Part shown: positions 1-64,000 of the stretch, one piece after another
How the letters are laid out: the number at the start of each line of letters is the position of its first letter
Position numbering within the stretch: the first letter of the stretch is position 1
Assembly (NCBI GenBank): GCA_027262695.1
Contig: GCA_027262695.1_4722.1
From: a phage
Direction: 5' to 3' (one strand)
DNA length: 64,000 nucleotides
The notes under the pieces: generated by a model
What the model saw: only the letters and a program-made list of their open reading frames with translations
Told to the model about the DNA's origin: nothing
The model's database searches: none
Translations under genes and position numbers: made by a program

Positions 1-500
1 ACGTCGTATTGTCTTAACGCTTCTGACACGGTACGATGCGGAACCACACGCGACTGCTTAAAGCTGGCTAACCGCCACGTCTCGAACAGACAACGCAGTT
101 TAAACACATCCGTCGGAACAGCGTTGGCCCCCTCTTCGATAACCTTAACACGATCAGCCTCAGGATATCCGACGGCAACAGCTCCAAAGTGACGCACGCC
201 ATCATGGAAAGCATCGACGGACGTTTCCGCATACTTACACACGGTACCCGAAACCACCATGACCTTCGCTAACCCACGGTAATTGATGGTTAACGGAATA
301 CGGAATACACGGAACGCATGTTCTGGTGTTAATGCGGTATCATTGACCTTTGTTGCAGTCAGTTTACCGCGTTCATAACGCGCCTCGAACGTAAGCCCAT
401 CGTAAACAGGATTGATAACAACGCCCCCAGGGGAGGCGTTAGCGTTGAGATGGGTGTTAAGCCAATCCGATACTTCCTGTTTGGTGGTCACGATTAACAT
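1..500 (-). CDS. hypothetical protein, 5' part (gene runs off the window start)
   Basis: Open minus-strand frame from ATG at 500..498 (GGAGG 8 nt upstream) to position 1 with no stop; absent from ORF track because truncated by window edge. Confidence 0.5.
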   Translation of the reverse strand, partial: MLIVTTKQEVSDWLNTHLNANASPGGVVINPVYDGLTFEARYERGKLTATKVNDTALTPEHAFRVFRIPLTINYRGLAKVMVVSGTVCKYAETSVDAFHDGVRHFGAVAVGYPEADRVKVIEEGANAVPTDVFKLRCLFETWRLASFKQSRVVPHRTVSEALRQYD

Positions 501-525
501 AAAACGGTCCTCCATTTCTGTTCCT

Positions 526-1176
526 TTATTGTTGAACGGTTTCTTCCAAACCATCTTTCTGTTTTGTTAATTCTGATTGCTTGCGATACACCGTCCACGA
601 GTCGTATAACCCGGTAAACGTCAAATGACGGGCATTTAAGTTCACGGTGAATTCCGTCACGTTGACGAAATCCGAACGAAGCATCCGATGAAAGTTATCA
701 TCTCCGGTACAGCCTCCGTTTCCTTCGCCCTGATAAATCAGAAGCTGATGCGGTTGAATCCGCGTTGCAACCAATGTGGCTTGTGGTTCGTTGTAAGGCG
801 GCCACGACAATAAAATGACATCGTATTGCGAAAGGTCGACGTTCGTGTAGTCAGCCTGCTGAATGTCCTCAATAAACGGATGGGGATGTATTGTCGTATC
901 GTAAGCGGTAACGTCCTCAACACCAAGTTTACGCAGTACGTGAGTCAGGTAACCTGTCCCACAACCCAGGTCAGCAACACGCCGTCCGTAACAGATGTTC
1001 GCTAACTGAAGCGCGGTTTCCATGGTTAACAGCGACCATCCAACGTGTTGGGTGTATTCTTCACGTGTGTCCCATTGTTGTTGAAATGACATCGGTTCGA
1101 TGATACCGGCAAGCCGTGGATAGGGCAACGGCATCTTGTTTTCACCCTGAGTGAGTAACGCAATAACATCGTTCAT
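526..1176 (-). CDS. class I SAM-dependent methyltransferase
   Basis: SAM-binding motif I VADLGCGTGYLT, later WPPY (xPPY-like) motif; AAGGAAAAG RBS. Confidence 0.7.
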   Translation of the reverse strand: MNDVIALLTQGENKMPLPYPRLAGIIEPMSFQQQWDTREEYTQHVGWSLLTMETALQLANICYGRRVADLGCGTGYLTHVLRKLGVEDVTAYDTTIHPHPFIEDIQQADYTNVDLSQYDVILLSWPPYNEPQATLVATRIQPHQLLIYQGEGNGGCTGDDNFHRMLRSDFVNVTEFTVNLNARHLTFTGLYDSWTVYRKQSELTKQKDGLEETVQQ

Positions 1177-1193
1177 TTCTTTTCCTTCTTATC

Positions 1194-1220
1194 GGCATAA
1201 ACCCTCCCATACCGGGAGGG
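1194..1220 (-). terminator. GC hairpin (CCCTCCC/GGGAGGG) followed by TTTATGCCG box
   Basis: Minus strand CCCTCCCGGTATGGGAGGG TTTATGCCGATA. Confidence 0.55.
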
Positions 1221-1225
1221 TACAA

Positions 1226-1669
1226 TCATTCATTATCAATAACCCTGAGATTCGGTGCACCAAGTTCTCTTTTGGCTATCGCACTAAGTAACCGTTCTTC
1301 AACGAAACAGGTTTCTTTGCTGCCATCGATTGTACGCATATCACCTCGGAAATTGTTAAGAACCATGAACAGTTCGCAACCTTCGATCGGGATAGCGATA
1401 TCGTAATTAACCTGGGATGCTGTGAAGCGAATACCTACCACGATACCAGGAACGTAGATGACGGGTGCGGTCGGTATCTGGGCGGCTTCATTATCTGGAT
1501 CTGCCTCCATTATAAGCTCAACCCGGTCACCAATATGGAATTGCGAGTACCCGTTCACTTCGCGTAAATAAGCAGATTGCTGCATATTGACAAACTTCTC
1601 TTTGCTTGAGTCGCAAGGTAAATCCAGGACTTCTTCCAACGTTAAGAATTTGCGATCGAACCAACTCAT
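1226..1669 (-). CDS. hypothetical protein
   Basis: 147-aa ORF tightly packed between neighbours, same strand. Confidence 0.5.
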   Translation of the reverse strand: MSWFDRKFLTLEEVLDLPCDSSKEKFVNMQQSAYLREVNGYSQFHIGDRVELIMEADPDNEAAQIPTAPVIYVPGIVVGIRFTASQVNYDIAIPIEGCELFMVLNNFRGDMRTIDGSKETCFVEERLLSAIAKRELGAPNLRVIDNE

Positions 1670-1670
1670 C

Positions 1671-2210
1671 TTAAGCTCCTTTATGCTTTGTTTTGATTGA
1701 TGATGTTAACCAGGATGATCTTACCGTAAAGCCTTCGGATTCATAGAACGCTTGGGCTTCAGCGTTATCGGCACGAACATCCAAACCGATGGCGTGCCCA
1801 CCGCAATGGTACGCGACGTTACGGGCTTCGTTCATCAAGGCATGACCAATTCCGCGTCCGCGATACTCTTGCTTTACGATAATCGACGTCACGTCATGAA
1901 TACCCATATGGCTCTCGGTGTTCACTTCCAGGAGTCCTACCGGTATTGAGGCAATAGCATCGATCATGACAATCAACATCGCGCCAGCTGGGAGACGGTC
2001 TTCCAATTCCAGGGAAGCGTACTCGTCTTTTAAACTAGGGATACGTTCTGGTAGGAAGGTATCTATCCAGGCTTCCGATTCTGCATCATCGAGAATACGA
2101 TACAGTTCACGAATCCGCTGTTTATGTGGATAGAGGTGTGGGTCAGCCGCCGTTGAAGCGATAATGCAGTGGAACGGCCGTTCATTGATGACCAATGATT
2201 TAATACTCAC
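1671..2210 (-). CDS. GNAT-family N-acetyltransferase
   Basis: Acetyl-CoA binding motif QEYRGRGIGHALM and C-terminal AQAFYESEGF. Confidence 0.7.
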   Translation of the reverse strand: MSIKSLVINERPFHCIIASTAADPHLYPHKQRIRELYRILDDAESEAWIDTFLPERIPSLKDEYASLELEDRLPAGAMLIVMIDAIASIPVGLLEVNTESHMGIHDVTSIIVKQEYRGRGIGHALMNEARNVAYHCGGHAIGLDVRADNAEAQAFYESEGFTVRSSWLTSSIKTKHKGA

Positions 2211-2713
2211 GCTAAGTTTTCCTCGTTTTCTAAGAGTCGATTACGATGACGTTTATACATTTGATGTAACGCTGTGATCTGATAAAATTTCTTATAGCGT
2301 CTTTCAATCCGCTTCTGCACCTCTTTCCATGGGAGTTTATCGTATTGACGATAACGATGGATTTCATTTAACATGCGGAGTCGATCAGGGTCTGTGTTCT
2401 GTATCGTCCTGAGTTTGATACGCTGGTAACCGCGTTGTAACCCCGATTCAGAATACGTCACACCGAATTCATCTTGAATTAAGGTGATGATCTCCCGCCA
2501 ACGTCGTTTCTCACCGTCGCGCAAATGCACGACCCGCGATAAAATATCGTTACGATTACGATGACTCAGCTTGATATTAAGCATTGAAGCGATCGCGCTT
2601 ATCCCTCTCTGACTCCGTCCTAACGCTTCACCGATCTCCTTTGATGTCATGACGCCAGCGTTTCGGCGTATGAATGCGATTTCGGTTGTTGTGTATTCTT
2701 TACCTGCTGCCAT
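2207..2713 (-). CDS. HTH DNA-binding protein, paralog 1 of six-gene tandem array (most diverged)
   Basis: HTH-like TTTEIAFIRRNAGVMTSKEIGEALGRS; C-terminal W-x2-I-x5-EF-x-TY region shared with paralogs 2-6. Confidence 0.5.
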   Translation of the reverse strand: MAAGKEYTTTEIAFIRRNAGVMTSKEIGEALGRSQRGISAIASMLNIKLSHRNRNDILSRVVHLRDGEKRRWREIITLIQDEFGVTYSESGLQRGYQRIKLRTIQNTDPDRLRMLNEIHRYRQYDKLPWKEVQKRIERRYKKFYQITALHQMYKRHRNRLLENEENLA

Positions 2714-3177
2714 TTCTTACCACGTGTGTTATAATAGTAACGCTGACAAAGATGTGTGTGGTGATACTCCCGTTTGAACTCGATGCTGATAACGCGAGCA
2801 ACTTCTCTCCAGCTAACTCCTTCACGTCGAAGTACCGCAATACGACCTGAAATTTTGCACCATTCGCCCGGGTCATATCGCCGTAGCTTATGTCGTCGTA
2901 TTACAGAGGCGACACTCGCTTTCGACCGGCCAAGATGATTCGACATTTGTTTAACCGAGTATCTGTGGATATTGTTACGGATATAGGAAAGCTCATCGTC
3001 AGTATATGCCGCGTTGGTTCTCGGTGAAGGAAATAAAATATATAACTTATTCTTAATCGCGCTTTCTGTGCGTTGAAATACAGTAGCCAGATCACTAATC
3101 GGTGGTCTGGGTATTTGGTATGCGTAATTCTCGAGGCGGGAGAGTTCCTCATCTGTCCAGCGACGACACTTGCGCAT
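2647..3177 (-). CDS. double Myb/SANT-like HTH protein, paralog 2
   Basis: RWTDEELSRL and YTDDELSYI repeats; start moved to ATG 3177 with AAGGAG RBS (ORF track uses TTG at 3183). Confidence 0.55.
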   Translation of the reverse strand: MRKCRRWTDEELSRLENYAYQIPRPPISDLATVFQRTESAIKNKLYILFPSPRTNAAYTDDELSYIRNNIHRYSVKQMSNHLGRSKASVASVIRRHKLRRYDPGEWCKISGRIAVLRREGVSWREVARVISIEFKREYHHTHLCQRYYYNTRGKKWQQVKNTQQPKSHSYAETLAS

Positions 3178-3646
3178 GGGCAACTCCTTTATTTTTCATG
3201 TGGTAATACCAGCGCTGATATAACGCATGTTTGTTCGTTACAACACCAAATTTGACGACAACGTCGTACGTAATCTCATCCCAGCTTTTCGTGACCTTAA
3301 GTCGTTCGTTAATGAAATCGAGCACACGCTGTCGTTCTTGTCGGGTTGGTGAGCGACGTATTCCGTTAAGGCGGACGAACTGACGGACCGAATCATAGGA
3401 CCGATTCAAATCAACCGCGATCTCACGTAACGTCTTCTGTTTTATTACCGACTCGATGTACGTACGTTCTTTGTTGGTATAAGGTCGATAGTTTTGACGA
3501 CGTTGTAATCCTAAACGTCTCAAACGTGTGTCGATACTCGCCTTGGTTCGATTCATCTGTTGTGCGATTTCATCGATCGATAACGTCGTGTTAGTGTAAA
3601 GATGCGCAACCGCTTCGAGATCTTTATTGCGCCACGGTCGTACCAT
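3149..3646 (-). CDS. double Myb/SANT-like HTH protein, paralog 3
   Basis: Two HTH repeats (IDEIAQQMNRTKASIDTRLRRL; LREIAVDLNRSYDSVRQF); GAGG RBS. Confidence 0.55.
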   Translation of the reverse strand: MVRPWRNKDLEAVAHLYTNTTLSIDEIAQQMNRTKASIDTRLRRLGLQRRQNYRPYTNKERTYIESVIKQKTLREIAVDLNRSYDSVRQFVRLNGIRRSPTRQERQRVLDFINERLKVTKSWDEITYDVVVKFGVVTNKHALYQRWYYHMKNKGVAHAQVSSLDR

Positions 3647-4124
3647 CCTGGAGTCCTCTCTTCTTCTGATGATGCCACCATCGTTGATAGATAGCTTGTT
3701 TCGTACGCATTATACCAAAATGCGCATTAACCTGTTCGGCAATGCGATACCAATCATTCGTCTCTTTCAACAACGTGTCAACGAAGATCAGAAAGGCTTC
3801 GGTATCGTCATTGGTTAACCGTTTGAAACCGTAGCGGTGCGCGGTTACCCTAAGACTGTTTGGATCTCGGTTGAGGTCACGAGCAAGCTGTTTGTAGCTC
3901 TTACGTTTACAGTTCGCCTTGATATACTCCAATTCACGATGTGTAAAACGGTTGTGTGCTTTACGACGTTCGACGTTTAAATAGCGAAGCCGTGCTTCGA
4001 CTGCACCGAACGTCGTCTCCATGATTTCCGCAATTTCGCGAATCTTTAATCGCGGTTGCCGAAAATATAGTTCTAACAACTGATTATCGGACTTACGATT
4101 CCATCGTCGTATCGTTGGTTTCAC
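3624..4124 (-). CDS. double Myb/SANT-like HTH protein, paralog 4
   Basis: Two HTH repeats; GTG start preceded by AGGAGA; C-terminal W-x-RIAEQVNAHF motif. Confidence 0.5.
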   Translation of the reverse strand: MKPTIRRWNRKSDNQLLELYFRQPRLKIREIAEIMETTFGAVEARLRYLNVERRKAHNRFTHRELEYIKANCKRKSYKQLARDLNRDPNSLRVTAHRYGFKRLTNDDTEAFLIFVDTLLKETNDWYRIAEQVNAHFGIMRTKQAIYQRWWHHQKKRGLQDGTTVAQ

Positions 4125-4137
4125 AACGAGGTTTCTC

Positions 4138-4605
4138 CTATTCTCCGCGTCTTAGTACCTGAGTGTAGTAGAGGGCATAGACACCGCTTAACGTGTAATG
4201 GGTGTTAAATTCGTTATTGATGATATTCTGTATTTTCTCCCAGGTTCTCTTCTCTTTTCTAAGCGTGTGTATTCGGTGATAAATCATCTCTCGACGTTGC
4301 GCTTTACAGGCGACAATACCGTAACGGTAGCAGAGTTTAGCGATTGCTTCTGCGCTACGATTGAACATTACGGCAGCTTCTTTTACGCTATGTGTCTTGA
4401 GATAATCGGCTAACATCACGCGTTCATCAAAACAGCAGTAGCGATGACGTGACGCGAGTTTCCAGCGCTTGCGATTGCGGTTAATTCGACCTTGAACCGA
4501 ACCTTCCGTTCTGCCAAGCCGCTCTGCAATCTCTTGCATCGGTATACCGTTTCGATACAGGGTAATCAGCATCGCATCCTCTTCAGGTGTCCAGTCCTTG
4601 ACCAT
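4138..4605 (-). CDS. double Myb/SANT-like HTH protein, paralog 5
   Basis: WTPEEDAMLITLY...EIAERLGRTEGSVQGRINRNRKRW is a canonical Myb-repeat pattern; GAGG RBS. Confidence 0.6.
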   Translation of the reverse strand: MVKDWTPEEDAMLITLYRNGIPMQEIAERLGRTEGSVQGRINRNRKRWKLASRHRYCCFDERVMLADYLKTHSVKEAAVMFNRSAEAIAKLCYRYGIVACKAQRREMIYHRIHTLRKEKRTWEKIQNIINNEFNTHYTLSGVYALYYTQVLRRGE

Positions 4606-4615
4606 CGTATCTACC

Positions 4616-7414
<2,799 letters not shown>

Positions 7415-7461
7415 TAAAAGGTTTCCTCCATACGAAACCAAAAAGTTGTCAAAACGTACAT

Positions 7462-7504
7462 CGGCATAACGCCTGTGTCCACCCATGTTGGGAGGGACAC
7501 AGGC
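7462..7504 (-). terminator. GC hairpin followed by GTTATGCCG box
   Basis: Minus strand GCCTGTGTCC...GGACACAGGC GTTATGCCGATG. Confidence 0.5.
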
Positions 7505-7512
7505 GAATCACC

Positions 7513-8145
7513 TTACGATTTCACAACACATTCGACTTCGTCGTTCATGTACGCGTCGTATAAAGACAAGACTTCTTTCATTTTGATTTCAGGTAACGCA
7601 ACGGAACGTATCGCTTTCAAGATGTTCCGCGTTTGATGATGTTTTGCTGTGGCCTCACGTGCTTTACAGAACCGACGGATACAGGTATTAACTTTACCGC
7701 CTTCAGCACGTTCGAGAGCAACATGCAGCTTCAAATCAAGCAATACATCGGTAAGTTCCTGAGTAGCCGGATCGTTACGAATGAGTCGTACGGTATGTTC
7801 ATCAGGATTCAGCATCGTGAGGAACTGAAGTTTGATGTGCTCTGGTACCGGTTTCGTGTTCACCATGATGGCATCAAGCTGTTCTTTAACGTCCAACTCG
7901 TTGAACACATAACGTTCGACGTGTACAACATGTGCTTTTCCTGATTCACCGTAAATCGCCATCGCACGATAATCATCAAACAACACGACGTACATCAGAT
8001 CTTGTTCTGGTCCTAGGGTACCATCGATGAGTTTCGGGGCATGTTTCTTGAAGAAACCGTAACGAACAGCTTCATCCGGCTGGAGCGTCCACGCATTAAC
8101 AGGCTGTTTTACGAGTTCCATGTAACACCTCATCAAGATCATCAC
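7513..8145 (-). CDS. hypothetical protein
   Basis: 210-aa ORF, same strand, tight spacing. Confidence 0.5.
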   Translation of the reverse strand: MMILMRCYMELVKQPVNAWTLQPDEAVRYGFFKKHAPKLIDGTLGPEQDLMYVVLFDDYRAMAIYGESGKAHVVHVERYVFNELDVKEQLDAIMVNTKPVPEHIKLQFLTMLNPDEHTVRLIRNDPATQELTDVLLDLKLHVALERAEGGKVNTCIRRFCKAREATAKHHQTRNILKAIRSVALPEIKMKEVLSLYDAYMNDEVECVVKS

Positions 8146-8410
8146 TTACACCAGACGGCACAACCACACCAGTACGAATCACTGCTGCGATTTCCTGCAT
8201 CGCTTTGCCTTTCAACGCAAAGGTTTCGTATACAACAGCACGTCGGGTTGTTAAACCCACAAACTTACAGACGACCATGTTGTCTTCTGAAAGATAAGCG
8301 GTTTCCAATTCACCATGTAACAGTTCTTTTTCTCGAGTATCAATGCCCATTAAGGCAATTTGATAGGCAGATAGTTTCCAATAACGCATATTCATCCTAC
8401 TTGTAAACAA
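8096..8410 (-). CDS. hypothetical protein
   Basis: 104-aa ORF; start uncertain (overlaps downstream gene by 50 nt). Confidence 0.4.
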   Translation of the reverse strand: MFTSRMNMRYWKLSAYQIALMGIDTREKELLHGELETAYLSEDNMVVCKFVGLTTRRAVVYETFALKGKAMQEIAAVIRTGVVVPSGVSDDLDEVLHGTRKTAC

Positions 8411-9223
8411 TCAAATATTCCGAAACCGAGTTCCTCGTTTCTACTTTAGCCGAGATCATTCTCCTTACCGTAATCGGATGAAATTCTGATGCGGTACTAT
8501 AGATTTCTTCAACCAATGGGCACGTACTATTACTGATTACGGTAGGGATACCCTGCCTACGAAGTTTGTCGGCCGTTTCTGCAAGGTATCGGTGGTCATC
8601 CAACGTGAATCCTTCCTTGGTATAACCTGTAAAAGAGGCTGTGGTCGAAATAGGGATATACGGCGGGTCGCAATATACGACATCGCCCGATCTCACGTTT
8701 TCGAGGTGTCGTCTAAACCCACCACGTACAATTTCCACCCCCCCCCCCTCTCGACGGTGGTACGAAGATGGTTAGCAGCCGCCCGTAATTCGTATTTCGG
8801 ACAATAGATCGTCTTGTATCGTCCGTGTGCGACGTTAAATAATCCGTTTTGGTTATAGCGACACAAACCATTGAATCCGTAACGGTTCAGGTATATGAAA
8901 CACACCGCACGTTCCCAAGGATCGTTGCTTTGATTAAAACGGTCGCGCACCTCGTAATAACGTTTAACGTCTTCCGGCGCAATTTGGAATAAACGTTCAA
9001 CACCCTCAATGAATTGTTTCGGACATGTCACCAACGCTCTCCAAACATTAAGGATATCCTCGTTAGCATCCCCAATGGAATAACTAGGATATTTCAGTGA
9101 AAGCGTCACCGCACCAGAGCCGACGAACGGTTCAACCAAACGCTTTCCATCCGGCAACACATTCCTAATTTCAGGGATAAGTTTGGTTTTGTTACCCAAC
9201 CATTTAAGAAACGTTTTATTCAT
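8397..9223 (-). pseudogene. dam: Dam-family DNA N6-adenine methyltransferase, interrupted by frameshift in poly-G tract
   Basis: N-part has FLKWLGNK, LVEPFVGSGAV, FIYLNRYGFNGLCRYN; C-part has catalytic VVYCDPPY; the two frames meet at an 11-G run. Confidence 0.75.
8738..8748 (-). repeat. homopolymeric G11 tract (C11 on plus strand) inside dam
   Basis: 11 consecutive C on plus strand at 8738-8748; 12 G would restore a single dam reading frame. Confidence 0.9.
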
Positions 9224-9644
9224 CGAGAGACCCCTGCGACCCGATGAACTCGATGCTTATTTCCGTTCGAATCGGGTTGATAAGAATTTCACGTACACGC
9301 TCCAACCATTCGGGATTATCCGTCAGAACAACATCGGCGTATTTCAACGGTGTATGTTCGAACGTATCGGTTGTGCTTACCATCAATACACCGTTAAGTT
9401 CTACGTACAGCGGTATACGTCCACGAATACGTTGCCATGTGTCATGGGTCAGATCTTCGCATTCAAGCGCAATCGCGATGATGGGGCTGATGTTAAGTGG
9501 GAAGCTAGGATGCAACGTGCGGCGAAAGGTCACCCAGTTCTCAACATGAGAAACCGCAAGTTCTATCGAACAACATTTTGGTGGTATCTGAATATGAATT
9601 TGTTGGACAAGTTTATTGGGGTTTTGTACAGACTTATCGGCCAT
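9216..9644 (-). CDS. hypothetical protein
   Basis: 142-aa ORF. Confidence 0.4.
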   Translation of the reverse strand: MADKSVQNPNKLVQQIHIQIPPKCCSIELAVSHVENWVTFRRTLHPSFPLNISPIIAIALECEDLTHDTWQRIRGRIPLYVELNGVLMVSTTDTFEHTPLKYADVVLTDNPEWLERVREILINPIRTEISIEFIGSQGSLDE

Positions 9645-10613
9645 TTACTTTTTCCTGAAAATCAGCGTCGGTAATCCATTTCTTACAGCGTAGTATAACA
9701 CCAATAAGTTAATCTTACCGGCCGATACCGTCAGGGTCTTCTTACGACGCGGTAAACTGATCGGGATCTCGGTGGCGATTTCGCTGACGTTATGGAACGA
9801 TTGAGCATATCGACGCAGTGACGCTTCACCGAGGATCGGTAAGAAGAGATCTTCAGTAAAGGTACTATCGCAAATATACTGGATGTTAATAAGCGGGGGA
9901 TTAAACTCATCCAGGAAATCGAAGAGTTCATCAACGATTTTCAACAGGTTCGCGGGTAATGGAACTTCACGAACATATTTCTGATTCCCTTTCTCAAGTA
10001 GAATCATCGTCATGCAGTAATCCTGGATGATATCAACAACGTCTTGCTGGGTGGTTGCCGCATTTAACAACGTGCAGGCTTCCGACCAGGAGAGTTGTCG
10101 GCGTGTCTCGTAGTAAGACGGTTGTAATACCGCGTAGAACTCACGGAGTAAACGACCAACATCACCACGGGTACGTATCGCTAACTCAACAGCATAACCT
10201 GTCTTTTCAGCATCGCTCAGAATGTCGTTACGCCACAAAACGTAATCGTCAAGCATGCTGCGGTATTTCTCGGTCCAATCAGATGAAAGATAATAACCGA
10301 TTTCTTCAATAAGGACATTTACCTTACCGCCCAATGCCTCGCGACGAGGATCGACCGAAGGCTCGAATGTAAACGGTAATTTAGGTATGCCGAAACCATC
10401 AGCCACGATAACGTCGCTAAGGAAGGTCCCTAATGGCGACCAAGGACCCAGAAGATCCTGATACAGCATGGGGTGCATGCTATTAATCAAGGTGAATCGA
10501 TCATCAAAGAAACGAACGCTTGGGTGCTCGGCGAGCGCAAGTTCCGCGTAGACTTTCTCAAGCTGTATTTTTATTGCGTCCCGTGTTTTATCGATAGGGC
10601 CTATAGAAGCCAT
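9645..10613 (-). CDS. hypothetical protein
   Basis: 322-aa ORF, no recognised motif. Confidence 0.55.
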   Translation of the reverse strand: MASIGPIDKTRDAIKIQLEKVYAELALAEHPSVRFFDDRFTLINSMHPMLYQDLLGPWSPLGTFLSDVIVADGFGIPKLPFTFEPSVDPRREALGGKVNVLIEEIGYYLSSDWTEKYRSMLDDYVLWRNDILSDAEKTGYAVELAIRTRGDVGRLLREFYAVLQPSYYETRRQLSWSEACTLLNAATTQQDVVDIIQDYCMTMILLEKGNQKYVREVPLPANLLKIVDELFDFLDEFNPPLINIQYICDSTFTEDLFLPILGEASLRRYAQSFHNVSEIATEIPISLPRRKKTLTVSAGKINLLVLYYAVRNGLPTLIFRKK

Positions 10614-10627
10614 GTCGTATATCCTCG

Positions 10628-10894
10628 TTAAAATGTGCCCATGATAGACAGGGCAACGTGATCTTTACTCGCACGTGCTTGTAAGGACATATCCAGATTG
10701 CCTTTCTTAACACGCCAACGTGCGATCAGTTCTGGCTGCTCGACGGAATATAACCCTTCCCGGTGTTTATTCAACCATTTCGCGATCGGATGCAATTTAT
10801 CGGGATCGACGACACCCAATTCCAATCCGCCTGCCGTCAGTGGTTTAGAATAAAAGTCAAGCGCGTTCCGTAAAAAGTCATCCTCGATACTCAT
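10628..10894 (-). CDS. hypothetical protein
   Basis: 88-aa ORF. Confidence 0.45.
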   Translation of the reverse strand: MSIEDDFLRNALDFYSKPLTAGGLELGVVDPDKLHPIAKWLNKHREGLYSVEQPELIARWRVKKGNLDMSLQARASKDHVALSIMGTF

Positions 10895-11007
10895 CGCAGC
10901 ATACCTACCATGCCGATAACCGCAAACAGTACGCCAACAGCGCTATACGCCAGCAGGACTTTTGCAGCCCACGATTTTATTTCTACGTACTCTTCATTAT
11001 TTACCAT
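10891..11007 (-). CDS. putative 38-aa single-pass membrane peptide
   Basis: ATG 11007 after GGGGTG; hydrophobic AAKVLLAYSAVGVLFAVIGMVGM; stop TGA overlaps ATG of next gene (ATGA coupling). Confidence 0.3.
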   Translation of the reverse strand: MVNNEEYVEIKSWAAKVLLAYSAVGVLFAVIGMVGMLR

Positions 11008-11083
11008 ATTTCACCCCGTTAGGTTATTGTCTGATCTCATACCTTTACCGAAGCGCATCCCCGCCATTAAGACGGGGTGTTTA

Positions 11084-11458
11084 TTACCAGAGACGATTAC
11101 CTTCCTCGTCCCACCAAGCAATCGCTTGCGTCGACTCAAATGAGTGAGGACGTAATGCCATGCCTTTGCGGTCAACGACTAACCGTAATTCGGTACCGAA
11201 CCATTCAATCGAGATAAACAAACCCTTCCGAATGATGGCCTGGTAACCCGATAACCGTTCAAAGAGCCGTTGAAAGATCGTATCGTGTTCACACGACGTT
11301 AACGCTTCTGAATAACGCTGCAGGGATCTTGCATCAACAGGTAACCGTGTTTTACAGTTCCACCACAATACCGCGTACATCAATGCCGCATTACGCAAAC
11401 GTAACGATTGAACCGGTGTGAGTTGTCGTCCTTCAACATCATCAATAATAACATACAT
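11084..11458 (-). CDS. hypothetical protein
   Basis: 124-aa ORF. Confidence 0.45.
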   Translation of the reverse strand: MYVIIDDVEGRQLTPVQSLRLRNAALMYAVLWWNCKTRLPVDARSLQRYSEALTSCEHDTIFQRLFERLSGYQAIIRKGLFISIEWFGTELRLVVDRKGMALRPHSFESTQAIAWWDEEGNRLW

Positions 11459-11464
11459 TGCGTT

Positions 11465-11719
11465 TTATTCCGCGCTTGTTTCCTTAACATGGACACATTC
11501 CGCATCGATAGTCACACCGGTAGAACGATGGGTCTCGCTGGTAGAATCAAATCCGCTGTTGAACAACATGGCGAACGTGTTATTATCCATACGAGCAAAG
11601 GTCTCCGCAATACGATCGGGATGAAAATCGGTGCGGTTGATGGTCGATTTCACAAAAACTCCTATAAACAATTTAATTATTGGTATTAAGATTAAAGCAG
11701 GATCTGCGGACAGCAGCAT
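11465..11719 (-). CDS. hypothetical protein
   Basis: 84-aa ORF filling gap; start uncertain. Confidence 0.35.
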   Translation of the reverse strand: MLLSADPALILIPIIKLFIGVFVKSTINRTDFHPDRIAETFARMDNNTFAMLFNSGFDSTSETHRSTGVTIDAECVHVKETSAE

Positions 11720-12171
11720 GATTCGTAACCACCTTCATGGGGTAACGTATTGCTGGTGTCAGGCCAAACAAGTTGAATACCCGCAACCTTACCATAACGG
11801 ACAACAGCGGTTGTCGCATATTCTTGATTGAAAGCGTCGATATCTTCGATTTCACGTACATCCAAACGAAGGGTTTCACCGGTACCTTTCAGGGTCAGGT
11901 TACCATCAAAAGCACCTAACGGAACGGTCTTTGTTTTGACCATGAAATTACCCAGTTTGTTAATCGCATTACCTAACGCCGGACAATAACCAGATACGAA
12001 GATTTCCGGCATTCCATGTTCGGTTAAACCAACGGTATACATAAAGCCAGGCTCATCGCTTCCTTCATCAGGAGCGACGCCGATGATAGCCCAATGCTTT
12101 TTCTCGATATGTTCTTCAACGAAATCATTCAGTTTGGAGAAATTATTATTAAGTTTAACAACGTTACTCAT
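11692..12171 (-). CDS. hypothetical protein, DUF4262-like
   Basis: Motif FMYTVGLTEHGMPEIFVSG resembles the DUF4262 signature recalled from memory. Confidence 0.4.
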   Translation of the reverse strand: MSNVVKLNNNFSKLNDFVEEHIEKKHWAIIGVAPDEGSDEPGFMYTVGLTEHGMPEIFVSGYCPALGNAINKLGNFMVKTKTVPLGAFDGNLTLKGTGETLRLDVREIEDIDAFNQEYATTAVVRYGKVAGIQLVWPDTSNTLPHEGGYESCCCPQILL

Positions 12172-12457
12172 GTTCTTTTTCCTTTAATGCGTTTTCTAAC
12201 CAACGGACGTAGCTTTCACGATAGATGTGAATATGTCTTTTCCCGTCCCGGAAGTTAGGGTCAATGAGGTGGACAGCGGCGCATGTCGACGTCACCGCGT
12301 GCTGAAGATGTTTTCGTGTTAATCGCCCAAGTTTTACCCAGCGTTGAATATACCGTGCGTCTGCCGCTAAACAGGTACGTTCATCGATGAAAGGTACCAA
12401 TACCTGAACGATACTACCGTAATACACCATCGAACTGTTGAACATCTGCGTCTCCAT
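12164..12457 (-). CDS. hypothetical protein
   Basis: 97-aa ORF. Confidence 0.45.
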   Translation of the reverse strand: METQMFNSSMVYYGSIVQVLVPFIDERTCLAADARYIQRWVKLGRLTRKHLQHAVTSTCAAVHLIDPNFRDGKRHIHIYRESYVRWLENALKEKEHE

Positions 12458-12475
12458 GCAAATGGATGGGGCGGA

Positions 12476-12784
12476 TTAGTGAAGAATTACTGTTTGCGAC
12501 CCTTTCTCGTATTCGGTAAGTAACTCGTCGTACCGACGATCAACTACCATGATCGCATTATCGATCTCTGTCATGTCTGATGCAACAGATCGTTTCGCTT
12601 CCAGTCGATATACTAACGCATCACGCATACCCTCAGCTGCAGCGAGTTCGCAAGTTGCTTGATGTTTATTATCCGAAAAGACGAAGAATGGTTTGTTTTC
12701 TTCATCAGCCAAGAAGTAGTCACGAATCGCAACCAACCTTTCTTCTGGAACCAGTTCACAATTGTTTTCGTTCATTTTCATCAT
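12476..12784 (-). CDS. hypothetical protein
   Basis: 102-aa ORF. Confidence 0.45.
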   Translation of the reverse strand: MMKMNENNCELVPEERLVAIRDYFLADEENKPFFVFSDNKHQATCELAAAEGMRDALVYRLEAKRSVASDMTEIDNAIMVVDRRYDELLTEYEKGSQTVILH

Positions 12785-12789
12785 CTCTC

Positions 12790-13122
12790 TTAAAGTTTTA
12801 ACGTATTGACGCCGCTTATAAAGGCGTTGATTTCATTGTCGATGTTACCGGTTTGCTCGATAATCTTCTCCACCATCAATCTTGGTTTGTTATAAGCAAT
12901 ACTTACAGCATCGGGACCATTCCCATACATGCTCGCCACGTAAATTCGAAGTTCTTTTAAACGATCGAGTAACAACTGTGTGATATCCAGAACTTCTTCT
13001 GTAGCGGTCTGTACGTTGCATTCGCGTAACTTGTGCTCTAACAGCGAAGTCGCAGCATCGAGCATGGATGTGTATTTACGGTAGTTATAAATATCAATTA
13101 TAGCTGTCTGATTCATATACAC
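12790..13122 (-). CDS. hypothetical protein
   Basis: 110-aa ORF. Confidence 0.45.
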   Translation of the reverse strand: MYMNQTAIIDIYNYRKYTSMLDAATSLLEHKLRECNVQTATEEVLDITQLLLDRLKELRIYVASMYGNGPDAVSIAYNKPRLMVEKIIEQTGNIDNEINAFISGVNTLKL

Positions 13123-13127
13123 GTTGT

Positions 13128-13496
13128 TTATTTATCGGGGTCTGGAAAATAGTAAAATCGCCAATGCAACATAGAAATCGCATTTCTTATTCGATTCGCA
13201 CGAACACGACGTCCGAGAAAGGACTTGTAGCAAGAATCGCAATCCATAAACAACTCATGGCTCGATTTCATCAGAACCACGATATCTCTTATATACGAAT
13301 TGCAGTACTCGATAAACGGGTCTGTATCGTACGTATATTTCCTCGCACTACCTATCCCCAACTCTCTATTTAACTCACGACAATTTATCATAAGCTTCAC
13401 ATAACGGATAAGCCGAACGAAGTCACGTAAATTACGATTAAACCAATATCGATACCAAAATGACTGTATACTCCGAACAGTTCTATTTAACTTCAT
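13128..13496 (-). CDS. hypothetical protein
   Basis: 122-aa ORF. Confidence 0.45.
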   Translation of the reverse strand: MKLNRTVRSIQSFWYRYWFNRNLRDFVRLIRYVKLMINCRELNRELGIGSARKYTYDTDPFIEYCNSYIRDIVVLMKSSHELFMDCDSCYKSFLGRRVRANRIRNAISMLHWRFYYFPDPDK

Positions 13497-14124
13497 TGAT
13501 ACCTTCTATTAGTTGTACAGCAACTTCTTTTTCGGTGTTATAAAAGAACTTGCGGTGGAACTGAACAAGAAGCTTTTCGAATTTACATTGAACGATCTTT
13601 TTGCGTTCGATGTGACCCAGGGAGAGCAAAGCACCCATGCAACGTACTGCTTGTTCGAGAACTTGTTTCGCGGTATCGTGATCGTCAGGCAACGGTAAAT
13701 CTTCCTCATCATCTTTAGCGATAAGGCGTCTGATGATGTTATCAATACGTATCTCATCACCGTTAATAAAAGCCCCCTTCTCCCAGTCATCGAATCGTTG
13801 ATGGATTCGACGTTGTAAGTTGGCCCTGTCTTCCATTAACTCTTTCAATTGGTTTTCTAAGTTGAATACGGTACGGCGATCTGTTTCAGTGAATCTTTCC
13901 GATTCTTTGTACCACCAATCATTACGCGCTTGTAAGTCATTAATGCGAGATATTGTCCGACGACACTCACTAACAAGCCCATCACCATTCGGTAGCTCTG
14001 TACCGAAATAGCTTTTGTATTTATAACGCATAACGCGGATTAAACGTTTCGCTAGAAAACCTTGTTTTTCCAGTTTCTTCTTCAGCTGTGTATATTTCTC
14101 TTCTTTTGTTTCCATTAATTCCAT
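13483..14124 (-). CDS. hypothetical protein (charged, coiled-coil-like)
   Basis: 213-aa ORF rich in K/E/R. Confidence 0.45.
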   Translation of the reverse strand: MELMETKEEKYTQLKKKLEKQGFLAKRLIRVMRYKYKSYFGTELPNGDGLVSECRRTISRINDLQARNDWWYKESERFTETDRRTVFNLENQLKELMEDRANLQRRIHQRFDDWEKGAFINGDEIRIDNIIRRLIAKDDEEDLPLPDDHDTAKQVLEQAVRCMGALLSLGHIERKKIVQCKFEKLLVQFHRKFFYNTEKEVAVQLIEGINEVK

Positions 14125-14513
14125 GATGTTGTACCTCGTTCAGCAATCAGGAGAGTCGTGGTTGTGCTTTTCACTAATCTATTAAAGTCTTGATATATCC
14201 GCCTGAGGGATTGTTTTAGATCGCAATAACGGCTGAAATAAACCTTCAAGTCATCTTTTGTCACTGTCTCCGTATTTATTTTCGTAGAAACACCGAGATC
14301 GATAAACTCTTTTCTTAATTGGGATAATTCATCAAGAAGTCGATGGTGGCTTAGATAAATAACAGATTTATCGGATAACAACTCGCCGGTTATCCGGCTC
14401 TGGCGTTCATCGAAATATTGGAGCCGCCATTCAATTCGCTTACGTAATTTATCAAGTAAATCAACAAAAGCGGTATAGCTGTTAACGGCTAGGTTAACTT
14501 GACTCGTTATCAT
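14115..14513 (-). CDS. hypothetical protein
   Basis: 132-aa ORF. Confidence 0.45.
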   Translation of the reverse strand: MITSQVNLAVNSYTAFVDLLDKLRKRIEWRLQYFDERQSRITGELLSDKSVIYLSHHRLLDELSQLRKEFIDLGVSTKINTETVTKDDLKVYFSRYCDLKQSLRRIYQDFNRLVKSTTTTLLIAERGTTSWN

Positions 14514-14860
14514 TCCACTTTCTCCGTTATATGCTTTAAACTGTTACGTATGCTTTTCAATCGATGGTTAAATCCGGAACGATAACATTTCCGTACATCC
14601 CGTGCGGCTCGCGCTTTATTCGCCTGATGAAGCTGTTCATTCACCTGCGACGCTATACGTAAACGCTCTAATAAAGACCTCAACCGAACGACAACCAACG
14701 GCTGTTCTTTCACCTTCTCTAGTTTGAGTAAATAGTCAATATGAAACTTTATTTCGATAATCTGATTCCTGTTTTTGCGGTACTGATGAATATACCAACA
14801 TCGACGAAAATAGGCGATGTTTAGCATCGGGTAGATCCTTTTCAACGCTACCTCCAACAA
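14510..14860 (-). CDS. hypothetical protein
   Basis: 116-aa ORF. Confidence 0.45.
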   Translation of the reverse strand: MLEVALKRIYPMLNIAYFRRCWYIHQYRKNRNQIIEIKFHIDYLLKLEKVKEQPLVVVRLRSLLERLRIASQVNEQLHQANKARAARDVRKCYRSGFNHRLKSIRNSLKHITEKVE

Positions 14861-15045
14861 TACATCGGATTAGGCGCTTTATGGTATTTATAGATACCTA
14901 CTTTCTTCTGTTTGTCTTTACCAGGTCCTCGCTTAACGCGTTTGTTGAAAACACGATCCAAATATCGAGTAGCTATAAATCTGGACAAATACACCGGATC
15001 GATATAATCCATGGTACCTGCTTCTGTTTCTTCGAGACACTGCAT
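14848..15045 (-). CDS. hypothetical protein
   Basis: 65-aa ORF. Confidence 0.3.
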   Translation of the reverse strand: MQCLEETEAGTMDYIDPVYLSRFIATRYLDRVFNKRVKRGPGKDKQKKVGIYKYHKAPNPMYCWR

Positions 15046-15071
15046 CCGTAACTCCTCTTTCCTCTAAGAAA

Positions 15072-15275
15072 TCAATCCAACATAAGCCACGGCATCGCTT
15101 TCACGAGAGAATCCAATGCAACGTCCATGATTCTTCGTTCCGACGTTTGTGTGATGCGTGCCGTAAATCGCTTTCCTTTATTACAACCCTTCTTGTATTT
15201 CCCTTTGATATAACGAACACCAATCGTGTCACGAATAACAAGTTTGGCTACGTCGTAGGGCGATATCTTAGTCAC
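15072..15275 (-). CDS. hypothetical protein
   Basis: 67-aa basic ORF. Confidence 0.3.
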   Translation of the reverse strand: MTKISPYDVAKLVIRDTIGVRYIKGKYKKGCNKGKRFTARITQTSERRIMDVALDSLVKAMPWLMLD

Positions 15276-15450
15276 CGTGTTTACCTCAAGTAGAGAAGGT
15301 TATCGGCTTTATTTCTACCTGTCCGTACATCCAGGTGTATCTCGATTTTCCTTTACGAGGACCTTTCTTAAATTTGGTGCTTATCGAAATACGATAACAG
15401 TACGACCAGGTCGCATGATTTATAGTGATCTTGTCCGCCATGCCTTACCC

Positions 15451-15744
15451 TCAGTGCAATTGTTTCTTAAACCCAGCATTAAGGAGCTGGGTTCTTTCAT
15501 CGATAGTATCCAACGTGGTCAATAACAACCTGCGTTGTTCTTTCGTCAACATCTCTCCTTTAAGACGCTGTTCTATTTCTATCTTCAGTAGCATCGGCAT
15601 CGTTTGCGATAGCACGCTATCCGCTTCTATCTCGTAATTATCTTCCGGCGTGGGTAATACATCACTAACACCGACAAGATAATGGCCGATAACGGTCCGT
15701 CGTCTTTCCATTGCCTCCAGCAGTTCGCTGCTCACTTCATCCAC
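15451..15744 (-). CDS. hypothetical protein
   Basis: 97-aa ORF; AAAGGAGG RBS after palindromic hairpin. Confidence 0.45.
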   Translation of the reverse strand: MDEVSSELLEAMERRRTVIGHYLVGVSDVLPTPEDNYEIEADSVLSQTMPMLLKIEIEQRLKGEMLTKEQRRLLLTTLDTIDERTQLLNAGFKKQLH

Positions 15745-15759
15745 GATTATCCTCCTTTA

Positions 15760-15781
15760 AGGGCGAGGTACCTCGCCCTTA
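15760..15781 (-). terminator. palindromic hairpin after thyA
   Basis: TTAAGGGCGAGGTACCTCGCCCTTAA. Confidence 0.4.
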
Positions 15782-15787
15782 AGATCT

Positions 15788-16084
15788 TTATACCGCTACT
15801 TGTGCTTTAATAGCAGGGTGTGATTGATATCCGACGAACACGAAGTCTTCGTAACGGTAATCCGTGATACTCTCTGGTTTCCGCACAATTTTCAGTTTTG
15901 GTAACGGATACGGCTCACGACTAAGTTGTTCTTTAACCTGTTCGAAGTGGTTATGGTAGATGTGACAATCTCCACCTGTCCACACGAACTCCCCAACGTC
16001 CATATTCAGCTGTTGGGCGATCATGTGTGTCAACAGCGAATATGATGCGATGTTGAACGGAACACCTAAAAATACGTCAGCACT
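15788..16084 (-). CDS. thyA: thymidylate synthase, exon 2
   Basis: [25 protein letters not shown]...[10 protein letters not shown] matches ThyA C-terminal region. Confidence 0.85.
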
Positions 16085-17191
16085 CATTCTGTTCAGATAA
16101 GGTCGTTAGTCTTATCCCGTTATGTTAACCGCTGTAGATTATCTCTACAGTTCGGACTATATCACGATCTCCTTCCCTGGAGACCCCTCCCGTTTCACAC
16201 CCACTTGGGCGTTACGCTACTCATCACTATTTTCATTCATCCGTTTAGTGCTTTCGCTAGTCTCTGGGCATTCTTCTACAAGTCTGTACGATTCAAATTT
16301 GGGATTTTTACTGCCTAATCGATAAAGTATCGTTGCCGGAACAACGCCTAACTGCCGAGCCGCTTCAGTTAGAGAGACGTACTCGATTCCATCGATTTCC
16401 ACTTTACGTGCGTTAAGTGGAATATTCCCTCTATTCCTTTCGGCGATGAGACGGCGCGTTTCTTCGCTATGATGTCGACCATAGAACGGATTCCTTTCTC
16501 CGGTTCTGGTTTTCGCAAACTCCGACATCTTTCGACGTGTTTCGTCACTGACTTTTACCCCTAAACGTCTCGCTCTGGATGCAGCAATATTCTCAGGAGT
16601 ACACACTTTTTGTCGAATGAGTTCACGTGTTTCAGGCGTATGTGTTCGACCATACATCCCGTTACGTTCACCGGGTTTTCCGTACACTATACGACGCTCC
16701 TCTGCTGTTAAGGATGCGTTTCTTTTGTTAACAGCATAAGCTATCTTATCGATTATTTTGTCACGGTCTGGGTTTCTGGTGAGGTTGTCTCCGCCTACGA
16801 CACCCAACCCAATATTAAGCAAAGCTTCATTCGGTAGACAGTCAATGAACTTCTGCTCTAAAGCATATGCTTCTTCACGAGAAGCGCATTCATCGACCGT
16901 AACCGAGATAAAGCAGCCCTTATTATAGGCATTTTGTAATCGACTGTTTCGATGAACACCGCGACGCAAATTCGATTTGTGATCCACTAAGCGTTGCTTT
17001 AAATTGTTGGTACTACCAACATAGACATCACCATCTTGGGTACATAACCGATATACTACTGGTTTTTTCATACTGCCTCCTTTATAAGAGAGACAGACAT
17101 GTAGAAGGTTAGCAACGGATTAGCCCGTAGGCTTTCCCGTTTTAAGGAGGTTATTCGACGTAGCTCACGCTACGAAGGCGCAGTTGCATTT
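16085..17191 (-). mobile_element. group I intron (td-type) in thyA
   Basis: Minus-strand P-like AAAACGGGAAAGCC (17143-17130), R-like CAGAGACTAGCG (16266-16257), S-like GATATAGTCCG (16164-16154); exon 1 ends CGT, IGS GCGC; ORF after QR is read-through (KCNCAFVA). Confidence 0.75.
16217..17071 (-). CDS. GIY-YIG homing endonuclease (intron-encoded)
   Basis: N-terminal VYRLCTQDGDVYVGSTNNLKQRLVDH (GIY-YIG), repeated RNGMYGRTHTPETR / RNPFYGRHHSEETR NUMOD-like motifs; AAAGGAGG RBS. Confidence 0.8.
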   Translation of the reverse strand: MKKPVVYRLCTQDGDVYVGSTNNLKQRLVDHKSNLRRGVHRNSRLQNAYNKGCFISVTVDECASREEAYALEQKFIDCLPNEALLNIGLGVVGGDNLTRNPDRDKIIDKIAYAVNKRNASLTAEERRIVYGKPGERNGMYGRTHTPETRELIRQKVCTPENIAASRARRLGVKVSDETRRKMSEFAKTRTGERNPFYGRHHSEETRRLIAERNRGNIPLNARKVEIDGIEYVSLTEAARQLGVVPATILYRLGSKNPKFESYRLVEECPETSESTKRMNENSDE

Positions 17192-17914
17192 ACGCTGATA
17201 AAGCTGACACGACAGTGCGCGCGTAGGTACGTTATGCGCATTCAACCAGAGTTCGGTTTCGCTCTGTTTAACGTCGTCAGTAACCCATCGTGCCCTTAGC
17301 GCATCGTTACGGTGGACGTAATAAACACGTTCGTCGATGGTGAGCTCGTGAGTGTAGAACTGATAGAAACTATGGCATGCGGGAAGCGCCATATCGTCTA
17401 AATCGCCTACGTTCCATGCACTAACGATAATCCGCCGAGAATCAGGATCTTCTTTGAGTTGACGCATCACGTTTGCAATTTGGTCATGGTGTTTAACATA
17501 CAAGAGATGTTTGACCATACCGTCGTTAACAATACCGCAATACTCATAACCACGTTGCATCAAAGTACGGGTACGTTCTGTATCATGCGGAACAACCACT
17601 TTGTAGTCAATCCATTCTCGCCATTGTCTGCCGTAAATCGGTCCTAGATTCCCTTCCTTATCAGCCCACTCATTCCAGATGCGAACACCATTATCCTGAA
17701 GATAAGCAACGTTTGTGTCGCCGTTAAGAAACCAGAGCAGTTCGTGGATAACGCTCTTAAGGTGAATCTTCTTAGTGGTTACCAGCGGGAATCCTTTCTT
17801 CAAGTCAAAACGCATTTGACGCCCGAATACCGAACGGGTACCGGTACCTGTACGATCGGCCTTATCGCGACCGTTATCCATGATGTCTTGCAAAAGGTCC
17901 AAATACTGTTTCAT
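17192..17914 (-). CDS. thyA: thymidylate synthase, exon 1
   Basis: [61 protein letters not shown] match ThyA. Confidence 0.85.
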
Positions 17915-18187
17915 TTTAATCCTCTAAGTGTTTCAAGTAGTTCCTGAAATTTGTAACGATATTTAGGATCGCTTAACGTGCAGCAGCAACCATGTAACAC
18001 GTTATACGCGTAATCGGCTTGTAAACCACGAACCTTAGGATCCAATGATAGATTCAATGACGCACCATCAAAAATCCACGCTTCAATGTTCTTCTTGGAT
18101 TCCTTCGTTAACGTCGTTTTTCACCTCGTCGTAAAAGTAAATAGAGTTTTGTCGAGACGCCCTAATTACATACAACGTCGGTTATCC

Positions 18188-19069
18188 TCAGTAACAGTTA
18201 TAATGGGTTCCAAGCCGCTCCGGTTTTCTCAGAAGACTATCTTTAAGCGGTACGACGTCGATATCAACGTTTTCTGAATAATAACCATTAGAACTACCAT
18301 ACCAACGAATAACAACACATCCTTTTGCTGTACGAATATGGTAAAATGTCCATCGCGTACGTTTGCAAAAGTCGTCATCCTCGTCTCTTTCCTCGGTTCT
18401 TTCTTCAGCGCTAAGTATCTTCTCACCAATAATGTCGTTAAGATCGCCATCGATGTCTTCAAGGTACACTTTTTCACAGCAATCTTGCTTATGGCAGAAT
18501 TCAACAACGTTCCCATCGCCCCGATAGAAAAGAAGGGCAATGCTGTATTGTAGCTGTTCGGCCGTTAAGTCTGTCGCGCAATACAAACTTTGATCTTCGG
18601 TTATCACCAAGACATTGTTGATTACGTGTCCGGCAAGCGCTCCGATCTTATTTACCGTGATAATCGGACGAACCGGTTCAGGTTGAACGATAGGGATACG
18701 AACACAGCCAATTAAAGCCATCCGTCCTTTCTTTGGTCTAACCGCAAGGTAAGGTGATTTTCTTGGGTGGTTATGTAGTCGTATTTCTACCTCGTTGAAT
18801 TTAATCCCGTATATACCCAAAAACCGATCGAACAGTTTATGAAATTCCTCGGTTGCCTCTTGCAGTGTGATGTTATTTACTGTGAGTTTATGTCCCCTGA
18901 ACACCCGGGTTAAATCGATAACATCCAGTGTTTTGAAATATATTTCCGTAAGGGGATGACCCGTGTTTTCCAGGTAAGTAATTGTTCTTTGAACCACGAT
19001 TTTAGGTGGTGTGCCTTTAAAACGTTTCAGATATTTAACACGATAACGGGTATGATCCGATGTTAACAT
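18188..19069 (-). CDS. hypothetical protein
   Basis: Start set to ATG 19069 after GGAGAGGAG RBS (ORF track start 19168 lies in a hairpin). Confidence 0.5.
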   Translation of the reverse strand: MLTSDHTRYRVKYLKRFKGTPPKIVVQRTITYLENTGHPLTEIYFKTLDVIDLTRVFRGHKLTVNNITLQEATEEFHKLFDRFLGIYGIKFNEVEIRLHNHPRKSPYLAVRPKKGRMALIGCVRIPIVQPEPVRPIITVNKIGALAGHVINNVLVITEDQSLYCATDLTAEQLQYSIALLFYRGDGNVVEFCHKQDCCEKVYLEDIDGDLNDIIGEKILSAEERTEERDEDDDFCKRTRWTFYHIRTAKGCVVIRWYGSSNGYYSENVDIDVVPLKDSLLRKPERLGTHYNCY

Positions 19070-19135
19070 TTTAATCTCCTCTCCTGGCTTCAGAGAATTC
19101 TTAAAATCCGTTAGTTTTGATAGATAGGGTAAGAC

Positions 19136-19164
19136 GGCATAAAAGCCTCCCATTACGGGAGGCT
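19136..19164 (-). terminator. GC hairpin followed by TTTTATGCCG box
   Basis: Minus strand GCCTCCCGTAATGGGAGGC TTTTATGCCGTC. Confidence 0.55.
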
Positions 19165-19176
19165 TCATTAATCAGC

Positions 19177-19725
19177 TTATTTCACAAGAACAGCGAATTC
19201 GAGAACGTAAATAGCTTCATCGTCCATCGGATTTGTTGTGGTATAACCAACGAAGCAATAGCCCATAACCGCGATAAACTCGCTAAGTTTATCGATGACT
19301 GATGCCCCGATACGATCGTCAACAGACAGACGACATTTACGGGTTATGTTTTGCCCGCGAGGAACACCAGCCAACACGGATAGAAAATGTACGATCCGGT
19401 TATTGGTTGTGAACTGTACGTAATCATCGTAGTGCTTAAGGTCTTTCATCGCAGACTCTACAGTCATCCGACGACCAGGTGACACATACTCAGAATAAGA
19501 ATAAGCTGCAATCGTGCGGCGGTCTTCAGTGAGGTAAGTATTCCCTTCGGGATGATAGCTCTCGATTGTTCCGTCTTCATAGGCGACGGTTACAACAGGT
19601 GCGCCGTACTCGTCGCGACCAAAATCAATTTTACATTTATTTGAAAGCGGTAGAACCGTACAAGGCTTTGCATTGTTCTCATCAGGGAGATCGTAACCAC
19701 TCATCATTTTCAAGAACATAGACAT
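19177..19725 (-). CDS. hypothetical protein, member 1 of three-gene tandem paralog family
   Basis: N-terminal MSMFLKMMSGYDLPDENNAKP...GNTYLTEDRRTIAAYSYSEY shared with next two genes. Confidence 0.55.
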   Translation of the reverse strand: MSMFLKMMSGYDLPDENNAKPCTVLPLSNKCKIDFGRDEYGAPVVTVAYEDGTIESYHPEGNTYLTEDRRTIAAYSYSEYVSPGRRMTVESAMKDLKHYDDYVQFTTNNRIVHFLSVLAGVPRGQNITRKCRLSVDDRIGASVIDKLSEFIAVMGYCFVGYTTTNPMDDEAIYVLEFAVLVK

Positions 19726-19777
19726 AATAGAACCTCATGATAATAAATAATAGAAATGATAGATAGTACAACAAATT

Positions 19778-19801
19778 GAGGGGGTATTATCCCACCCCCT
19801 C
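19778..19801 (-). terminator. GC hairpin
   Basis: GAGGGGGT..ACCCCCTC between paralog genes. Confidence 0.45.
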
Positions 19802-19811
19802 GCAGGGATTA

Positions 19812-20345
19812 CTACTTAACGATCGCGATGATTTTTCCGCCAGCACCGGCGTAATATGCCGTTAACTTACCAGTAAACAACTCTTGTAAAAGACGATTTA
19901 CATGACTAACAAAGTTAGGATTGTCTGATTTTACAAACTCGATGTGGCGCGTTTGTTTTATATCACGATCGATTAAGCGGATTTCCAACAACGCATGAAT
20001 AAGGTTATCGTCAAGTTCACCGTTCGCATCCAGCACTCCCCCGTACGTCGTAGCACGGGCGTCTGCATACATACGGTCAACATCATCCTTCCCAAAACAA
20101 CTGGAATAGGTATACGTTGCGATGGTATTACCATTATCCATCACGTAAACGTTACCGCCTGGGTAATCGATAAATCGTTGAGACTTATCGCCGTGAGCTA
20201 CGAACTCCAACATCGGTTTACCCAACGAATTACGGTTGAATTCAATTGTGGTCAAGCGATCTGGTACCACATGCAACGTAAATGGTTTTGCATTGTTCCG
20301 ATCGCTAGTATCACAGTTACCCATTACTTTAATAACAACACTCAT
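19812..20345 (-). CDS. hypothetical protein, member 2 of three-gene tandem paralog family
   Basis: MSVVIKVMGNCDTSDRNNAKP...GNVYVMDNGNTIATYTYSS. Confidence 0.55.
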   Translation of the reverse strand: MSVVIKVMGNCDTSDRNNAKPFTLHVVPDRLTTIEFNRNSLGKPMLEFVAHGDKSQRFIDYPGGNVYVMDNGNTIATYTYSSCFGKDDVDRMYADARATTYGGVLDANGELDDNLIHALLEIRLIDRDIKQTRHIEFVKSDNPNFVSHVNRLLQELFTGKLTAYYAGAGGKIIAIVK

Positions 20346-20378
20346 GTTTTATTCCTTAGTAGTCCTAGTAGTAGTAAT

Positions 20379-20402
20379 GAAGGGGATTTAACCCTCCCCT
20401 TC
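20379..20402 (-). terminator. GC hairpin
   Basis: GAAGGGGA...TCCCCTTC between paralog genes. Confidence 0.45.
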
Positions 20403-20417
20403 AAGGGTTAACATGTA

Positions 20418-21017
20418 TCACCAAACCGATTGGTTATTTTCCACTGAAGGTAAAACAACAATATACATTACCGTTCTTTCGGTCGATGTATTTTCCGGTT
20501 CTGGATAAATAAACTTAATGTTGGGATAACCACAATCGCCGAACAGTTTTTTCAGCAATGGAGTTTGACTCTCCGTCACTTTAACTGGACCCACGCTATA
20601 TCTCGACAGACGGATATTAAACGCGCGAATTGGTTCATCTAAACATTTAGGAGGCGTATGTTTCAATGCTAGAAGCATATGTTCAATGTGTAGACATTTA
20701 ATATCCGCCGGTAAATTCTGGTATGAATCCAAGCCTTGGAGAAAATCAAGCGTCGCTTTACAATCTTCGGCGCTAAATTTTTCTTCGAACTCAAACTTAG
20801 ATACCGTCGTTTTACCATCGACAACATAAGTATTACCTGTCGGAGAAAACGATCTTTTTGTTTTATCATTCATGACAACGTTAATGAATGGATTCCCTGT
20901 AGGATCGCGACTGAATTCAATACAAGCTCCGTCGGGAACGGGATATAAATTGAAAGGACGATTAGCATCGGCAATTTCGTTAGAATGTCCGTTAATCATT
21001 TTCAAATAAATAGTCAT
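20418..21017 (-). CDS. hypothetical protein, member 3 of three-gene tandem paralog family
   Basis: MTIYLKMINGHSNEIADANRP...GNTYVVDGKTTVSKFEFEE. Confidence 0.55.
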   Translation of the reverse strand: MTIYLKMINGHSNEIADANRPFNLYPVPDGACIEFSRDPTGNPFINVVMNDKTKRSFSPTGNTYVVDGKTTVSKFEFEEKFSAEDCKATLDFLQGLDSYQNLPADIKCLHIEHMLLALKHTPPKCLDEPIRAFNIRLSRYSVGPVKVTESQTPLLKKLFGDCGYPNIKFIYPEPENTSTERTVMYIVVLPSVENNQSVW

Positions 21018-21098
21018 TTGATACCTCGGTAAATAAGTAGTTAAAGTAAGTAGTATTGAGGAATTTCACCTCATTAGATAATCTATTTTGGTAATGTT

Positions 21099-21410
21099 TT
21101 ACTGAAACAAGACATTAAATTCGACAAGATACCCATCGGATCTATCGCCACGATACCTGTTACAGAAAACGCCGAATTTCATCAAGAACTCACATAACTC
21201 TTCGGCTTTGTATAACGGAATACGATTTTCGTCGAGCAGAGGACACATATGGCTAACCCGCTCTGACGAATCAACGCAACACAAATAAAGAAGGAATCGA
21301 ACAATAGCTCGGTTCTTAGTGAAGCTCTCGAATTCACCCGCAGCTCTGAACTCATCGAGGAGCTTTGTCGTTTTCTTCAATCGTTCACGATCAAGCATGT
21401 TAACCTCCAT
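21099..21410 (-). CDS. hypothetical protein
   Basis: 103-aa ORF. Confidence 0.45.
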   Translation of the reverse strand: MEVNMLDRERLKKTTKLLDEFRAAGEFESFTKNRAIVRFLLYLCCVDSSERVSHMCPLLDENRIPLYKAEELCEFLMKFGVFCNRYRGDRSDGYLVEFNVLFQ

Positions 21411-21420
21411 ACAAACATAA

Positions 21421-21453
21421 CCCTCCTCCTTCCCTTACGGGTTGGAGGAGGGG
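21421..21453 (-). terminator. GC hairpin followed by TTATG
   Basis: CCCTCCTCC...GGAGGAGGG; near-identical to hairpin at 60683. Confidence 0.5.
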
Positions 21454-21462
21454 ATTATGCTG

Positions 21463-21777
21463 TTATTCTGTTTTAGGTGACGAACCGTTCTTCTTGAAGT
21501 CGGATTCGTATTTCACATTAGAATCGAGAACCTCACGAACGGTTTTATCTGTACAACCGCGGGCGATATACGCGTTCAAATCGTCACGCAATTTACGCAT
21601 CGTTGTTTTATCCACATCAGAAACATCTGACTTGGTAAGACGGAATGCAATCGCATCACGAATTTTATTCAACGTTGCTGGATTATTACGCTGCTCTGCA
21701 AATACCGCTTTGATGAAGGTACCGCTGTCTTTCGAAGCAACGGCAGCATCAAGAATCTCAATATGCTTTTCAGACAT
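21463..21777 (-). CDS. hypothetical protein
   Basis: 104-aa ORF. Confidence 0.45.
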   Translation of the reverse strand: MSEKHIEILDAAVASKDSGTFIKAVFAEQRNNPATLNKIRDAIAFRLTKSDVSDVDKTTMRKLRDDLNAYIARGCTDKTVREVLDSNVKYESDFKKNGSSPKTE

Positions 21778-21828
21778 TTTCTTTCCTTTAATAAACGATC
21801 ATCGTCATATTCATTGTGCAGGATACCG

Positions 21829-23142
21829 TCACTTAGACACCGCCATGCTTCGCGCTAACGCAACGTCGTACGCATCCATGATTGCGTCGCCGATAGCAGT
21901 ATGACGAATCAACGGAATACCTACGTCTGGATACTCTTTGGTACCCATGATCGATACCGGTTTGTCCTGATAGGCTGCGATCATCGAACGAATGTCCTGA
22001 ACCTGGTTGTATCGGCAGATGGGTTTAAAGCCTGCTTTACGGAACCAATACTCTAATTGAGGCCAATCGGTTTCACCGCGGGCAAGATAATAGAAGGTAT
22101 CTTTACCGTAGTATTCTGTCATTTTGTCACGAATATTGTTAACGAACGCATTGACTTCAGCAATGGCTTCTTTATAGCCCATTACCTTACCATGCTGGAA
22201 ACAATAATCACGTGCTTCTTTCGGTGCTTTGGTTTGCCACCACTCTACCGTTGATTCGCTGATACGACCACCGTCAGCGATTTGACCGTGCACGTCAGGG
22301 AAGACATCAATACGCGGACCGTTAACGATGGATTCTGGATTAGCCAGATCGAAGAACACGATACCGATTTCTAACAACACCCCGTTCTTTTCCAGACTAA
22401 GGTTCTCAACATCCAAACAGAATGCAGGCTTCTCTACCGCTAATGGCTCGAATGAATGGTTGCTGGTATCCGACTCAGCTTCGAGTTCGGTGGCGTCCAG
22501 ATCGGTATCCGCAGGTTTCAGTTCTATTGCGGCATTATCGAGTCCCGATAACGAAAAATAGTCTTCGAAGAAATCAGGTACCGTCATACCACGCAAGTCG
22601 ATATCACAATCTTCCATCCATTGTTTAAACTGGCGCTCATCAACATGGATCGCTAAACGGCATGGTCTGGAACGATTATCCAACACTTCGTCGATCCAGA
22701 AGAAAGTGCGTATAAGTAAGTAAGGATTATGCTCCGCGATGATTTCTTGGCTAGCGTGAGCATCATACACCATTACCTGTATTATTTCCTTACGTGTGTT
22801 ATACGGATCAACCATCAATCGCCGCACGACTTCTCCCAGGTATTCCAGCGCACGTGTGTACACGGTAGATCCAACTTGTCCGTACGCGCTTATACCCGTC
22901 AATAGTTCCTTATAAGACGCGTCTGAAAGCGAAGACGATAGCACACGCGCCAGCTCGGCATTGTATATACTGCATGATTTCTTCGGGGCGATAGCATCAT
23001 GTAACGCTTCAATAAACGCTGGTCCATCAATATCAAACAACCATCCTTGGCGTCGGTGGGCGGTATATCGTAATAACGCACCGATAGCTGCCTGGGGTGG
23101 TGTATATTCTTTTTCGTTAATTTCAAACAGTAGTTCGCTCAT
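21829..23142 (-). CDS. protein with C-terminal DEDDh-type 3'-5' exonuclease domain
   Basis: Exo motifs CLDVENLSL (D-x-E), YYLARGETDWPQLEY, HTAIGDAIMDAYD (H-x4-D); N-terminal ~230 aa unassigned. Confidence 0.55.
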   Translation of the reverse strand: MSELLFEINEKEYTPPQAAIGALLRYTAHRRQGWLFDIDGPAFIEALHDAIAPKKSCSIYNAELARVLSSSLSDASYKELLTGISAYGQVGSTVYTRALEYLGEVVRRLMVDPYNTRKEIIQVMVYDAHASQEIIAEHNPYLLIRTFFWIDEVLDNRSRPCRLAIHVDERQFKQWMEDCDIDLRGMTVPDFFEDYFSLSGLDNAAIELKPADTDLDATELEAESDTSNHSFEPLAVEKPAFCLDVENLSLEKNGVLLEIGIVFFDLANPESIVNGPRIDVFPDVHGQIADGGRISESTVEWWQTKAPKEARDYCFQHGKVMGYKEAIAEVNAFVNNIRDKMTEYYGKDTFYYLARGETDWPQLEYWFRKAGFKPICRYNQVQDIRSMIAAYQDKPVSIMGTKEYPDVGIPLIRHTAIGDAIMDAYDVALARSMAVSK

Positions 23143-23158
23143 TTTAACACCTTTTTTG

Positions 23159-23494
23159 TTATTCTGGTTTATCTGCTGACAGACCGAGACCCGCCAGTAT
23201 TACGTAGTCGTACCACGCTTTTACTTTTGCTTTCGCGTCATCTAAACTGAATTCGGTGACGTAAGGAAATTCGCCGTTGACTTGGAAAGGCAGCTCGCAG
23301 GTGTAGCCGGTATGATCCTTCCAACCTTTCCATTCGATAATCAGAAGACCAAAAACAGTCTCAGCGGTAACATGATTGTAGCGGCACGCTTCGTTTGGCG
23401 GATATTCTTCCGACCAGGTAATCTCCTGCTGTGCTAAAAGCTGTTGTACGACCGCTAACGGTTGTTCCTCATTAAGTTCGATACTATCGATCAT
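23159..23494 (-). CDS. hypothetical protein
   Basis: 111-aa ORF. Confidence 0.45.
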   Translation of the reverse strand: MIDSIELNEEQPLAVVQQLLAQQEITWSEEYPPNEACRYNHVTAETVFGLLIIEWKGWKDHTGYTCELPFQVNGEFPYVTEFSLDDAKAKVKAWYDYVILAGLGLSADKPE

Positions 23495-24087
23495 CGGATA
23501 CCCTCTTTCTCTTTATCGTAATCACTGCAAACATTAACGAATGCGGTATTGCTGGATAGTGCGCTTACCATCTTACGGATTGCATCCAGCGGTTCAAGTT
23601 TAGGATCAATTAACGCACCGGTCAACACGCTGATTGCTCGTGCGATCTCAGCCAAATTAACATTTGGGTCTTTGTCGTCAATAATGAGCAAACTCTTTGC
23701 TGACTTCCGGCGACGCTTGACGATCAACAAGAACGTAATCAGGTTCTCACGCCACGCATCAGAATCCAGATTACGTATCAGGGTTAATGCCCGACGTTCT
23801 TCTGCCCAGGATGGTTTCTCACGGATCACCGGCATGTAAGCTAATTGTTCGGCAAGTCCTTTCAGACTGACGCGGTTGGTCCCACCAGGATGTTCGCTGA
23901 TCCTCAACATCTCGGTTAATATACGCACATATGCGGTTGTTGTTGATACGCCACGTAGCGGCAAGAACAAATTATGTCCTGGAACACCATCATGGCTCAA
24001 CGGTGCGATATAAGTCATGAACCAGCGAATATCATCGTCGGTTTGTTCTCCAACGACGAATGTAAACGCCTCACGTAAAACACTCAC
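23491..24087 (-). CDS. hypothetical protein
   Basis: 198-aa ORF. Confidence 0.45.
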   Translation of the reverse strand: MSVLREAFTFVVGEQTDDDIRWFMTYIAPLSHDGVPGHNLFLPLRGVSTTTAYVRILTEMLRISEHPGGTNRVSLKGLAEQLAYMPVIREKPSWAEERRALTLIRNLDSDAWRENLITFLLIVKRRRKSAKSLLIIDDKDPNVNLAEIARAISVLTGALIDPKLEPLDAIRKMVSALSSNTAFVNVCSDYDKEKEGIR

Positions 24088-24373
24088 GATGAAATCTCCT
24101 TAACGCTTCTTGTATACGTAATCTCTTCGGTAGGTACAGACGTTTGTACAAATCGATTAACAGATAACGCAACACTGACGCGACCACCAGGTACTCACCC
24201 TCGGATTCGGAATAGCGGATCATGTTAATCGGGTAATTCAAATAAGAATAAGAAAAGAGATCATCGTTAGTAAGGCGATGATCCTCAAGATACTGACGAA
24301 ATATGTTTGCTAAGGCATCGTACTCCATTCCGTAGTAACGCAACGACACCTGTCTTGCAGACAGTCGTTTCAT
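24071..24373 (-). CDS. hypothetical protein
   Basis: 100-aa ORF. Confidence 0.4.
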   Translation of the reverse strand: MKRLSARQVSLRYYGMEYDALANIFRQYLEDHRLTNDDLFSYSYLNYPINMIRYSESEGEYLVVASVLRYLLIDLYKRLYLPKRLRIQEALRRFHRECFT

Positions 24374-25212
24374 GCTGGGTTACCTTTTAGTTTTTCGCGT
24401 ATCGCTTCAACAACGCTTGAAGGATCAGTAATAATGGCCGCGATAAGATAATCGATAGGTATGTCAAGAATGATTTTCTTCAATTGAAAGGTCGTATCTT
24501 TACGACGTACACCGTAAAACACACCATCCTTAAACACGACTTCGTATGAAATTGGGAGCTGGCTAATGATGGTATTGGCGTAATCCCCTAACCACATCGA
24601 CCCCGCCATCAGGTGCGCACAAATTGCATGACTGATACGCACATCCTTGTTCTTCTGACTGACATCTTTGATTTTAGCCATGGAGACCAGAAGTTCACCA
24701 ACCTTATTCAGCATGTCGTCGTATACCCCGAAGAACTTAATCAACTGCCGTGTCCCTAACGACATATACGTCTCTCGAGGTAACACACAACACACCTGTG
24801 GTAACGTACCGACACCATAGACGCAACTGTGGGGTGATAACGGAAGCAGGTCAGCAACCGCATTTTTGATGTTGTTGTAAGCCGTGATATCGTTGAATGG
24901 CGAAAGACCTTTTGTCATCGGCTTATCGATCGCCACATCGAACTCAGCGAACGTCCATGCGGCTTTACGATGTTGACCCTTATGGTAAGGCGGAGCCAAT
25001 ACAGCAACAACACGAAGACGGTATTCATGGGTATCACGCAATGTGAGTTGAATGCCTTCATCATCCCCTTTACGTACAAGCAGATAACGACTCGCACAGC
25101 CATCACACACCACCGTGGGTTCATGTTGACCATACGCGGCAAGGATTGGTTTACTAAGATCTTTATCGCAGTGTTTACATCGATGATCTTGTTCCTGATA
25201 ACAGATTTTCAC
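24370..25212 (-). CDS. hypothetical protein with N-terminal Cys-rich (zinc-ribbon-like) segment
   Basis: CKHCDK...CDGC near N-terminus. Confidence 0.45.
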   Translation of the reverse strand: MKICYQEQDHRCKHCDKDLSKPILAAYGQHEPTVVCDGCASRYLLVRKGDDEGIQLTLRDTHEYRLRVVAVLAPPYHKGQHRKAAWTFAEFDVAIDKPMTKGLSPFNDITAYNNIKNAVADLLPLSPHSCVYGVGTLPQVCCVLPRETYMSLGTRQLIKFFGVYDDMLNKVGELLVSMAKIKDVSQKNKDVRISHAICAHLMAGSMWLGDYANTIISQLPISYEVVFKDGVFYGVRRKDTTFQLKKIILDIPIDYLIAAIITDPSSVVEAIREKLKGNPA

Positions 25213-25226
25213 GATTAACCCCTCTA

Positions 25227-26246
25227 TTAATGTAAAACACGATTTGCTGGAACTACAACGGCGTTATCCATTGACAGATTCGTTGCTTTACGATCTGGAC
25301 TGAATCGACGTGCGTTTTCTTCGTGATGGTTAACAGGGTTATCTTGTCCCATCAGTTCCTCTGCCTCACTGAACGAGAGTTCTCGAAATCCTTTCGGATA
25401 CAAGAACAGCGGCCCATCAACATCCAACCCTTCGACAAATCCATGCGATAACCAGACACTACCATCTGCACTGTAAAGAATCGGTTCGATATCGTAATCC
25501 AGAACGTACTGATACCAGTAGTTAAACAACTGAGCGATCCAACGGTTACGTAATAAGTAATCAATGACCACCGCGCTACGTACGCTATGACACCAGCCGA
25601 TCTTACCGTCAACTTTCTGTAGCAAGGTGCCGTCATTTGCTTGTTGGATAACCGCATTAAACAGCCACACGAGATCGGTTGCGAAGCTTGCTGCTTCTCG
25701 GATGTCAGGGATGTAACGCATGGGTATCGTCAGATGAGAACGGTATTTAGCCAATGCTTCTTCGCCGTTGTCCCCTTCGACGCAGAGAATACCATTTGCC
25801 GATAGATGGCCTTGATTCAACGACTGGGCGATGTAAAGCTCGCCAATTTCGTCAATATGTTCGACTGTCCCCAAGGTTAACTCGGACATAAAACGGTCGA
25901 GATCGATAGGCATCGTCGTGCTTGCAATAAACGGATTCATAGGTCGGTTCTTATCCGAGAAAACAATCGACCAAACAGCTTCAAATTTCTCATCGGTTGG
26001 AACAAACGAAACATGTCGTTCCTTACGTTTATTCACCACAGACATTTTCGATGCTTTCCAGCAACGCGTACAAACATAACCGGTGTCCTGCAATGGCGTA
26101 TCCGAAAACACATCGTAACGAATCGATGCAATTGAGATATCATACCCGCAATGAGGACAGGTGGTATCAATAAGCGTTTTCATTTTGTTAAATTCCTTTT
26201 GATAAAAATACGTGGATGTCTGTAAGCTGTTCTTCGGGGATATCAT
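25227..26246 (-). CDS. hypothetical protein with N-terminal zinc-ribbon-like segment
   Basis: CPHCG...CTRCW. Confidence 0.45.
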   Translation of the reverse strand: MISPKNSLQTSTYFYQKEFNKMKTLIDTTCPHCGYDISIASIRYDVFSDTPLQDTGYVCTRCWKASKMSVVNKRKERHVSFVPTDEKFEAVWSIVFSDKNRPMNPFIASTTMPIDLDRFMSELTLGTVEHIDEIGELYIAQSLNQGHLSANGILCVEGDNGEEALAKYRSHLTIPMRYIPDIREAASFATDLVWLFNAVIQQANDGTLLQKVDGKIGWCHSVRSAVVIDYLLRNRWIAQLFNYWYQYVLDYDIEPILYSADGSVWLSHGFVEGLDVDGPLFLYPKGFRELSFSEAEELMGQDNPVNHHEENARRFSPDRKATNLSMDNAVVVPANRVLH

Positions 26247-26448
26247 CAGCTGCTGTTAGAACCTTGGGACCATGTTCGTTGAGGTAGGCTTCCCGCTGAA
26301 GCTGATGGAATCGATTGGCTTCTTGGAACTCGGTGTCCGTCATGTAAACCAACTTGTACTTCGAACGTTTATTCGGATTATATCTCTTATTACGTTTCTT
26401 TGGTTTCTTCGCCATAATAGCCTCGTGAAGGTGGATGGTACGCGCCAT
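26188..26448 (-). CDS. hypothetical basic protein
   Basis: 86-aa ORF, KKPKKRNKRYNPNKRSK stretch. Confidence 0.35.
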   Translation of the reverse strand: MARTIHLHEAIMAKKPKKRNKRYNPNKRSKYKLVYMTDTEFQEANRFHQLQREAYLNEHGPKVLTAADDIPEEQLTDIHVFLSKGI

Positions 26449-26463
26449 CCACCTTCCTCCATG

Positions 26464-26994
26464 TTAAAGTGCGTTCAATTCTTCAGGTGTACGTACGGTA
26501 CGGGTGTTAGGATCAACCATTGCCGGTGTGCCAGCAGGACATTTGCGAACATCGATCCGCATCTCAGGTTCGATCGGACGAATACGGTATGTTTTACCGT
26601 CATCGGTTAATACCGAAATCGTCAACGCCTGGTTCAGTTCATTAACGAAGTTCACCAAACGTTGTTGACCTCCTTTCGCCCAGAAGTTAAGATCGGTTTC
26701 TCCATTAAAATAGCTGATCCCTTCAGCGGTGCCAATCGTGATCTTAACGATGCCAGGATAATCACGAAGAAGAGGTGCTTGATAACCTTCGTCCTCTGTA
26801 TCCAGTTTTACCCACGCACCACCTGTGGACAAGCAATTAACTTCTAACGCGGTTGGTGCACTAACCTCCGCTGATGACCAGGTATACATGGTACCTAGTT
26901 TTGCGTGTCCGGTTTCCAGTTCGCTGTAATCCCAAGCCTGTGCTGACGCGGTAATAAAGAAAGCAGCAAGAAACAACTTTTTCATTCTTTTCAA
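26464..26994 (-). CDS. secreted/periplasmic protein (signal peptide)
   Basis: N-terminal MKRMKKLFLAAFFITASAQA is a typical Sec signal peptide. Confidence 0.55.
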   Translation of the reverse strand: MKRMKKLFLAAFFITASAQAWDYSELETGHAKLGTMYTWSSAEVSAPTALEVNCLSTGGAWVKLDTEDEGYQAPLLRDYPGIVKITIGTAEGISYFNGETDLNFWAKGGQQRLVNFVNELNQALTISVLTDDGKTYRIRPIEPEMRIDVRKCPAGTPAMVDPNTRTVRTPEELNAL

Positions 26995-27039
26995 TTCCTA
27001 TTAGAGTGACCGATTATAGTGGTCGAGATTGCTAATAAC

Positions 27040-27474
27040 TTAATTCTGGTATTGTTTTCGTAATGCGCGATTACGTTTGCGTTCTTGGTTTTTAACGGTA
27101 CCAAGAAACAGCTTCAATTCTGACGGTTTAAGCGTACCCTCACGTACCGCACCGTTTTGTTCGATGTGATACGTCCAATGATCGACTTCCGCGGTTAAGA
27201 CTAACGTGGTGGGTTGTTCATCAGGTAACGATCGGGGTGAGAAAATAAAGAGTAATTCAAAAGGCGTTTCTCGGCTGATGATAGGACGGATACTAACATC
27301 AAGGCCCTCCCATCGCTGAGGTTTAAATATTCCTCCAGCCGCGACGATTGTCTCCGAGCGTTGTTCTACAAGCTGGGCTAATTCACGATCGTCATTGAAA
27401 TAAATATCGTGAAGGATATCTGTATCGATAAAAAATCCGCGCTCCGAATCGTGATGAACAATTGAATTCTTCAT
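27040..27474 (-). CDS. hypothetical protein
   Basis: 144-aa ORF. Confidence 0.45.
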   Translation of the reverse strand: MKNSIVHHDSERGFFIDTDILHDIYFNDDRELAQLVEQRSETIVAAGGIFKPQRWEGLDVSIRPIISRETPFELLFIFSPRSLPDEQPTTLVLTAEVDHWTYHIEQNGAVREGTLKPSELKLFLGTVKNQERKRNRALRKQYQN

Positions 27475-27526
27475 TTTAACGCCTTTTGTTGTTTGCTATC
27501 ATGTCCTATACGAACATGAAAAATCG

Positions 27527-27802
27527 TTAATCTTTACCGTTGAACGTAACGCCACGGCCGGTTACCGACGAAGGAACCTTGAGATAATAGAAGTAAATGT
27601 AATTGTCGCGATGGCTAAAATGGTTTTTGCAAGCATAGTACTCTCCAGCTCCAATGAATGATTTAATACGTGTAATTTGAGGGTGTCGTGCAAGCAACGC
27701 ACGTATCACGATTTCCATCTGATGGTCATTCAAACCCGGTCGTGCGTCGACGTGGAAATGAAGGTCCTTGAGGAACCGTTTCCAGGGATCAGGCTTTGAC
27801 AT
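27527..27802 (-). CDS. hypothetical protein
   Basis: Start at ATG 27802 after AAAGGAGGTGACG (ORF track start 27838 is the ATG of the TTCTATGCCG box). Confidence 0.45.
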   Translation of the reverse strand: MSKPDPWKRFLKDLHFHVDARPGLNDHQMEIVIRALLARHPQITRIKSFIGAGEYYACKNHFSHRDNYIYFYYLKVPSSVTGRGVTFNGKD

Positions 27803-27833
27803 CGTCACCTCCTTTAATAAGTAGCAGGAATGC

Positions 27834-27860
27834 GGCATAGAACCCTCCCCGGAGGGAGGG
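27834..27860 (-). terminator. GC hairpin followed by TTCTATGCCG box
   Basis: Minus strand CCCTCCCTCCGGGGAGGG TTCTATGCCGC. Confidence 0.55.
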
Positions 27861-27869
27861 TATGTAATG

Positions 27870-28427
27870 TTATTCCATCCAGACTTCTTCGTCGTAATGG
27901 TTCTCTATTGCGTTGCGCCAGAAGCGAACGGTATCCAAACTGATCGGCGTATAGAAATGTTGGTCAACACCGACGTTGAGTCCGTTTGCTTTCGCTAACA
28001 TACAACGATGGATATGTCCAAACAGATTGAAATACCCTGGGTTTCTTTCACTGGGTTTATGGCATAACCAATAAGACTCGTCGTTATTGATCGGCAATAC
28101 CAACGGATGTTCATAAACCGCAGCAAATCCCATATCAAGGAGCTTGTCGCGGAAAGCATCAAAACTCAACCCGCTCGCCTTGCAGGCGTCCTCGTCCCAA
28201 TTCCCGAGTACTAACTGAACCTGGATATCAGAACGAATGGCTTCAATGAACTCGAACTTGCCCCAATCGCCCAGATGCCACAACACGCTGTTCTTAGGGA
28301 GATTGTTGATGGCTTTCAGCATGTGTTGGTTCATGTCAGCCACGCTTGCAAACGGACGACGTGAATACACCCGGGTGCGTTCGCTGTCAAAATGCGTATC
28401 TGAAGTAAAGAAGATAGATGGGATCAT
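27870..28427 (-). CDS. calcineurin-like metallophosphoesterase
   Basis: Motifs SDTHFD, HLGDWG, GNWDED, GHIHR. Confidence 0.7.
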   Translation of the reverse strand: MIPSIFFTSDTHFDSERTRVYSRRPFASVADMNQHMLKAINNLPKNSVLWHLGDWGKFEFIEAIRSDIQVQLVLGNWDEDACKASGLSFDAFRDKLLDMGFAAVYEHPLVLPINNDESYWLCHKPSERNPGYFNLFGHIHRCMLAKANGLNVGVDQHFYTPISLDTVRFWRNAIENHYDEEVWME

Positions 28428-28906
28428 CGATCTAATTGCTCCAGAAATGCACGCCCTGATTTACTTGCACGCAAATGTTGTTCTGCGGAAGTCAGCAGCA
28501 CGTCGGTTGGCGTATAGGCTACACTGCCTTTCCACTCCGTCTTCAGCTTACCCTCTTCGATGCTGAACTGAATCAGTTGTTGGGTGCCAAAATTAAGCGT
28601 GTTGGTTGCTGCGCTGAATACACCACCCATCATGCTGTAACCAAAGACTTTCGCATCTTCTGCATAGAAGTCGTTGTCGATCAATTTGTTCTGTAGTTCC
28701 AGCTGATCGGACGGCAGCAGTCCACCATCAAAGACACTTAGAATACCGGCTAAGCGATAAATACTCACCTTTCCTGAAACACCCACCACGTAATTGCCGT
28801 ATGGTGTTTCCTCAAGCTTCGCGACGACGGTGCGATCATCGGAGGTTTTCATTGAAACCTCAATGCCATCATCGATTTCCGTTAATGTTAAATCAACAAT
28901 ACTCAT
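28424..28906 (-). CDS. hypothetical protein
   Basis: 160-aa ORF. Confidence 0.45.
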   Translation of the reverse strand: MSIVDLTLTEIDDGIEVSMKTSDDRTVVAKLEETPYGNYVVGVSGKVSIYRLAGILSVFDGGLLPSDQLELQNKLIDNDFYAEDAKVFGYSMMGGVFSAATNTLNFGTQQLIQFSIEEGKLKTEWKGSVAYTPTDVLLTSAEQHLRASKSGRAFLEQLDR

Positions 28907-28927
28907 TTGTTTTCTCCGCGTTCATGT

Positions 28928-29614
28928 TTAACACATGATTTCACCATGTTTCTTTTCAACATACGTATAAACATCATCCAAATAAGCGATGAGTTTATCA
29001 CGATTCGCACAAAGCGATTTGATCGTTGCAATCTCTTTCGTATAAAGCTGCTGGCCCAGGGCTGGATAAGTAATCCAAGCATAACCATCAGGTGCGAATT
29101 TAGAGATAAGGTAATCGGCGGTTTCCTGTAATGCGAACTCCTTGCTCATCTGGCCGTAGCGGTGTTCGATAGCACGAATACCAAAACGTTCACTATCAAG
29201 ACGACCCATATCCGCCAAACGAAGAACCTGAGAAGCCACAGAACTACGTGGACCGGAATACGAGGCGCGATGTTCAGCAATGAGTACGCGTATCTCCTCG
29301 ATATCTTCCGGTGTGAAAATATGTTGCTCATTACGAAGTAAGATAATCGACGCGCGAATACCGCCAATAAGGTGGTGGTATGTTCTGTTCTCATGACAAG
29401 CGATATCATGCATGAACGCTGCGGTTAACAGACGACGGCGTTCAACCGGTCGAATGATACCAACCACATCAGCAAGTTCATTTGCCAGTTCGACAACAGC
29501 AAGGACATGTTCTTCTTGATGGGCAAGATCGTTCTTTTTAATGTTATCAATAACTTCAGTGCGTGTTTCCTGAGATAAGAAATTTAAGCAGTCTAACGAA
29601 AATAAAGATTTCAT
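28928..29614 (-). CDS. HD-domain phosphohydrolase
   Basis: H...HD pattern (EEHVLAVVELANEL; AAFMHDIACH); TATATTAC-type promoter box 49 nt upstream. Confidence 0.55.
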   Translation of the reverse strand: MKSLFSLDCLNFLSQETRTEVIDNIKKNDLAHQEEHVLAVVELANELADVVGIIRPVERRRLLTAAFMHDIACHENRTYHHLIGGIRASIILLRNEQHIFTPEDIEEIRVLIAEHRASYSGPRSSVASQVLRLADMGRLDSERFGIRAIEHRYGQMSKEFALQETADYLISKFAPDGYAWITYPALGQQLYTKEIATIKSLCANRDKLIAYLDDVYTYVEKKHGEIMC

Positions 29615-29660
29615 CGTACGTACCTCTTTGACTGTATTAATAAATCGTGTTTACTCACGT

Positions 29661-29679
29661 AAGTAATATAGCCGTGAAA
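29661..29679 (-). promoter_or_regulatory. candidate early promoter box (minus strand TTTCACGGCTATATTACTT)
   Basis: One of four near-identical boxes, each 23-71 nt upstream of a minus-strand start codon. Confidence 0.5.
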
Positions 29680-29757
29680 GGATTTGTATTGGCACGTTCG
29701 ACGTTCATCGTATTTTATGGATTGTCGAATGACGTCATTTTAAGGGACATCCCCGGC

Positions 29758-29786
29758 CTCCTCCCCAGGAAAGGTGTGGGGAGGAG
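29758..29786 (+). terminator. GC hairpin with 3' T-run upstream of SNF2 gene
   Basis: CTCCTCCCC...GGGGAGGAG TTTTTA on plus strand. Confidence 0.4.
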
Positions 29787-29820
29787 TTTTTACCAGACTT
29801 TTATTAATTCGAGTGCGAGT

Positions 29821-31902
29821 ATGTTAGATAGAATAAATCGCCTAATGAACCGGATAACGGTTAAAAATCAAAGCAACAATACCGTGCATGTTGGGGGTAT
29901 CGATGCCTGGCGTCTTTCGGACGATATCCAGCGAATCTGGGGTACCTCTCGGTTTATGAAATATATGTTTCGTAACTTCTCTTCCAGCGGTCTTAGCATT
30001 CACAACTTCTATCTGCCTGATTTCGTTTATATTCTTGAAACGATCATTGATGCAAAGAACACCCGCAGCAACAAGCGGATGCTAAAACGCCTTGTTGAAG
30101 TCTTGTTAGAAGAAACCTGGCTGCAAAATACCACCATCGAACAGCCAGCCATTCTTGATAAAGCGCGCATGAAGAAAATGATGACGCTTTCTTTGTTCGA
30201 TTATCAAGATGAGTATCTCGACATTTATAACCGCAACGTTCCGAAATATCGATTAAAAGGCCATGTGTGTGCGATGGGTGCCGGGGCGGGTAAAACAATT
30301 ACCGCGTTGGCGTTAAGCGCTGCCTTGGGTGTTGACGTCTTCGTGGCATGCTGTCCTAAGAACACCATGCGTTCGGCATGGCAATCAGATTTACATAAAG
30401 CGCTTGTGGATCCTGCAACCGAATCCGCATTCTGGTCTGATGTGATGCCCCCAACCCAGTTACAGAAAAGCGATAAATATTACTTCCTGCATTACGAGCA
30501 GATGGGATTGTTAAACGAGATCATGCTCAAGCATAAACGCACAGCAAAACGTGTGTTGATCGTTGTCGATGAAAGCCATAACTTCAACGATAAGAACAGT
30601 CAACGTTCTCAGCGTTTGGTTGATCTGGTACAGACGATGCGTCAAACCATGAATGCGGACATACATGTCTTATTTATGTCGGGTACGCCTGTTAAACAGA
30701 TGGGTTCTGAAATGATCCCATGTTTAGGTTGCATTGACCCGATGTTCCAAGGCCAGGTGGTTGATAGCTTCAAGTCGATTTACGGTTTAACCAGCAGTCG
30801 TGCTAATGATATCTTAAGGCATCGTCTTGGATTCATGATGCATGTCGTACCCAAAGAAGCTTACCGTAAGACACGGCCTGAGGTTCAGGACGTATACGTG
30901 AAACTGCCTAACGGTAGTGATTACACCATCTCAAGTATCCGTGACGATATGGCGGTGTTTGTGCGTGACCGTGCAAAATACTACAAAGATAACTGGGGGC
31001 ATTACCGGAAGATTTTCGATGATGCGCTGGATTTCTATCGTCGGACCATACGGACGGAAGGTGAGCGTAAAGAACTGTCTCGTTATGAATCCATCGTCGC
31101 CCGCTTTCAGAAAGGTTACGATCCTGTCAGGGATAAAGAAGACGCCATGTTCTGCAACGTGTTCGAGAAACGAGCGATCATGCCGATTCTTCCTCCCGAT
31201 TTACGGATTGCGTTCAAAGACGCCAAAAGCGTCATCAAGTACGTCGGATTGAAGATTCAAGGGGAAGCCTTGGCAAGGGTTCTTGGCGCAGCGCGCATTC
31301 AATGCCACGTTGATATGGTCGAGTATATCGATTTTGAAGGGTATATCAACAATGCTGAAGCCAAAGTGCTGATCTTCACGTCATACGTTCAGGTAGTTGA
31401 ACGCGTTGATAACCTGCTTCGCGATGCGGGCTTCTTACCAGAACCGATCTACGGGAAGACCAACAAGAACATTAACCAGATCCTCGCGCGATTACGCGAT
31501 GATCCTGACAGCGGTCCCGCTATCGCAACCTTTGATAGTTTAGCGGAAGGGGTTCCTATGTTAATGTGTAACGTCGGCCTTTTCTTAAATAACCCCTGGC
31601 GTTCCTCCGATGAGATCCAAGCCATCAGTCGTCTCGACCGTGTTGGTCAAACCCAACCTGTTCGTATCTATCGTTTCATGCTGGATACTGGCAGCGAAGG
31701 TAACGTTTCAACACGAAGCCAAGAGATCATGGAGTTAAGTCGTCAGCTGGTTGAAGAAATCACAGGTGTTAAATACAATGTGAATAAACAAGCCGACGTT
31801 AACCTACAAGAAACGCTGGCTATGGAAGGGTACGATAGATACTTGACGATTAATACCCCTGGGTTTGAAATCAAACCGCGTTCCACGTTCTTAGAATGGT
31901 AA
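29821..31902 (+). CDS. SNF2-family (SF2) helicase/ATPase
   Basis: LFDYQ, Walker A MGAGAGKT, DExH VVDESHN, MSGTP, motif VI QAISRLDRVGQT; start ATG 29821 or 29845 uncertain (ORF track GTG at 29647). Confidence 0.75.
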   Translation: MLDRINRLMNRITVKNQSNNTVHVGGIDAWRLSDDIQRIWGTSRFMKYMFRNFSSSGLSIHNFYLPDFVYILETIIDAKNTRSNKRMLKRLVEVLLEETWLQNTTIEQPAILDKARMKKMMTLSLFDYQDEYLDIYNRNVPKYRLKGHVCAMGAGAGKTITALALSAALGVDVFVACCPKNTMRSAWQSDLHKALVDPATESAFWSDVMPPTQLQKSDKYYFLHYEQMGLLNEIMLKHKRTAKRVLIVVDESHNFNDKNSQRSQRLVDLVQTMRQTMNADIHVLFMSGTPVKQMGSEMIPCLGCIDPMFQGQVVDSFKSIYGLTSSRANDILRHRLGFMMHVVPKEAYRKTRPEVQDVYVKLPNGSDYTISSIRDDMAVFVRDRAKYYKDNWGHYRKIFDDALDFYRRTIRTEGERKELSRYESIVARFQKGYDPVRDKEDAMFCNVFEKRAIMPILPPDLRIAFKDAKSVIKYVGLKIQGEALARVLGAARIQCHVDMVEYIDFEGYINNAEAKVLIFTSYVQVVERVDNLLRDAGFLPEPIYGKTNKNINQILARLRDDPDSGPAIATFDSLAEGVPMLMCNVGLFLNNPWRSSDEIQAISRLDRVGQTQPVRIYRFMLDTGSEGNVSTRSQEIMELSRQLVEEITGVKYNVNKQADVNLQETLAMEGYDRYLTINTPGFEIKPRSTFLEW

Positions 31903-31996
31903 TTAAGAAGCTCTGCCCGAAGGCAGAGCTTTATGCCGGATTTACCACGAAATCGTATGACGCGATATGCGTCTTTAATTAAAGGAAAAGCGCGAA

Positions 31997-33451
31997 ATGA
32001 AAATCAAACAAAGCTGGAAAGACGAATTACTTGCATTAGTTAACAGCAAAAACAGTTTACAACTGACATTAGACGACGTAAAGTTTGAATTAACCGAACC
32101 GGTAAGCGAAGTGCCCGGAACGGTCGTTGTTACAATCAAACCGAACGATAATAGTCGCTACTTTAACGAGCAGTCTCTGACCTACGTCCGTCGAGACATT
32201 GCTAAAAACTTCACCGGGATTCCGTTACGGGTTATCGTTAAGCAAGATACCGCTGTAAGGGATATCATCAATACGATTGCTGAACGTTACGGATTGGTAT
32301 TTGACACAACCGTCGACTTCCTCGAATCAGAGCTGAATAAACAAATTACTTTCGCAGACACCGGTATTAAAGACGTTACTGTTCCGGTTGCAAACACGTC
32401 TTATGTTTGGGCTGGTAATCTTCAGTTCAATATTGCGAACGATACGTTAAGCTTGATTACTATCATCAAGAAAACCAATCTTACGAATCTGGTTTATCTG
32501 GATGGTGTTGAAGCTGACACATCGGGGTCGTTACTGTTAGCCACCACAGCACTTGTTAACGATAGCGTAAATAAGCCGATGGTTGAAAACGAAGATATCG
32601 TCGATGAATTCTACAACGTTCTTAATGCTCTAGCCAAATATGGTGACATAACTGGCGATGAATTAAATGCCGCCTTACATGCGTACGATGCAGCAGAAAA
32701 CAGGAATAAAACCACGGTAATAACTCTTGGTGATATCCAGTGTGTTGCAACAGAAAAAGACGATTGGGAAATTGGACGTTTACGCGGTCAGATGGTTCTC
32801 GCGCTCAAATCCGATAAACAACCTGAGCGCGAGAACACGTTAAGGTTGTTTACGAATGGCGGTGACGTCTCACTAACGTTAAACACAATGAAAGATATCA
32901 GTATCGATTGGGGTGATGGGAATAAAGTAACGTTGGATGCTGAAGAAAGATACGCGCACCACACATACGCCGACAATAACCAGTACCAAATCGAAATTGT
33001 GTCTCGTACGGACCCAGATGTGCTGCGACCAAATTATATTTCTGGGAGTGAGATAACCGAAGTAATTCACTGGGCTACTACTTCAACAATAGCTCTGAAT
33101 TTTGTTGGATGCGATAATTTAGCGACTGTTCCAGATGAGATCCCAACTTCGTGGACAACGTTGGACAGCATGTTTGAAAGTTGTACGAATTTGAATGATC
33201 CGTCTATCTCTAACTGGAATACAAGTAACATCACATCAATGAATGGTATGTTCGGCGGATGCACTAAATTTAACCAACCTTTAGCTGCCTGGGATGTCAG
33301 CTCAGTAACTGACATTGGTGGTATGTTTGTCGGATGTGACAGTTTTAACCAAGATTTAAGTGGGTGGCGATTACCGTCAGGAGTAAACCACACCAATTAC
33401 GATGATGGTGCTTTCTCGTGGCAGACGGAACATAAACCGACATTCCAGTAA
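31997..33451 (+). CDS. DUF285/BspA-like repeat protein
   Basis: C-terminal repeats FESCTNLNDPSISNWNTSNITSMNGMF / GGCTKFNQPLAAWDVSSVTDIGGMF / VGCDSFNQDLSGW. Confidence 0.6.
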   Translation: MKIKQSWKDELLALVNSKNSLQLTLDDVKFELTEPVSEVPGTVVVTIKPNDNSRYFNEQSLTYVRRDIAKNFTGIPLRVIVKQDTAVRDIINTIAERYGLVFDTTVDFLESELNKQITFADTGIKDVTVPVANTSYVWAGNLQFNIANDTLSLITIIKKTNLTNLVYLDGVEADTSGSLLLATTALVNDSVNKPMVENEDIVDEFYNVLNALAKYGDITGDELNAALHAYDAAENRNKTTVITLGDIQCVATEKDDWEIGRLRGQMVLALKSDKQPERENTLRLFTNGGDVSLTLNTMKDISIDWGDGNKVTLDAEERYAHHTYADNNQYQIEIVSRTDPDVLRPNYISGSEITEVIHWATTSTIALNFVGCDNLATVPDEIPTSWTTLDSMFESCTNLNDPSISNWNTSNITSMNGMFGGCTKFNQPLAAWDVSSVTDIGGMFVGCDSFNQDLSGWRLPSGVNHTNYDDGAFSWQTEHKPTFQ

Positions 33452-33470
33452 AAAAAAATAGTTAGCATAA

Positions 33471-33503
33471 CTTCCTCCCTACCCATAACGGGCGGGGAGG
33501 AAG
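33471..33503. terminator. bidirectional terminator hairpin between convergent genes
   Basis: CTTCCTCCC...GGGAGGAAG flanked by A9 run (33451-33459) and GTTTATG. Confidence 0.6.
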
Positions 33504-33520
33504 GTTTATGTGGTTATGAC

Positions 33521-33859
33521 TTAGAACCAGAGTTCTTTCATGAAGTAGGCTTCCATATCGTAAATAAGCCACTCATCTGGGATTTCTAAAGGATCGTCTT
33601 CGGTTAAGGTGAGCATGTGCAGGGCGAACGCACGCTTAATATCTTCCAACAGCTTATCATCACCGTAACCTTCGGGTAGTTTACGGTCAACCAGCTGGGT
33701 TTGTTTATAGACATCGCGGAACGCTTCAGGATTATGTTTATCCATCGGGAATTGTTCAGCAGCCTGAACCATCGAAAGCGTCCAGCTTACAACATTGTAA
33801 CGCTCACCGTTAATTTCACTGAACTTATCATCGATTAAACAGATTTGTTGTATATTCAT
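33521..33859 (-). CDS. hypothetical protein
   Basis: 112-aa ORF. Confidence 0.45.
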   Translation of the reverse strand: MNIQQICLIDDKFSEINGERYNVVSWTLSMVQAAEQFPMDKHNPEAFRDVYKQTQLVDRKLPEGYGDDKLLEDIKRAFALHMLTLTEDDPLEIPDEWLIYDMEAYFMKELWF

Positions 33860-34749
33860 ACATTTTCTCCATTCTTATCTTGGCCGCAATCACACTCTTC
33901 GGTGTCTTTCTTACTTAAACGTAAGACACCGAGTGCGGCATGCTTGAGTTCTTGCAAAGCGCTTTTCAGCTGACCTTCTTCATCGAAATCAAAATACTTC
34001 TCGTTGTAGCTTAATGCTGGAATCATATTTACGAGAGGTTCGATGGCAGGCATCAGCATCTCAATCACAACCTTAGGATCAACGAAACGTTCGAACCCTT
34101 CAGGAAGTTTACTGGTGATAACTTTGTCGTTCTTGATGAAGAATTTATTCTTGAACAGATCGTCAAGGATAGCATTCTCTTCATCGGTACGTTCAGCGTA
34201 AGGCCGATCGATCATCTGTACGAAAACACCGTTAAGGGCTTCAGGCATTGCGGGGTTCTCACGAAGGTTAAACCCTGCTGGGATTTCGATATCGATCTTC
34301 GCCCAGTCGATAACCTGATGGTCTCGCGTATAGATGACGTCAACCTCCCACGCCAAGCCATCGGTACCTTCTACGGTATAACGTGTTTTAGCTTGACCTT
34401 CTGGTGCCATACGCTCGATAGCATCGAACATCTCGACCGGAATTTCCACTTCGCTTTCCATGGCATCCCCTGGACCGCGATAAACCTTCGTGGTCATGAA
34501 GTACTTCGGTTCTTCGTTGTCGATCTGGATTGCTCGAGCACGTACCTGGCCTTTAACACCACCCACCGACGTGTTATCGTACAACCACTGGTGTTGCACC
34601 ATGTGTTCAATTTTCGTGGCGTTCTGACGTAGGATATCTACACCGTCTTCAGCCAGTTTACCAAAGAAGACCAGCTCACGTTCCTGCTGTGTCTCTCCGC
34701 TCAACATCATTAAATTGGCGATTTGTCTCACGCCTTTTACTTTCGACAT
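33856..34749 (-). CDS. hypothetical protein
   Basis: 297-aa ORF. Confidence 0.5.
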   Translation of the reverse strand: MSKVKGVRQIANLMMLSGETQQERELVFFGKLAEDGVDILRQNATKIEHMVQHQWLYDNTSVGGVKGQVRARAIQIDNEEPKYFMTTKVYRGPGDAMESEVEIPVEMFDAIERMAPEGQAKTRYTVEGTDGLAWEVDVIYTRDHQVIDWAKIDIEIPAGFNLRENPAMPEALNGVFVQMIDRPYAERTDEENAILDDLFKNKFFIKNDKVITSKLPEGFERFVDPKVVIEMLMPAIEPLVNMIPALSYNEKYFDFDEEGQLKSALQELKHAALGVLRLSKKDTEECDCGQDKNGENV

Positions 34750-34797
34750 ACATGCTCCGGTTACAAGGGCTTCATCGGAAGCCCTTCTGCTTTAATA

Positions 34798-37059
34798 TTA
34801 CAATTCGAAATCTTCATCGATAACGCGTTGGGTTAGCACCTTGTCGCTGAAGAACTCCACCTTACGTTGATGGTATTTCCGATGTGCTTCAATCGACGTA
34901 CACACCAGATACCAGAACGTGGGTGTCATACCCTCGAACTTCCCTTTCAGCTGACGTAGTCGACCTAACACCTGAATGTTACCAGTTCTCGACCCCATCG
35001 CTAACGTCATGAACGTCATCACCAAGTCAGGAAGATCGATTCCTGTACCAGCCGATTTCACCGTTGTCACACTGATATCATTATCCAGTAACACCATGAA
35101 ATCTTCTTCAGCGGTATAAGGACCTATCTCCAACTCAGGGATACGTTCACTTAAGTAATGCGATAACGACTTGCACATATCAACGGTTGCACAATACACC
35201 AACATCTTCATGCCTTCCTGATATTGGTTCATGAAACCTTTGATAATAACCGTATAGATAAAGTTGAAATAGGCGAGTTTGAGTTGCTTATTCTTCATGA
35301 TAGACTGTTCGAATACCGTGTGAGAATAAGAACCTCCAAAGCCTTTGTATCGGACTTTATCCGTACTGCGTAGTCGATACGTCACCGCATTTACCGCGAT
35401 GTATTTCTTGTATTCACATTTCGCATAACGTGCTTCTTTCGGATACATCAAATACAGCATCCGCTCGATGAACGGATCGTCAGACACCGCCGTTGCCGAC
35501 AGATAAATGATTTCCGGAATATTCGCGTAACACTTCACTTTGAACAAGAAATGCAGAGCTTCGTGACATTCATCGTGGATTAACAATCCAATGCCTGTTT
35601 TCTCCCAGAACTCGACTGGATGGAAAACATAAGGTGCGACACAGTTGTTCTTTTCATAATCGGTTATATAACGCTGAAACATGTTCAGTGAGAATAACGC
35701 AATTTTGAAATCCAACTCACCTTGTTCTACCAGCGTCTGAAATTCCAACATGCTGTAACGAGGAATGTCGGGATGCGGTGGGTCAGACTGGGCTGTACCA
35801 CGTATCTCGATAACATCACCTGGTTCCATACCGAAGAAACTTAGCAGTGAGCTACGCCATCCAGGCATGTACCTCGGTGACAGAATGATGCCCGTCCGTA
35901 CACCACGTCGGAAGGTGATCTCCTGCGACATTGCGGTGTTGTGCGTGACGATATGGTCTTTAATAACATAAAGGCTTTCGTCGTTGTCCACCGTGATGCA
36001 ACGTGCCTTCGCTTTCACCGTCGGCACGATGCCGCCAATCGCTAAACCAGGAAGCGTGTTAACGGGAAGATCATCTGGAATCTCAATGCCGTCAGGAATA
36101 AGCTTAAGCAAATCGGAATGGTAAATTAATGTCTCCATCGTGTAACTATTGATGGGGCATTTATACGCGATTCCCCCTAACCGATAAGCCAACTCCCAGA
36201 CCTCGGTCATTATCTGCGAATCGGTGGTTCTGACCGCAAGGTGAGCCCACCCTTCTTCAACACGCAGTACGCAACGATCTTTGATGAGTTCTCTGAAACG
36301 ATCAAGACCCACGAGTTCTTTCGGTTCGTAAAGTCGGATTCTTACCGGACGAGATCGTGACGATCTGTCATTAAGACGTTCCATGATTTCACTCGTGCTG
36401 AGCACCTTGTCAGGATCCGTGCATTGCCAGAGATGATCACCACACGCTTCAACCATTCGTCCATCTTCAAAGAAGACAGCGTAAAGCTGAATATCGTCAT
36501 GATCAAAGATAGCAGTTACGTTCGTCGGTAAACCATCCGCGCCGATGACCTCATCACCCACCTGGAGCTCACCAATCGGCTTCCAACCGCTTGGAACCTT
36601 AACGGGTGTATGGAGAGCCAATGCTTTCCCAGACCCCGTGCCTGCGGTGTTTAGGCTCATTCTGAAAGGGGTATCCTTACCCCCATCCATGTACTCCAAC
36701 CATTCTTGCTGATCTTCACGCCACGGAAACTTCCAGTTCTTCACAAACTCCACTTCCTTACCTGGAACCGGATCGTGGTAAACGATTTCCAACCACTCCT
36801 TTCGAATTCCTCGAGAAAAGATAAAATCCAAAAACGACTTCAGCTGTTCACGAAGTAAGTAGACCTCGCTATAATCGCTTCTTGCTGCGGCGTAGGTGTT
36901 GATGGTATCGGTGACCATTCTCCGTGTACGAGGGTCGCGTCGTTTCCGTAGATGCAAACAACGGTCTCGAAGGTAATGGCCAATCAAATGGGCAAATCGA
37001 AGTCCGTATCCGCTCAGCTTCATGCCATGCGAGAAGACGTCGATACGAGCTAACTTCAT
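34798..37059 (-). CDS. SF2 DExH helicase interrupted by an intein in motif I
   Basis: Motif I TAGTGSGK|...|T, motif II LIHDECHEA, motif VI TVKSAGTGIDLPDL; 229-aa insert between K145 and T375. Confidence 0.75.
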   Translation of the reverse strand: MKLARIDVFSHGMKLSGYGLRFAHLIGHYLRDRCLHLRKRRDPRTRRMVTDTINTYAAARSDYSEVYLLREQLKSFLDFIFSRGIRKEWLEIVYHDPVPGKEVEFVKNWKFPWREDQQEWLEYMDGGKDTPFRMSLNTAGTGSGKALALHTPVKVPSGWKPIGELQVGDEVIGADGLPTNVTAIFDHDDIQLYAVFFEDGRMVEACGDHLWQCTDPDKVLSTSEIMERLNDRSSRSRPVRIRLYEPKELVGLDRFRELIKDRCVLRVEEGWAHLAVRTTDSQIMTEVWELAYRLGGIAYKCPINSYTMETLIYHSDLLKLIPDGIEIPDDLPVNTLPGLAIGGIVPTVKAKARCITVDNDESLYVIKDHIVTHNTAMSQEITFRRGVRTGIILSPRYMPGWRSSLLSFFGMEPGDVIEIRGTAQSDPPHPDIPRYSMLEFQTLVEQGELDFKIALFSLNMFQRYITDYEKNNCVAPYVFHPVEFWEKTGIGLLIHDECHEALHFLFKVKCYANIPEIIYLSATAVSDDPFIERMLYLMYPKEARYAKCEYKKYIAVNAVTYRLRSTDKVRYKGFGGSYSHTVFEQSIMKNKQLKLAYFNFIYTVIIKGFMNQYQEGMKMLVYCATVDMCKSLSHYLSERIPELEIGPYTAEEDFMVLLDNDISVTTVKSAGTGIDLPDLVMTFMTLAMGSRTGNIQVLGRLRQLKGKFEGMTPTFWYLVCTSIEAHRKYHQRKVEFFSDKVLTQRVIDEDFEL
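35938..36624 (-). mobile_element. mini-intein (class-3-like: Ala1, W-C-T motif)
   Basis: Starts ALALHTPVKV...VGDEVIGADG, block B GRMVEACGDHLW (W at B:12), block F RCITVDN, ends IVTHN followed by Thr; removal restores GSGKT. Confidence 0.7.
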
Positions 37060-39095
37060 AACGTGATTACATCCTCCGGTTTAGGTTCTTTACGCGGTAG
37101 AAGCATGTAGTCGATCGGATGATCTGGCTTCATGGTTGGGATATAACTGTTCGGGTTTTGGAACGCATCCAGTTGCTCTTGGTGAGCGAACTTCATACTC
37201 AAGGAGCGCATGTTCATGTTCTTCTTGAAGGTACTGAAATAACGAGTCGTTCCCTGTTTCGGCATGCGGTAATCTTTCGTGTGTGGTGAACGAATCATAC
37301 TCGCGTAGAGAATAACGTCCAGATGCGATAGATTCATTCGTAAACGTTGCGCACACAGACGATGCCAATAATACAGTACGTTGGCTACTTCTTCTGGTGT
37401 CGCTTCATCTTCCGAAAGGAATCCTGCACTGAACGAACCTTTCCCGAATTTGAATTCACGTTCGATTTCTTTTGCGTATTCCATCATGTTTTTATGGATG
37501 AGTGGCATCTGGAATAGCGTCCGTGAATTGTCCCAATGTTTCAAGTCGAAGATCACAATCCCGTCTGCTGTTACTTCCCAGCTATGGCGTTTGAGATAAC
37601 GGATAAACGCTTTGCTTGGTACAACAGGACGTCCACAGAAATCGAAATTGACTTTGAGTTTACGGTAGCTCTCATCTTTCCTGTCGTAAATCTCCATATC
37701 GCAAAGCGTCATGTTGAACAGACGTTGCGGGATAAGCGAACTGATCTCTTCCGCTTCAGCTACATCGTACAACATGTTCGCCAGACCGAGTTTCATCTTA
37801 ATCAGCACGTGTTTGCCTTTCAGCTCACGGGCTAATTTGATGTCGTTCATGTTCTGGCTGTAACGAAGGATATGTTGATATTCCGGCGGGATTGGTGACG
37901 TAGACACGGTGGACGAACCATCGTGATGTTTGGTCGAAAGAATGTTCTGGGTAACCTGTTGTGAACCTGTACGTGCTGAGCAGTCTCCGATGTTGTCGGT
38001 CAATGCAAAGTTATGGCTTAATTCACCATAGCACGTTGTACAGACACCAGCAGGATCAGAATGATGACAGTAACAAACGGAACGCATGTTCACAATGGTA
38101 CCGATCAATTCTTTCATGTGAGGCTGTATCGACAACAGCGAACCATCTTCACGTAAGATGAATCGACCGTGGAAACCTTTAAGATCGGTTTCATCACGTA
38201 TCGGCATCGGAATGGTTTCTCTGCTTCCACAGTCACCAGGGTGCAGACGCTGTACAACCGCCGTTGCGATTTGCAGCTCACGTCCGAAATATTCTGACTT
38301 CTTAATCTGCTCCTTGTTGAACAACAATGATTTTGCCGCAGAGCGACTTTCTTTCAAACTGTCTGGAAGCGAGATCAAGCCTGCTGCATACGACCGCATC
38401 ACTGGGTCACGGAAGATCTCCGAGTTGATATCGGTTAAGAAGCCACGCATCCCAATACACTGCAATACCTGTCCGATCGATACGTGTTCGGTTCTTACCG
38501 CACGTGCGATAGGGTTGGCATGCAATGTTTTATCGGTACTTAAAACTTTTGTTAGTTTCTTGTATGCGCTCTCAATACCTTCGCGGGTGGGTTCCGCTTC
38601 AGCGATGATTTTCTTCACTTCGGGATGTACGGTAATCTGATAAAAATCATCCGCACAGATGGTCGTTACGTATTCCTCCAACGCATACGTAAAGAAGTTA
38701 TAAACGTGGTTAAACATATCGAACAACGCTTTCCAGAGAACCTCACGATTCTCTTGCGGATACGCATACATGCATTGACGATAGGCTGCGCTTTGTAATG
38801 CAACGGAAGAACCTGCCGTAAACTTGCGTTTATCCACCAGGTTCTCTTTCGTTAACGGTGTCTCAGGATACATGCGATGTAAAGACCAATGCATGTAGCT
38901 AAAGAAAATGCGTCGCGCACGCAATTCATGAACACCATCGTCCATCTCGATATACACACGGTCATTAGGCTGTGCCCACTCGAACACCTCATCAACCGGC
39001 CAATGCATAAGCTCTCGCGCCCGTACACGGCGTTTCGTGGTGATCGTCTGTACTGTATTCATTATTTTTACTTTCCGATTAAGTGGTTTTATCAT
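37056..39095 (-). CDS. RNA polymerase beta-prime-like subunit, C-terminal part
   Basis: SVCYCHHSDPAGVCTTCYG...IGDCSARTGSQQVTQNILSTKHHDG aligns with beta-prime zinc site and trigger loop (CDTDFGVCAHCYG...SIGEPGTQLTMRTFHIGG). Confidence 0.55.
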   Translation of the reverse strand: MIKPLNRKVKIMNTVQTITTKRRVRARELMHWPVDEVFEWAQPNDRVYIEMDDGVHELRARRIFFSYMHWSLHRMYPETPLTKENLVDKRKFTAGSSVALQSAAYRQCMYAYPQENREVLWKALFDMFNHVYNFFTYALEEYVTTICADDFYQITVHPEVKKIIAEAEPTREGIESAYKKLTKVLSTDKTLHANPIARAVRTEHVSIGQVLQCIGMRGFLTDINSEIFRDPVMRSYAAGLISLPDSLKESRSAAKSLLFNKEQIKKSEYFGRELQIATAVVQRLHPGDCGSRETIPMPIRDETDLKGFHGRFILREDGSLLSIQPHMKELIGTIVNMRSVCYCHHSDPAGVCTTCYGELSHNFALTDNIGDCSARTGSQQVTQNILSTKHHDGSSTVSTSPIPPEYQHILRYSQNMNDIKLARELKGKHVLIKMKLGLANMLYDVAEAEEISSLIPQRLFNMTLCDMEIYDRKDESYRKLKVNFDFCGRPVVPSKAFIRYLKRHSWEVTADGIVIFDLKHWDNSRTLFQMPLIHKNMMEYAKEIEREFKFGKGSFSAGFLSEDEATPEEVANVLYYWHRLCAQRLRMNLSHLDVILYASMIRSPHTKDYRMPKQGTTRYFSTFKKNMNMRSLSMKFAHQEQLDAFQNPNSYIPTMKPDHPIDYMLLPRKEPKPEDVITL

Positions 39096-39170
39096 ACAGT
39101 GTATTCATTCCGTTGGAATTTACTCCGGGAGTCCCTTCCCTTAGGTTATATAGGTGTTAATATATCTCGG

Positions 39171-39656
39171 TTATCCTGCTTTCTTCTGAAGGCTATAAGG
39201 ATCCATCGCATCGGAGCGGTCGGCAACGATGGTAAGAATGAAGCCTTTTATCTGTCTCACTTCGGTAACCCGGAGTCCCCTATCGTTACGATAAACATTT
39301 TCTTCGCCGACCAGTTTTGGTCGAATAACATAAACCCCATCAACGAACGGAAACGTTGAATACGGATAAATACCAATACGAATAATATTCGGATGATCAC
39401 CTCGAGGGTCACGTCCAAACACATCAACTCTACCGTAAATCGTGCCGTCCGCACCTTCCACTTCAATAAGGTCGTTGCGAATATCCTGAAACAGTTGTTC
39501 TAAGGTCTCTGCGGGATATGTATAAGCGACGCCTAATGCAACATCCTCAATGGTCTTAACGCTAAATCCGTTAAGCCAAATAATCCGATCATCTGTCCAT
39601 GTTTCTTCATACGCTGTTAATCCGTCGCCGTATATGTTGGCGTGTGCTATCTCCAT
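39171..39656 (-). CDS. hypothetical protein
   Basis: 161-aa ORF. Confidence 0.45.
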   Translation of the reverse strand: MEIAHANIYGDGLTAYEETWTDDRIIWLNGFSVKTIEDVALGVAYTYPAETLEQLFQDIRNDLIEVEGADGTIYGRVDVFGRDPRGDHPNIIRIGIYPYSTFPFVDGVYVIRPKLVGEENVYRNDRGLRVTEVRQIKGFILTIVADRSDAMDPYSLQKKAG

Positions 39657-39760
39657 AATCTCATTTCCTCTTCTCTGTTAGGATAAATGACATGCTGGAT
39701 AACGTTGCCTTTGCATATATTGCTTTATTTCCGTCAGAAATAACGGAAAATAAAAACAAC

Positions 39761-39798
39761 GGCATAAACCCCTCCCACCACCACATGGGAGAGGGAGG
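39761..39798 (-). terminator. GC hairpin followed by GTTTATGCCG box
   Basis: Minus strand CCCTCCC...GGGAGGGG TTTATGCCGTTG. Confidence 0.55.
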
Positions 39799-39805
39799 GT
39801 GTATG

Positions 39806-40168
39806 TTATTCTACATTATCTTCTACGGCTTCGGATTCATCCGCTTCTGCGAAGCTTTCCTGAACCGCAGTGGTATCCCAGTTCGCTGCGTAATCAGCCA
39901 TGGCTTCGCGCAGCGCTTCTTCACCCGCATCACCAGCCAGGTCAAGTACAACCAACCCTTGTGCGACGTTCTGCGCTACGGTATCGATAACCGTTGCATC
40001 CTCTTCAAAGCTACGTACCGGTTCAATGGTACCAACATCAACAGCGTAGTTCGTGGTTGCGGTAAGGACAGCAACCTGTAATGCGTTGCTGTCTTCGTCA
40101 TGAAGTGCTGCTTCAATACCGATTGGACGGGCCAGTTCTTGCAGTGTCAATTTACGAATTAAGTTCAT
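39806..40168 (-). CDS. highly acidic small protein
   Basis: 120 aa, many D/E versus few K/R; shares GLVVLDLAGDAGEEAL-type motif with 40661..41098. Confidence 0.5.
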   Translation of the reverse strand: MNLIRKLTLQELARPIGIEAALHDEDSNALQVAVLTATTNYAVDVGTIEPVRSFEEDATVIDTVAQNVAQGLVVLDLAGDAGEEALREAMADYAANWDTTAVQESFAEADESEAVEDNVE

Positions 40169-40191
40169 TATGTCTTTTCCTCAGGTGAATG

Positions 40192-40542
40192 TTAGCAATC
40201 GTTTAAAACTTTTTCGATACGATGGTTGACAAGCTCATTGAACGACTCTTCTGCTTGTTCGATAATTTCATCAACGTCAATATCTAATCGTTGGGGTTGG
40301 ATGACGTGCTCTTTCATGGTTTCCAGCCAGTATTCGGCTTTAATCATGACGTTAACAACATGTTCAACCTGACTGCGTAGGTCGATAATCTGGCAATCAG
40401 GATTATTAATATCGATGACGTGTCCGTGGTGGTTGATAAACCCAAGCTTATTCGATGCTTTTACGGCATCGCGAGTAAGTTCTTGCAGGATTAACGCATT
40501 TACGTAATTCACTGCGACGGAACGATTTTCTTTATCACTCAT
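40192..40542 (-). CDS. hypothetical protein
   Basis: Start at ATG 40542 after AAAGAGGA (ORF track start 40620 abuts hairpin). Confidence 0.4.
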   Translation of the reverse strand: MSDKENRSVAVNYVNALILQELTRDAVKASNKLGFINHHGHVIDINNPDCQIIDLRSQVEHVVNVMIKAEYWLETMKEHVIQPQRLDIDVDEIIEQAEESFNELVNHRIEKVLNDC

Positions 40543-40610
40543 ACCAGGGATCCTCTTTAAGTGTTCACATTCTAGTGTTAAGCAGTTAAAATAAACCGTT
40601 CCTTTAATCA

Positions 40611-40649
40611 GCATAAACATCCTCCTCCCACCACACGGGCAGGAGGAGG
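40611..40649 (-). terminator. GC hairpin followed by GTTTATGCTG
   Basis: CCTCCTCCC...GGGAGGAGG then TGTTTATGC. Confidence 0.5.
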
Positions 40650-40660
40650 CGTAATATGCA

Positions 40661-41098
40661 TCAGAAAGGAGTACGGTTCTTATATTCGAATAGTGTCTGG
40701 AGGACGCATCGCGTTAACGCGTTTTGTAATTCGATACGTCCTTGTTCCCCTAACAGATCCAACACCATCATCCCTTTTGCTGTTTTCTCTGCCACTTCTT
40801 CACAAATCCGTAAATTGTACACATCATCGTCGTCAAGCTCCTTACGACGGTCAGAGCTGAAACGCATCAGCTCACCTTGACTATCACGAACATCAGCGAA
40901 TGCTTCATAGGCTGCATCAATGTTCGCAGAACGCGTCAAACCCTCCGCTTCGCGCCATTCTCGGTATGTACCATCAAGCGTTTGTTCCTCGCCTGAGGTT
41001 GTTGATTCACTGTTGGTGGTTGGGCGAATTAAATGGGGTGTTATCATCGCTATTACGCTATCGTAATGCTCCATCGTATACCTCGTTAGCTTTCGCAA
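40661..41098 (-). CDS. hypothetical acidic protein (paralog-like to 39806..40168)
   Basis: GMMVLDLLGEQGRIEL motif shared with 39806..40168. Confidence 0.45.
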   Translation of the reverse strand: MRKLTRYTMEHYDSVIAMITPHLIRPTTNSESTTSGEEQTLDGTYREWREAEGLTRSANIDAAYEAFADVRDSQGELMRFSSDRRKELDDDDVYNLRICEEVAEKTAKGMMVLDLLGEQGRIELQNALTRCVLQTLFEYKNRTPF

Positions 41099-43419
41099 TC
41101 ATCAGCATCGATGATCTGACCACCAGCAACGTTCAACTGATGATACAGAATCCTCAACGCACGGTTACCCCCAATGGGATACTTCTCGAAGTTGGTCGCA
41201 ATCGGAATCGCAGAGGGTTTGTCGGTTGCATAGATGCTTTCCGTGATGCTATCCACCTGTTTCGGGTTGTTCGCGTAATCCATGAATACGCTTGCGAACC
41301 ATCCACCGGCAAAGGCGGTGACTTCGCGATGCTCGGATTCACCACAATAACGTGTCGGTTGCTCTTTACCCGGCGAACTGTACTTATCACTGTTGCTGAG
41401 TTTCGACGGCAAACCGTGTGCTTGCAGTTTAGGAATACCCACCGCAGACCAATCGTTCGCTGTCTTCTCCAACATCATGATGTATGTATCACCAATCGCA
41501 ATATCGTTCTTGGTGGTTCGCCATTGGCCAGAACGTCCACGATAGCGTACTGGACCTTTCTTCAACGGGAACTCTCGGATTAGGTTCTCCATACGTTCCG
41601 AACCTGCTGCGATACTGTCTGTCGGAATATAGACTTCCGTACCGTGGCGTTGTACGTAACGGAGATGATCCCATTTATCTTCGTCTGTGATACAGTGCTT
41701 CTCAACAACCTGTTCCACAAACTCAGGACTAACAATATAGTAGTAACGCATCAATGTGTTCCATGCGGTTTCCAGATCGCCTGCATCCATTACTGGTTTC
41801 AGTTCACGCATAATCTGATCACCAACACCGTTGATATAAGGTGCGTTAACACGGCTTAAACTCATCCTTTTAATTACCGTGCTGTCGTCGAACATAAAGT
41901 CCGCGACATTCCCCCATTGGTCTACGGGCATCTCGTCATCTTCCATGATATCCGTTACGACGAATTTATCACCTGCCATACCGGTAAATTTAAATCCGAT
42001 ACCCGGGACTACATCGTAGGTATACGTGATAGTCACACGCCAGTCGTCAAGATTCTCCTTACGGTAATCACGGGTTGGCAACACATGACGTAGCTGACCG
42101 TTCGGATTGCGAATATCGATACCGTGCTCAGCATCAGCGAGGTTCAACCACCACATCACCGTCTGATGATGTCTGATGGGTGTACCAGCACGTTCACGTT
42201 CGTATTTACGCACCGCATCCTGAATACGGGTATACAGCAGACCGATGGCGTTCTCATATTTCAGGAATTGACGATACGGCGGACGCATCTTCTCTTCCAT
42301 CATAATCGCACGCTCACGGGCTTGACGTCCAGAACGACGATGGCGATCACTAACCACATCGATATCCGTCACACGCGCATTCGGTTCTGCGTAGGTAAGG
42401 TCATCGTAAACGTAGTCGACACGCTGCAGGTTGCAGGTCATCATGTCGACGACGCTCAGAATCGGATCGATTTCACGGGTTGCTGCTAACAGACCATCTT
42501 TACGAATACGTTCACCGTTCTCCGGGATTGCCTGATAGACCTCATCGTCGCCGTAGAGATTAATCGGATACCTCGACTTACCTGACGTGATCGTCCGTTT
42601 CTCGATACCGGTACTGGTGAAGTGTTTCAGTACGCCACGACGGGCAACACCCCCATCCTCAATACATTGATAGAAACTCCCAAAACACACCTTGCAATCA
42701 CGTCCGTAGCCCCACTCACGCGTTTCTTGATTGATCGCCGGGCTTTCCATCAAACGAGAGTATCGAGGTACGATCTGGCCTCGACGAAGGGAATGGAACA
42801 AATTGGTGGGTCGAAAACGGAAACCGTACTGCTGATGCATGATGTGATGCTCGGGCACTTCAAGCAAGCGCAGCTCATGGCGGTTACCATCTTCTTGGTT
42901 TTCATACAGCACGTAATGCATCGTGTTTGTCTTGATGCTATTCGCGGTATGCCCAGGTTGAAAACGTGGGATGATATCTATGACGCGAGATTCAACGGGG
43001 AATTCTACCGACCATGTATTCTGACCATACTGGTATTCAATCCCCGTCGTTAATCGGGACGGCTTCGCATCTTTGATAACCAACGCTTGGCTAAGATGTC
43101 CACCAAACATCGCAGCGCGCTGTGCTGAGTTATAATGCAATAGCCCGTTAAGTCCAGTCCCTACACCCGTATACTCCTGTTTAATGGGAATGATTTTACC
43201 TTCAGCGATTGCCTGCTTCACAGATTCATAAAGAGGTTTTTCTTTATAATGCATAGGACTTCCTATTATCGAATTGAGGTACGTCATGTCTAATACGCCC
43301 CTGAACGACTTCCTTAAAACAAACCCAGAAGACCTCATCCACAACCTTGATTTCAGGAACGTTGTTGAGATGCATCTGGAATATTTCAAAAATGCCGGTT
43401 TGGTTTCTACGATAGACAT
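41086..43419 (-). CDS. RNA polymerase beta-like subunit, C-terminal part
   Basis: GMAGDKFVVTDIMEDDEMPVDQWGN...RMSLSRV aligns with beta GRHGNKGV...EDMP...NPLGVPSRMN; GDTYIMMLEK ~ GYMYMLKL; RYCGESEHREVTAFAGGW ~ QRFGEMEVWALEAYGA. Confidence 0.7.
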   Translation of the reverse strand: MSIVETKPAFLKYSRCISTTFLKSRLWMRSSGFVLRKSFRGVLDMTYLNSIIGSPMHYKEKPLYESVKQAIAEGKIIPIKQEYTGVGTGLNGLLHYNSAQRAAMFGGHLSQALVIKDAKPSRLTTGIEYQYGQNTWSVEFPVESRVIDIIPRFQPGHTANSIKTNTMHYVLYENQEDGNRHELRLLEVPEHHIMHQQYGFRFRPTNLFHSLRRGQIVPRYSRLMESPAINQETREWGYGRDCKVCFGSFYQCIEDGGVARRGVLKHFTSTGIEKRTITSGKSRYPINLYGDDEVYQAIPENGERIRKDGLLAATREIDPILSVVDMMTCNLQRVDYVYDDLTYAEPNARVTDIDVVSDRHRRSGRQARERAIMMEEKMRPPYRQFLKYENAIGLLYTRIQDAVRKYERERAGTPIRHHQTVMWWLNLADAEHGIDIRNPNGQLRHVLPTRDYRKENLDDWRVTITYTYDVVPGIGFKFTGMAGDKFVVTDIMEDDEMPVDQWGNVADFMFDDSTVIKRMSLSRVNAPYINGVGDQIMRELKPVMDAGDLETAWNTLMRYYYIVSPEFVEQVVEKHCITDEDKWDHLRYVQRHGTEVYIPTDSIAAGSERMENLIREFPLKKGPVRYRGRSGQWRTTKNDIAIGDTYIMMLEKTANDWSAVGIPKLQAHGLPSKLSNSDKYSSPGKEQPTRYCGESEHREVTAFAGGWFASVFMDYANNPKQVDSITESIYATDKPSAIPIATNFEKYPIGGNRALRILYHQLNVAGGQIIDADDCES

Positions 43420-43639
43420 ACCACCCGAACGCGCCTACGAATTCGATGGTAACTTTTATGGATTATGTCGGGTTATGCTTGGCGAAGGCAGTGAACCTAT
43501 GCACTGGGTTACCCTAAGAATCAACGGTTATCGTGATCCTACGGAATACACCGCCGATGTCCTAACGATGAAGATTGTCGATTCAAGCGCCATCAACACG
43601 TTAAAACAGCAATATCGCACAATCCACTACAGCGCTTAA
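43286..43639 (+). CDS. hypothetical protein
   Basis: Plus-strand ORF with GAGG RBS, followed by plus-oriented hairpin. Confidence 0.45.
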   Translation: MSNTPLNDFLKTNPEDLIHNLDFRNVVEMHLEYFKNAGLVSTIDIPPERAYEFDGNFYGLCRVMLGEGSEPMHWVTLRINGYRDPTEYTADVLTMKIVDSSAINTLKQQYRTIHYSA

Positions 43640-43644
43640 GATAA

Positions 43645-43685
43645 CCCTCCCACGGCGTAAAGCGGCGGGAGGGCATTTATGCCGT
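43645..43685 (+). terminator. GC hairpin followed by TTTATGCCG box, plus orientation
   Basis: CCCTCCC...GGGAGGG CATTTATGCCGTCG after the plus-strand gene. Confidence 0.55.
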
Positions 43686-43705
43686 CGTTCGATGCCTTTA
43701 GTGCA

Positions 43706-44986
43706 TCAGAAGCGATTGACGGGACGACCTGTCCACGCGTTCAGGATAGTGTTACGTTCCATCTCAGCGCGACGACGCAGCCCGTTCGGCGTCTGCGGTG
43801 CTGGTGGCATCCCCCATCCTGCAGGTTGCGCACCCATGCCTGGCCAAGCCCCAGTATTGAACATCGTACCGTTACGTTCCGCTACACGGTTCATCAGCAT
43901 ATCGAACGTACTATTACCTCCTGGTTGGTTAGCACCTCCTTCCCACGGATTAGGTTGAACCGGCGCGGTCTTACCTAACAGGTTATCGATGACATTACCT
44001 GATGCAGTAGGACGTGGTTGCATACCTTCATGTGCGGCGGCTGATGGATTTGGCTTAACCGTAGGTTGCGGTCGACTGTTGAGCGTTACACCCATGTTGT
44101 ATTTCGCTGGAGGAATCTGTCCGCGATGCTGATTAATCGGTTCAAAGTCCTCAACCCAGGTAACGTCGCAATACCCATTCTCTTTACCGTCGTACTTATC
44201 ACCAAACAGTTTGATGAGGTTATTCAACGGCTCCATCAGCTTAGCGAAGCTGTGGATAAGGCAATCGAAATACGGTGCATGCGGATCGCTTGACCCAGCG
44301 TTATACGTTTCACTGACTTCGCTTGCGTGCGGGATAACATACTCAACCAGGTTTCTCAGCATGTTAAGATCTTTCTTGGAGATCTCAACACCACACCAGT
44401 ACGTTTTCTTATCTTTCGTGCTGATGTGTTCTTCTTCCATGAACGGGAAAGTAACAACGGCAACACGGGTCATCTTCTTACCCATGTAGGTTGCACCAGT
44501 ACGACGAAGATAGATTTTAGACAGCGTATACGGTGTATCACGTTTCAGCCAAACGGTAACCAGTTTACCCAGGGTCGTTAACGTCTTATCGCTGGCGTCC
44601 GCAAGGATGTTGAAGAACTCTTTCTGCTTCGGACCGAAACGTTTTGCTTCTTTCGGGTTGATCGCGGTTTCAACCATCCAAATCAGCATGGAGCACAGCG
44701 TAGCGTTAAAACGGACAACCATCGCACGACGCAGGAACTGCAGCACTTCCGATTCGCCGTTCATCACGTCTTCACTTAACGGATGGAACAGCACACGTTC
44801 GGCAAGATGGCTTCCTGTACGCACTTCGGTAACCGGCATCAGCAACGGCATGCTTTCCACGGTAGCGGCAACTGCAACAACCTTACCATCACCATCTGTA
44901 AAGCGGTACTCTAACTCATGAGCATCGTTTTCAAAATAGTTAACGCTTTGTAGCGCTTTACGATAAGCTTCAATAAGCTTCGACAT
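43706..44986 (-). CDS. hypothetical protein with Gly/Pro/Asn-rich C-terminal region
   Basis: 426-aa ORF; low-complexity tail. Confidence 0.5.
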   Translation of the reverse strand: MSKLIEAYRKALQSVNYFENDAHELEYRFTDGDGKVVAVAATVESMPLLMPVTEVRTGSHLAERVLFHPLSEDVMNGESEVLQFLRRAMVVRFNATLCSMLIWMVETAINPKEAKRFGPKQKEFFNILADASDKTLTTLGKLVTVWLKRDTPYTLSKIYLRRTGATYMGKKMTRVAVVTFPFMEEEHISTKDKKTYWCGVEISKKDLNMLRNLVEYVIPHASEVSETYNAGSSDPHAPYFDCLIHSFAKLMEPLNNLIKLFGDKYDGKENGYCDVTWVEDFEPINQHRGQIPPAKYNMGVTLNSRPQPTVKPNPSAAAHEGMQPRPTASGNVIDNLLGKTAPVQPNPWEGGANQPGGNSTFDMLMNRVAERNGTMFNTGAWPGMGAQPAGWGMPPAPQTPNGLRRRAEMERNTILNAWTGRPVNRF

Positions 44987-45014
44987 ATTGTATTTCCTTT
45001 TCTTTTACGACAAT

Positions 45015-45035
45015 GGTCCCCCATGACAGGGGACC
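45015..45035 (-). terminator. GC hairpin
   Basis: GGTCCCC CATGACA GGGGACC. Confidence 0.4.
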
Positions 45036-45041
45036 TATGGA

Positions 45042-46628
45042 TTAGAAGTTGCCTTTGGTGGTTACAGCATCAACCAGGTTGAACAAATCGATGCTCAGCT
45101 TATACACTTCCTGCTGGCTACGGTTGAGCAGCGGGCTATAAGCAGAAGGGTTGATGTTCGGCATGGTGTATGGAATCGGGGCAGAGCCATCAACGCTGAT
45201 CTTGAACTGGCTATCCAGGAACAGGTTAATTGCGCCACTTACCATAACCGCATTCGGGTTGTTCCCTAACATCGACGGTAAGATGTTGATGATCATATCG
45301 GAACGCATCTGCTCAGCAGCGCGGTTACAGTCGTAGCCTTTAATGAACGGTACCGCATCGGTAACCGCAACCGCCCACTGACCTGGCATGATACCCAGCT
45401 CTGGGTGACCGTGGTTGTCCGCAATGAAACGGAACGATTCCAGCATGCGGTACGTCATCGCCGCAGGCATCATGGACGCCAGCGAGGAGCAATAGATCGT
45501 TGGATAATCGATCACATCCCAGCTTTGGCTATCCGTTGGCATCCAACCGAATTCGGTGGTTGCTGATGTACCGCGACGGGCTTCCACATACGGGAACAGC
45601 GTCAGGACATCACGGATATGTTCACCGAAATGCCGTTTCATTTCACCCCAGCTCAGGCTACCGTTAAACGAAAAGCCCTCATCACGCATGATCTCATTGA
45701 ACATCGTGTGCGCAACCAGCGGTTGTTCACGGACGTATTGAGAAGCCTCAACGTAAACATCCTCGTTGTTGGCCTCGCCGGGATGAGAACCTAGCTCGAA
45801 GGTCTGACGAACGGTGCCCACGCTATCGAACGCTTTCTTCAGATAGATGGTTGGGATATTTGTATCGATGCTGGCGGGTTTTACCTTCTCTGTTGCAAAA
45901 CACAGCGCAGCATCCATCCCACGAACAACCGGTTCCTGTTGTGGTCGGTATGTTGAGTGGTTCACGACGTCCGCATACATCGGGTCGAACTGTTGCATCA
46001 CGTTCTGCATCGAAGGATCCATGAACTGATTGTCCATACCACCATTACCGAGCCAACGTGCAGTCGATGCGTAGGTCAGCGTATCCTGCACACGGGTACT
46101 GAACTGAACGTCGTTGTTCATTGGGTCATACGCCCCGGTAAGCAGATGGATAGCATCTTGAGGAGCTGCACGTACAACCTGTTTACCGAACATATCAACG
46201 GTGGTTGTTTCCAGCACGATAATGACGTTGGTGAAGAAGAACTGCAATTCGTTCGGCAGATCCTGTACGCGGGTTGTGTATGCATCCAACGGAACAGAAT
46301 AATCGGTGTATCCAGACACGTAATGAACACGTTTGCTTCCTGGAGCTAACGCAACCGATTCTTCTGCTGCCATCATGAAATGGAAACGACGGGTACCCCA
46401 ACCATTAGCAATCTCTGAAACCCCTTCCGGCTGTGCGGTTTGCTCTAACATCCCGGCAGCCAGTTTATTGATCGCTGATGGTGTTGTCGCGGTGCCGAAT
46501 CGCGTTGTGTTAATAAACTCTTCCAGGCTATGCATGCTGTCAGCGTGGAACTGAATTGGACGACGGTGCACATTGTTGTATGGTGCGGTTTCAACCATCA
46601 GGATTTCACGAACATTCATCGATACCAT
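45042..46628 (-). CDS. hypothetical protein
   Basis: 528-aa ORF. Confidence 0.55.
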   Translation of the reverse strand: MVSMNVREILMVETAPYNNVHRRPIQFHADSMHSLEEFINTTRFGTATTPSAINKLAAGMLEQTAQPEGVSEIANGWGTRRFHFMMAAEESVALAPGSKRVHYVSGYTDYSVPLDAYTTRVQDLPNELQFFFTNVIIVLETTTVDMFGKQVVRAAPQDAIHLLTGAYDPMNNDVQFSTRVQDTLTYASTARWLGNGGMDNQFMDPSMQNVMQQFDPMYADVVNHSTYRPQQEPVVRGMDAALCFATEKVKPASIDTNIPTIYLKKAFDSVGTVRQTFELGSHPGEANNEDVYVEASQYVREQPLVAHTMFNEIMRDEGFSFNGSLSWGEMKRHFGEHIRDVLTLFPYVEARRGTSATTEFGWMPTDSQSWDVIDYPTIYCSSLASMMPAAMTYRMLESFRFIADNHGHPELGIMPGQWAVAVTDAVPFIKGYDCNRAAEQMRSDMIINILPSMLGNNPNAVMVSGAINLFLDSQFKISVDGSAPIPYTMPNINPSAYSPLLNRSQQEVYKLSIDLFNLVDAVTTKGNF

Positions 46629-46629
46629 T

Positions 46630-48216
46630 TTATTTTTTTCCTCTTAAATTTACTACATGTTCATTTAATCGAACAACTAATTGCACAAGCTGCTGACGGA
46701 TATCTGCTGGGCAAAGCATCAATCCTTTACGATCAGCGGGGACTTTCTCAAGGATTTCAGGGCCTGCTGCTGAAACATCCCAATCCCATTCACAAAACGC
46801 ATCGGCTACCATGTTAATACCGACAACCGGTAAAGTTGTACGTTCATCTTCATACATGGCATGCGGATACAATTTATTGACGGTAATAATCTCCTGTGGT
46901 TTTAATTGGTGGATAATCTGATAAACATCATCACGTTTAACCTGGATGCCTACGGTTAATGCGGCCAGTTGAGGGAAACCCCAATGGTCTAACAAGCATG
47001 CCGCAATCGCTAACGCTTTTGCCTGATGCACGGCTTCAATCGGTGCCAGACTTCTCGCCGGAAGATGGCTGTCCAACAACCATTGCGCCAGTGCTCGGCA
47101 TCCGCGATTGATCGGTTTTAACTCAACGGTATCATCATGCTTCGCGTAAGTGTATCCATCGTAACGTTTTGCGATACGCGCATACATGTCTTCAACCTTA
47201 CCGTACGGTGCGGTTTCATCAACGTCGTGTAACACCCGTTCCATCTGGGTAAGATAAGCGATATCAAGAATGAGTACACGTGGTGAACGTTTATCTTTCA
47301 CCATCAGCGCATCAATCACACCTTGGCTATCTTCATCTTGCGCATTCCCTCGCGGAGTTTTCTCACGTATGGGTCCGCTGAAACGACGTTCCGTACAGAG
47401 GTTATTCACATAACTGAAAATCAGCGTCACCAGATGCGTACAACTGACCAACACCCCATCTTTAACGACGGGCTGCACGGCTTGGTCCAAATCACGTACC
47501 GCAAGGCGTCTGACGATGGCTTGCGAACGCAACCAACCCGGCACTTTTTCTGTTGACATGTAATCCACGGTCATCGACAACGTGATCTTTTTATCGCCTG
47601 TCTGTGCACGGATATAGTCTTCCAGTCGGTCATAAGCTGCGATATCATGAATGCGTGTTTTATACATCAGCGACATCGCCACTTCTTCTTTACGTACTGT
47701 CCCGTACGTTTTCCCCGCATCAATCAGGAACTCAGCCCAGATAGGCACCATCAAACGAACGTAAATCGCTAACGCGGTTAACTCAACATAATCGTTTCGT
47801 AAATAGGTTTTCTCTGGGATATCATCCTCGCCTAATGTCGTTTTCATGTCTGGCGGTAATTTTACCCAACCTGGGGTATTACACAACGCCAGAATCTCTT
47901 CGTATACAACGGGTTTGTAGATTTCGCCAACGGCGCGACTCAGCTCCTCCATTTGTTGTTGCGGTGCAATGTAATTATCCATCGCTTCACGTGCTTTAAC
48001 GAACCCTTCAAAGATATCATCGGTTCGACGTGGGTTCTTTTGCTCTATCCAGGCAAGATACTTGTTAATCTCTCGCATCTGATTGCTGGCCATATCCCCA
48101 TCGATCTTGATATAACCTTGGCCTGAAAATTCCACGGTCCGTCCATCACGATGTTTGATAAGATAATGGTCTAGCTTTTCTTTGCCTTGCGTCGTAATGA
48201 CGGGCACAATGTGCAT
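46630..48216 (-). CDS. hypothetical protein
   Basis: 528-aa ORF; TATATTAC-type box 56 nt upstream. Confidence 0.55.
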   Translation of the reverse strand: MHIVPVITTQGKEKLDHYLIKHRDGRTVEFSGQGYIKIDGDMASNQMREINKYLAWIEQKNPRRTDDIFEGFVKAREAMDNYIAPQQQMEELSRAVGEIYKPVVYEEILALCNTPGWVKLPPDMKTTLGEDDIPEKTYLRNDYVELTALAIYVRLMVPIWAEFLIDAGKTYGTVRKEEVAMSLMYKTRIHDIAAYDRLEDYIRAQTGDKKITLSMTVDYMSTEKVPGWLRSQAIVRRLAVRDLDQAVQPVVKDGVLVSCTHLVTLIFSYVNNLCTERRFSGPIREKTPRGNAQDEDSQGVIDALMVKDKRSPRVLILDIAYLTQMERVLHDVDETAPYGKVEDMYARIAKRYDGYTYAKHDDTVELKPINRGCRALAQWLLDSHLPARSLAPIEAVHQAKALAIAACLLDHWGFPQLAALTVGIQVKRDDVYQIIHQLKPQEIITVNKLYPHAMYEDERTTLPVVGINMVADAFCEWDWDVSAAGPEILEKVPADRKGLMLCPADIRQQLVQLVVRLNEHVVNLRGKK

Positions 48217-48269
48217 AACAACCTCTTTTCGCGGTTCCCTGTTAAACGTTTTCTATAACGCCATCAAGG

Positions 48270-48288
48270 AGGTAATATAAGCGTGAAT
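48270..48288 (-). promoter_or_regulatory. candidate early promoter box (minus strand ATTCACGCTTATATTACCT)
   Basis: Same box upstream of 46630..48216. Confidence 0.45.
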
Positions 48289-48302
48289 AATTTTGGATTC
48301 CT

Positions 48303-48354
48303 GCTGAGTCATCGCTCAGCATGCAAGGCATCCCGCCGAAGCGAGACACCTTGC
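48303..48354 (-). terminator. two adjacent hairpins downstream of 48419..49207
   Basis: GCTGAGTCATCGCTCAGC and GCAAGG...CCTTGC. Confidence 0.4.
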
Positions 48355-48418
48355 ACTAACGGAAAATACTCGCGTTACCTTCTGAATCGAAGACCCAGAA
48401 TGCGATACTAAAGCATCA

Positions 48419-49207
48419 TTAGAATGCTAAGCCATCAAAGGCGATTGACGGATCATCATCGTCATTTGCGCTAGGCGCGTCCCAACGCGTGTCAGGGGCT
48501 GCTGGAGCCGAACTTGAGGCATTAGAGTTACCGTTGTACTGGCCGTTACCAGCATTACGGTTACCGCCACCGTTGTTATTGTTACGATTGTAGCTGTTGT
48601 TACCATTACTTACGCTACGGCTTTCACCGTCAAAGTTGGTTGCGAGGATGCTTGGTAACACCGCACGATGAATACGTACGAATTCCAGCGCACAAAGCGG
48701 AGAAACAACACCGATCTGCAAAGGTTGTCCAGACTCATCAACCAAAGCGTGGAAACGCGGTGGTTTGAACACGAATTGGATGTTCGGTTTTTGGTATGCG
48801 GTTACCGCGATGTACACCGAACCATCGTCATTCTTACCGACCCACGTTGTGCTCTCGGTAATCTGCTTTTTCTTACCTGGGTTATTGCGATCATCGATAA
48901 CCTTTTCGTTCTTCATCGCAAAGCGTTGACCAGGTTTACCCTTAGCAACCTGCTCAAGGATCGCCAGTAGGTTATAGAACGCGTATGAACTCATGCGTGC
49001 CCAAATGCTTTCAGCACGACCCTGTTGGTCTTTACGTCCTGTATAAACCGTAATACGTGGTTGATTTTTAGCGACGCTAATTTTCAATGATGGAATTGAA
49101 TTACCGCCCTCAACCTTCTCGTCCGCCCACAGTTTCCAGTTGTTGTCGTCATAAGCCGTAGGAATGATATTTCCTTGTGGTTTACTGCCCGAATTCCAAT
49201 TGCTCAT
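48419..49207 (-). CDS. hypothetical protein with Gly/Asn-rich linker and acidic C-terminal tail (SSB-like tail architecture)
   Basis: C-terminus NGNNSYNRNNNNGGGNRNAGNGQYNGN...ANDDDDPSIAFDGLAF. Confidence 0.35.
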   Translation of the reverse strand: MSNWNSGSKPQGNIIPTAYDDNNWKLWADEKVEGGNSIPSLKISVAKNQPRITVYTGRKDQQGRAESIWARMSSYAFYNLLAILEQVAKGKPGQRFAMKNEKVIDDRNNPGKKKQITESTTWVGKNDDGSVYIAVTAYQKPNIQFVFKPPRFHALVDESGQPLQIGVVSPLCALEFVRIHRAVLPSILATNFDGESRSVSNGNNSYNRNNNNGGGNRNAGNGQYNGNSNASSSAPAAPDTRWDAPSANDDDDPSIAFDGLAF

Positions 49208-49281
49208 TTTCAGCCTCGTTACGTAGTGTGAATCAATTTCTGACTTCAGATGATAGTCAATATTAGTTAAAAATTACAGCC

Positions 49282-50070
49282 TCAACGAAACATGTCTAAC
49301 AGAAAACGTTTCGCAAACGGGTCTCGTAATTGGTTAACGCCGAAGCGGGTACGGTCTTCCGTGGTTAACGGATTCCATTGACTTTGTTTCGCAAGGTCTA
49401 ATAACATCCTTTTTACTTTCACCGGTCCGCTATTGAACTGTACCGCTTGGTCACCGAACGTACCCAGGGTCATTTTCGTAAAGGGGAGGTTCGCAACCTC
49501 TGGACGATCACCCCCCGTCAGTTTGGTTGACCATTGATGTTTTCGTTTCAAAGTTCCGGTATGGCTCTCTACCAAAATAAGTTCACCAAAACCGGTTCTT
49601 GCTAACAGGTCAGAAACATAATGGGTGGTGATATACGACGTCTTGGTTATCGTGGGTAATTTACAATCCATTGATTCGATATTCGGAAACTTCTCTACCG
49701 ACGATAGCAACCCATGGTAAAGTGCTGCAAGCCCTTTTTGTTTTTCGGTATGCGGCTCCTTGTGTATGGCATGCGGATAAACACGCTTGATCGATGCGTA
49801 GGTTGGCGCATAAATCCGTAAACGAATATGCGGGATAACTTCGTTAGCCAGTTGTCGTAATTGCATCAGTTCGTTATGGAAATCGCCGTCAATCATTGAC
49901 ACCGGTAATCGGTGCTGCTCAACATCCTCGTAGCTTTCAACGAAGTTACGTGCTAACGTACGCAGGTTAAAAAGCCAATCCATCGGCGTCTCCGGCTGTT
50001 GCTGTATTGCCGTGAGTGTTACCGACGTCCCTACCGATAACGGATAATCACCTAACGAGCGGGTGTACAT
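49282..50070 (-). CDS. hypothetical protein
   Basis: 262-aa ORF. Confidence 0.5.
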   Translation of the reverse strand: MYTRSLGDYPLSVGTSVTLTAIQQQPETPMDWLFNLRTLARNFVESYEDVEQHRLPVSMIDGDFHNELMQLRQLANEVIPHIRLRIYAPTYASIKRVYPHAIHKEPHTEKQKGLAALYHGLLSSVEKFPNIESMDCKLPTITKTSYITTHYVSDLLARTGFGELILVESHTGTLKRKHQWSTKLTGGDRPEVANLPFTKMTLGTFGDQAVQFNSGPVKVKRMLLDLAKQSQWNPLTTEDRTRFGVNQLRDPFAKRFLLDMFR

Positions 50071-50081
50071 ATCACTCCCTC

Positions 50082-51227
50082 TTATAGCGGTAACGTATCA
50101 AGCCATGCAGAAACCTTCAGGGCATCAACGTTCGGATATTTATTGCGTACACGTTCAACCAATAAACGCTTCACGTTGTCTTTTGTCAAGTCTCCACCTT
50201 TCTCGATAACATTGTTAACAAAACTGTTCTTTAATAACGATTGGTTATTTTTGGCATCGGTTTTAATCGACCAAATGAAACCTGGGTATAAAGCAGGAAT
50301 AGAACGGAACGTTTTCGCTGCATCATCTTCCTTATCGCAACGGATTCGGATATGATCCCCTTTTTTCAATGAAGCAAGTTCCCGTTCCAAAACCCGTACG
50401 ATTTCATCGCCAACAAGACCATGCAATTTTATCGTCTTGTAGACATCGGCTTTCTTGTTCTCAACGAACTCCCATTGGTCATTGAACGATTCGGTTAATG
50501 CGTATCGAAGATAACCTTTCGGACCTTCTTCTCCATGCGCAAGACGTCCGAACGAACCTCCCACCATGATACGCCCTTTCTGCGACTGTAAGTGAATATG
50601 TCCACTTACAATCCATCCTTGCGTTTTCTCCACCATCGCATTATACGCATCGCTACTATGCACACACGTTGCTTTTAACGCTTCTGGTGGTAGCTGATAT
50701 TCAAACGCACCATGCATCAGAATAAAGTCAGGTGATCCTTTCTCGTCAATGAGTTTGTTCACTGCTGCTAACGTGACGTCTGGGTCATGGCTGTAGTTAT
50801 CAGGAAGATAAAGCACTTTCAACCCGAAGTCTTCATCGACCATGCAGAGATCGTCATAGTAACGAACTTTCGCACCGATTTCCATGACTTCATTCTGTTC
50901 CACAAACCACTGGCTTTGCTTCTGATCGTGTAAGTTGGTGCCCTCAAGAAAGATCAACGTAATATCGTGTTTTCTTGCGTATCTTAACAGCCAGGTACCC
51001 CAGGCACGAACAGCAACCACATCGCTTGTTACAAAGGTCGTAATACGGTCGAAGACATCACCACTGAATGTAATCACGTCGAGTAACGCCGGGTCCTCTT
51101 TCGTGATGTAATAACGCAGCTGGCTAATCAGGTTTACCGTTGGCGTTTGACGATGGATAAAATGAATATCCGATAAATTGATTCCTCGTAATACCCCAGG
51201 CGTTTTATTTCGGCTGAAGTCTCGCAT
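50082..51227 (-). CDS. metallophosphoesterase (Mre11/SbcD-like nuclease fold)
   Basis: Motifs ITFSGDVFD, LEGTNLHD, MHGAFEY, SGHIHLQ. Confidence 0.6.
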   Translation of the reverse strand: MRDFSRNKTPGVLRGINLSDIHFIHRQTPTVNLISQLRYYITKEDPALLDVITFSGDVFDRITTFVTSDVVAVRAWGTWLLRYARKHDITLIFLEGTNLHDQKQSQWFVEQNEVMEIGAKVRYYDDLCMVDEDFGLKVLYLPDNYSHDPDVTLAAVNKLIDEKGSPDFILMHGAFEYQLPPEALKATCVHSSDAYNAMVEKTQGWIVSGHIHLQSQKGRIMVGGSFGRLAHGEEGPKGYLRYALTESFNDQWEFVENKKADVYKTIKLHGLVGDEIVRVLERELASLKKGDHIRIRCDKEDDAAKTFRSIPALYPGFIWSIKTDAKNNQSLLKNSFVNNVIEKGGDLTKDNVKRLLVERVRNKYPNVDALKVSAWLDTLPL

Positions 51228-52003
51228 TAGAATTCCTCTAAATCGTTGCTGCTGATCGTCCCGGTTGTCGACGGAATATTGCTACGACCTGCTGTTGTCG
51301 AAGCCGGTGCGGCCAGGTTCAGTCCGTTCAATAACCCACGCTCTTTTACCGTACGACGTGAGCCGTCACGAACATCATAAAGAGGTACGTTATAATGGTC
51401 GAAAATCCGAAGCCATTGTACGTAATCCGCAACCACATGTTCTTTGCTCTCGTTCGGTGCAAAACGATCGAGTTGGTGGTCAACGTAAGCTTTTGCGCTT
51501 TCAGGATTGAAATTGTACTGTCGGCGGGCCTTGTCCACCATCGCAAGAAAACAGGTGTTAGGGTCGCGGTTGATATACGAACGCGTTCTGATGAAAATCG
51601 CTGGGACCGTAAACAGAACCTTGTTGTTATTTCCATCAGCAACAATGTTAACAGCACGGTGTGGCTGACCGGCGATTTTACACCAGTCATGAACGATGGT
51701 GCTATTACTCAGCATCTCTGCGTATTCAGGGTCCTGCGAAAACATGCCTGCGAACGGATGCAGGAAATGTCTCACGAACAACGATTCAGGCAGGATGTTG
51801 GGACGCGTCATCTCCTGTAACCCTTTTCGTAGAAGCTCGCTGTTGTCGACTAACTCCTGCCATATGTCCGGTCGTGTTTTCGGAATCGAAGGATCCTGAG
51901 CGCGACGGATACGTTCTTCCTCGTTTACAACCACTACCCCAGCCGGATACCCTAGTAAATCCGTTCCTTCGTTAACGTTGCTGTTAGTTTGGCGCGCCTT
52001 CAT
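51227..52003 (-). CDS. hypothetical protein
   Basis: 258-aa ORF. Confidence 0.5.
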   Translation of the reverse strand: MKARQTNSNVNEGTDLLGYPAGVVVVNEEERIRRAQDPSIPKTRPDIWQELVDNSELLRKGLQEMTRPNILPESLFVRHFLHPFAGMFSQDPEYAEMLSNSTIVHDWCKIAGQPHRAVNIVADGNNNKVLFTVPAIFIRTRSYINRDPNTCFLAMVDKARRQYNFNPESAKAYVDHQLDRFAPNESKEHVVADYVQWLRIFDHYNVPLYDVRDGSRRTVKERGLLNGLNLAAPASTTAGRSNIPSTTGTISSNDLEEF

Positions 52004-52391
52004 TTACTTCCTCCTGCCATTTAACAAAGTTACCGCGTTCAGATCGCAAAACACCGCTTAAATCGTACGACATGCCTTTCTCTGTGACAATCCCTCCAAT
52101 CTGGAGATCGACACGTTCCGTCGTTGAATCAATATACTTAACACGGACTTTTAGTTCCACGCGATCATAATACCGCATTAAATAGTCGTACAACATTCGA
52201 TACGTCGCATCTTCTAATTTAGGTGCGCTGTATTGCGATGTTGCAATCAGGTACGGTAATGAAACGATGGAACCTTGGTAACAATACGATTGGGAGTAGT
52301 TCGATATTGCAAAATTGGTCATGAGTCCATCTAGCTTCTTACCTGACGCTGTTAAAAAGCTTGATAGTCCTGGTAATGGATTCGACGCCAT
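51984..52391 (-). CDS. hypothetical protein
   Basis: Start at ATG 52391 after GAGGAG RBS; longer ORF-track version overlaps next gene in another frame. Confidence 0.45.
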   Translation of the reverse strand: MASNPLPGLSSFLTASGKKLDGLMTNFAISNYSQSYCYQGSIVSLPYLIATSQYSAPKLEDATYRMLYDYLMRYYDRVELKVRVKYIDSTTERVDLQIGGIVTEKGMSYDLSGVLRSERGNFVKWQEEVNEGAPN

Positions 52392-52404
52392 GAGGAACTC
52401 CTCG

Positions 52405-52857
52405 TTATTTTCGGTTGAGCGCTGCCAGCGTTTCGTAATCAGGCATGTGCCCCAATTGAAGATCAACAGGAACAGATGTTTGTGCCGCTGGTCCGTGGAA
52501 TATTCGTTTATGCATATCGATATACCCGCATTCCAAACAAACAACATCAGCCAATTCCGACGGGTGATGTGGCGGGTCAATCCGTAAACGTTTATAATAT
52601 TCCAACTGCCACCAGGCATGGAAATAGTTGTTGTATGCTGCTGACTTCTGGTTCGCGCATTTAAGTCCGTAAAGCACCCAAAGCTCAGCCATGAATTTCT
52701 TCATGTTTTCAATCGCGGGTACATCAGGTTTCATCACGGTAGAAATAAAAAGCAACGGTGAGTTATTATCACCAAAACAACCTTGTAGTGTATTACCAAA
52801 ACGTTCAATATCCAGGCAAAGATACTCGCTTGATTTACCCTCAAAATGAACCGTCAT
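52405..52857 (-). CDS. hypothetical protein
   Basis: 150-aa ORF. Confidence 0.45.
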   Translation of the reverse strand: MTVHFEGKSSEYLCLDIERFGNTLQGCFGDNNSPLLFISTVMKPDVPAIENMKKFMAELWVLYGLKCANQKSAAYNNYFHAWWQLEYYKRLRIDPPHHPSELADVVCLECGYIDMHKRIFHGPAAQTSVPVDLQLGHMPDYETLAALNRK

Positions 52858-52981
52858 CGATATCTCCCATTAAAAACGTTTTCTATTTCATAGAGTGCTG
52901 GAAATTCGTAGAAAATTACAAAAAGAAAAAGAAGGGCGCGGCCCCTCCCCACCCGAGGGCAGGGAGAAACCGCAGATATAA

Positions 52982-53524
52982 TTAGACCAGCGCCGCGATA
53001 ACGTCGTTGACGTTGCGGCCGCGTAATTCAGCCGCTAAGCGAATCACTTCATCCAGGGAACGCGTTGTACGAATCTTGGCCACTTTCCAATTTTCAGGAT
53101 ACTGTTCGAAGTTCAGCAGCCAGGTCATGACTTTCGCTTGTTCCACACCGTTCAGCTTGATGGTCGTACGCGGATTGGCTTTAAACCACTTCTTGCTTAA
53201 CTGTGCCATACGGCGAACAGGGTAAGCATAAGCGCGAGTCCAGTCTTTGGACAGATTGTCGAGTAATTCACGATAGCTGCTGTCGTAGTCTTTGTTAATA
53301 CGACGTAACAGCCAGTTGGCGGTCATCTGGTAGAGTTTATCGTCTTCACGTAAACGCATACCTGCCATCGCTAAATAAACAATAAGGCCCGCACCCATAA
53401 TCAGAGACAGGATAAACAGAATTTGAGTTTCTTGAGCTAATGTCATTTTACTATCCTCGGATTTATTAGGATTTGATTTCCAATATAAGGACAACGCCTT
53501 ATACAGTCGATTGATGTTGTACAT
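52982..53524 (-). CDS. membrane-anchored protein
   Basis: Hydrophobic segment ILFILSLIMGAGLIVYLAMAG near N-terminus; TATATTAC-type box 23 nt upstream. Confidence 0.5.
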   Translation of the reverse strand: MYNINRLYKALSLYWKSNPNKSEDSKMTLAQETQILFILSLIMGAGLIVYLAMAGMRLREDDKLYQMTANWLLRRINKDYDSSYRELLDNLSKDWTRAYAYPVRRMAQLSKKWFKANPRTTIKLNGVEQAKVMTWLLNFEQYPENWKVAKIRTTRSLDEVIRLAAELRGRNVNDVIAALV

Positions 53525-53545
53525 CGCATCTGTGATGTATCACAG

Positions 53546-53564
53546 AAGTAATATAGCCGTGAAA
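53546..53564 (-). promoter_or_regulatory. candidate early promoter box (minus strand TTTCACGGCTATATTACTT)
   Basis: Identical over 17 nt to the 29661 copy; upstream of 52982..53524. Confidence 0.5.
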
Positions 53565-53573
53565 ATTATTGTA

Positions 53574-54413
53574 TTAACGTGTTCTCCTGTCACGATGGGT
53601 ATATGACTGTAATCCGATGTCCATATGCGGTAACGTCAATGTTTGCCAGATCTGTTGTGCGTAGCGATCGAGTGTATAGTCGTTGGTAACGCAGTCAACC
53701 GGTTCAATGAGATGCGTCGTGTATTGACTTTTCTCTGAAAACGGATCAACGTTAGCAGTATCTCCTAGTCCGCTTTTCACCGTGAAAACAAGACGAGTAA
53801 CCACCATCGCTTTACGTTGTTGCTCGTTATAACGAAGGCCACGATAAATCGCATAGCTCGCGCCTTTCAGGCTTCGGGTATAACGAAGGTCAGACGTCGT
53901 CCCGCCAATTTGATGCAACATCCAGTCTAATGTATCCCGCCAGTATTTATCATCCGTGTCAGGTACCTCGATACCGTAACGGGTAGGAAGCAGATCCAAA
54001 AGCAGTTTGTAGAGTCCACGACGCAAACCGTGTTCTTCTGTTTCTGATAATGTGTTTCCTCCAACATAACGAGAAATACGTGTTCGTAAATACGCACGAA
54101 TAAACATGCACGTCATTACTGTTTTCGAGTGGCTGGTGATGTCTTCAAAAGTATCAACACTGAAACTCGTTTCGATCAATCGTCCGTTAAAGTACAATGC
54201 AGCTACATACATCGCGCTACTGCTGTCTCGGTCGATGTTCAAACGACCGCAGATATTGGCTGCGTCGTTCATGGTAAATTCGAGTTTGTCGTGTTCAATA
54301 TGGTAGATAATATCTTCTTGGGTTGCCAGGCTCGCAATACGACGATAGCCTGGAGTAGTACGTTTAACGCTCATAATGGTCCTCGATTTCAATTTTAGGA
54401 TTACAGACGGCAT
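53574..54413 (-). CDS. hypothetical protein
   Basis: 279-aa ORF. Confidence 0.5.
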   Translation of the reverse strand: MPSVILKLKSRTIMSVKRTTPGYRRIASLATQEDIIYHIEHDKLEFTMNDAANICGRLNIDRDSSSAMYVAALYFNGRLIETSFSVDTFEDITSHSKTVMTCMFIRAYLRTRISRYVGGNTLSETEEHGLRRGLYKLLLDLLPTRYGIEVPDTDDKYWRDTLDWMLHQIGGTTSDLRYTRSLKGASYAIYRGLRYNEQQRKAMVVTRLVFTVKSGLGDTANVDPFSEKSQYTTHLIEPVDCVTNDYTLDRYAQQIWQTLTLPHMDIGLQSYTHRDRRTR

Positions 54414-54441
54414 AAACCCTCCCCGCGCTATGCAGGGAGGG
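54409..54441 (-). terminator. GC hairpin followed by GTTTATGCCG box
   Basis: Minus strand CCCTCCCTGCATAGCGCGGGGAGGG TTTATGCCGTC. Confidence 0.55.
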
Positions 54442-54464
54442 TAGCCATTGGTTGTCTTCGCCGG

Positions 54465-55103
54465 TTAGCCTAATTTACCTCCGGCGATGTTCGTGAAGTC
54501 TTCACCATCAGGGACCTGCAACAGAATACGTGCCATGTCCCAGTTGGTCAATGTGATTGCTTTATCATCGATACTCAGTTCTGGTAGGTCGAGCTCATGA
54601 TCATCGAACTCGTAGGAAATGCTCCATGTTTCATCAGTTTTAGGATCAGTTATCAGCACACCGTCTGTTACACGCATGTAATCAGGGTGCAGCTCATTAC
54701 TGAACGTGCTGAACGGATCGGTGTAACATTCAGCATAACCCTCGATCTGCTGACGCTGTGCCTTCGTACGTAACTCAGGACACGCCATGATCAGCTGTCG
54801 GGAAATGCCGTTCGCCGCTCGGAAATCTTCCACGGTGATACACGGCATCACCACGTCGTCATGGAAGATATTCTCCGACTGTCTCAACAAGGTCTTACGA
54901 AGTTCAGTATAGTTGATCTGATTGAACGTATCGAATGTTGCTAACGATTCCGCGTAAAAATGCTTTACGTGTTCGTTTGCGCCACCGAGACTGTTCATCA
55001 GCTTATGACCATACTCCATAAAGCTTTTATCGAGCCCAGTATTCATTTCTCCGAACCGTAGTGCACGATAGCTGTCTCGTCCACCTGTAAATATTTGCGC
55101 CAT
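54465..55103 (-). CDS. hypothetical protein
   Basis: 212-aa ORF. Confidence 0.5.
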   Translation of the reverse strand: MAQIFTGGRDSYRALRFGEMNTGLDKSFMEYGHKLMNSLGGANEHVKHFYAESLATFDTFNQINYTELRKTLLRQSENIFHDDVVMPCITVEDFRAANGISRQLIMACPELRTKAQRQQIEGYAECYTDPFSTFSNELHPDYMRVTDGVLITDPKTDETWSISYEFDDHELDLPELSIDDKAITLTNWDMARILLQVPDGEDFTNIAGGKLG

Positions 55104-55118
55104 TACAGGCGTCCTCCT

Positions 55119-55356
55119 TTAGCATTGGTTATTGATTGCTTCTATTTCATCGATATACGGTTCTACGTCATCGCCCTCCACGAATTCGTTGAACCAACAG
55201 TCAATCGTTGAGATAACCGGTGACTGATGTTCACATTTCTTAGATACCTTAAACGGAACGTTGTTATCCATCATACCGAGTTCGGGTCGGAATCGCCCGA
55301 AATGTTTCGCAGTCCAAATGTCTGGGACGATATGGTTGTTCATAGCGTCTCCGTCG
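55119..55356 (-). CDS. RNA polymerase beta-prime-like subunit N-terminal part, exon 3
   Basis: Begins C GAC GGA GAC GCT ATG (..DGDAMNNHIVP ~ DGDQMAVHVPL); ELGMMDNNVP ~ ALMMSTNNILSP. Confidence 0.7.
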
Positions 55357-55734
55357 CTGTTTGTCGACTATATCTTCATCTTCATTGCGAAGAGACTCTC
55401 GTTTGGGTTTGTGTTTAACAAAGCCTACTCTACTCAACATCGCGTCTTTCGATAGTCTGTGAGCACACATCTTAACGAATATTCGTGGGTTCCTACAGAC
55501 AGGTGAATATTCTTGTTGAGATGCTTCGCTGCGGATTATTCCCGTCCTACCTCTTTTACCATACCCAGTTCATTACGCTGGCCCTCATCGATGTCACCAT
55601 GATGAGTTGGTGTGTAGTCCGATTACAGAAACTTCCCGTCAATTAGAGAGTTTTAACTATGCTCCTGTTACCAGGAACCAGATCCCGACGGTATCAATAA
55701 ATCAACGTAAGTTATTGATTTAATTGAAAAAACT
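55357..55734 (-). mobile_element. group I intron 2 in beta-prime gene (no ORF)
   Basis: Minus-strand P AATTGACGGGAAG (55643-55631), Q AATCCGCAGCGAAG (55536-55523), R CACAGACTATCG (55460-55449), S AAGATATAGTC (55376-55366). Confidence 0.7.
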
Positions 55735-55747
55735 GAAATCTGCATTA
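55735..55747 (-). CDS. beta-prime micro-exon 2 (13 nt, encodes part of Y-N-A-D-F)
   Basis: Minus-strand ATAATGCAGATTT between the two introns; joined to flanking exons gives ...KGYNADFDGDAM... and a 1494-nt in-frame CDS. Confidence 0.6.
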
Positions 55748-56114
55748 TCTTAATCTTCGATATGGTTCGCTAAGCCATATCCGCACATACGTGCAGCTTA
55801 CGTCTTTCACGTAAGAAGAGACTATATCTTTCACCCTCAGCTTTACCTGTTAGGGGCTCCCATTTCGGCGGTCGTTTGACCGGTGGTTTCCCACGCCGCT
55901 TGGCCCTAACGCCCGTGAGCGATAGTCGTTGAGCACATCTCCGTTCTGGAGACTTCGCTGCGGATTCCTCAATCCTTACTGCTTTTACCGTACCTGAATG
56001 ATTAGTTCAGCCCCACGCTCTGTTCCCAGGCATGGTTGGTGAGCAAGGCTCTAAGTAGGTTCCCGCTATTAGAGAGTTCCTCGTGACAGCATTACTGTGT
56101 CACTGGGCCTAATG
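55748..56114 (-). mobile_element. group I intron 1 in beta-prime gene (no ORF)
   Basis: Minus-strand P AATAGCGGGAAC (56069-56058), Q AATCCGCAGCGAAG (55965-55952), R CAACGACTATCG (55930-55919), S AAGATATAGTC (55829-55819); exon ends GGGT, IGS GCCC. Confidence 0.7.
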
Positions 56115-57357
56115 ACCCTTTCAAGATCATCACGCTTAACCCGATGGTGTTATCCTGCGGGTCGCGTTTAACCTTGGTGATTTCAAGACATTGGTTACTG
56201 CTACGGTCAAGTGATGGATTTCGAACAAAGCCACACACAATCCCATCGAACGGTGTATCAGCAATAAGCTCGTCATGCAGCTCGCTCATCATCGGATGAT
56301 AATTGCGGACATGCTCTGCAACGAACGCACGGGCTGCTCTTGGTGAATAACCACGATGGAATAACTTGGATTGGATATGTTCTTTATTGGTTAGTGTAAA
56401 TGGTGCGTACGGAAAATGCAGATGATAATAACGATGGTTTGCTGTTATCGAACTGATGACCGTACGTGTGGTGAATGGATGTAATGTACCTAATATGTTC
56501 TTACGTGTGATCCCTTTCTTCTTACCAATGAACTCATCGAAAATCGCCGAGTGATACTGCAACAGCTTCAATTGCACTTTCGCCATCCAGTTTTCTTTCT
56601 TTCTGGCGCTTAGTGGCGTGGTTGGATGATAGATGCTATTCAATGTTCCGATGGCGTCTATCGCACCTTCCATTTTGCTGTCAGCGTAACGTCCTGTTGG
56701 CGTGTTCTCGATCACGAACATCATGGCTGCAGGAAAGCTGATGTACTGACTGAAGAATTTATCCCGATGAATACGGATGAATTCGCGTAGCGTATCAACC
56801 TTCTCCATGTTCTTCGGTCCACGTAGTGTGGGTCCTTTATACAAGATCTCCATGATACGATCGAAGTTCTGTATAAAGCTATTTATACCGCGTCGTATTC
56901 CGAATACATCGAATTGCTGTTCCAGATAGTTCTTAAGTTCGATCGGTCGTTTTACGTTCGGACGGTAACTGGCATCAATGAGCCACGTCATCGTTTCAAA
57001 GCTTTTGATATTCAACTCGCTTGCCAGCACGAGATGGACCAACGGGTTAATGAACGCATCGATACCTTCCGGTACGCGCGCCCAGACCGTTGAACGAATC
57101 TCTTGTTCTGCTGGATAAGTGACAACCGTTTTACAGTTCGGGCACACCGTCCCTAATAACTCACCGCGATTATAGAAACCACAACCGCATTGCGGGGTGA
57201 TATCCAAGGTATCGCTCGAGTAAACACGGGTGATGAAACTGTTTAATTTCTTCTTCTCTTCCACGACCTTCGTATCATAATCGTTCAACAATATCGGCGT
57301 AAAAGGAAGTTCTGCGAGCTGTCTATCGAAACTGACGATATCGAGCATGATGGCCAT
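56115..57357 (-). CDS. RNA polymerase beta-prime-like subunit N-terminal part, exon 1
   Basis: Zinc site TPQCGCGFYNRGELLGTVCPNCKTVV ~ beta-prime YECLCGKY...CEKCGVEV; RKNILG...RTVISS ~ RFRQNLLGKRVDYSGRSVI; VRNPSLDRS ~ LNRAPTLHR. Confidence 0.75.
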
Positions 57358-57399
57358 GGGGTATCTCCTGCAAATGAAAAAGAACGTTAGGACGTATAA

Positions 57400-57423
57400 G
57401 GGAGGGAGGTTGCCCTCCCTCCC
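57400..57423 (-). terminator. perfect 10-bp GC hairpin between the 632-aa gene and beta-prime
   Basis: GGGAGGGAGG TTGC CCTCCCTCCC. Confidence 0.55.
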
Positions 57424-57449
57424 GTCAGTTTACATCGAACGTTCTTCCA

Positions 57450-59348
57450 TTAGAACAGGTTGAATGCCCCGCCCATGCCGTTACCGCCCACATTCGGACG
57501 ATCGTTACGTGCGTAGATGTTGCCGCTGATGGTACCCAGACCGCGAGCACGTGCTGCCATGTTACCACGAACAGCGGTGCCTGCCAGATGCTGGATGTTC
57601 TCAGGACGGATGGTGAAGCCTGCTTCAGCAGCCGCTTCAATCAGTGCCTGCAACGCCAGCGGATCGAAATCATAACGCATCGCCCAGCCGGTTTGTTCCC
57701 AGCTACCAGACAGAACGCGGTCGATGATTTCGTGACGAGCAACCACACGCTGAGACATCGACATATCGGTACGGTCGAAGCTGTCTTCCCAAGCTTCTAC
57801 GGTATCCGGGTTGGTGATGTTCATCATGTACAGATCGTCCATATCACGAATATCGTGACGGTTACCGTCCTGGTGGTTGTAGTGACCCAGCGGGATACGG
57901 TTACCGGTCGCGTAGACCAGCGGTGAGCCGTACGGATATTTCTTGCTGAAGCAACCCAGGGTAACATCATCGAACGCACGGAAGAGGGCTTTGTAGCCTT
58001 CGGAGTATTCCTGTACGTCCCCTTCAACATTACCCGAGAAGATCTTCTCAGCCGCCGGGATCATACGCAGCAGCCAGCTGTACTCGCCTTCTTCTGGTAC
58101 ATCGATAGAGATCAGCAGAGACGGATACAGAACCTGTTGCAGGAACTTGTAAATCTGCTCGTTGGTTTGCGTAGACAGATCCAGCGGTGCAGTCACTTCA
58201 GGATCCAGCACCATCGCCAGAGCACCTGGGTTATGCGGACCAATACCACGAGCCGCGTTGCTGATTAAAGACTGTGCCCATGCCATGCCGCTGTTCAGCG
58301 TAGCGATGGTACCAATCAGACCCAGCACGAAGCTGTTCGGCGTGAACGCATCCAGTTCCAGCGGATACATGCTGGTCATTACGTAGCGCGGCTGGTACTG
58401 AACAGTTGGCGGTACCGGATAACCGTTAACCAGAACAGGACCTTGCTGGAAGGTCGGGTTCTGCGGGCTGTAGGTCAGATCGATATAACCGGTGGATGCA
58501 ACCAGACGCTGCTGGCTATCGTAATCGCCCATCGCTTGACGGATGCGGTTAGAGATAGTTACAGTAATGTCGGAGCGTACCGGGTTACCCGCGATATCAC
58601 TGTCCTGCATGCCGCTGGTGTTATACTGAACGCTGCTGATCGGCTGGTCGCTTGCCATCATACCCAGGTTGAACTGAGGCAGGCCCAGTCTGTCAGCAAA
58701 ACGCATTTCGGTTGCCGTCTGGATCGCGTTATCTGCTGCAGACAGCAGGGTGGTTGCCAGATGCGCAGATTCAGCAGTGATTTCATTGGTCACAACAGCC
58801 AGACCAGCGATACGTACCGTACCGTTGGCTTTACCACCGATAGCCGCATACATCGCTGCCATGACTTCGTTGATGAACGTGCCGTTCAGGTTATCCACCC
58901 AAGTACATGGTACCAGGATGTTACCGTGAGGACCACGTTCTTCACGACGTGGCAGCGGAGCCAGGCCAGCAACCAGCGGAAGGACGTAACCGAAGAAGTG
59001 GTTATGATCGCCCACTTTTACACCGCTCATCACAACCAGGGTCGGATACGGTACGCTGTACTGGTTCGGGTCAACCGCAACAAAGATGAAGTCGTCTTTG
59101 AACTGGGTATCTTCCAGATATTTCTCCATCAGACGACGGAGATTCAGTACCTGCTCGGAGCCGGTATTACGGCTGATACGACGGCTCAGTGTACGGTTGA
59201 TCGTACGCATCGTATGAGTTACTTTAGGACGGTCAGCAAAATCTGCAGCGGTTTCGACCGCTTCGTTAGCGCGCTGCGCCGCGCGGGTTTCAGCTACGCG
59301 GATGTCTACGTTATCGTTACCGTTATTGTTACGTACGTCTAAGCCCAT
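57450..59348 (-). CDS. large early protein, candidate nuclear-shell (chimallin-like) protein
   Basis: 632 aa, TATATTAC-type box 71 nt upstream, directly upstream of beta-prime gene (as recalled for phiKZ gp54/gp55); no diagnostic motif identified. Confidence 0.4.
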   Translation of the reverse strand: MGLDVRNNNGNDNVDIRVAETRAAQRANEAVETAADFADRPKVTHTMRTINRTLSRRISRNTGSEQVLNLRRLMEKYLEDTQFKDDFIFVAVDPNQYSVPYPTLVVMSGVKVGDHNHFFGYVLPLVAGLAPLPRREERGPHGNILVPCTWVDNLNGTFINEVMAAMYAAIGGKANGTVRIAGLAVVTNEITAESAHLATTLLSAADNAIQTATEMRFADRLGLPQFNLGMMASDQPISSVQYNTSGMQDSDIAGNPVRSDITVTISNRIRQAMGDYDSQQRLVASTGYIDLTYSPQNPTFQQGPVLVNGYPVPPTVQYQPRYVMTSMYPLELDAFTPNSFVLGLIGTIATLNSGMAWAQSLISNAARGIGPHNPGALAMVLDPEVTAPLDLSTQTNEQIYKFLQQVLYPSLLISIDVPEEGEYSWLLRMIPAAEKIFSGNVEGDVQEYSEGYKALFRAFDDVTLGCFSKKYPYGSPLVYATGNRIPLGHYNHQDGNRHDIRDMDDLYMMNITNPDTVEAWEDSFDRTDMSMSQRVVARHEIIDRVLSGSWEQTGWAMRYDFDPLALQALIEAAAEAGFTIRPENIQHLAGTAVRGNMAARARGLGTISGNIYARNDRPNVGGNGMGGAFNLF

Positions 59349-59416
59349 TTGGGAATCCTCTTTTTCTTAACTTTTAAATGACGTCATTGAATCAGCTTTT
59401 TCTCGCTCATTCACCT

Positions 59417-59435
59417 AGGTAATATAACCCTGAAA
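59417..59435 (-). promoter_or_regulatory. candidate early promoter box (minus strand TTTCAGGGTTATATTACCT)
   Basis: Same box upstream of 57450..59348. Confidence 0.5.
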
Positions 59436-59586
59436 TTTTTTTCAATATTGGTGTAACCGTATTGAACGATATAAACCCCCAGGTGAATGCTGCCGAGAAG
59501 CAACATTCTATCTACATATAATCAGGATATGTCTGTAAACTTTTACTTCTCGTCATATCCGTTTACTATCTTCTTACGGAGTTCGT

Positions 59587-60681
59587 ATGTTTCGTGTTTT
59601 AAATAACCTCCCGCGAACATCATCGGGTGTGCAACCCATCCCTCAGAAAGACTACCTAATACGCGAAGTGCAAAGAAACCTACAGACAATCCAGAACCAC
59701 TACCAAGGGTTTACCTTCGCGGTTCAGAGCGATCACATCCTTGCATTGCTGCTCGCACAGCTCCCTATGAGATACGACATCTCAGTACAAACTTACTACG
59801 ACATGATCGCTGACCTTACACCAGAATTGGGGAATCGCGTTAAACTAACAACAGCGCGATACGCGGGTAAGTTATTTAACGGTGCGTTCTATCCGGGATT
59901 GCATGAAGCGATCATTGCAACCAGTGAAAGCCGTCTTATATCGCGTGACGTTCTCGATAACTGGCGTAACTGGTCTCCGGTCAGAATCGTGACACACCCC
60001 TACGCGAATCTTCGCTATATCCCTCTACATCGAAAACCGGTTGAAGAAGGACGGGGTTTTGCGGTCATCATGATCGATGTACCTTTATTAGCGTTGCAGT
60101 ATCGCATGTGGTCATTAGTCATGGGTCACAACGTCGATGGTAAATGGGTGGTTAAAGAACCTGTTACAAGTTTCATTGCCAGTTTTCCTTTGGTCAATGC
60201 ATTATACACACACAACGACGTGGCTATCCGCAATCGTTGCTTATGGGTACCTCCGGCTAAGAATCCGCTCAAGTCACCGATTTACGTCAACGATCTGGAT
60301 AACGTTTTCAGTCAAGTGGTGCTGACCGTCCAACATCAGCTATTACGAAGAAAACGTAGTTACACCGATATGTTGAAACAGATACCGAGTTTATACGAGG
60401 ATCAATTTCAAGCAACACGCATGGGTTACACCATCGATCTTCGACAAACACGGTGGGCAAGGGATCTCGGATGTTTGTCTTTATGGCAACAGCTTGTTAC
60501 CTTGCAAAACGTTTCAGAAAGCGTCGGCTTCAGTAGTCAAACCGACAACGACTTATATCGTGCAGCCGATCGAAGTCTAAAAGAAGGGAATTGGGAATCG
60601 TCTCCTTTACCCGGTGATCTACGACGCGAGGTTATCGCACAGGTTGCTGATCTTTTAAAAATACTTCCCGCTGGTGCATAA
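59587..60681 (+). CDS. hypothetical protein
   Basis: 364-aa plus-strand ORF ending at bidirectional hairpin. Confidence 0.5.
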   Translation: MFRVLNNLPRTSSGVQPIPQKDYLIREVQRNLQTIQNHYQGFTFAVQSDHILALLLAQLPMRYDISVQTYYDMIADLTPELGNRVKLTTARYAGKLFNGAFYPGLHEAIIATSESRLISRDVLDNWRNWSPVRIVTHPYANLRYIPLHRKPVEEGRGFAVIMIDVPLLALQYRMWSLVMGHNVDGKWVVKEPVTSFIASFPLVNALYTHNDVAIRNRCLWVPPAKNPLKSPIYVNDLDNVFSQVVLTVQHQLLRRKRSYTDMLKQIPSLYEDQFQATRMGYTIDLRQTRWARDLGCLSLWQQLVTLQNVSESVGFSSQTDNDLYRAADRSLKEGNWESSPLPGDLRREVIAQVADLLKILPAGA

Positions 60682-60682
60682 T

Positions 60683-60715
60683 CCCCTCCTCCTTCCCTGA
60701 TGGGTTGGAGGAGGG
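60683..60715. terminator. bidirectional hairpin between convergent genes
   Basis: CCCCTCCTCC...GGAGGAGGG followed by TTATG. Confidence 0.55.
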
Positions 60716-60720
60716 TTATG

Positions 60721-62874
60721 TTACTCTGCGGTTTCTTTTTTCGGTTGGTAGCTTGCAGCGATATCTTGGGCTAACAGTGTGTTGTTCTTATTCGAAATGA
60801 AAATACCGTAACTTTCCATTAATGCGTAATACGAGCGAACGAGTGTAGAAATCAATCGACGAATATCCATACCTTGGATGAAAATATCGGGAAGCCCAGA
60901 GGCTTCGATCACCGGTAATGGTATCGTTAAATTGCTTATCGTTTTCTTATCGTTACGTACAATCCAATCACGGAAACGTTGTTGTAACCCTTTATCCTCC
61001 CAGGAATCAATCCAATCATTAAGAAGCGTTTTGTTCTTCGTTGCCAATGGTACACGAACCCCAACATAAGGCGGTTCAGGGCAATGGCCGTACGATTGCG
61101 CAAACACCTCTTCCCACATGTCGTACGACTGCTTGGTAACCGCAACATGTGGTTTTACTTTAACGCGTGTTAAGAAATCAGGATCGCCGCGTTTCATCGA
61201 TTCCACGATTTCGTTTTCTAACGCGATGATATCATCAAGTACTAATCTGATACTGATCTTCTCGTTACGTAACAGTTTATCCATGATACCGCACATCATG
61301 CGCTCAACACGTTGTACGATCATTTTTGGTGCTGATGCGTCACGCATAACGGGACCTTTCAATTCCAGTTTCGGCGGATTGATTGGAACCCCTTCACGCA
61401 TGGTCATGTAACCGTAATAGTTTTTACCCATTGAAGTCAACGACAGAATCAAGAACATATACTCGTTCTTCATTTCCATCACGTACATATGCTCTTTCGC
61501 GACGCCGATATTACCCGAACACATTGCCATCAGATGAACCGTAATCTGCGTAACCAGGTAGATAAGCGTATTCGCTAAGCGCGTTGAAATCGGATTGATC
61601 TCCATGTTGCCAAACCGCCACTGAACCCACTCCTGACAGGTAAATACCGTTGAGTCGGTATCGGACAACACACCCACTTCACGGATGGCTGACGGAAACG
61701 CATAAACACCCGCGGGTTGGTTCTCGGTGCGCCAGAACGCCATAATCAGGTCAGCGTAACTCTGGATACGTTGTAACATTAATTTTGTCGTGGCAGCGGT
61801 AAGACGATAACCCAGTTCGTTGCCTTTTTCTAACGCAACGTAAATCGCTTCACCATTTAAGAACTCGGTACACTGTGCTGTAATCCAGGCAACCGTGTTA
61901 TTATCCATGGAGGCGATAATGGCTTTCGCCTCTTCCATCGTTTCAACAGGTTCGGTGGCCAATTCACATAACGAATCAAGGAAACCACAAACAAACTCAG
62001 GATTCAGTTCACGCAACGAATACAAGTTGTTACTATACATGTAACAGGCGCGTTCCAACGGCGTTAAACCGTTAATCAACTCCTGAATAACCAGTTCTTT
62101 TTCCGGGTCGAAAATATAGCGATGCAGGCATTTTGATACATTAGCCCAAACCTCTTCCGGTGTAGGGTAATGTAGCTGGTATTTTACCATCACCTGCTCA
62201 ATGGCTTTACGATCGCTGTTACGGACAATGCTTACGATATTTTCAATCGCGATATCACAATCGTAATAATGAAAATTACCCGCCAGGAACCGCTCGTTAT
62301 TCGCATTCGCCGAACCGGAAGCGCATCGGCATGTCGTGGTTAAACTCGGATGTGCGATCGGGTTATAAAACGGATTGAATTTAGATGCCTGTGTTCCCGA
62401 CAAACTGTTGTTGTCTAACTTGGTGTTAGTCTGTCGTTTATCATGCAGTTCCGCTTCGTCTTTACGTCCATGTGCTTGTGCAATAGACATTTGTTTCTTT
62501 TGTTTCTTACGCAACTTACCGTTTTCAACCGCGAAGTCGCTTAACACACTGGAACGTGTTTCACGTGGATAACAGTTCGCCCATACCGGGGTAATGATTA
62601 AATTATTTTCTTTGATATCGTTGATATACTGACTGAACTTAATAACTTCTTTTTCTCGGTTTCCTTCGGTACGTTGTGTTAAAACAAGACAGTCAGGATC
62701 AACCATCCCGTGTGCACCACCTGGCTTGATAGTATCAAGTACGAACCGTAATGCTTCTTGTTGAGAAATACCACGCATGCGCATTAAGAACAGGGTATAA
62801 TCCTGCACCGCTTCTTTGGTCATATCCAACGTACGACCGTATCCGTTTTCATCGTAAAAGAACGGATTTTCCAT
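60721..62874 (-). CDS. RNA polymerase beta-like subunit, N-terminal part
   Basis: SYGHCPEPPYVGVRVPL resembles beta HYGRVCPIETPEGPNIGLI; size and context fit split-beta arrangement. Confidence 0.45.
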   Translation of the reverse strand: MENPFFYDENGYGRTLDMTKEAVQDYTLFLMRMRGISQQEALRFVLDTIKPGGAHGMVDPDCLVLTQRTEGNREKEVIKFSQYINDIKENNLIITPVWANCYPRETRSSVLSDFAVENGKLRKKQKKQMSIAQAHGRKDEAELHDKRQTNTKLDNNSLSGTQASKFNPFYNPIAHPSLTTTCRCASGSANANNERFLAGNFHYYDCDIAIENIVSIVRNSDRKAIEQVMVKYQLHYPTPEEVWANVSKCLHRYIFDPEKELVIQELINGLTPLERACYMYSNNLYSLRELNPEFVCGFLDSLCELATEPVETMEEAKAIIASMDNNTVAWITAQCTEFLNGEAIYVALEKGNELGYRLTAATTKLMLQRIQSYADLIMAFWRTENQPAGVYAFPSAIREVGVLSDTDSTVFTCQEWVQWRFGNMEINPISTRLANTLIYLVTQITVHLMAMCSGNIGVAKEHMYVMEMKNEYMFLILSLTSMGKNYYGYMTMREGVPINPPKLELKGPVMRDASAPKMIVQRVERMMCGIMDKLLRNEKISIRLVLDDIIALENEIVESMKRGDPDFLTRVKVKPHVAVTKQSYDMWEEVFAQSYGHCPEPPYVGVRVPLATKNKTLLNDWIDSWEDKGLQQRFRDWIVRNDKKTISNLTIPLPVIEASGLPDIFIQGMDIRRLISTLVRSYYALMESYGIFISNKNNTLLAQDIAASYQPKKETAE

Positions 62875-62937
62875 AAACCCTCCAAAAGTCGTATAGCCTA
62901 TCTACATCATCTCGTATATCTGTTAAAAAAGAAAGAC

Positions 62938-62977
62938 GGCATAAAAAAGAACCGATCCAGCCGAAGCCAGATCGGTT
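62938..62977 (-). terminator. hairpin followed by TTTTTTATGCCG box
   Basis: Minus strand AACCGATC...GATCGGTT CTTTTTTATGCCGTC. Confidence 0.55.
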
Positions 62978-63185
62978 GAAAGGATAATTAATAACAGGGA
63001 AATGAAAGTGTGACTGAAAGATATCGATGATGTTCGTGAAATAAGATCTTCTCGTCTACAGTGATGCCAGATCAGAGGGAGGTTGTAAACGAGAGACGGT
63101 TCACTAAAGGAGTAACAAACGCGAACCTATCTTATTTCACCGATGGCGCTAACCACTCAAAATATATAGTACCATATGTAAAAGT

Positions 63186-63599
63186 TTACTGATTAATCAA
63201 GTCGTTAGCAACGATCTTGGTGTAACCTGCTTGATTAAGAATCTGATTAATTTTCGTCACATCGGTTGCATCATCAATAACGATGCTGGGTTTATAAATC
63301 AACGTCTTGGTAACAACGATCGTACTCTCCTTAATCCAGGGAATCCCTAGGATCACATACTCGCCATCAGCGGTGATGACCTCAACGTAGTTATATTTCG
63401 TTGGATCATTCGGAACGCTAGACGGAAGCCGGGAATAGATCTGCTGATGGATAGCGTCAACATCACGGCCGTTACGTACAGCGGTACGGTAGTTGTATAC
63501 CGCACTAATTTCCACTCCGTTGAAGTTAACCCCAAGTTCTGAGGCGTACACATCAAAACTCACAACAGAGCCAATCTTTTCTAAATCAGAAGCTGGCAT
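63186..63599 (-). CDS. hypothetical protein
   Basis: 137-aa ORF. Confidence 0.45.
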   Translation of the reverse strand: MPASDLEKIGSVVSFDVYASELGVNFNGVEISAVYNYRTAVRNGRDVDAIHQQIYSRLPSSVPNDPTKYNYVEVITADGEYVILGIPWIKESTIVVTKTLIYKPSIVIDDATDVTKINQILNQAGYTKIVANDLINQ

Positions 63600-63610
63600 A
63601 ATAGCATCCT

Positions 63611-64000
63611 TTATTCAAAAATGTATTCATATCCGAACGTTGTCGCTGACCAAACTCGGATAGATGATAATGTTCCGCCACGATAAAACGTTTTTGTAAA
63701 CTCCATATCCTGGACAACACGATAGTAAACACGTGCGATGATACGTACGACAAGATTTCGTGATAACGATCTCTCTTCGCAGTATTCGTCGATAAAGTCA
63801 TCGTCGATATCCGATAAGACAACATCTGCGATTTCTTGCAGGAGATTCCTCATCAGCATCTGCTTTCCTTCGATACCCCATCCAGACAAACAGTAATCGT
63901 CTTCTGCCTGACTGTAGATGTCATAGACCGCCTGTTCAAGCAGTTGCTCAAGATAGTGATCATCGCGTTTTATAACGTGGCGACGGCGCTCAGAGGCGTA
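63611..64000 (-). CDS. hypothetical protein, 3' part (gene begins beyond window end)
   Basis: Minus-strand frame of ORF 63611..63889 stays open upstream to position 64000. Confidence 0.45.
   Translation of the reverse strand, partial: YASERRRHVIKRDDHYLEQLLEQAVYDIYSQAEDDYCLSGWGIEGKQMLMRNLLQEIADVVLSDIDDDFIDEYCEERSLSRNLVVRIIARVYYRVVQDMEFTKTFYRGGTLSSIRVWSATTFGYEYIFE

Follow-up and report, generated by a model that had tools for sequence, protein, structure and literature searches.

Within the 64,000-nt stretch of phage DNA analysed here (hereafter the window), four similar boxes precede genes of the minus strand, raising the question of what these boxes are and which polymerase would read them. 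The window belongs to a nucleus-forming jumbo phage, a relative of Escherichia phage Goslar (Chimalliviridae), with a DNA identity of about 80-92%. The motif, its statistics, conservation and positions, and the identities of the genes downstream can be observed directly (table 1). On this sequence evidence, the four boxes are very probably early promoters of a Goslar-like chimallivirus, read by the virion RNA polymerase (vRNAP).

Four Boxes and a Longer Motif

The four 19-mers were found on the minus strand where the first-pass annotation had placed them; all are intergenic and aimed at the gene downstream. Each contains an exact TATATTAC, and these are the only copies of that 8-mer in the window. 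Box 2 departs at its first base (A instead of T) from the consensus proposed for the 19-mers. The extent of 19 nt had to be revised: the full motif spans about 39 bp (ttAATmCAAaa.tTTTCAcGGcTATATTACyTa.GTGA), and each box is its core. A distance of 23-71 nt to the start codon had been given; measured from box end to ATG, it is 46, 53 and 68 nt for boxes 1, 2 and 4. Box 3 ends 21 nt short of the first ATG in frame (53524) and 99 nt short of the ATG at 53446. The latter is likely the true start, since it is preceded by a GAGGA ribosome-binding site and coincides with the start of the annotated Goslar gp182.

Taken alone, the 8-mer TATATTAC is not enriched in the window (4 found vs 2.16 expected, with at least 4 in 18 of 100 shuffles). 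The degenerate 18-mer has four exact matches, against an expectation of just 0.34 when as many as 3 mismatches are tolerated. With a 39-column weight matrix, the window boxes score 39-50 bits, against a top score of 18.4 bits in 30 shuffles of a 237-kb genome. A genome-wide motif search, proposed as a check in the first-pass annotation and run on the whole Goslar genome (237 kb), recovered only 12 strong sites. They share one strand, the one richer in genes, and each heads a single gene or a block of genes. Of the Goslar sites outside the window, four carry TACATTAC. The TTTCAsGG and AATmCAA / TTGAAAAAAA blocks are kept across the four window and 12 Goslar sites.

The boxes are also conserved as units. 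None of the four differs in Goslar, or in the metagenome contigs of the two Goslar-like UViGs holding each box; substitutions and indels occur in the neighbouring bases. The predicted promoter around box 1 (P1) is the same in Goslar (142784-142822) and UViG_3300011560, within differing flanks; P2 is conserved in Goslar and UViG_3300011560, and a hairpin or terminator was found upstream of it; P4 is identical in Goslar and two UViGs. After P3, alignment with Goslar and UViG_3300045988 reveals a 16-nt palindromic insertion, CTGTGATACATCACAG, present in the window and absent from Goslar. Among chimalliviruses, the same box was found upstream of the nuclear-shell gene chmA in seven of the eight other phages examined, 69-129 nt ahead of the gene in phiKZ, RAY, SA002 and Eowyn, and with a variant core in PhiPA3, Noxifer and RP12.

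A degenerate copy had further been reported at about 39150. The sequence TATATTAAC is indeed present (39164..39156) upstream of a beta-prime-like gene, the PHIKZ074 homologue, within a block of roughly 40 nt conserved between indels. It does not score as one of the same class: its 18.8 bits, and the 10.7 bits of the orthologous site in Goslar, are roughly the best that shuffled sequence reaches.

Table 1. Boxes, predicted promoters and associated features of the window
Feature	Coordinates	Strand	Remarks
Box 1	29679..29661	-	TTTCACGGCTATATTACTT
P1, predicted early promoter	29654..29692	-	site CCAATACAAATCCTTTCACGGCTATATTACTTACGTGAG; core TATATTAC 29670..29663; 45.8 bits
P1 predicted start site	about 29658-29656	-	inside GTGA; from published geometry
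HD-domain phosphohydrolase, 228 aa	28928..29614	-	first after P1; PF01966 E 1.5e-7
Conserved island	39136..39174	-	GAGATATATTAACACCTATATAACCTAAGGGAA; upstream of PHIKZ074 homologue; 18.8 bits
PHIKZ074 homologue (beta-prime-like)	37056..39095	-	PDB 7ogp_D at E 1.2e-85
Box 2	48288..48270	-	ATTCACGCTTATATTACCT
P2, predicted early promoter	48263..48301	-	site GGAATCCAAAATTATTCACGCTTATATTACCTCCTTGAT; core 48279..48272; 39.1 bits
P2 predicted start site	about 48267-48265	-	from published geometry
PHIKZ068 homologue, 528 aa, sigma-like fifth nvRNAP subunit	46630..48216	-	first after P2
Box 3	53564..53546	-	TTTCACGGCTATATTACTT
P3, predicted early promoter	53539..53577	-	site TTAATACAATAATTTTCACGGCTATATTACTTCTGTGAT; core 53555..53548; 48.7 bits
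P3 predicted start site	about 53543-53541	-	from published geometry
Small protein, 154 aa, hydrophobic N-terminal segment	52982..53446	-	first after P3; from translation
Strong intrinsic-terminator-like hairpin	52928..52974	-	directly after 154-aa gene; closes P3 unit
Box 4	59435..59417	-	TTTCAGGGTTATATTACCT
P4, predicted chmA promoter	59410..59448	-	site ATATTGAAAAAAATTTCAGGGTTATATTACCTAGGTGAA; core 59426..59419; 50.2 bits
P4 predicted start site	about 59414-59412	-	from published geometry
chmA, chimallin nuclear-shell protein, 632 aa	57450..59348	-	first after P4
nvRNAP beta-prime-like subunit, first exon (PHIKZ055 homologue)	56092..57357	-	adjoins chmA, 3' side

Genes Downstream of the Boxes

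The genes behind the boxes match the set expected to be early, that is, chimallin and nvRNAP (non-virion RNA polymerase) subunits. The 632-aa protein, singled out beforehand as a shell-protein candidate, is chimallin (PF25677 at E 9.6e-26; 93.8% identity to the Goslar nuclear shell protein). A 92-nt gap, with a GC-rich hairpin and then TTATACG, separates chmA from the PHIKZ055 homologue (phrog_2987; PDB 7ogp_A at E 9.4e-60), and the gene order chmA to nvRNAP is kept in eight chimalliviruses. The 528-aa protein behind box 2 has a tblastn match to PHIKZ068 and matches PDB 7ogp_B / 9rjs_B at E about 5e-28; in phages KTN4 and Bobae its relatives are listed as nvRNAP subunits, a role described for GP68 (PMC13282480, PMC7618050). 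The window encodes four nvRNAP subunit homologues matching chains A-D of PDB 7OGP. The vRNAP genes lie outside the window and are annotated in Goslar, e.g., gp196, which served as a vRNAP tag (PMC10541120).

The other two genes, likewise of the classic early kind, also agree with their first description. An HD hydrolase had been proposed behind box 1, and a Pfam match identifies it as such, in line with the annotation of Goslar gp159 as an HD domain protein. The translation of the gene behind box 3, described as a membrane protein, has a hydrophobic N-terminal segment, and this 154-aa protein returned no Pfam or PHROG match. In the hairpin that follows it, 10 of the 17 stem pairs are G-C, and the tail is rich in T.

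A Proposed Role in Early Transcription

These observations suggest how the boxes may work. A multisubunit vRNAP, packaged in the capsid, would enter the early-infection vesicle together with the injected DNA. There it would read an element of about 39 bp, comprising an A/T-rich block near -30 (AATmCAA or TTGAAAAAAA), TTTCAsGG at around -20 and an almost invariant TATATTAC with its centre close to -10, and would initiate 6-8 nt downstream, inside the conserved GTGA. Start sites were predicted by placing the AT-rich element near -10, following the published geometry; recognition by the vRNAP and early timing in this phage we likewise infer. P4 would drive chmA and probably the adjoining nvRNAP gp55-like gene, and P2 the sigma-like nvRNAP subunit (gp68 homologue) with the genes after it. 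P3 would serve one membrane-protein gene, stopping at the strong terminator, and P1 the HD hydrolase together with a series of small genes. In this way, the polymerase brought in with the DNA would make the shell and a second polymerase, which would take over later transcription.

Data from related phages are consistent with this scheme. The primary start site of PHIKZ054 bears the early motif in dRNA-seq (PMC8244752). For Goslar, the legend of Extended Data Fig. 4 in PMC10541120 refers to chmA start sites marked on a sequence whose first base lies 91 nt ahead of the ATG; the Goslar stretch starting at that point includes the box. The 5' end given by the Goslar RNA-seq is of low resolution. 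Nevertheless, 175 of the 249 Goslar genes are reported to be expressed at 5 min (PMC10541120), for which 12 promoters per 237 kb seem too few. The two counts together would imply either very long transcripts running through many hairpins or other early start signals.

A further, rather doubtful idea concerns the sequence downstream of the core. Rather than being promoter, GTGA and the stem-loop or palindrome found after it at most sites might form a transcribed 5' leader common to early mRNAs, stabilising them or marking them for export out of the early-infection vesicle, and open to gain as a small cassette. A significantly stable hairpin occurs in the first 40 nt at 7 of the 12 Goslar early sites (mean z -1.9); the enrichment is a modest one, with P = 0.015 relative to random 40-mers of the genome and 0.13 relative to intergenic ones. 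At P2, a compensatory pair change distinguishes the window from Goslar. Palindromes are inserted exactly after TTAC at P3 of the window, at box 2 of UViG_3300011560 and at Goslar site 226695.

Alternative Explanations

The host's own machinery might be thought to read the boxes, with TATATT as the -10 and an upstream TTAATA-like -35 of sigma-70 promoters, through which the E. coli RNA polymerase would express the earliest genes. TATATT does share five of six bases with TATAAT, and box 3 scored as TTAATA-16-TATATT (9/12). Yet TTGACA-like and TATAAT-like hexamers 16-18 nt apart are not a shared property of the boxes, since even a lax 9/12 scan passed just one of the four, and over 40 kb sigma-70-like sites occur at or below chance (25 vs 33 expected; 34 vs 35). 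Moreover, the best-conserved positions are not those that define sigma-70 promoters: they are the C that closes TATATTAC, the TTTCAsGG where a spacer would fall, and GTGA. The motif is also common to phages infecting Pseudomonas, Erwinia, Salmonella, Klebsiella and Ralstonia. Rifampicin does not block phiKZ-type infection according to the literature, and in Goslar the injected DNA is shut in the vesicle together with the vRNAP (PMC10541120). Host promoters are thus a highly improbable explanation. We hold it equally hard to believe that the block is an operator for a phage regulator, or a replication or recombination signal, with a coincidental likeness to promoters. Palindromes do lie over or just after TTAC...GTGA (ACCTAGGT at P4, TTACTTACGTGAGTAA at P1), to which the palindromic insert at P3 may be added, but they differ in sequence and position. 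In contrast, the invariant core TATATTAC and the blocks upstream of it lack symmetry and strictly follow the direction of the gene downstream. There are only 12 sites in a genome, and each heads a gene or a block of genes; in phiKZ, the orthologous element has been mapped by experiment as a promoter (PMC8244752).

A slightly less remote, though still improbable, alternative is that the boxes serve the nvRNAP or a modified form of it, and would be middle rather than immediate-early promoters. The class is assigned here by similarity rather than timing; in 201phi2-1 some nvRNAP genes lie behind middle or late promoters (PMC11512511), and phiKZ gp54 has both early and middle start sites (PMC8244752). 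However, the published nvRNAP signals differ, the late one being TATG overlapping the start and the middle one TACT about 22 nt upstream of it, preceded by an A-rich repeat. The motif in the window instead fits the early logo and precedes the nvRNAP's own genes, which must be made first. Furthermore, Goslar chmA is transcribed 5 min after infection and is also expressed when knockdown of the shell holds infected cells at the vesicle stage (PMC10541120). Early promoters read by the vRNAP remain the preferred reading.

Comparison with Known Early Promoters

To our knowledge, the vRNAP has no sigma homologue. What the boxes share with the bacterial sigma-70 extended -10 promoter is an AT-rich element some 10 nt ahead of the start, and the polymerases are distant homologues; unlike in that promoter, the determinants in the window run through the spacer to the start site. 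Nor do the boxes resemble the hairpin promoters of N4-type virion RNAP, which carry a conserved short hairpin upstream of the start. The only inverted repeat common to the 39-bp blocks is a 4-nt wobble match of TTAC with GTGA, and the hairpins near the boxes sit downstream, with sequences that vary between sites.

The promoters predicted in OBP, N1M2 and EL (TTTCARRYAKATATTATYWAAGTG; WTTTYAAACCTACATTATY) have the same layout of TTTCA, AT-rich core and GTG, and the ACATTA core of EL resembles the four Goslar TACATTAC sites. Their core ends in TTAT rather than TTAC, and these motifs are bioinformatic predictions only.

The match to the early consensus of phiKZ-like phages, noted in the first-pass annotation, was confirmed in the literature. 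The published phiKZ early core is TATATTAC itself (PMC7058600 Table 2), with an A-run and then TTTGAG/TTTCAG upstream, and boxes occupy the same genome places, before chmA (gp54) and gp68. The phiKZ counterpart of P2 is AAAAAAAATTTGAGATCTATATTACTAACATG, 29 nt ahead of the gp68 ATG, and P4 is identical to the box ahead of gp54 at 29 of 38 positions, even though identity between the ChmA proteins themselves is only about 24%. In contrast, Goslar-type sites are far sparser, at 12 per 237 kb (four in the window), against the 28-32 mapped early sites published for phiKZ (Ceyssens 2014 as cited; Wicke 2020, PMC8244752; Putzeys 2024, PMC10914365). Three of the four window sites also have AATmCAA instead of an A-run at about -30, and the downstream GTGA is more strongly conserved.

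The early consensus of 201phi2-1, TTAWTAVAA_HYWTTTRARR_BTATATTACDWHDGTG (PMC7058600 Table 2; PMC11512511), agrees nearly base for base over TTTCAsGG-yTATATTAC-yTwnGTG, downstream GTG included. Conservation at -10, -20 and -30, the published early-promoter layout (PMC8244752; PMC11512511), is common to both, as is a low number of sites (six supported by start sites in 201phi2-1). That phage belongs to another host and genus, and its starts were mapped by ONT-cappable-seq, whereas those in the window are predicted. Signals of this class have been described before in phiKZ-like phages, and the boxes reported here add new members to it.

Sequence and Distribution of the Motif

The four 19-mers that the first-pass annotation placed upstream of minus-strand genes are all present on that strand, and its consensus describes them in general, apart from the first base of box 2, which is A instead of T. 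Their 8-nt core, TATATTAC, is found in the 64-kb window at these four boxes only, a count that is unremarkable by itself (4 vs. 2.16 expected; at least 4 in 18 of 100 shuffles). The degenerate 18-mer gives four exact matches in the window, against 0.34 expected even with three mismatches permitted. Furthermore, the aligned sites share a block of approximately 39 bp, ttAATmCAAaa.tTTTCAcGGcTATATTACyTa.GTGA, far longer than the core. With a weight matrix trained on the sites of Escherichia phage vB_EcoM_Goslar (Chimalliviridae), the window boxes score 39-50 bits, while the top score among 30 shuffles of the 237-kb genome is 18.4 bits. The motif search proposed with the initial observation returns four strong sites in the window and only 12 in the complete Goslar genome, eight with TATATTAC and four with TACATTAC. 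All 12 lie on the gene-rich strand, each heading a gene or gene block. On the plus strand of the window, the weight-matrix scan detects no early site of at least 8 bits.

Two further matches were rejected. That at 35661-35678 is taken as chance, since it falls within the ORF of the helicase with a score of less than 8 bits. A 22-nt stretch of IMGVR_UViG_3300006851_000007 also matches exactly, but this contig is GC-rich and unrelated and the stretch falls within an ORF; it was set aside, a few chance 18-mer matches being expected in so large a collection. The degenerate copy proposed near 39150 is a conserved island upstream of the gp74 homologue (39136-39174, approximately 40 nt kept between indels), although it is not assignable to the early class. 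It has neither TTTCA nor GTGA, and its scores (18.8 bits in the window, 10.7 bits in Goslar) are close to the highest that shuffled sequence reached. The island could represent a weak promoter or belong to another promoter class.

Genes Downstream of the Boxes

The window is collinear with Goslar 116,484-177,580, at a nucleotide identity of ~80-92%. The predicted products behind three of the boxes are as initially described: an HD-domain protein (PF01966) for box 1, a 154-aa protein with a hydrophobic segment at the N-terminus for box 3 and, for box 4, the 632-aa shell protein chimallin (PF25677; 93.8% identity to that of Goslar), encoded by chmA. The 528-aa protein behind box 2 is the PHIKZ068 homologue, the sigma-like fifth subunit of the nonvirion RNA polymerase (nvRNAP). 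Homologues of PHIKZ055, PHIKZ071-73 and PHIKZ074 are also present, giving four of the five subunits of PDB 7OGP. Pfam searches of these RNA polymerase-like proteins were uninformative, and PDB sequence matches were used in their place. Thus, chmA and the gene for the sigma-like nvRNAP subunit both lie directly behind early-type sites.

The spacing of 23-71 nt between box and start codon needs correction at box 3, where it is likely ~99 nt and not ~23. The gene most likely starts at ATG 53446 rather than 53524, given a GAGGA ribosome-binding site and the same start annotated for Goslar gp182. A mechanical ORF on the plus strand (29647-31902, from GTG 29647) would overlap box 1. Comparison with Goslar gp160 (start 142953) places the helicase start ~170 nt further in, and box 1 is therefore intergenic.

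Two group I intron-like elements, in tandem with a 71-nt spacer between them, split the PHIKZ055 homologue, the nvRNAP beta-prime gene that follows chmA, in its catalytic DFDGD region (table). The downstream exon (…NSDGDAMN…) aligns to residues 437-495 of 7ogp_A. At the Rfam gathering threshold no match was obtained across the window. Goslar has one intron and an HNH endonuclease, whereas the window has an extra intron-like copy instead of the HNH gene.

Probable Assignment to the Virion RNA Polymerase

The suggested likeness to the early-promoter consensus of phiKZ-like phages is borne out by the literature, the published phiKZ core being TATATTAC (PMC7058600). In effect, the boxes fit the published cores of phiKZ, 201phi2-1 (early consensus TTTRARR_BTATATTACDWHDGTG) and OBP/N1M2/EL, downstream GTG included (PMC7058600). 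In early promoters of this kind, an AT-rich element with its centre near -10 is highly conserved, with more conservation near -20 and -30; such promoters are read by a virion RNA polymerase (vRNAP) injected with the DNA (PMC7598289, PMC11512511, PMC8244752). In phiKZ, differential RNA-seq places the early motif at the primary start of the chimallin gene, gp54 (PMC8244752). Goslar chmA RNA is present at 5 min as well as in infections halted at the early vesicle stage, and in this vesicle vRNAP co-localises with injected DNA (PMC10541120). According to a figure of the same study, chmA start sites are marked on a sequence starting 91 nt before the ATG (PMC10541120); a box 4-type site falls within this 91-nt stretch in Goslar. 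Recognition by host sigma-70, an alternative, was rejected: such sites are not enriched, with a lax match in one of the four boxes only. Given the published cores, the phiKZ gp54 start, the Goslar chmA RNA and the lack of sigma-70 enrichment, the four boxes are very probably early promoters of vRNAP (P1-P4). Predicted start positions, placed from statements in the text of published work, are listed in the table; in Goslar they would fall near minus-strand positions 142786, 160777, 166055 and 172964. The element itself is well known, and according to the literature a motif of this sort can be identified in all jumbo phages that have these polymerases (PMC7598289); the Goslar-type sites are additional instances. 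Our literature search found no published Goslar promoter analysis or list of Goslar-type sites.

Coordinates of the predicted early start sites and other elements (window positions unless another genome is named)
Feature	Position	Strand	Remark
Predicted start P1 (box 29661-29679)	~29657	-	In GTGA, 6-8 nt past TTAC
Predicted start P2 (box 48270-48288)	~48266	-	In GTGA, 6-8 nt past TTAC
Predicted start P3 (box 53546-53564)	~53542	-	In GTGA, 6-8 nt past TTAC
Predicted start P4 (box 59417-59435)	~59413	-	In GTGA, 6-8 nt past TTAC
Stem-loops after promoters, window	53530-53545, 48225-48268, 59375-59411
Stem-loops after promoters, other genomes	Goslar 226650-226690; UViG_3300011560 (L022) ~1300-1350
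Palindrome TGACGTCA	29726-29742	+	Near P1, toward SNF2-type helicase gene
Palindrome TGACGTCA	59375-59390	-	In chmA leader
Hairpin-TATG examples	54408-54414, 62937-62943, 27833-27839, 19135-19141, 7462-7468, 1193-1199	-
Hairpin-TATG examples	43678-43684, 31932-31938	+
Hairpin-TATG, both strands	39760-39766(-)/39802(+), 40615(-)/40655(+), 33469(-)/33507(+), 21419(-)/21456(+), 60680(-)/60717(+)	-/+
Group I intron-like pair, whole	55357-56135	-	Downstream exon 55119-55356
Intron-like element	55357-55726	-	RF00028, 49.2 bits (cut-off 50), E 3.8e-11
Intron-like element	55798-56135	-	26.9 bits, E 1.8e-4

Under this assignment to vRNAP, the injected polymerase would initiate at P1-P4 within the early vesicle. 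P4 would yield the shell mRNA, probably running on into the gp55-like nvRNAP gene, and P2 that for the sigma-like nvRNAP subunit together with neighbouring genes. P3 would serve the small membrane protein alone, a one-gene unit that ends in a strong terminator, and P1 the HD hydrolase with a series of small genes. Newly made nvRNAP would then take over transcription.

A stem-loop or palindrome, the sequence of which varies, directly follows most early promoters, with z <= -2.7 at 7 of the 12 Goslar sites. One compensatory change is seen in the stem at P2 when the window is compared with Goslar. P3 of the window carries a palindromic insert of 16 nt, absent from Goslar. A similar insert of ~38 nt, ordered as hairpin, GGCGACnTAnAnnG and a second TTACCTT..TGTG, occurs at Goslar site 226695 and at box 2 of UViG_3300011560. 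The palindrome TGACGTCA, in the context AATGACGTCATTT(T/A)AA, has only two intergenic copies, both kept in Goslar. Between the divergent HD (-) and helicase (+) genes, a strong CTCCTCCCC...GGGGAGGAG hairpin lies at 29745-29790; it is annotated in Goslar as a plus-strand terminator, yet no plus-strand gene ends there.

A Candidate Second Start Signal

With 175 of 249 Goslar genes reported to be expressed at 5 min (PMC10541120), 12 sites per genome are few. Early transcripts could be of great length, or a second start signal could act early as well. A candidate for the latter is a GC-rich CCCTCC...GGGAGG hairpin followed by 0-3 T and TATG(C), found at ~20 sites in the window, often in the fuller form hairpin-TTTATGCCG; bidirectional hairpins have TATG on either strand. 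Of the 12 copies of TATGCCG in the window, nine lie directly after such a hairpin, and a strongly folding 36-mer is found upstream of 7.9% of TATG sites versus a background of 1.8%. In phiKZ, similarly, a hairpin with ATATGCC precedes the gp68 early box. The phiKZ late-promoter consensus is TATG, with G as +1 (PMC7598289). One such hairpin, then TTATACG, lies in the gap between chmA and the gp55-like gene, the approximate length of which is 91 nt; according to a Goslar figure legend, a start site is marked for the gp55-like gene on a sequence starting 91 nt before its ATG (PMC10541120). The element would be either a terminator followed by a TATG-type start for nvRNAP, or a terminator with TATG inside its tail.

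Conservation among Chimalliviruses

Every box is unaltered between the window and Goslar, with substitutions and indels only a few positions off, and each is also unaltered in whichever of two other Goslar-like metagenome genomes was recovered for it. The sites provide a map of expected early starts (4 in the window, 12 in Goslar) for coliphages of the Goslar type, which serve as the E. coli model of nucleus-forming phages. The motif could also guide the annotation of early units in further chimallivirus genomes, as well as the design of reporters or knock-downs.

Of the eight other chimalliviruses examined, phiKZ, RAY, SA002 and Eowyn have a clearly related box 69-129 nt 5' of the start codon of chmA; PhiPA3, Noxifer and RP12 have boxes with variant cores, and RTH11 has no convincing box before chmA. 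The nvRNAP beta-prime gene comes next after chmA in each of the eight. A like box also precedes phiKZ gp68, by 29 nt; gp68 is orthologous to the box 2 gene. The chmA boxes of phiKZ and the Goslar-type phages are identical at 29 of 38 positions, whereas their ChmA proteins are only ~24% identical. Promoters this similar in phages whose shell proteins have only about one residue in four in common show, as judged from these alignments, that the specificity of the injected polymerase is tightly conserved from Goslar to phiKZ.

Follow-up and report, generated by a model that had tools for sequence, protein, structure and literature searches.

The closest described systems are the nucleus-forming jumbo phages of the family Chimalliviridae, in which both proteins considered here have characterised orthologues. 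The first is an SNF2-like ATPase carried in the virion. In phiKZ this protein, gp203, is processed, packaged into the head, co-pellets with DNA and is non-essential (PMC12676376), and in phage RAY its counterpart gp131 localises with capsids (PMC10299810). Mass spectrometry has identified 201phi2-1 gp300 as a virion protein, and purified Goslar virions contain gp160 (15 peptides, approximately 10.6 copies). The second, Goslar gp161 (27 peptides, 54% coverage and approximately 111 copies in virions), is listed among the DUF7941 proteins proposed in a 2026 preprint to form a host-recognition ‘fibre cloud’ (10.64898/2026.04.21.720040). The same preprint reports the DUF7941 module solely from chimalliviruses and proposes that it oligomerises head-to-tail into filaments at the peripheral baseplate; such filaments have been demonstrated only for Goslar gp22, the Goslar baseplate map is without density for them, and the sister proteins gp86 and gp92 bear carbohydrate-binding or glycoside-hydrolase domains (10.64898/2026.04.21.720040). 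Intrinsic terminators of phiKZ follow the motif 5'-BCCYCCCCHWWDGGGRRGGBYTTATKYYGT-3' and bidirectional terminators occur between convergent genes (PMC10914365), while terminators within 5' UTRs of phiKZ and 201phi2-1 yield abundant short RNAs by premature termination (PMC10914365; PMC11512511).

The window, the whole 64,000-nucleotide stretch analysed here, is approximately 85% identical in nucleotide sequence to Escherichia phage Goslar, and its source is, on this evidence, a Goslar relative and thus a nucleus-forming jumbo phage of the Chimalliviridae. Two plus-strand genes, at 29821-31902 and 31997-33451, lie inside a long minus-strand run. They are orthologous to vB_EcoM_Goslar gp160 and gp161 (NC_048170, 142953-146585), with order, orientation, neighbours and hairpins all alike, so that the locus is an ordinary one and largely known already. 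The open reading frames called on this strand are 29647-31902 and 31997-33451 (484 aa); the likely start of the first gene is the ATG at 29821, and Goslar gp160 starts identically. The features are as follows, the last three being placed by mapping the Goslar annotation onto the window.

29663-29678, minus strand: promoter-like box TTCACGGCTATATTAC of the divergent HD-domain operon (repeat search, conservation)
29706-29792, plus strand: invariant 87-nt leader block upstream of the helicase gene (100% identity, fold)
29758-29786, with T-run 29787-29791, plus strand: hairpin upstream of the helicase gene (fold)
29821-31902, plus strand: gene 1, SNF2-like SF2 ATPase/helicase of 693 aa, virion-associated judging by its orthologues (Pfam, phrog_62, motifs, homology)
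31907-31932, plus strand: intergenic hairpin, terminator or attenuator between the two genes (fold, Goslar terminator annotation)
31997-32548, plus strand: gene 2, constant part, aa 1-184 (DUF7941, phrog_1037, AF2 model)
32549-33451, plus strand: gene 2, variable distal part, aa 185-484, with the stop codon
33471-33503, both strands: bidirectional hairpin between convergent gene 2 (plus) and a 112-aa gene at 33521-33859 (minus)
43286-43639, plus strand: gp172 orthologue
59587-60681, plus strand: gp245 orthologue
21249-21476, plus strand: gp145-like open reading frame of 75 aa

We consider it highly probable that the two genes form a conserved, counter-oriented unit for virion proteins in a Goslar-like chimallivirus, a unit that encodes a packaged helicase and a modular fibre subunit and is transcribed separately. 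Around the pair lie genes of replication, nucleotide metabolism and transcription, and the remaining long open reading frames of the 64 kb are nearly all on the minus strand. A preliminary description of this DNA had correctly placed the pair in a minus-strand run, but had counted only two other plus-strand genes where mapping gives three. Those of at least 100 aa are the orthologues of gp172, an inner baseplate protein in the Goslar cryoEM model, and of gp245, present at approximately 16 copies per Goslar virion. Both belong to the Goslar virion, and the change of strand is therefore most likely the mark of virion genes that are transcribed on their own. However, virion-associated proteins are encoded on the minus strand too, as gp162 and gp163, the minus-strand neighbours of the pair, were also detected by mass spectrometry of Goslar virions. 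Chimallin is present in the same data set, which therefore takes in proteins that are not obviously structural. The GC skew turns positive across 29-33 kb, as is expected from the change of strand.

The opposite orientation, together with a leader of its own and hairpin terminators of the chimallivirus type, would permit the pair to be transcribed apart from the surrounding genes, probably at middle or late times and within boundaries that these elements predict. The leader block contains a TATG box (29716-29719), the palindrome ATGACGTCAT (29729-29738) and the hairpin at 29758-29786, and is 100% identical in the window, Goslar and the phages L011 and L013, among which the flanking coding DNA is approximately 83-88% identical. 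The hairpin has a 10-bp stem followed by TTTTT (-21.7 kcal/mol), and the stem resembles the CCYCCCC...GGGRRGG of the phiKZ terminator consensus (PMC10914365). Against shuffled sequences its z is only -0.83, because runs of C and G fold well regardless, and a simple terminator scan did not pick it up, apparently because its loop exceeds the length that the scan allows. The preliminary description had it delimit the pair; the hairpin with its T-run is real, but it lies upstream of the first gene and does not end a unit, and is thus a leader element.

Could this hairpin be a mere insulator against stray antisense transcription on the plus strand, coming from upstream minus-strand genes, with no regulatory role? 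Its plus-oriented stem and T-run, with no plus-strand gene upstream, would fit such a function, and the Goslar authors' annotation is simply that of a terminator. Nonetheless we regard the idea as rather unlikely, although it deserves consideration, because the whole 87 nt from the TATG box through the hairpin is the same to the letter in four phages that differ by 12-17% in their coding DNA, which implies a constraint beyond the needs of a bare hairpin, and because 5' UTR terminators of phiKZ and 201phi2-1 do yield abundant short RNAs. Within the preferred reading of a separately transcribed virion unit, the invariant leader with its built-in terminator is a concrete candidate for a 5' UTR-derived small RNA of that kind, and a putative leader RNA of 74 nt was folded. 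Transcription would start at the TATG box, with the G at 29719, and most transcripts would end at the 29758-29791 terminator to give an RNA of approximately 73 nt, so that regulated read-through would time expression of the virion helicase and the fibre-adhesin gene. The TATG box is too short to serve as proof of a late promoter. The palindrome ATGACGTCAT recurs in a conserved region upstream of the chimallin gene (59376-59388), and one phage factor could bind at both places. That the block is a regulatory leader, the palindrome a shared factor site and the distal part of gene 2 a host-range cassette, all three together, is a speculative combination that we hold to be doubtful.

The box TTCACGGCTATATTAC shares the intergenic region with the helicase leader and is invariant in four phages. 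A search that allowed three mismatches found four copies in the window with at most two mismatches each, all on the minus strand, as against a chance expectation of 0.56. One copy stands upstream of the chimallin gene. The box probably belongs to an early or middle class.

Gene 1 encodes a two-lobe SF2 enzyme, and the earlier identification is sound as regards an SNF2-like helicase. Pfam returned ResIII at 40.8 bits (cut-off 22.5) and Helicase_C at 30.5 (cut-off 23.5), while the SNF2-specific profile SNF2-rel_dom, at 24.7 bits, came just short of its cut-off of 24.9; the PDB sequences that match best are C-lobes of the SNF2 family (SWR1, SMARCA5, DDM1, ISWI; E 3e-7 to 1e-4). GAGAGKT at 153, DESH at 250 and SGTP at 287, together with QAISRLDRVGQ read off the translation, supply motifs I, II, III and VI, and the protein is assigned to phrog_62. 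It is 92.5% identical to Goslar gp160, while phiKZ gp203, 201phi2-1 gp300, RAY gp131, OBP gp263 and EL gp166 are full-length orthologues at 29-35% identity; the 201phi2-1 record itself notes the similarity of gp300 to phiKZ gp203 and EL gp166. A tblastn search found homologues in 205 records of phiKZ-like phages, with 30-39% of residues identical across more than 90% of the protein, and in 193 of the 205 the alignment takes in at least 80% of the query. The gene is opposite to its flanks in each of the eight lineages inspected, an arrangement seen in RAY, Proteus phage 10, Aphrodite1, 201phi2-1, the phiKZ-type fnug, EL and OBP, and one or two genes in the same direction usually come after it. 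These differ between lineages: phiKZ and 201phi2-1 have gp202/gp201, OBP and EL have internal-head-like proteins, RAY has a glycine-rich protein, and Proteus phage 10 and Aphrodite1 have no such gene. Virion mass spectrometry detected the products of these co-oriented genes in 201phi2-1, and the annotation of OBP gp262 reads putative virion structural protein. By analogy with orthologues whose packaging is known, the product of gene 1 is predicted to be the family-wide virion SNF2-like ATPase of chimalliviruses. With copy number taken from the literature on Goslar, about ten copies would be packaged into each capsid and stay bound to the packaged DNA; the enzyme would probably enter the cell together with the genome and the virion RNA polymerase, and might then use ATP to remodel or translocate along the incoming protein-coated DNA.

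A second possibility is that the packaged helicase protects the incoming DNA as an anti-restriction factor, in the manner of P1 DarB, rather than helping transcription or remodelling DNA. NCBI names several homologues ‘DarB-like antirestriction’ (EL gp166, PhiPA3 233 and proteins of Vibrio phages), the behaviour of phiKZ gp203, which is head-packaged, DNA-associated and dispensable in the laboratory host, would suit an accessory that counters defence, and there are weak NCBIfam matches to the defence-system SNF2 ATPases DrmD and DpdE and to a dnd restriction enzyme. However, every NCBIfam score is far below its cut-off and the ‘DarB-like’ name derives from similarity alone. In P1 DarB the helicase is accompanied by a methyltransferase domain, whereas gene 1 has none and Pfam gives helicase domains only. 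Chimallivirus DNA is, moreover, already shielded by the vesicle and the nucleus. We therefore judge this role unlikely.

Gene 2 is a modular protein. Its constant part comprises an N-terminal globular DUF7941 domain (aa 1-156) and a disordered linker (aa 157-175), and its distal part a helical/beta region, a beta-rich region and a DUF285/BspA-type LRR (aa 387-466, nt 33155-33394). The match to Pfam PF25613 (DUF7941) scores 91.2 bits (cut-off 27, residues 4-255), and the protein is assigned to phrog_1037, ‘virion structural protein’. The earlier recognition of DUF285/BspA-like repeats is borne out by PF03382 (88.9 bits, cut-off 25, residues 387-466) and by three repeats of approximately 26 residues, FxxCxxFN...WxVSxVT. 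An AF2 model (mean pLDDT 83) displays the N-terminal domain, the disordered linker and the LRR, and its N-terminal domain structurally matches residues 1-150 of PHIKZ127 (phiKZ gp127), a protein of the outer peripheral baseplate. The protein shares the approximately 26-residue repeat and the LRR fold with BspA-like/DUF285 (PARCEL repeat) bacterial surface proteins, but here the repeat is fused to a phage virion module, and the N-terminus (MKIKQSWKDELLAL...), as read from the sequence, belongs to the folded DUF7941 domain and not to a signal or lipoprotein sequence. With Goslar gp22/gp23 and phiKZ gp126/gp127 it has the globular domain and linker in common, but unlike them it carries a large extra distal module ending in the LRR; in addition, gp161 is far scarcer in Goslar virions than gp22 and gp23 (approximately 111 copies versus 580 and 2140). 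Such a protein had seemed unexpected among replication and transcription genes. It is not out of place, since its N-terminus is a chimallivirus virion module and chimalliviruses scatter virion genes among replication genes.

Comparison of 20 orthologues revealed a sharp division within gene 2. Pairwise identity is 86-100% (median 95%) over residues 1-184, but falls to a minimum of 37% (median 63%) over residues 185-484, with an abrupt break at approximately nt 32550. Relative to Goslar gp161, residues 1-184 are approximately 97% identical and the distal 300 only approximately 38%, so that gene 2 of the window belongs to a different allele class, one that it has in common with P0001-P0003 (74-94% identity). 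Tail-fibre and receptor-binding proteins of tailed phages (T4 gp37-type, T-even adhesins) combine a constant N-terminal anchor with an exchangeable C-terminal tip. Gene 2 resembles them in switching sharply from conserved anchor to divergent distal region within one open reading frame and differs in that its anchor is a filament-forming DUF7941 module and its tip an LRR. A constant N-terminus with a hypervariable distal half, a feature new here, thus appears to be a receptor-binding-protein pattern. The adhesin-like role once surmised for the protein seems to be right. In our interpretation the DUF7941 domain and linker would plug the protein into DUF7941 filaments emanating from the peripheral baseplate, and the hypervariable distal part with its LRR would be displayed outward and might bind a structure on the host surface.

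It is conceivable instead that the product of gene 2 is an ejected or intracellular effector and that its LRR targets a host or defence protein, as in bacterial IpaH and SspH, the variability being driven by an arms race with that target. We find this quite improbable, as the structural match of its N-terminal domain is phiKZ gp127, a protein modelled in the outer peripheral baseplate, the domains of the sister proteins gp86 and gp92 are typical of external host recognition, and gp22 forms filaments; approximately 111 copies per virion would also be high for an ejected effector, yet not impossible.

The preliminary description had viewed the pair as a possible insertion, to be discounted if related phages keep it in the same orientation. 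They do so in all six related loci examined, Goslar and five independent Goslar-like contigs, with an HD-domain gene on one side and genes of 112 aa and 297 aa on the other. As a pair, the two genes are conserved in Goslar-like phages only, an unrelated gene following the helicase elsewhere. Composition gives no sign of foreign origin either: GC is 0.461 for the helicase gene and 0.425 for gene 2 against a background of 0.458 +/- 0.027, and codon-usage distances of both are within the range of genes of similar length. There is no obvious integrase or transposase candidate among the open reading frames of at least 50 aa in and beside the locus, where seven neighbours were scanned with Pfam. An island (moron or insertion) that the replication/transcription block gained by horizontal transfer is thus scarcely credible and we reject it for the pair as a whole, for although the opposite orientation, the hairpins at both ends, the slightly lower GC of gene 2 and the spread of DUF285 domains in bacteria and other jumbo phages might suggest one, the neighbours are identical in all these loci, the helicase and its counter-orientation are family-wide, the composition is normal, the N-terminal module of gene 2 is one reported from chimalliviruses only, and exchangeable or fast-diverging behaviour is confined to the distal half of gene 2.

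What, then, does a conserved virion unit of this kind signify? The supposed island is inherited chimallivirus content. The constant anchor and variable tip of the gp161-type protein form the signature expected of a host-range determinant, and this pattern, obtained independently by comparison, supports the DUF7941 fibre-cloud model that was recently proposed. The hypervariable distal module could be a natural host-range cassette of Goslar-like phages, and we nominate residues 185-484 for swapping when such phages are to be retargeted. As the helicase gene is counter-oriented in all lineages examined and the other counter-oriented genes here are of virion type, strand is perhaps a cheap predictor of expression class, which may serve in poorly annotated chimallivirus genomes.

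Hairpins of the same general type recur downstream. The window contains nine instances of the motif CTCCC-N(4-20)-GGGAG where 0.26 would be expected; CCTCCCC/GGGGAGG stems are present in the hairpins at 29758 and 33471, and TTTAT comes after those at 31907 and 33471, as in the phiKZ motif, but their loops are longer than in the phiKZ consensus, and termination here is predicted from the fold. The hairpin between the two genes, missed by the earlier reader, has an 11-bp stem followed by TTTATG (z = -4.85). In six distinct sequences 98.5% of its cells are paired, with a single compensatory pair (C-G in three, U-A in three), a weak covariation in that 55 of 500 shuffles reach the observed score. 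The bidirectional terminator previously noted at 33471-33503 is supported by a strong fold whichever strand is read (plus strand z = -4.9, minus strand z = -5.8), and has an A9 run to one side and GTTTATG to the other. It is kept in seven phages with 93.9% of cells paired, and two of the phages, L013 and L015, carry the central 15 nt of the window in reverse-complemented form.

The plus-strand pair is inherited content and not an insertion. The preliminary description rightly placed two plus-strand genes within a run of minus-strand genes, as the ORF map and the GC skew bear out:

29647..31902, plus strand, ORF of the SNF2-like ATPase (the helicase), inside a long minus-strand ORF run
31997..33451, plus strand, ORF of the repeat protein (gene 2), inside the same run

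The helicase most likely starts at ATG 29821, which gives a product of 693 aa. The GC skew changes sign at 29-33 kb, as a switch of coding strand is expected to produce. By megablast the locus matches Escherichia phage vB_EcoM_Goslar, a nucleus-forming jumbo phage of the Chimalliviridae, at ~85% nucleotide identity. Goslar carries the pair in the same orientation, with an HD-domain gene on one side and genes for 112 and 297 aa on the other; the chimallin, DNA polymerase and RNA polymerase subunit genes of the window are in Goslar order, and the terminators annotated by the Goslar authors coincide with all three hairpin places of the window. An arrangement identical to that of the window recurs in five more Goslar-like contigs, which come from metagenomes and enterobacterial assemblies. 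In GC content and codon usage the two genes stay inside the spread of the flanking genes. The same pair, in the same orientation and among the same neighbours in the relatives, is what the preliminary description had named as refuting its island; together with this normal composition it argues against the implied reading of the locus as an insertion. The orthologues of the two genes, Goslar gp160 and gp161, have been described before, and the recent literature has already treated their roles. What is added here is modest: the hypervariability of the distal module of gene 2, an invariant leader ahead of the helicase gene (29706-29792) and, across the family, the counter-oriented placement of the virion helicase unit.

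The DUF285/BspA-like repeats of gene 2 had been correctly recognized (Pfam DUF285, residues 387-466, 88.9 bits; NCBIfam PARCEL/26-residue repeat), and were considered unexpected in these surroundings. The protein also contains a DUF7941 module (residues 4-255, 91.2 bits), and its N-terminus falls into PHROGs families named ‘virion structural protein’. An AlphaFold2 model (42 homologues, mean pLDDT 83) divides it, in order, into:

residues 1-156, globular N-terminal domain
residues 157-175, disordered linker
after the linker, helical/beta region
last in order, beta-rich region and LRR solenoid, confidently modelled

Single-sequence and profile searches of gene 2 against PDB chains gave chance-level matches only, a similarity to phiKZ gp127 was found by fold comparison only, and tblastn with the whole protein and its two halves found no paralogue in the window. 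In an April 2026 preprint, Goslar gp161 is one of ten DUF7941 proteins and is detected in virions (27 peptides, 54% coverage, ~111 copies); its paralogue gp22 forms filaments, and the authors propose a DUF7941 ‘fibre cloud’ anchored at the peripheral baseplate, with host recognition by extra domains of gp86, gp92 and gp161 (10.64898/2026.04.21.720040). Given the detection of gp161 in virions and the fibre-cloud proposal, the repeat protein is not out of place at this locus. By analogy with gp161, its product is to be regarded as a virion component, in which an adhesin-like tip is fused to a chimallivirus-specific assembly module.

Comparison with orthologues separates a constant anchor from a variable tip. 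Residues 1-184 are ~97% identical to Goslar gp161 and the remainder ~38%. At the DNA level, identity to Goslar is 92-95% as far as ~nt 32550, drops abruptly to ~50% through to the gene 2 stop codon and is back at 88% directly past it. Among 20 full-length orthologues from Goslar-like genomes, pairwise identity is 86-100% (median 95%) over residues 1-184 and 37-99% (median 63%) over the distal 300 residues. At least three kinds of distal part can be told apart, namely a window-type group, a Goslar-type group that is broad, and an intermediate form. A separate per-segment identity table covers the loci L001, L011 and L014 only. The boundary between the constant and variable parts lies just past the predicted disordered linker. 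Receptor-binding proteins classically show such a constant anchor, joined to a distal part that evolves fast or is exchanged, and this pattern, as read from sequence, supports from an independent direction the host-recognition proposal for a gp161-type protein.

The identification of the first gene as an SNF2-like helicase holds. Pfam finds ResIII and Helicase_C over threshold and SNF2-rel_dom at 24.7 bits (cut-off 24.9), the catalytic motifs are intact (GAGAGKT, DESH, SGTP and QAISRLDRVGQ), and among solved structures the sequence best matches SNF2-family remodellers, in their C-terminal lobes. Homologues over the full length are present in 205 phage records, every one a phiKZ-like jumbo phage. 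Window and Goslar helicases are 92.5% identical; the next helicase gene after this one is 98-99% identical between the two. Goslar gp160 was found in CsCl-purified virions (15 peptides, ~10.6 copies; 10.64898/2026.04.21.720040), RAY gp131 co-localises with the capsid (PMC10299810), and phiKZ gp203, a head-packaged and proteolytically processed protein, pellets together with the genomic DNA, and its gene tolerates transposon insertions (PMC12676376). A simple pattern search of helicase residues 1-140 matched no prohead-protease S/A/G-x-E site, so processing as for gp203 finds no support in the window helicase. A DarB-like anti-restriction role is a live alternative, and some database names point that way. 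In the mechanism proposed here, the helicase, once ejected, would use a DNA-dependent activity to remodel the incoming genome or to translocate on it.

Why do these genes lie on the opposite strand? The helicase neighbourhood was inspected in seven further lineages (RAY, Proteus phage 10, the Vibrio phage Aphrodite1, 201phi2-1, the phiKZ-species phage fnug, EL and OBP), and in all seven the helicase gene opposes genes on both sides; the counter-orientation is thus old in the family and has stayed stable. Most lineages have one or two co-oriented genes behind the helicase, without kinship to gene 2 or to one another across lineages. The helicase-downstream genes of RAY, 201phi2-1, phiKZ, EL and OBP were considered as gene 2 homologues and rejected, being without DUF7941 or DUF285 and belonging to other PHROGs. 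The co-oriented genes of 201phi2-1 are recorded as identified in virion mass spectrometry, and OBP gp262, in the same position, is annotated as a putative virion structural protein. Apart from the pair, two plus-strand genes of the window reach 100 aa:

43286-43639, plus strand, orthologue of Goslar gp172, an inner-baseplate protein in the cryoEM model
59587-60681, plus strand, orthologue of Goslar gp245, ~16 copies per virion by mass spectrometry

Since these are likewise virion proteins, all four sizeable counter-oriented genes of the 64-kb window, judged by their Goslar orthologues, encode virion proteins; most minus-strand genes belong to replication, nucleotide metabolism and transcription. 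In this block, strand may be a mark of virion genes. The correlation has exceptions: Goslar gp162 and gp163 are also abundant in the virion proteome (~127 and 45 copies), and their orthologues converge on gene 2:

33521..33859, minus strand, gp162 orthologue, without Pfam family
33856..34749, minus strand, gp163 orthologue, without Pfam family

These two, the helicase gene and gene 2, four genes around the bidirectional terminator (33471-33503), may form one virion-gene cluster. The most economical reading of the counter-orientation, with its own leader and its own terminators, is an expression schedule that would run apart from the surrounding operons.

Two of the following hairpins, 29758-29786 and 33471-33503, fold as first described; the third was missing from that account:

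29758-29786, 10-bp stem then TTTTT, -21.7 kcal/mol, z -0.83
31907-31932, between helicase and gene 2, 11-bp stem, z -4.85
33471-33503, strong on both strands, z -4.9 and -5.8

The first sits in the divergent intergenic region, and its z is only -0.83 because its C-run/G-run composition folds well even when shuffled. The stems are of the CCTCCCC...GGGGAGG type, with TTTAT behind two of the three, and resemble the motif of experimentally mapped phiKZ terminators, among which bidirectional ones between convergent genes are reported too (PMC10914365). The window has nine sites of the pattern CTCCC-N(4-20)-GGGAG where chance predicts 0.26 (at 1204, 19147, 27845, 29761, 33475, 39772, 43647, 52945 and 54419); the sites checked against the ORF map are intergenic, and by that map most of the nine are. 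This family, too, resembles the phiKZ terminator consensus. Some of these hairpins stand directly upstream of start codons, and there the GGGAGG arm could at the same time be a ribosome-binding site sequestered in the stem. Six distinct sequences preserve the pairing of hairpin 31907, with a single compensatory change, and hairpin 33471 is almost invariant among related phages. In the Goslar-like loci L013 and L015 the centre of the latter (window 33480-33494, 15 nt) changes from TACCCATAACGGGCG to its exact reverse complement CGCCCGTTATGGGTA; the tip is flipped. All three main hairpins escaped a simple terminator scan, apparently through its loop and tail rules, and Rfam (gathering thresholds) and ARAGORN gave no match within the locus. 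In fnug, a plus-oriented hairpin GGAGCCC-CTGGT-GGGCTCC followed by TTTAAT (L008 3739-3757) lies ~270 nt upstream of the gp203 homologue in an intergenic region of 374 nt; a leader terminator may be common to helicase units of this kind.

The divergent intergenic region contains two invariant blocks. The first, a minus-strand box (29663-29678), reads TTCACGGCTATATTAC and probably serves the HD-domain operon as its promoter. The box TTCAsGsyTATATTAC has four copies in the window against 0.56 expected, all upstream of minus-strand genes, chimallin included:

29663-29678, minus strand
48272-48287, minus strand
53548-53563, minus strand
59419-59434, minus strand

The box probably represents a phage promoter class, which may be early or middle. 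In the second block (29706-29792, 87 nt) a TATG box is followed by the palindrome ATGACGTCAT, and this in turn by the hairpin with its T-run. The late-promoter core of phiKZ is TATG, with transcription from the G (PMC4666361), and 5'-UTR terminators give rise to abundant short RNAs in phiKZ and 201phi2-1 (PMC10914365; PMC11512511). The TATG of the leader, a motif too short for statistics, may be a late promoter; with these parallels, a putative attenuated leader RNA of ~73 nt upstream of the helicase is a reasonable reading. The palindrome is the core of a longer motif, AATGACGTCATTT:

29728-29740, in the helicase leader
59376-59388, upstream of chimallin

This motif is conserved in Goslar at both sites; with mismatches allowed its count is not above chance, and the case consists of just two exact copies, both conserved. 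Papers retrieved for the string TATATTAC were all irrelevant. A sigma-70 promoter scan (11 sites against 10.6 expected) was uninformative, as expected for phages with their own polymerases.

Two group I intron-like matches lie in a 988-nt ORF-free stretch adjoining the RNA polymerase beta-subunit gene (56092..57357):

55357-55726, minus strand, 49.2 bits (Rfam gathering score 50), E 4e-11
55798-56135, minus strand, 26.9 bits, E 2e-4

At the equivalent place Goslar has an annotated group I intron with an HNH endonuclease gene; the window appears to be without the HNH ORF. The SF2/XPB-like DNA helicase gene 34798..37059 carries a 228-aa insertion (35941-36624, minus strand) that divides the Walker A motif (GTGSGK/ALALHTPV...IVTHN/TAMSQE, junctions marked by slashes). 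Goslar gp164 is without it, and the flanking parts are 98-99% identical to gp164. Pfam gave no match to the insertion; with Ala as its first residue and the features H-L-W, RCITVD and VTHN/T, it looks like a class-3 (WCT-type) intein. A 753-aa product, of the same length as that of the window, is called in the Goslar-like loci L011 and L013-L016, consistent with the insertion there.

Follow-up and report, generated by a model that had tools for sequence, protein, structure and literature searches.

Motif I of a phage helicase binds ATP, and in the gene studied here it is interrupted by 229 additional codons. This raises the question of what kind of element these codons represent, and whether the protein that contains them can still give rise to a helicase. 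The window, the whole stretch of 64,000 nucleotides of phage DNA that was analysed (GenBank assembly GCA_027262695.1, contig GCA_027262695.1_4722.1), comes from a Goslar-like giant (jumbo) phage. The insert is genuine and lacks an annotation; it belongs to a type of element that is already well described and does not represent a new mechanism. It is very probably a splicing class 3 intein that carries the relic of an endonuclease and is located in the P-loop of an SF2 helicase (Table 1). The gene lies on the minus strand, a small correction to the first-pass annotation.

Table 1. Features of the helicase precursor gene and of the intein it contains.
Feature	Position	Strand	Basis or remark
SF2 (DExH-type) DNA helicase precursor gene	34798..37059	minus	ORF, 753 aa with the intein counted
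N-extein, residues 1-145, ends ...TAGTGSGK (motif I)	36625..37059	minus	Goslar gp164 alignment
Intein, class 3 type, 229 aa, protein residues 146-374	35938..36624	minus	
N-terminal HINT half, intein residues 1-69	36418..36624	minus	aligned to MchDnaB-1 and MsmDnaB-1
Relic homing-endonuclease domain, intein residues ~70-198	36031..36417	minus	single LAGLIDADG half-domain
C-terminal HINT part, intein residues 199-229	35938..36030	minus	TIGR01443 match above cut-off
C-extein from Thr375 (+1 nucleophile completing GSGKT), stop codon included	34798..35937	minus	

Once the insert is removed, the hallmarks of an SF2 helicase with its two RecA-like domains are found: GTGSGK|T in motif I and, in the C-extein, motif II with HDECH (LLIHDECHE), motif III (LSAT) and motif VI (QVLGRLRQ). 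The intein-free form of the protein matches the DNA helicases of PHROG 16 (E 6e-26), the match of the helicase to the NCBIfam XPB model is weak (E 1.5e-6), and a sequence search of the PDB with the intein-free form found no relative. Orthologs are gp164 of Escherichia phage Goslar, annotated as DNA helicase (COG1061 SSL2), EL gp040 and Rebecca gp251, the latter two also being syntenic. The helicase is conserved across the nucleus-forming jumbo phages compared (Goslar, EL, Rebecca). Directly upstream of the helicase gene lies the gene for an RNA polymerase beta subunit.

The insert begins with ALALHTPVKV, ends with DHIVTHN and splits motif I between Lys145 and Thr375. Goslar gp164 (524 amino acids) is identical to the helicase of the window at 99% on the protein and 92% on the nucleotide level. 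The sole gap in this alignment corresponds exactly to the 229 codons, and motif I of Goslar reads GSGK|T, so that the boundaries of the insert are independently confirmed. The first-pass annotation had described the insert by the sequences TAGTGSGK, GRMVEACGDHLW, RCITVDN and IVTHN|T and had predicted that its excision restores GSGKT; all of these sequences are present, and the restored motif equals the intein-free allele of Goslar. Taking out the insert, which is in frame, leaves a conserved host sequence, homologs without an intein form a cluster of 140 members, and the insert has a HINT fold with the splicing blocks A, B, F and G, as is characteristic for an intein. No further inteins of the same family were found within the window. 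In the comparison with Hint profiles that had been proposed, Pfam searches with the whole protein or the intein gave Hint matches below threshold only (E 0.007-0.18), and the TIGR01443 match to the C-terminal part was above the cut-off. Pfam alone would therefore have missed the intein.

The residues of the splicing blocks point to class 3. Block A (ALALHTP) has Ala at position 1 (Ala146 of the protein) and thus no Ser, Thr or Cys nucleophile. In block B are located Cys61 (B:7), His64 (B:10) and Trp66 (B:12), in block F (KARCITVDN) Cys209 (F:4), and in block G (HIVTHN) Thr227 (G:5), His228 (G:6) and Asn229 (G:7), the latter two being His373 and Asn374 of the protein. The +1 residue, Thr375, fits the requirement of class 3 for Ser or Thr, rarely Cys, at this position; Thr is typical there and is a weaker nucleophile than Cys (PMC5222942). 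Most of these residues hardly vary among 119 aligned relatives: His B:10, Cys F:4 and the Thr-His-Asn of block G occur in 119 of 119, the +1 Thr375 position is invariant as well, and Trp B:12 (117/119) and Ala1 (111/119) are nearly so. A point against the assignment is the Cys at B:7 instead of the usual Thr of the TxxH motif, but it is the norm of the family (94/119), and MchDnaB-1 has no Thr there either.

Alignment to known structures gave the same picture. The N-terminal half aligns with MchDnaB-1 and MsmDnaB-1 (E 1e-13), with His64 and Trp66 opposite His65 and Trp67 of 6rix (residue numbers of MchDnaB-1 after PMC7664689), and the counterpart of Cys209 (ARCITVDN) in the alignment is, for both 6rix and 6bs8, the Cys of VRCVEVDN. 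The nearest neighbours by sequence and structure all belong to class 3, and the intein may be a member of the monophyletic clade formed by this class. The class 3 pattern proposed in the first-pass annotation is hence borne out, with every sequence feature of the class in place and the closest solved structures being class 3 mini-inteins, namely MchDnaB-1 from M. chimaera (PDB 6rix/6riy) and DnaBi1 from M. smegmatis (PDB 6bs8). The mechanism of the class and its defining residues have been described previously (PMC5222942, PMC3196547, PMC7664689), MchDnaB-1 and MsmDnaB-1 have been studied experimentally (PMC7664689, PMC5222942, PMC6195587), and MP-Be DnaB, Dra Snf2 and Msm DnaB-1 have been expressed and mutated and their branched intermediate at block F has been detected (PMC5222942). 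The mycobacterial DnaB-1 inteins nevertheless differ in several respects: their host is the bacterial DnaB, a hexameric helicase of the RecA fold, and not a phage SF2 helicase; they comprise 128-146 amino acids without an endonuclease remnant, whereas the intein of the window keeps a LAGLIDADG half-domain of about 125 amino acids; they have Asp instead of Cys at B:7; and the +1 residue of MchDnaB-1 is Ser (PMC7664689) and not Thr.

Class 3 inteins of the type 'AQPL...VTHN|T' interrupt P-loop ATPases, among them helicases of jumbo phages: Pseudomonas phages EL (gp040) and SL2, Erwinia phage Rebecca (gp251), Aeromonas phage PS1, Vibrio phage VP4B and Klebsiella KpLz-2_45. In EL and Rebecca the host protein is the orthologous helicase. 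They share the insertion point G-x-G-K|T and all signature residues with the intein of the window. Identity is 26-33% over the full length, and for Rebecca 41% over the 71% aligned. A typical member is longer (340-360 amino acids) and contains a complete LAGLIDADG_3 domain with two motifs, and the copy of Rebecca has a complete endonuclease, whereas the copy in the window has one half and has lost the catalytic motif. The N-terminus ALALHTP, in contrast, is closer to the actinobacterial DnaB-1 type than to the AQPL consensus. Inteins of mycobacteriophages (Bethlehem DnaB, Catera gp206, TerL1) are also phage-borne class 3 elements with the Trp-Cys-Thr signature (W-C-T); these and the Snf2 intein of Deinococcus radiodurans are located in other hosts and host proteins, and their similarity to the intein of the window is confined to the splicing blocks. 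Snf2 proteins are members of SF2. With Dra Snf2, a Snf2 protein harbouring a class 3 intein was known before (PMC3196547), and TerL1-a has been described as inserted at the 'classic' P-loop site, where the invariant Lys is followed by Thr (PMC5050341).

Splicing would then proceed in the order of steps known from the homologs. A precursor of 87 kDa (calculated 86.9 kDa) would be translated with an interrupted ATP-binding loop and, because of this interruption, should be inactive until spliced. Cys209 would attack the bond between Lys145 and Ala146 and take the N-extein onto its thiol, which would give the branched intermediate specific for this class; His64 would activate Cys209, and Thr227 and Trp66 would shape the site. 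The N-extein would next be transferred to the hydroxyl group of Thr375, Asn374 would cyclise with the help of His373 and free the intein, and an O-to-N acyl shift would generate a normal peptide bond. The expected product is a helicase of 524 amino acids with GTGSGKT, as in Goslar gp164. Of the product sizes estimated in the first-pass annotation, about 25 kDa for the intein agrees with the calculated 25.7 kDa, and about 59 kDa for the spliced helicase is too low (calculated 61.2 kDa). An intein that is perfect in sequence may still splice poorly in its native context.

The middle of the intein, about 125 amino acids, contains a LAGLIDADG half-domain, contrary to the earlier view that no homing endonuclease domain is evident. 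The fold alpha-beta-beta-alpha-beta-beta-alpha is present, with the motif helix DRFRELIKDRC and the conserved strand LGGIAYK. There is one half-domain only, and neither two motifs nor a single dimerising motif with the catalytic acidic residue was found; Pfam gave no LAGLIDADG match for the intein of the window, and the middle domain alone matched nothing. Where the family consensus reads L[QR]GL[ML]D[TS]DG, the relic has FRELIKDRC, and the conserved G-x-x-D-x-D-G is thereby replaced by E-x-x-K-x-R-C. The position of the catalytic Asp is occupied by Arg117 in 12 of 12 Goslar-type variants. A conserved acidic residue near the motif is absent as well, with Asp116 of the window being Gly in most other variants and their Glu119 being Val in the window. 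Three alignments (A5, A6, A7) disagree on whether the surviving helix derives from LAGLIDADG motif 1 or motif 2, and the position of the deletion relative to the two helices is ambiguous between them. The sequence of this middle third suggests a remnant that is probably catalytically dead, and the element has probably lost DNA cutting. Full-size inteins with a LAGLIDADG endonuclease differ from it, for example PI-SceI, a class 1 intein (Cys1) with a complete, active two-motif endonuclease and a DNA-recognition region. Some actinophage inteins are reported to contain an endonuclease ORF in antisense or out of frame (bioRxiv 10.1101/2025.01.02.630785); a hidden ORF of this kind was looked for inside the intein, and no alternative frame exceeds 69 codons.

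The relic domain has a dN/dS value of 0.36 (Fisher p 1.3e-4 against neutrality), and in view of this significant constraint the term dead relic may not describe it fully. Folding may require the domain, or it may serve another role. It is possible, but unlikely, that the intein without its own nuclease still spreads by means of DNA targeting by the relic or is kept as a conditional switch. For targeting, the relic could form a homodimer or cooperate with a nuclease provided in trans by one of the free-standing homing endonucleases of the phage. A switch may for instance be redox-sensitive via Cys209 and the family-conserved Cys61 (B:7) and may time the activation of the helicase during infection.

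The distribution of the intein in Goslar-like phages bears on its mobility. Its presence is polymorphic, with 158 sequences with and 140 without it (two clusters at 90% identity), and among the Goslar-like phages of Salmonella and E. coli the two alleles are about equally frequent. Presence of the intein is decoupled from the extein sequence, since the exteins of alleles with and without it may be only 1-3 residues apart. In L006 a tract of 400 nucleotides that diverges from Goslar begins exactly at the insertion site and extends in the 3´ direction. Together with the high confidence of the modelled half-domain fold and its purifying selection, these observations would suit a working endonuclease or DNA-targeting module, for instance an I-CreI-like homodimer, which homes into intein-free Goslar-type helicase genes. 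Single-motif LAGLIDADG enzymes such as I-CreI and I-MsoI do act as homodimers. However, the degenerate motif with Arg at the catalytic position, the acidic residues that are not shared between variants and the missing alternative ORF make such a module very unlikely. Intein-free alleles also carry the divergent flanking haplotype of the L006 type, so that ordinary recombination explains the mosaic; co-conversion by homing as explanation for the tract was downgraded for the same reason, and the tract shows recombination at or near the insertion site but not necessarily homing. With a dead endonuclease, the intein would persist because splicing is retained and would move between co-infecting phages by recombination.

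That splicing is retained is also suggested by the selection pattern. In the comparison of the window with L006, the dN/dS values of the N-terminal (0.07) and C-terminal (0.05) HINT parts are as low as those of the N-extein (0.05) and C-extein (0.017), as would be the case if a precursor that fails to splice gave no functional helicase. Among 12 Goslar-type variants, the C-terminal HINT part is variable at only 2 of its 31 sites. The insert might instead be a splicing-dead relic or a domesticated domain, with the protein of 753 amino acids being the functional form or a pseudogene. The endonuclease part is clearly decaying, and inactive class 3 intein pseudogenes such as Arth_1007 are known (PMC3196547). 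Arth_1007, however, has lost His B:10 and Cys F:4 (PMC3196547), while here all catalytic residues are intact. With a retained insert, Lys and Thr of Walker A would stay apart and ATP could not be bound, and it would be difficult to reconcile with the very strong purifying selection on the exteins and with an intein allele present in 158 cluster members, on phage-size contigs of about 240 kb. We consider this reading highly improbable.

Equally improbable is an active intein that uses the class 1 or class 2 route, with the +1 Thr or another residue directly attacking the N-terminal junction and W-C-T kept by descent. In its favour, the class is assigned from sequence and fold, and a very close variant (P0276), found in an assembly of Salmonella Panama, has Cys1 (CLEISTP...) with W-C-T kept, which shows that the residue at position 1 can change during evolution of this lineage. 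Against it, Ala1 is incapable of the class 1 acyl shift, reports of class 2 are limited to KlbA proteins (PMC3196547), all relatives have Cys F:4, and the solved structures closest to the intein are those of class 3 inteins investigated by experiment.

The class 3 intein of the window belongs to a large family. A word-indexed search with the single intein matched one partial Salmonella protein, a poor yield, as remote relatives and the query have no word of five residues in common. With a profile built from nine phage inteins, at least 419 members were found, in PhoH, DnaB, SNF2, AAA_24 and RecA proteins. The intein of the window matched 551 phage records, 300 of them from mycobacteriophages. 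Class 3 as a whole has been proposed to stem from phages (PMC3196547, PMC5050341), and the proposed association with phages is extended here to enterobacterial jumbo phages. The Goslar-like population offers alleles with and without the intein in near-identical backgrounds, a series of endonuclease decay states at a single insertion site, and a class 3 intein variant that is closely related but has Cys1. This makes it a convenient natural system for the persistence and movement of inteins after loss of the endonuclease and for the evolution of position 1 in class 3.

In the literature covered, which is incomplete, no description of class 3 inteins in the helicases of Goslar, EL or other nucleus-forming jumbo phages was found. 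The records of EL, Rebecca, SL2, PS1, VP4B and Eowyn that were examined contain no intein annotation, and recognition of these inteins corrects the gene models and protein sizes of the helicases. The jumbo-phage copies are currently named DNA helicase, 'DarB-like antirestriction', terminase or hypothetical protein, and the named members of the cluster from Salmonella and E. coli assemblies label this helicase 'hypothetical protein'.

On translation of the helicase gene, the 229-aa insert came to lie at 35938-36624 (minus strand), the same coordinates as in the first-pass annotation, with the junctions ...NTAGTGSGK(145) / ALALHTPVKV...KDHIVTHN(374) / T(375)AMSQEITF.... A megablast search of the gene against GenBank phages returned a sole match, Escherichia phage vB_EcoM_Goslar, with 92% identity over 69% of the query and in two pieces. 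The orthologous Goslar gp164 (524 aa, annotated as 'DNA helicase') has 99% protein identity to the window helicase, and the single gap in the alignment comprises precisely the 229 residues. Without them gp164 reads GTGSGKT, showing that removal of the insert restores motif I. Since this natural intein-free allele fixes the boundaries to the codon, they do not depend on motif reading only, and the insertion in the P-loop is confirmed.

The insert had been interpreted as a class 3-type intein, to be checked against Pfam Hint profiles. The Hint models scored below threshold, but the remaining evidence left no ambiguity. The score for NCBIfam TIGR01443 (intein C-terminal splicing region) exceeded the curated cut-off. 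Top matches in a phmmer search of all PDB sequences were DnaB-1 inteins of class 3 from Mycobacterium chimaera (6rix, 6riy) and M. smegmatis (6bs8), with E 1e-13, aligning at the N-terminus as ALALHTPVKVPSGW (window) and ALALYTPLPTPTGW (DnaB-1 intein) and at the C-terminus as ARCITVDN...THN and VRCVEVDN...THN, respectively. An AlphaFold2 model of the intein, calculated from an 88-sequence alignment, was confident (mean pLDDT 92.9, pTM 0.88), and class 3 inteins ranked first in Foldseek with a target-normalised TM of 0.75-0.88. Class 3 inteins lack the N-terminal nucleophile and have Ser or Thr at position +1, in addition to the general intein residues His B:10, His G:6 and Asn G:7 (Tori and Perler PMC5222942, PMC3196547; Beyer et al. 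PMC7664689). The window intein contains Ala1, His64, Trp66, Cys209, Thr227, His228, Asn229 and Thr+1, and the PDB alignment pairs window residues with His65, Trp67, Cys124 and Thr143 of MchDnaB-1 (numbering of PMC7664689). With Ala1, Trp66, Cys209 and Thr227 present and class 3 inteins as the closest PDB sequences and folds, the class 3 interpretation is supported, amended by the presence of a LAGLIDADG relic. Position B:7 (intein residue 61; window 36442-36444) is Cys, where a TxxH motif usually has Thr. Redox control by a Cys48-Cys118 disulfide has been shown in M. smegmatis DnaBi1 (PMC6195587), and by analogy redox control of the window intein, involving Cys61 and the catalytic Cys209, is a possibility.

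From the chemistry of homologs (PMC5222942, PMC7664689) we infer the following splicing scheme. In the 86.9-kDa precursor the Walker A loop is split, so that presumably no ATP can be bound. Cys209, together with His64, Thr227 and Trp66, would attack the Lys145-Ala146 bond, resulting in a branched thioester at block F, and the N-extein would be transferred to Thr375 (helicase numbering). Cyclisation of Asn374, aided by His373, would free the 25.7-kDa intein, and an O-to-N shift would yield a 61.2-kDa helicase with GTGSGKT (all masses are calculated).

The first-pass annotation had seen no homing endonuclease, but alignment with the intein of Erwinia phage Rebecca revealed a relic of one. The Rebecca intein contains two LAGLIDADG motifs (GAMLGDGGF and LLQGLLDTDGTV) and matches Pfam LAGLIDADG_3 above the cut-off (E 5e-11). 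Residues ~105-155 of the window intein (LDRFRELIKDRCVLRVEEGWAHLAVRTT...LAYRLGGIAYK) align with this region, but the motif is lost, reading F-R-E-L-I-K-D-R-C where the family consensus is L-[QR]-G-L-[ML]-D-[TS]-D-G, and Arg occupies the position of the catalytic Asp in 12/12 Goslar-type intein variants. No alternative-frame ORF of more than 69 codons was found in the intein region. Thus, judging from these sequences, the element appears to have begun as a full-size intein; one half of the endonuclease has since disappeared, and the other half no longer has its active site. The alignment of nine jumbo-phage inteins shows a graded decay at this type of site, from Rebecca (complete) via SL2 and Eowyn, then EL and the window, to PS1, KpLz and VP4B.

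Selection was analysed by comparison with a second Goslar-like locus, L006 (IMG/VR UViG 3300011560_000001), which has the same 753-aa architecture and an intein with 83% protein identity to that of the window. Nei-Gojobori dN/dS was 0.07 for the N-terminal HINT half, 0.05 for the C-terminal HINT part, 0.05 for the N-extein and 0.017 for the C-extein; for the relic endonuclease domain it was 0.36, a significant departure from neutrality (Fisher p 1.3e-4) as well as from the values of the HINT parts (p 7e-5). Among 12 distinct Goslar-type variants, the middle of the intein was variable at 45 of 129 sites and the N-terminal HINT half at 16 of 69, largely in residues 1-5. Such a pattern would be expected of an intein that is still obliged to splice for a working helicase and of an endonuclease remnant that is constrained only to fold.

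Between the invariant Lys and Thr of the P-loop lies the 'classic' site for inteins, and those of class 3 have already been reported in phage helicases, terminases and Dra Snf2 (PMC5050341, PMC3196547). The syntenic orthologous helicases of Pseudomonas phage EL (gp040) and Rebecca (gp251), located directly downstream of the RNA polymerase beta subunit gene, carry inteins of 248 and 345 aa, respectively, at the same G-x-G-K/T site. A tblastn search of phage genomes with the insert gave matches in 551 records; 300 of these are from mycobacteriophages, and many of the others are from jumbo phages in which the match spans the whole 229 aa. A profile of the nine jumbo-phage inteins found 419 proteins at E <=1e-3 in a word-indexed database, mostly PhoH, DnaB, SNF2, AAA_24 and RecA-type P-loop ATPases and most with Pfam LAGLIDADG_3; the usual intein in this family has 340-360 aa and is placed as G(T/S)GK/AQPL...VTHN/T. 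Among 119 aligned members, His B:10, Cys F:4 and Thr-His-Asn were conserved in all, Trp B:12 in 117, Ala1 in 111 and Cys at B:7 in 94. An exhaustive phmmer search of 1.84 billion cluster representatives with the window intein yielded 10,546 proteins at E <=1e-3 and 2,315 at <=1e-10. In the records examined, the labels of the jumbo-phage copies were limited to helicase, 'DarB-like antirestriction', terminase and hypothetical protein, and the published genomes of EL, Rebecca, PS1, KpLz-2_45, SL2, VP4B and Eowyn contain unannotated class 3 inteins; a literature search found no published description of these copies. EL-like genomes gave 3-4 separate intein matches each, which suggests several related inteins per genome. 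The kind of element is well known and the window intein represents no new mechanism or architecture; this member was previously unannotated.

In a public collection, 12 contigs, the longest of 248 kb, encode the exact window helicase protein. Clustering at 90% identity places it in a group of 158 (full-length ones among those listed have 753 aa); the named ones originate from assemblies of Salmonella enterica and E. coli and are all called 'hypothetical protein'. The intein-free Goslar-type cluster comprises 140 sequences of similar origin. Extein sequences of alleles with and without intein are intermixed: compared with the exteins of the window, intein-free Goslar-type alleles show 2-6 residue differences and the other intein-containing alleles 13-17, and certain of the latter are only 1-2 extein residues away from particular intein-free alleles. 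The junction is flanked by one of two haplotypes, and both occur with as well as without the intein. Identity between L006 and Goslar is mostly 94-99% at the nucleotide level across ~3 kb on each side, but falls to 76-79% in the 400 nt directly 3' of the insertion site. Since this divergent haplotype also occurs without intein, it indicates recombination at the site and is not proof of homing. We conclude that the intein was gained or lost repeatedly via recombination among co-circulating phages. At helicase residue 382 (C-extein +8; window 35914-35916), Val is perfectly linked to the intein in one haplotype, whereas intein-free alleles have Thr; co-conversion over a very short tract could account for this, as could an extein residue adapted for splicing. 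The window, intein-containing and of the other haplotype, has Thr at +8. The interest is modest and lies mainly in the annotation and in a natural population with and without intein for studying persistence after endonuclease loss. In P0276, a close 753-aa helicase variant found in an assembly of Salmonella enterica serovar Panama, the intein differs from that of the window at 20/229 residues and begins with Cys instead of Ala (CLEISTPVKVPGGW), with Trp B:12, Cys F:4 and Thr G:5 kept. Its residues would make it a class 3-type intein whose N-terminal residue is of the class 1 type, and it could inform how position 1 evolves.

The window is collinear with ~116.5-177.6 kb of Goslar at 80-93% nucleotide identity and encodes chimallin, RNA polymerase subunits and DNA polymerase, thus its source is a Goslar-like nucleus-forming jumbo phage. 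Several other mobile-element indels set it apart from Goslar, fitting a genome under heavy selfish-element traffic. Goslar thyA (gp141) is uninterrupted, whereas the thymidylate synthase gene of the window is split by ~1.08 kb containing an I-TevI-like ORF, resembling the T4 td intron arrangement; Rfam detected no group I intron in this region at E <=0.1. Tandem group I intron-like matches adjoin or overlap the 3' end of the RNA polymerase beta subunit ORF (56092..57357). Goslar has the first intron only, together with a 1.4-kb HNH endonuclease gene (gp186) that is missing from the window, and the window has 369 extra nt (55748-56117) at the second match. For the 199-aa ORF no Pfam match was found.

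Features of the helicase locus and of other insertions in the window
Feature	Position	Strand	Details
Helicase ORF	34798..37059	minus	753 aa
Split thymidylate synthase gene	15788-17914	minus	two exons
Thymidylate synthase exon 1	17165..17914	minus	Pfam Thymidylat_synt positions 1-171
Thymidylate synthase exon 2	15788..16087	minus	
I-TevI-like homing endonuclease ORF	16217..17071	minus	GIY-YIG, NUMOD3 and I-TevI DNA-binding domain
Group I intron-like match 1	55357-55726	minus	49.2 bits, just below Rfam cut-off 50; E 1e-9
Group I intron-like match 2	55798-56135	minus	26.9 bits; E 0.005
Insertion relative to Goslar	18188-19168	minus	~0.9 kb; 326-aa ORF with Pfam DUF7448
Insertion relative to Goslar	20418-21017	minus	~0.66 kb; 199-aa ORF

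Many assemblies of Salmonella enterica and E. coli isolates (serovars Typhimurium, Kentucky, Panama and Newport; E. coli O157) also contained whole-contig Goslar-like phage genomes of ~240 kb (protein clusters P0271/P0122 and P0285), which suggests that these lytic jumbo phages are often carried along with, or contaminate, cultured isolates.

Follow-up and report, generated by a model that had tools for sequence, protein, structure and literature searches.

A phiKZ-type non-virion RNA polymerase locus of a Goslar-like jumbo phage, with two predicted group I introns flanking a 13-nt micro-exon in the catalytic motif

The window analysed here, a 64-kb stretch of phage DNA, is ~89% identical at the nucleotide level to Escherichia phage Goslar (range ~89-92%), and judged by this identity its source is a Goslar-like, nucleus-forming jumbo phage of E. 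coli. The region probably represents a conserved early-gene block of such phages; the order gp50...gp54-gp55...gp68-gp69-gp70-gp71/73-gp74-gp75 is the same in phiKZ and in the window. An initial annotation had claimed four ORFs as parts of a split multisubunit RNA polymerase (RNAP), and these are indeed found on the minus strand at 37056..39095, 41086..43419, 55119..57357 and 60721..62874. The genes of the locus are:

37056..39062 (ORF to 39095), minus strand: beta'-C subunit of the non-virion RNAP (nvRNAP), orthologue of phiKZ gp74 (PDB 7OGP chain D, E=1.2e-85)
41086..43254 (ORF to 43419), minus strand: nvRNAP beta-C, uninterrupted orthologue of phiKZ gp71+gp73 (7OGP chain C, E=5.4e-86)
43706..46628, minus strand: two conserved genes of unknown function, orthologues of phiKZ gp70 and gp69 (tblastn E=4e-23 and 7e-11)
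46630..48216, minus strand: nvRNAP fifth subunit, orthologue of phiKZ gp68, 528 aa (PDB 7OGP_B / 9RJS_B, PHIKZ068)
55119..57357, minus strand: nvRNAP beta'-N, gp55-like, three exons (spliced product against 7OGP chain A, E=8e-75)
57450..59348, minus strand: chimallin (phage nucleus shell), orthologue of phiKZ gp54, a context gene (Pfam PF25677, E=9.6e-26)
60721..62874, minus strand: divergent family-B DNA polymerase, orthologue of phiKZ gp50 (Pfam PF20286 over the full length, E=4.4e-202)

Four of the five nvRNAP subunits are encoded in the window, namely beta'-N, beta-C, beta'-C and a gp68-like fifth subunit. That the locus encodes a split multisubunit RNAP of the kind found in phiKZ and other jumbo phages is upheld by phmmer matches to the chains of 7OGP, which also confirm the earlier placement of beta'-C, beta-C and beta'-N; the fifth subunit, which had been suspected among the neighbouring genes, was found as the gp68 orthologue. 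As expected of a phiKZ-type nvRNAP, a class of enzyme characterised also by its absence from virions and by rifampicin resistance, beta' consists of two polypeptides, the orthologues of gp55 (N) and gp74 (C). The beta'-C ORF matches the PHROG 'RNA polymerase beta subunit' (37056..39095, E=2e-169), shares 29.6% identity with phiKZ gp74 over 679 aa (tblastn E=5e-89 to 7e-89) and also matches residues 733-976 of bacterial beta' (E=2.5e-4). It opens at 39095, but the true start is likely 39062 (MNTVQT...), which corresponds to the start of Goslar gp165. For beta-C, the PHROG match (41086..43419, E=2e-181) is accompanied by a weak match to residues 1063-1241 of E. coli beta (E=0.005) and by a Pfam Rpb2_6 hit of 16.3 bits, which is under the cut-off; its true start is likely 43254 (MHYKEK...), as in Goslar gp171. 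The fifth-subunit gene matches the PHIKZ068 chains over residues 23-518 (E=5e-28) and phiKZ gp68 in tblastn searches (E=2e-31 to 2e-35). The exon-1 ORF of beta'-N (56092..57357) has a PHROG match with E=1e-113, and the joined beta'-N product matches 7OGP chain A (gp55+gp56.1) as well as residues 330-471 of E. coli beta'. The orthologues of gp70 and gp69 sit between the RNAP genes, and the part of the beta-C ORF upstream of 43254 overlaps a plus-strand gene.

The phiKZ nvRNAP (gp55, gp68, gp71-73, gp74 and gp123; PDB 7OGP) has the same beta' split, beta-C polypeptide and fifth subunit, and the chimallin-adjacent gene order and the NADFDGD motif in the gp55-like subunit are shared as well. However, protein identity is 24-32% only, and beta-C of phiKZ is split by the HNH gene gp72 between gp71 and gp73, whereas it is uninterrupted in the window. 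As for the RNAP itself, the finding is ordinary: the enzyme type is known, and the Goslar-like genome is new.

Which RNAP set the genes represent had been left to further analysis; by homology, they belong to the non-virion set, as seen from the best matches to 7OGP, the synteny with phiKZ and the lack of cross-matches between the RNAP genes of the window and the other RNAP-annotated genes of Goslar. In this group of phages, transcription of the middle and late genes is the task of the nvRNAP (PMC12908238). Both sets consist of split beta/beta' homologues and PHROG names fail to separate them; nevertheless, an assignment to the virion-packaged RNAP is extremely improbable, given that the top matches are the nvRNAP chains of 7OGP and that phiKZ gp80, the virion beta'-C, matches the window gene with E=0.002 only, compared to 5e-89 for gp74. 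Moreover, the Goslar orthologue of gp80 is located elsewhere, the window contains an orthologue of gp68, which is known solely as the fifth subunit of the nvRNAP, and the adjacency to chimallin mirrors gp54-gp55 of phiKZ. The initial annotation had further regarded 60721..62874 as the N-terminal part of beta and the set as complete, with all four beta/beta' fragments and thus the full catalytic core in the 26 kb between 37056 and 62874. This ORF is large, lies on the same strand and adjoins the cluster; however, the profile search returned PF20286 from end to end, and the match to the PHROG 'DNA polymerase' (E=4e-205) and the orthology with phiKZ gp50 (tblastn E=5e-126) likewise identify it as a DNA polymerase, which rules it out as RNAP beta-N. 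With phiKZ gp123 (beta-N) as the query, the 64 kb of the window gave no match (best E=1.2), whereas the same query finds Goslar gp039 (E=4.5e-53) at 39.8-41.6 kb, outside the syntenic region and ~108 kb distant. The gp71-73-like half of beta is present in the window and the gp123-like half is not within its 64 kb. Since the ORF taken for beta-N encodes a DNA polymerase and the true beta-N is absent from the window, the set is incomplete, and a full catalytic core within 37056..62874 has practically no probability. As beta-N is present elsewhere in Goslar, that of the window phage is presumably encoded far off, beyond the window.

The beta'-N gene had been described as intron-containing; the intron was confirmed, but there are two tandem group I introns and not one:

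56115..57357, minus strand: exon 1, ending in ...AAAGGGT, with a Cys4 zinc motif (CGC...CPNC) and alignment to 7OGP_A
55749..56114, minus strand: group I intron 1 at site a, 366 nt, no endonuclease ORF (Rfam RF00028)
55736..55748, minus strand: 13-nt micro-exon ATAATGCAGATTT, encoding (Y)NAD(F), placed by the in-frame join
55357..55735, minus strand: group I intron 2 at site d, 379 nt (Rfam RF00028), 92% identical to the Goslar intron core
55119..55356, minus strand: exon 3, starting with CGACGGAGAC = (F)DGD... (tblastn match to the PHIKZ056.1 region; alignment to 7OGP_A up to residue 476)

Intron 1 is located behind base 1 of the Tyr codon of YNADFDGD and intron 2 within the Phe codon of NADFDGD; exon 1 is collinear with Goslar, which has GTGATGATCCTCAAAGGTT|ATAATGCC uninterrupted at this position. 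Because the coding sequence of YNADFDGD is cut twice, the beta'-N DNA as written cannot yield a functional protein: the catalytic motif ...GYNADFDGDAM... is not contiguous in the DNA and is intact only with both introns removed, and the unspliced exon-1 ORF would lead to a truncated product of 421 aa. The predicted junctions GGGT|ATAATGCAGATTT|CGACGG would restore ...LKGYNADFDGDAM... and join the exons in frame (1243+13+238 = 1494 nt), giving VMILKGYNADFDGDAMN, which aligns gap-free to VLCLKAPNADFDGDQLN of mature phiKZ gp55, whose structure was solved by experiment (7OGP). The predicted beta'-N has 497 aa and ~57 kDa and contains GYNADFDGDAMNNHIVPDIWTAK. No ORF of at least 60 aa was found inside either intron of the window, and intron 2 corresponds, from its sequence, to the Goslar intron with the HNH gene gp186, minus the endonuclease.

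In a 1.5-kb scan with Rfam RF00028, the scores were 49.2 bits for intron 2 (E=4e-11) and 26.9 bits for intron 1 (E=1.9e-4); these E-values are significant, but neither intron attains the curated gathering score of 50 bits, and a default Rfam scan of the window at the gathering threshold returned no matches. The splice signature of intron 1 consists of P1 (GGGU/GCCC with a U·G), a P10 of 5 bp (UAAUG/CAUUA) and a terminal G; its 4-bp P1 is invariant and therefore without covariation support. P1 of intron 2 comprises 7 bp with a U·G (CAGAUUU/GGAUCUG) and differs from that of Goslar (CCGACUU/GAGUCGG) by two double compensatory changes between exon and guide sequence, and its P10 comprises 6 bp (CGACGG/CCGUCG). 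The introns end in ...TTAAG (intron 1) and ...AACAG (intron 2), and the terminal G (omega G) is kept in all variants. For both introns, a P3-P8 core with the P3/P7 pseudoknot can be drawn in full and is maintained by compensatory changes; P4, P6 and P7 never vary and are thus uninformative for covariation. Across eight variants of intron 1, 98.5% of pair cells are paired, with five double-change pairs (slid controls 0-1), and across seven variants of intron 2, 99.6% are paired, with six double-change pairs (slid controls 0-1), the paired fractions being inflated since the structures were drawn from the same sequences. The long stem around the endonuclease ORF of the Goslar intron is missing from intron 2, and just 9 nt follow P7, so that the 3' domain of intron 2 is minimal. 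In phiKZ, long-read sequencing of the transcriptome did not recover spliced reads from the introns analogous to these (PMC10914365). The chain in 7OGP, on the other hand, bears the name of a PHIKZ055/PHIKZ056.1 fusion and has NADFDGD intact; it derives either from infected cells or from a joined construct.

The Goslar RefSeq record contains one Intron_gpI feature in the beta'-N gene, and a single intron spanning 56114..55357, which would take in the 13 nt that separate the two cores, would agree with this record and with the empty Rfam gathering scan of the window. Total removal would, however, join GGGT to CGACGG, thereby shifting the frame and deleting NADF; two complete group I cores were detected, each with a separate U·G 5' splice site and a separate terminal G, and each core is singly missing in a close relative, where the 13 nt are still coding. 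We regard the single intron as very improbable. The lack of endonuclease ORFs in both introns, the truncated 3' domain of intron 2 and the Rfam scores under threshold would also suit a pseudogene with decayed, non-splicing insertions in a phage that uses another polymerase, yet this appears quite improbable as well: the exon proteins are 93-99% identical to those of Goslar with zero frameshifts or stops, and the substitutions within the introns keep base pairing (5 + 6 double compensatory pairs). Furthermore, the arrangement occurs repeatedly in independent contigs of near-genome length; the exact exon-1 read-through ORF is found in 58 blocks of public assemblies, contigs of 241-245 kb among them, and the arrangement is therefore neither an assembly error nor a dead genome. 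Moreover, the nvRNAP is the enzyme responsible for middle and late transcription in phages of this group (PMC12908238). Overall, we consider it highly probable that the locus encodes four of the five nvRNAP subunits, that beta-N lies elsewhere and that beta'-N is restored by double group I splicing.

Double splicing of beta'-N would involve two different endonuclease-less group I ribozymes, which interrupt the Mg-binding motif YNADFDGD 13 nt apart and each of which would find its own splice sites via its internal guide sequence. The two guide pairings would tile the micro-exon, with bases 2-6 pairing with intron 1 (P10) and bases 7-13 with P1 of intron 2. Splicing would then proceed in two guanosine-initiated reactions, whose order is likewise a matter of prediction, and combine exon 1, micro-exon and exon 3 to the 497-aa beta'-N with an intact active site. 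In terms of RNA mechanism, two ribozymes of ~370 nt, and three in relatives, must work on exons of 13 nt, which makes the micro-exon a natural test case for the packing limit of group I introns and for whether splicing order matters. Two group I introns are also present in nrdE of Staphylococcus phage Twort, which resembles the window in having several self-splicing introns in one essential phage gene; in the window, by contrast, the exon between the introns is just 13 nt long and lies inside a 7-residue catalytic motif. The literature searched contained no report of a 13-nt exon in a 7-residue catalytic motif or of such clustered insertion sites. For annotation, it is of importance that neither window intron reaches the Rfam gathering score and that the public Goslar record marks one of two introns; as annotated, beta'-N is a truncated protein without the catalytic motif plus an orphan small ORF.

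Comparison of related contigs marks the beta'-N motif as an intron hotspot. Site a is empty in Goslar and the contig L012, and site d is empty in L012 and L024; where either flanking intron is missing, as in Goslar and L024, the 13 bases of the micro-exon are ordinary contiguous coding sequence. The site-d intron contains an HNH ORF in Goslar and L006, and the site-a intron of L024 contains an HNH-like ORF of ~325 aa. The gp247/gp186/gp185 locus of Goslar (NC_048170) has the same genes and a site-d intron core that is 92% identical; however, it lacks intron 1, its site-d intron carries the HNH gene within a 14-bp stem, whereas that of the window is without HNH, and an extra, unannotated intron at site e (GCT|ATG), which is empty in the window, leaves a 13-nt micro-exon CGACGGTGACGCT. 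PhiKZ beta'-N contains one intron, at N|A and with the HNH gene gp56, in contrast to the two introns without endonuclease ORF at sites a and d of the window. Goslar-like contigs have four insertion sites in the motif, within ~30 nt, and phiKZ adds a fifth; alleles contain one to three introns, some of them with HNH endonuclease genes, and have micro-exons of 13-18 nt.

The introns are probably members of a mobile set that competes for the YNADFDGD motif across related phages, and intron-encoded HNH endonucleases, present in relatives and lost in the window, would spread or exclude introns. In phage PhiPA3, an RNAP beta-like gene contains a group I intron that encodes the HNH endonuclease gp210, and this enzyme was found to cleave the corresponding allele without intron in a co-infecting phage (Science 2024, PMC11620839). 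In both systems, a jumbo-phage RNAP gene is interrupted by mobile group I introns where it encodes conserved residues of the active site; however, the PhiPA3 intron is single, lies in a different subunit gene and has its endonuclease, whereas the window contains two introns, 13 nt apart, with none. Introns without an endonuclease would be retained since a filled site is no longer a target for the intron endonuclease of a rival phage, and co-conversion alongside an adjacent intron with endonuclease would allow them to spread, both effects acting in competition between co-infecting phages. With some doubt, we put forward as a tentative idea that the ~30 nt encoding YNADFDGDAM are a battleground of mobile group I introns, on which the endonuclease-less ones would confer immunity or travel as hitch-hikers. 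That the introns are present in some alleles and absent from others, and occur both with HNH genes and without, ties in with the recent finding that competition between co-infecting phages is mediated by an intron endonuclease of a jumbo-phage RNAP gene (PMC11620839), and the competition idea can thereby be put to a direct test in an E. coli system.

The contig stems from a Goslar-like, nucleus-forming E. coli jumbo phage, since 89% identity to Escherichia phage vB_EcoM_Goslar was found in the phage collection for a 7.9-kb piece of the region and the ORF 57450..59348 encodes chimallin, the shell protein of the phage nucleus (Pfam PF25677, E=9.6e-26). Goslar aside, the phage collection contains no match to this piece at the 89% level.

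The initial annotation described a complete split RNA polymerase (RNAP) consisting of four genes between 37056 and 62874. All four ORFs are present, and three of them encode RNAP subunits; for the subunit identities, matches to the chains of the phiKZ non-virion RNAP structure 7OGP were judged decisive:

37056..39095, minus strand: beta'-C gene, matching gp74 (chain D, E=1.2e-85) and weakly the bridge-helix/trigger-loop part of bacterial beta'
41086..43419, minus strand: beta-C gene, matching gp71-73 (chain C, E=5.4e-86) and weakly E. coli beta residues 1063-1241
46630..48216: orthologue of the fifth non-virion subunit, gp68 (E=5e-28)
55119..57357, minus strand: beta'-N gene, product matching gp55 (chain A, E=8e-75) and E. 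coli beta' 330-471
60721..62874, minus strand: DNA polymerase gene, orthologue of phiKZ gp50

The gene at 60721..62874 was rejected as an RNAP gene, as its product is a full-length 'divergent family B DNA polymerase' (Pfam E=4.4e-202), and PHROG agrees. The fifth subunit had been guessed to lie among the neighbouring genes, and the gp68 orthologue is indeed found there. As to which RNAP set is present, sequence comparison assigns the genes to the non-virion set, because the phiKZ gene order is kept (gp50, the DNA polymerase ... gp54, chimallin, gp55 ... gp68, gp69, gp70, gp71/73, gp74 and gp75, a helicase), the gp68 orthologue is encoded, the virion-type beta'-C protein gp80 of phiKZ matches the window gene at E=0.002 only, compared to 5e-89 for gp74, and the other RNAP-annotated genes of Goslar do not match any window protein. 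The set is, however, not complete: gp123 (beta-N) matches nothing in the 64 kb (best E=1.2). A beta-N gene at some other position of the window was sought by tblastn with gp123 and in the annotation of the syntenic part of Goslar (100-147 kb), and none was found. In Goslar, the gp123 query finds gp039 at 39.8-41.6 kb (E=4.5e-53), which adjoins the major capsid gene, roughly 108 kb from the RNAP cluster and outside the stretch that is syntenic with the window. Comparison with Goslar further suggests that the true starts of the beta-C and beta'-C genes are 43254 and 39062, respectively. The mechanical beta-C ORF contains 55 codons 5' of its probable start (43255..43419, minus strand), overlapping a plus-strand ORF (43274..43639) that corresponds to Goslar gp172.

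The beta'-N gene does contain introns, as initially annotated; their number, however, is two rather than one, as seen from Rfam and from a comparison of boundaries. In a permissive Rfam scan of 54900..56400, the group I intron model was matched twice, separately and over its full length, both times on the minus strand, at 55798..56135 (intron 1; 26.9 bits, E=1.9e-4) and 55357..55726 (intron 2; 49.2 bits, E=4e-11). Since both scores are below the curated 50, the default gathering scan of 1..64000 is silent on them and reports no RNA family at all. The boundaries were set by comparison with alleles lacking one insertion. The Goslar locus reads ...GTGATGATCCTCAAAGGTT|ATAATGCCGACTT|CAG... and thus has no insertion where the window carries 366 nt after ...AAAGGGT, which leads to the following structure:

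57357..56115, minus strand: exon 1, 1243 nt
56114..55749, minus strand: intron 1, 366 nt
55748..55736, minus strand: micro-exon ATAATGCAGATTT, 13 nt
55735..55357, minus strand: intron 2, 379 nt
55356..55119, minus strand: exon 3, 238 nt

The exons join in frame to 1494 nt, and the product (...TIGLSVMILKGYNADFDGDAMNNHIVP...) aligns without gaps to mature phiKZ gp55 in 7OGP (...SMSVLCLKAPNADFDGDQLNLTLMP...). An end of exon 1 at ...GTGATGATCT (56124), derived from a hairpin in the Rfam alignment, was rejected because Goslar codes LKG collinearly there and mature phiKZ gp55 has matching residues; the true end, 56115, lies nine bases further. In many more distant phages, the beta'-N region is uninterrupted, as judged from single-piece tblastn alignments.

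Both introns possess the pairings of a group I ribozyme at their splice sites. In intron 2, the seven bases upstream of the 5' splice site (CAGAUUU) pair with the intronic guide GGAUCUG to form P1 with a U·G at the splice site. P10 is formed by the six bases just upstream of the guide (CCGUCG) and the first bases of exon 3 (CGACGG), so that the arrangement of P1 and P10 is the classical one. The Goslar exon differs synonymously (CCGACUU) and is matched by the guide GAGUCGG, so that two double compensatory changes have occurred between exon and intron. Intron 1 has the P1 GGGU/GCCC, again with a U·G at the splice site, the P10 UAAUG/CAUUA and a terminal G. The micro-exon is fully used by the guides, bases 2-6 by P10 of intron 1 and bases 7-13 by P1 of intron 2. 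For structures drawn from the same, closely related sequences, 99.6% of cells are paired in intron 2 (seven variants, 99 proposed pairs) and 98.5% in intron 1 (eight variants, 90 pairs). Six pairs of intron 2 (P1 twice, P5a, P6b, P7.2 and P8) and five pairs of intron 1 (P2, P5a twice, P9.1 and P9.2) are changed on both sides, compared to 0-1 in each case for controls in which the partners were slid by 1-3 columns; no variation was seen in P1 of intron 1 or in the P4, P6 and P7 helices. Minimum-free-energy folds of the introns, which ignore the pseudoknot, were of no help, with z-scores of only -3.1 and -1.5.

The locus is widespread and polymorphic. Public assemblies contain, in 58 blocks, exact copies of the 421-aa ORF that extends from exon 1 into intron 1. 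These copies occur in many draft assemblies and metagenomes, with contigs of 241-245 kb among them. The beta'-N locus recurs in draft E. coli assemblies, e.g., on a 244,573-bp contig of GCA_041342935.1, and also in metagenomes; megablast with 55100..57400 found no match among 5,426 complete E. coli genomes or the PLSDB plasmids. Exact look-up of the 421-aa ORF and pattern scans yielded loci with the following combinations of occupied insertion sites (a, c, d and e):

a + d, the combination of the window: L005, L007-L010
a + d + e, three introns with two micro-exons of 13 nt: L013/L017, L019, L020, L025 and also L006, with an HNH gene within the site-d intron
d (with HNH gene) + e, micro-exon CGACGGTGACGCT: Goslar
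c + e, 18-nt micro-exon GACTTTGACGGTGATGCC: L012
a only, P1 loop with an HNH-like ORF of ~325 aa: L024

The further insertions in relatives are supported as group I introns by Rfam, and phiKZ has a single intron at a fifth site, N|A, which bears the HNH gene gp56. The insertion sites T|AT (Tyr), AAT|GCT, GCT|GAC, TT|C (Phe) and GCT|ATG all lie inside about 30 nt. Occupancy also varies gene by gene between lineages, since the beta-C gene is unbroken both in the window (41086..43419) and in Goslar, whereas phiKZ (L002, 23276..26596) has the HNH-type gp72 between gp71 and gp73.

The Goslar sequence contains two introns, one at site d with the HNH gene gp186 and one of 355 nt at site e, separated by the 13-nt exon; the latter intron and the micro-exon are missing from the RefSeq annotation. 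Publicly, this region (NC_048170, about 167847..169654; L001, 20343..22150) is annotated with a single Intron_gpI feature, and the start of gp185 is an ATG inside an intron. In the Goslar site-d intron, a 14-bp stem close to the 3' end holds the HNH gene in its loop, whereas the window copy lacks both stem and gene. In the Goslar-like L012 (4240..4980; IMGVR_UViG_3300011560_000001), introns c and e flank a micro-exon encoding DFDGDA, and the second intron is preceded by C, not U, at its 5' splice site. In L024 (about 6640..8025; NFYZ01000026.1), sites d and e are empty, and the ORF with its HNH-like motif (NHLDGIKYNNRLNNLEW) lies between the 5' splice site and the guide of the site-a intron. 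Viral contigs scanned with an exact pattern spanning the micro-exon gave no match, since intron 1 ends with TTTAG in relatives, not TTAAG. When intron 1 was compared to the phage collection by BLAST, just short ribozyme-core matches in unrelated phages were obtained. Similar cores are also present in four metagenome or viral contigs, L018, L021 and L023 (about 79% match to the core of intron 1) and L022, which have no beta'-N similarity and no tblastx match to the Goslar genome at E<=1e-10.

Both introns are predicted to self-splice, which would create the junctions ...AAAGGGT|ATAATGCAGATTT|CGACGGAGAC with the junction-spanning peptide GYNADFDGDAMNNHIVPDIWTAK and a 497-aa beta'-N subunit with an intact Mg-binding motif. 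A caution is that a transcriptome study (PMC10914365) detected no spliced reads for the phiKZ introns, although NADFDGD is intact in the 7OGP chain, the name of which is that of a PHIKZ055/PHIKZ056.1 fusion. By analogy to PhiPA3 gp210 (PMC11620839), it may be, although this is less likely than not, that introns without an endonuclease persist because they shield their site against the endonucleases of rivals and are co-converted together with neighbours that bear such an enzyme. Jumbo phages are already known to have split RNAPs, and HNH-bearing group I introns are known from the genes of their subunits; the initial annotation is partly right and concerns known biology, on which the intron arrangement appears to be a novel variation. 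Within the literature searched, the coverage of which is incomplete, no report was found of tandem introns with micro-exons in the beta' catalytic motif of the Goslar group.

The gp75-like SF2 helicase (34798..37059) comprises 753 aa in the window compared to 524 aa in Goslar, whose helicase lacks an intein-like insertion. The insertion of 229 aa (35938..36624, minus strand) interrupts the Walker A motif (GTGSGK|ALALHTPV...IVTHN|T). Its first residue is Ala, block B has a Trp, block F has a Cys, and the end is Thr-His-Asn, which is the signature of a class 3 intein. Its match to the mini-intein structures 6RIX and 6BS8 of Mycobacterium DnaB has E=1e-13.
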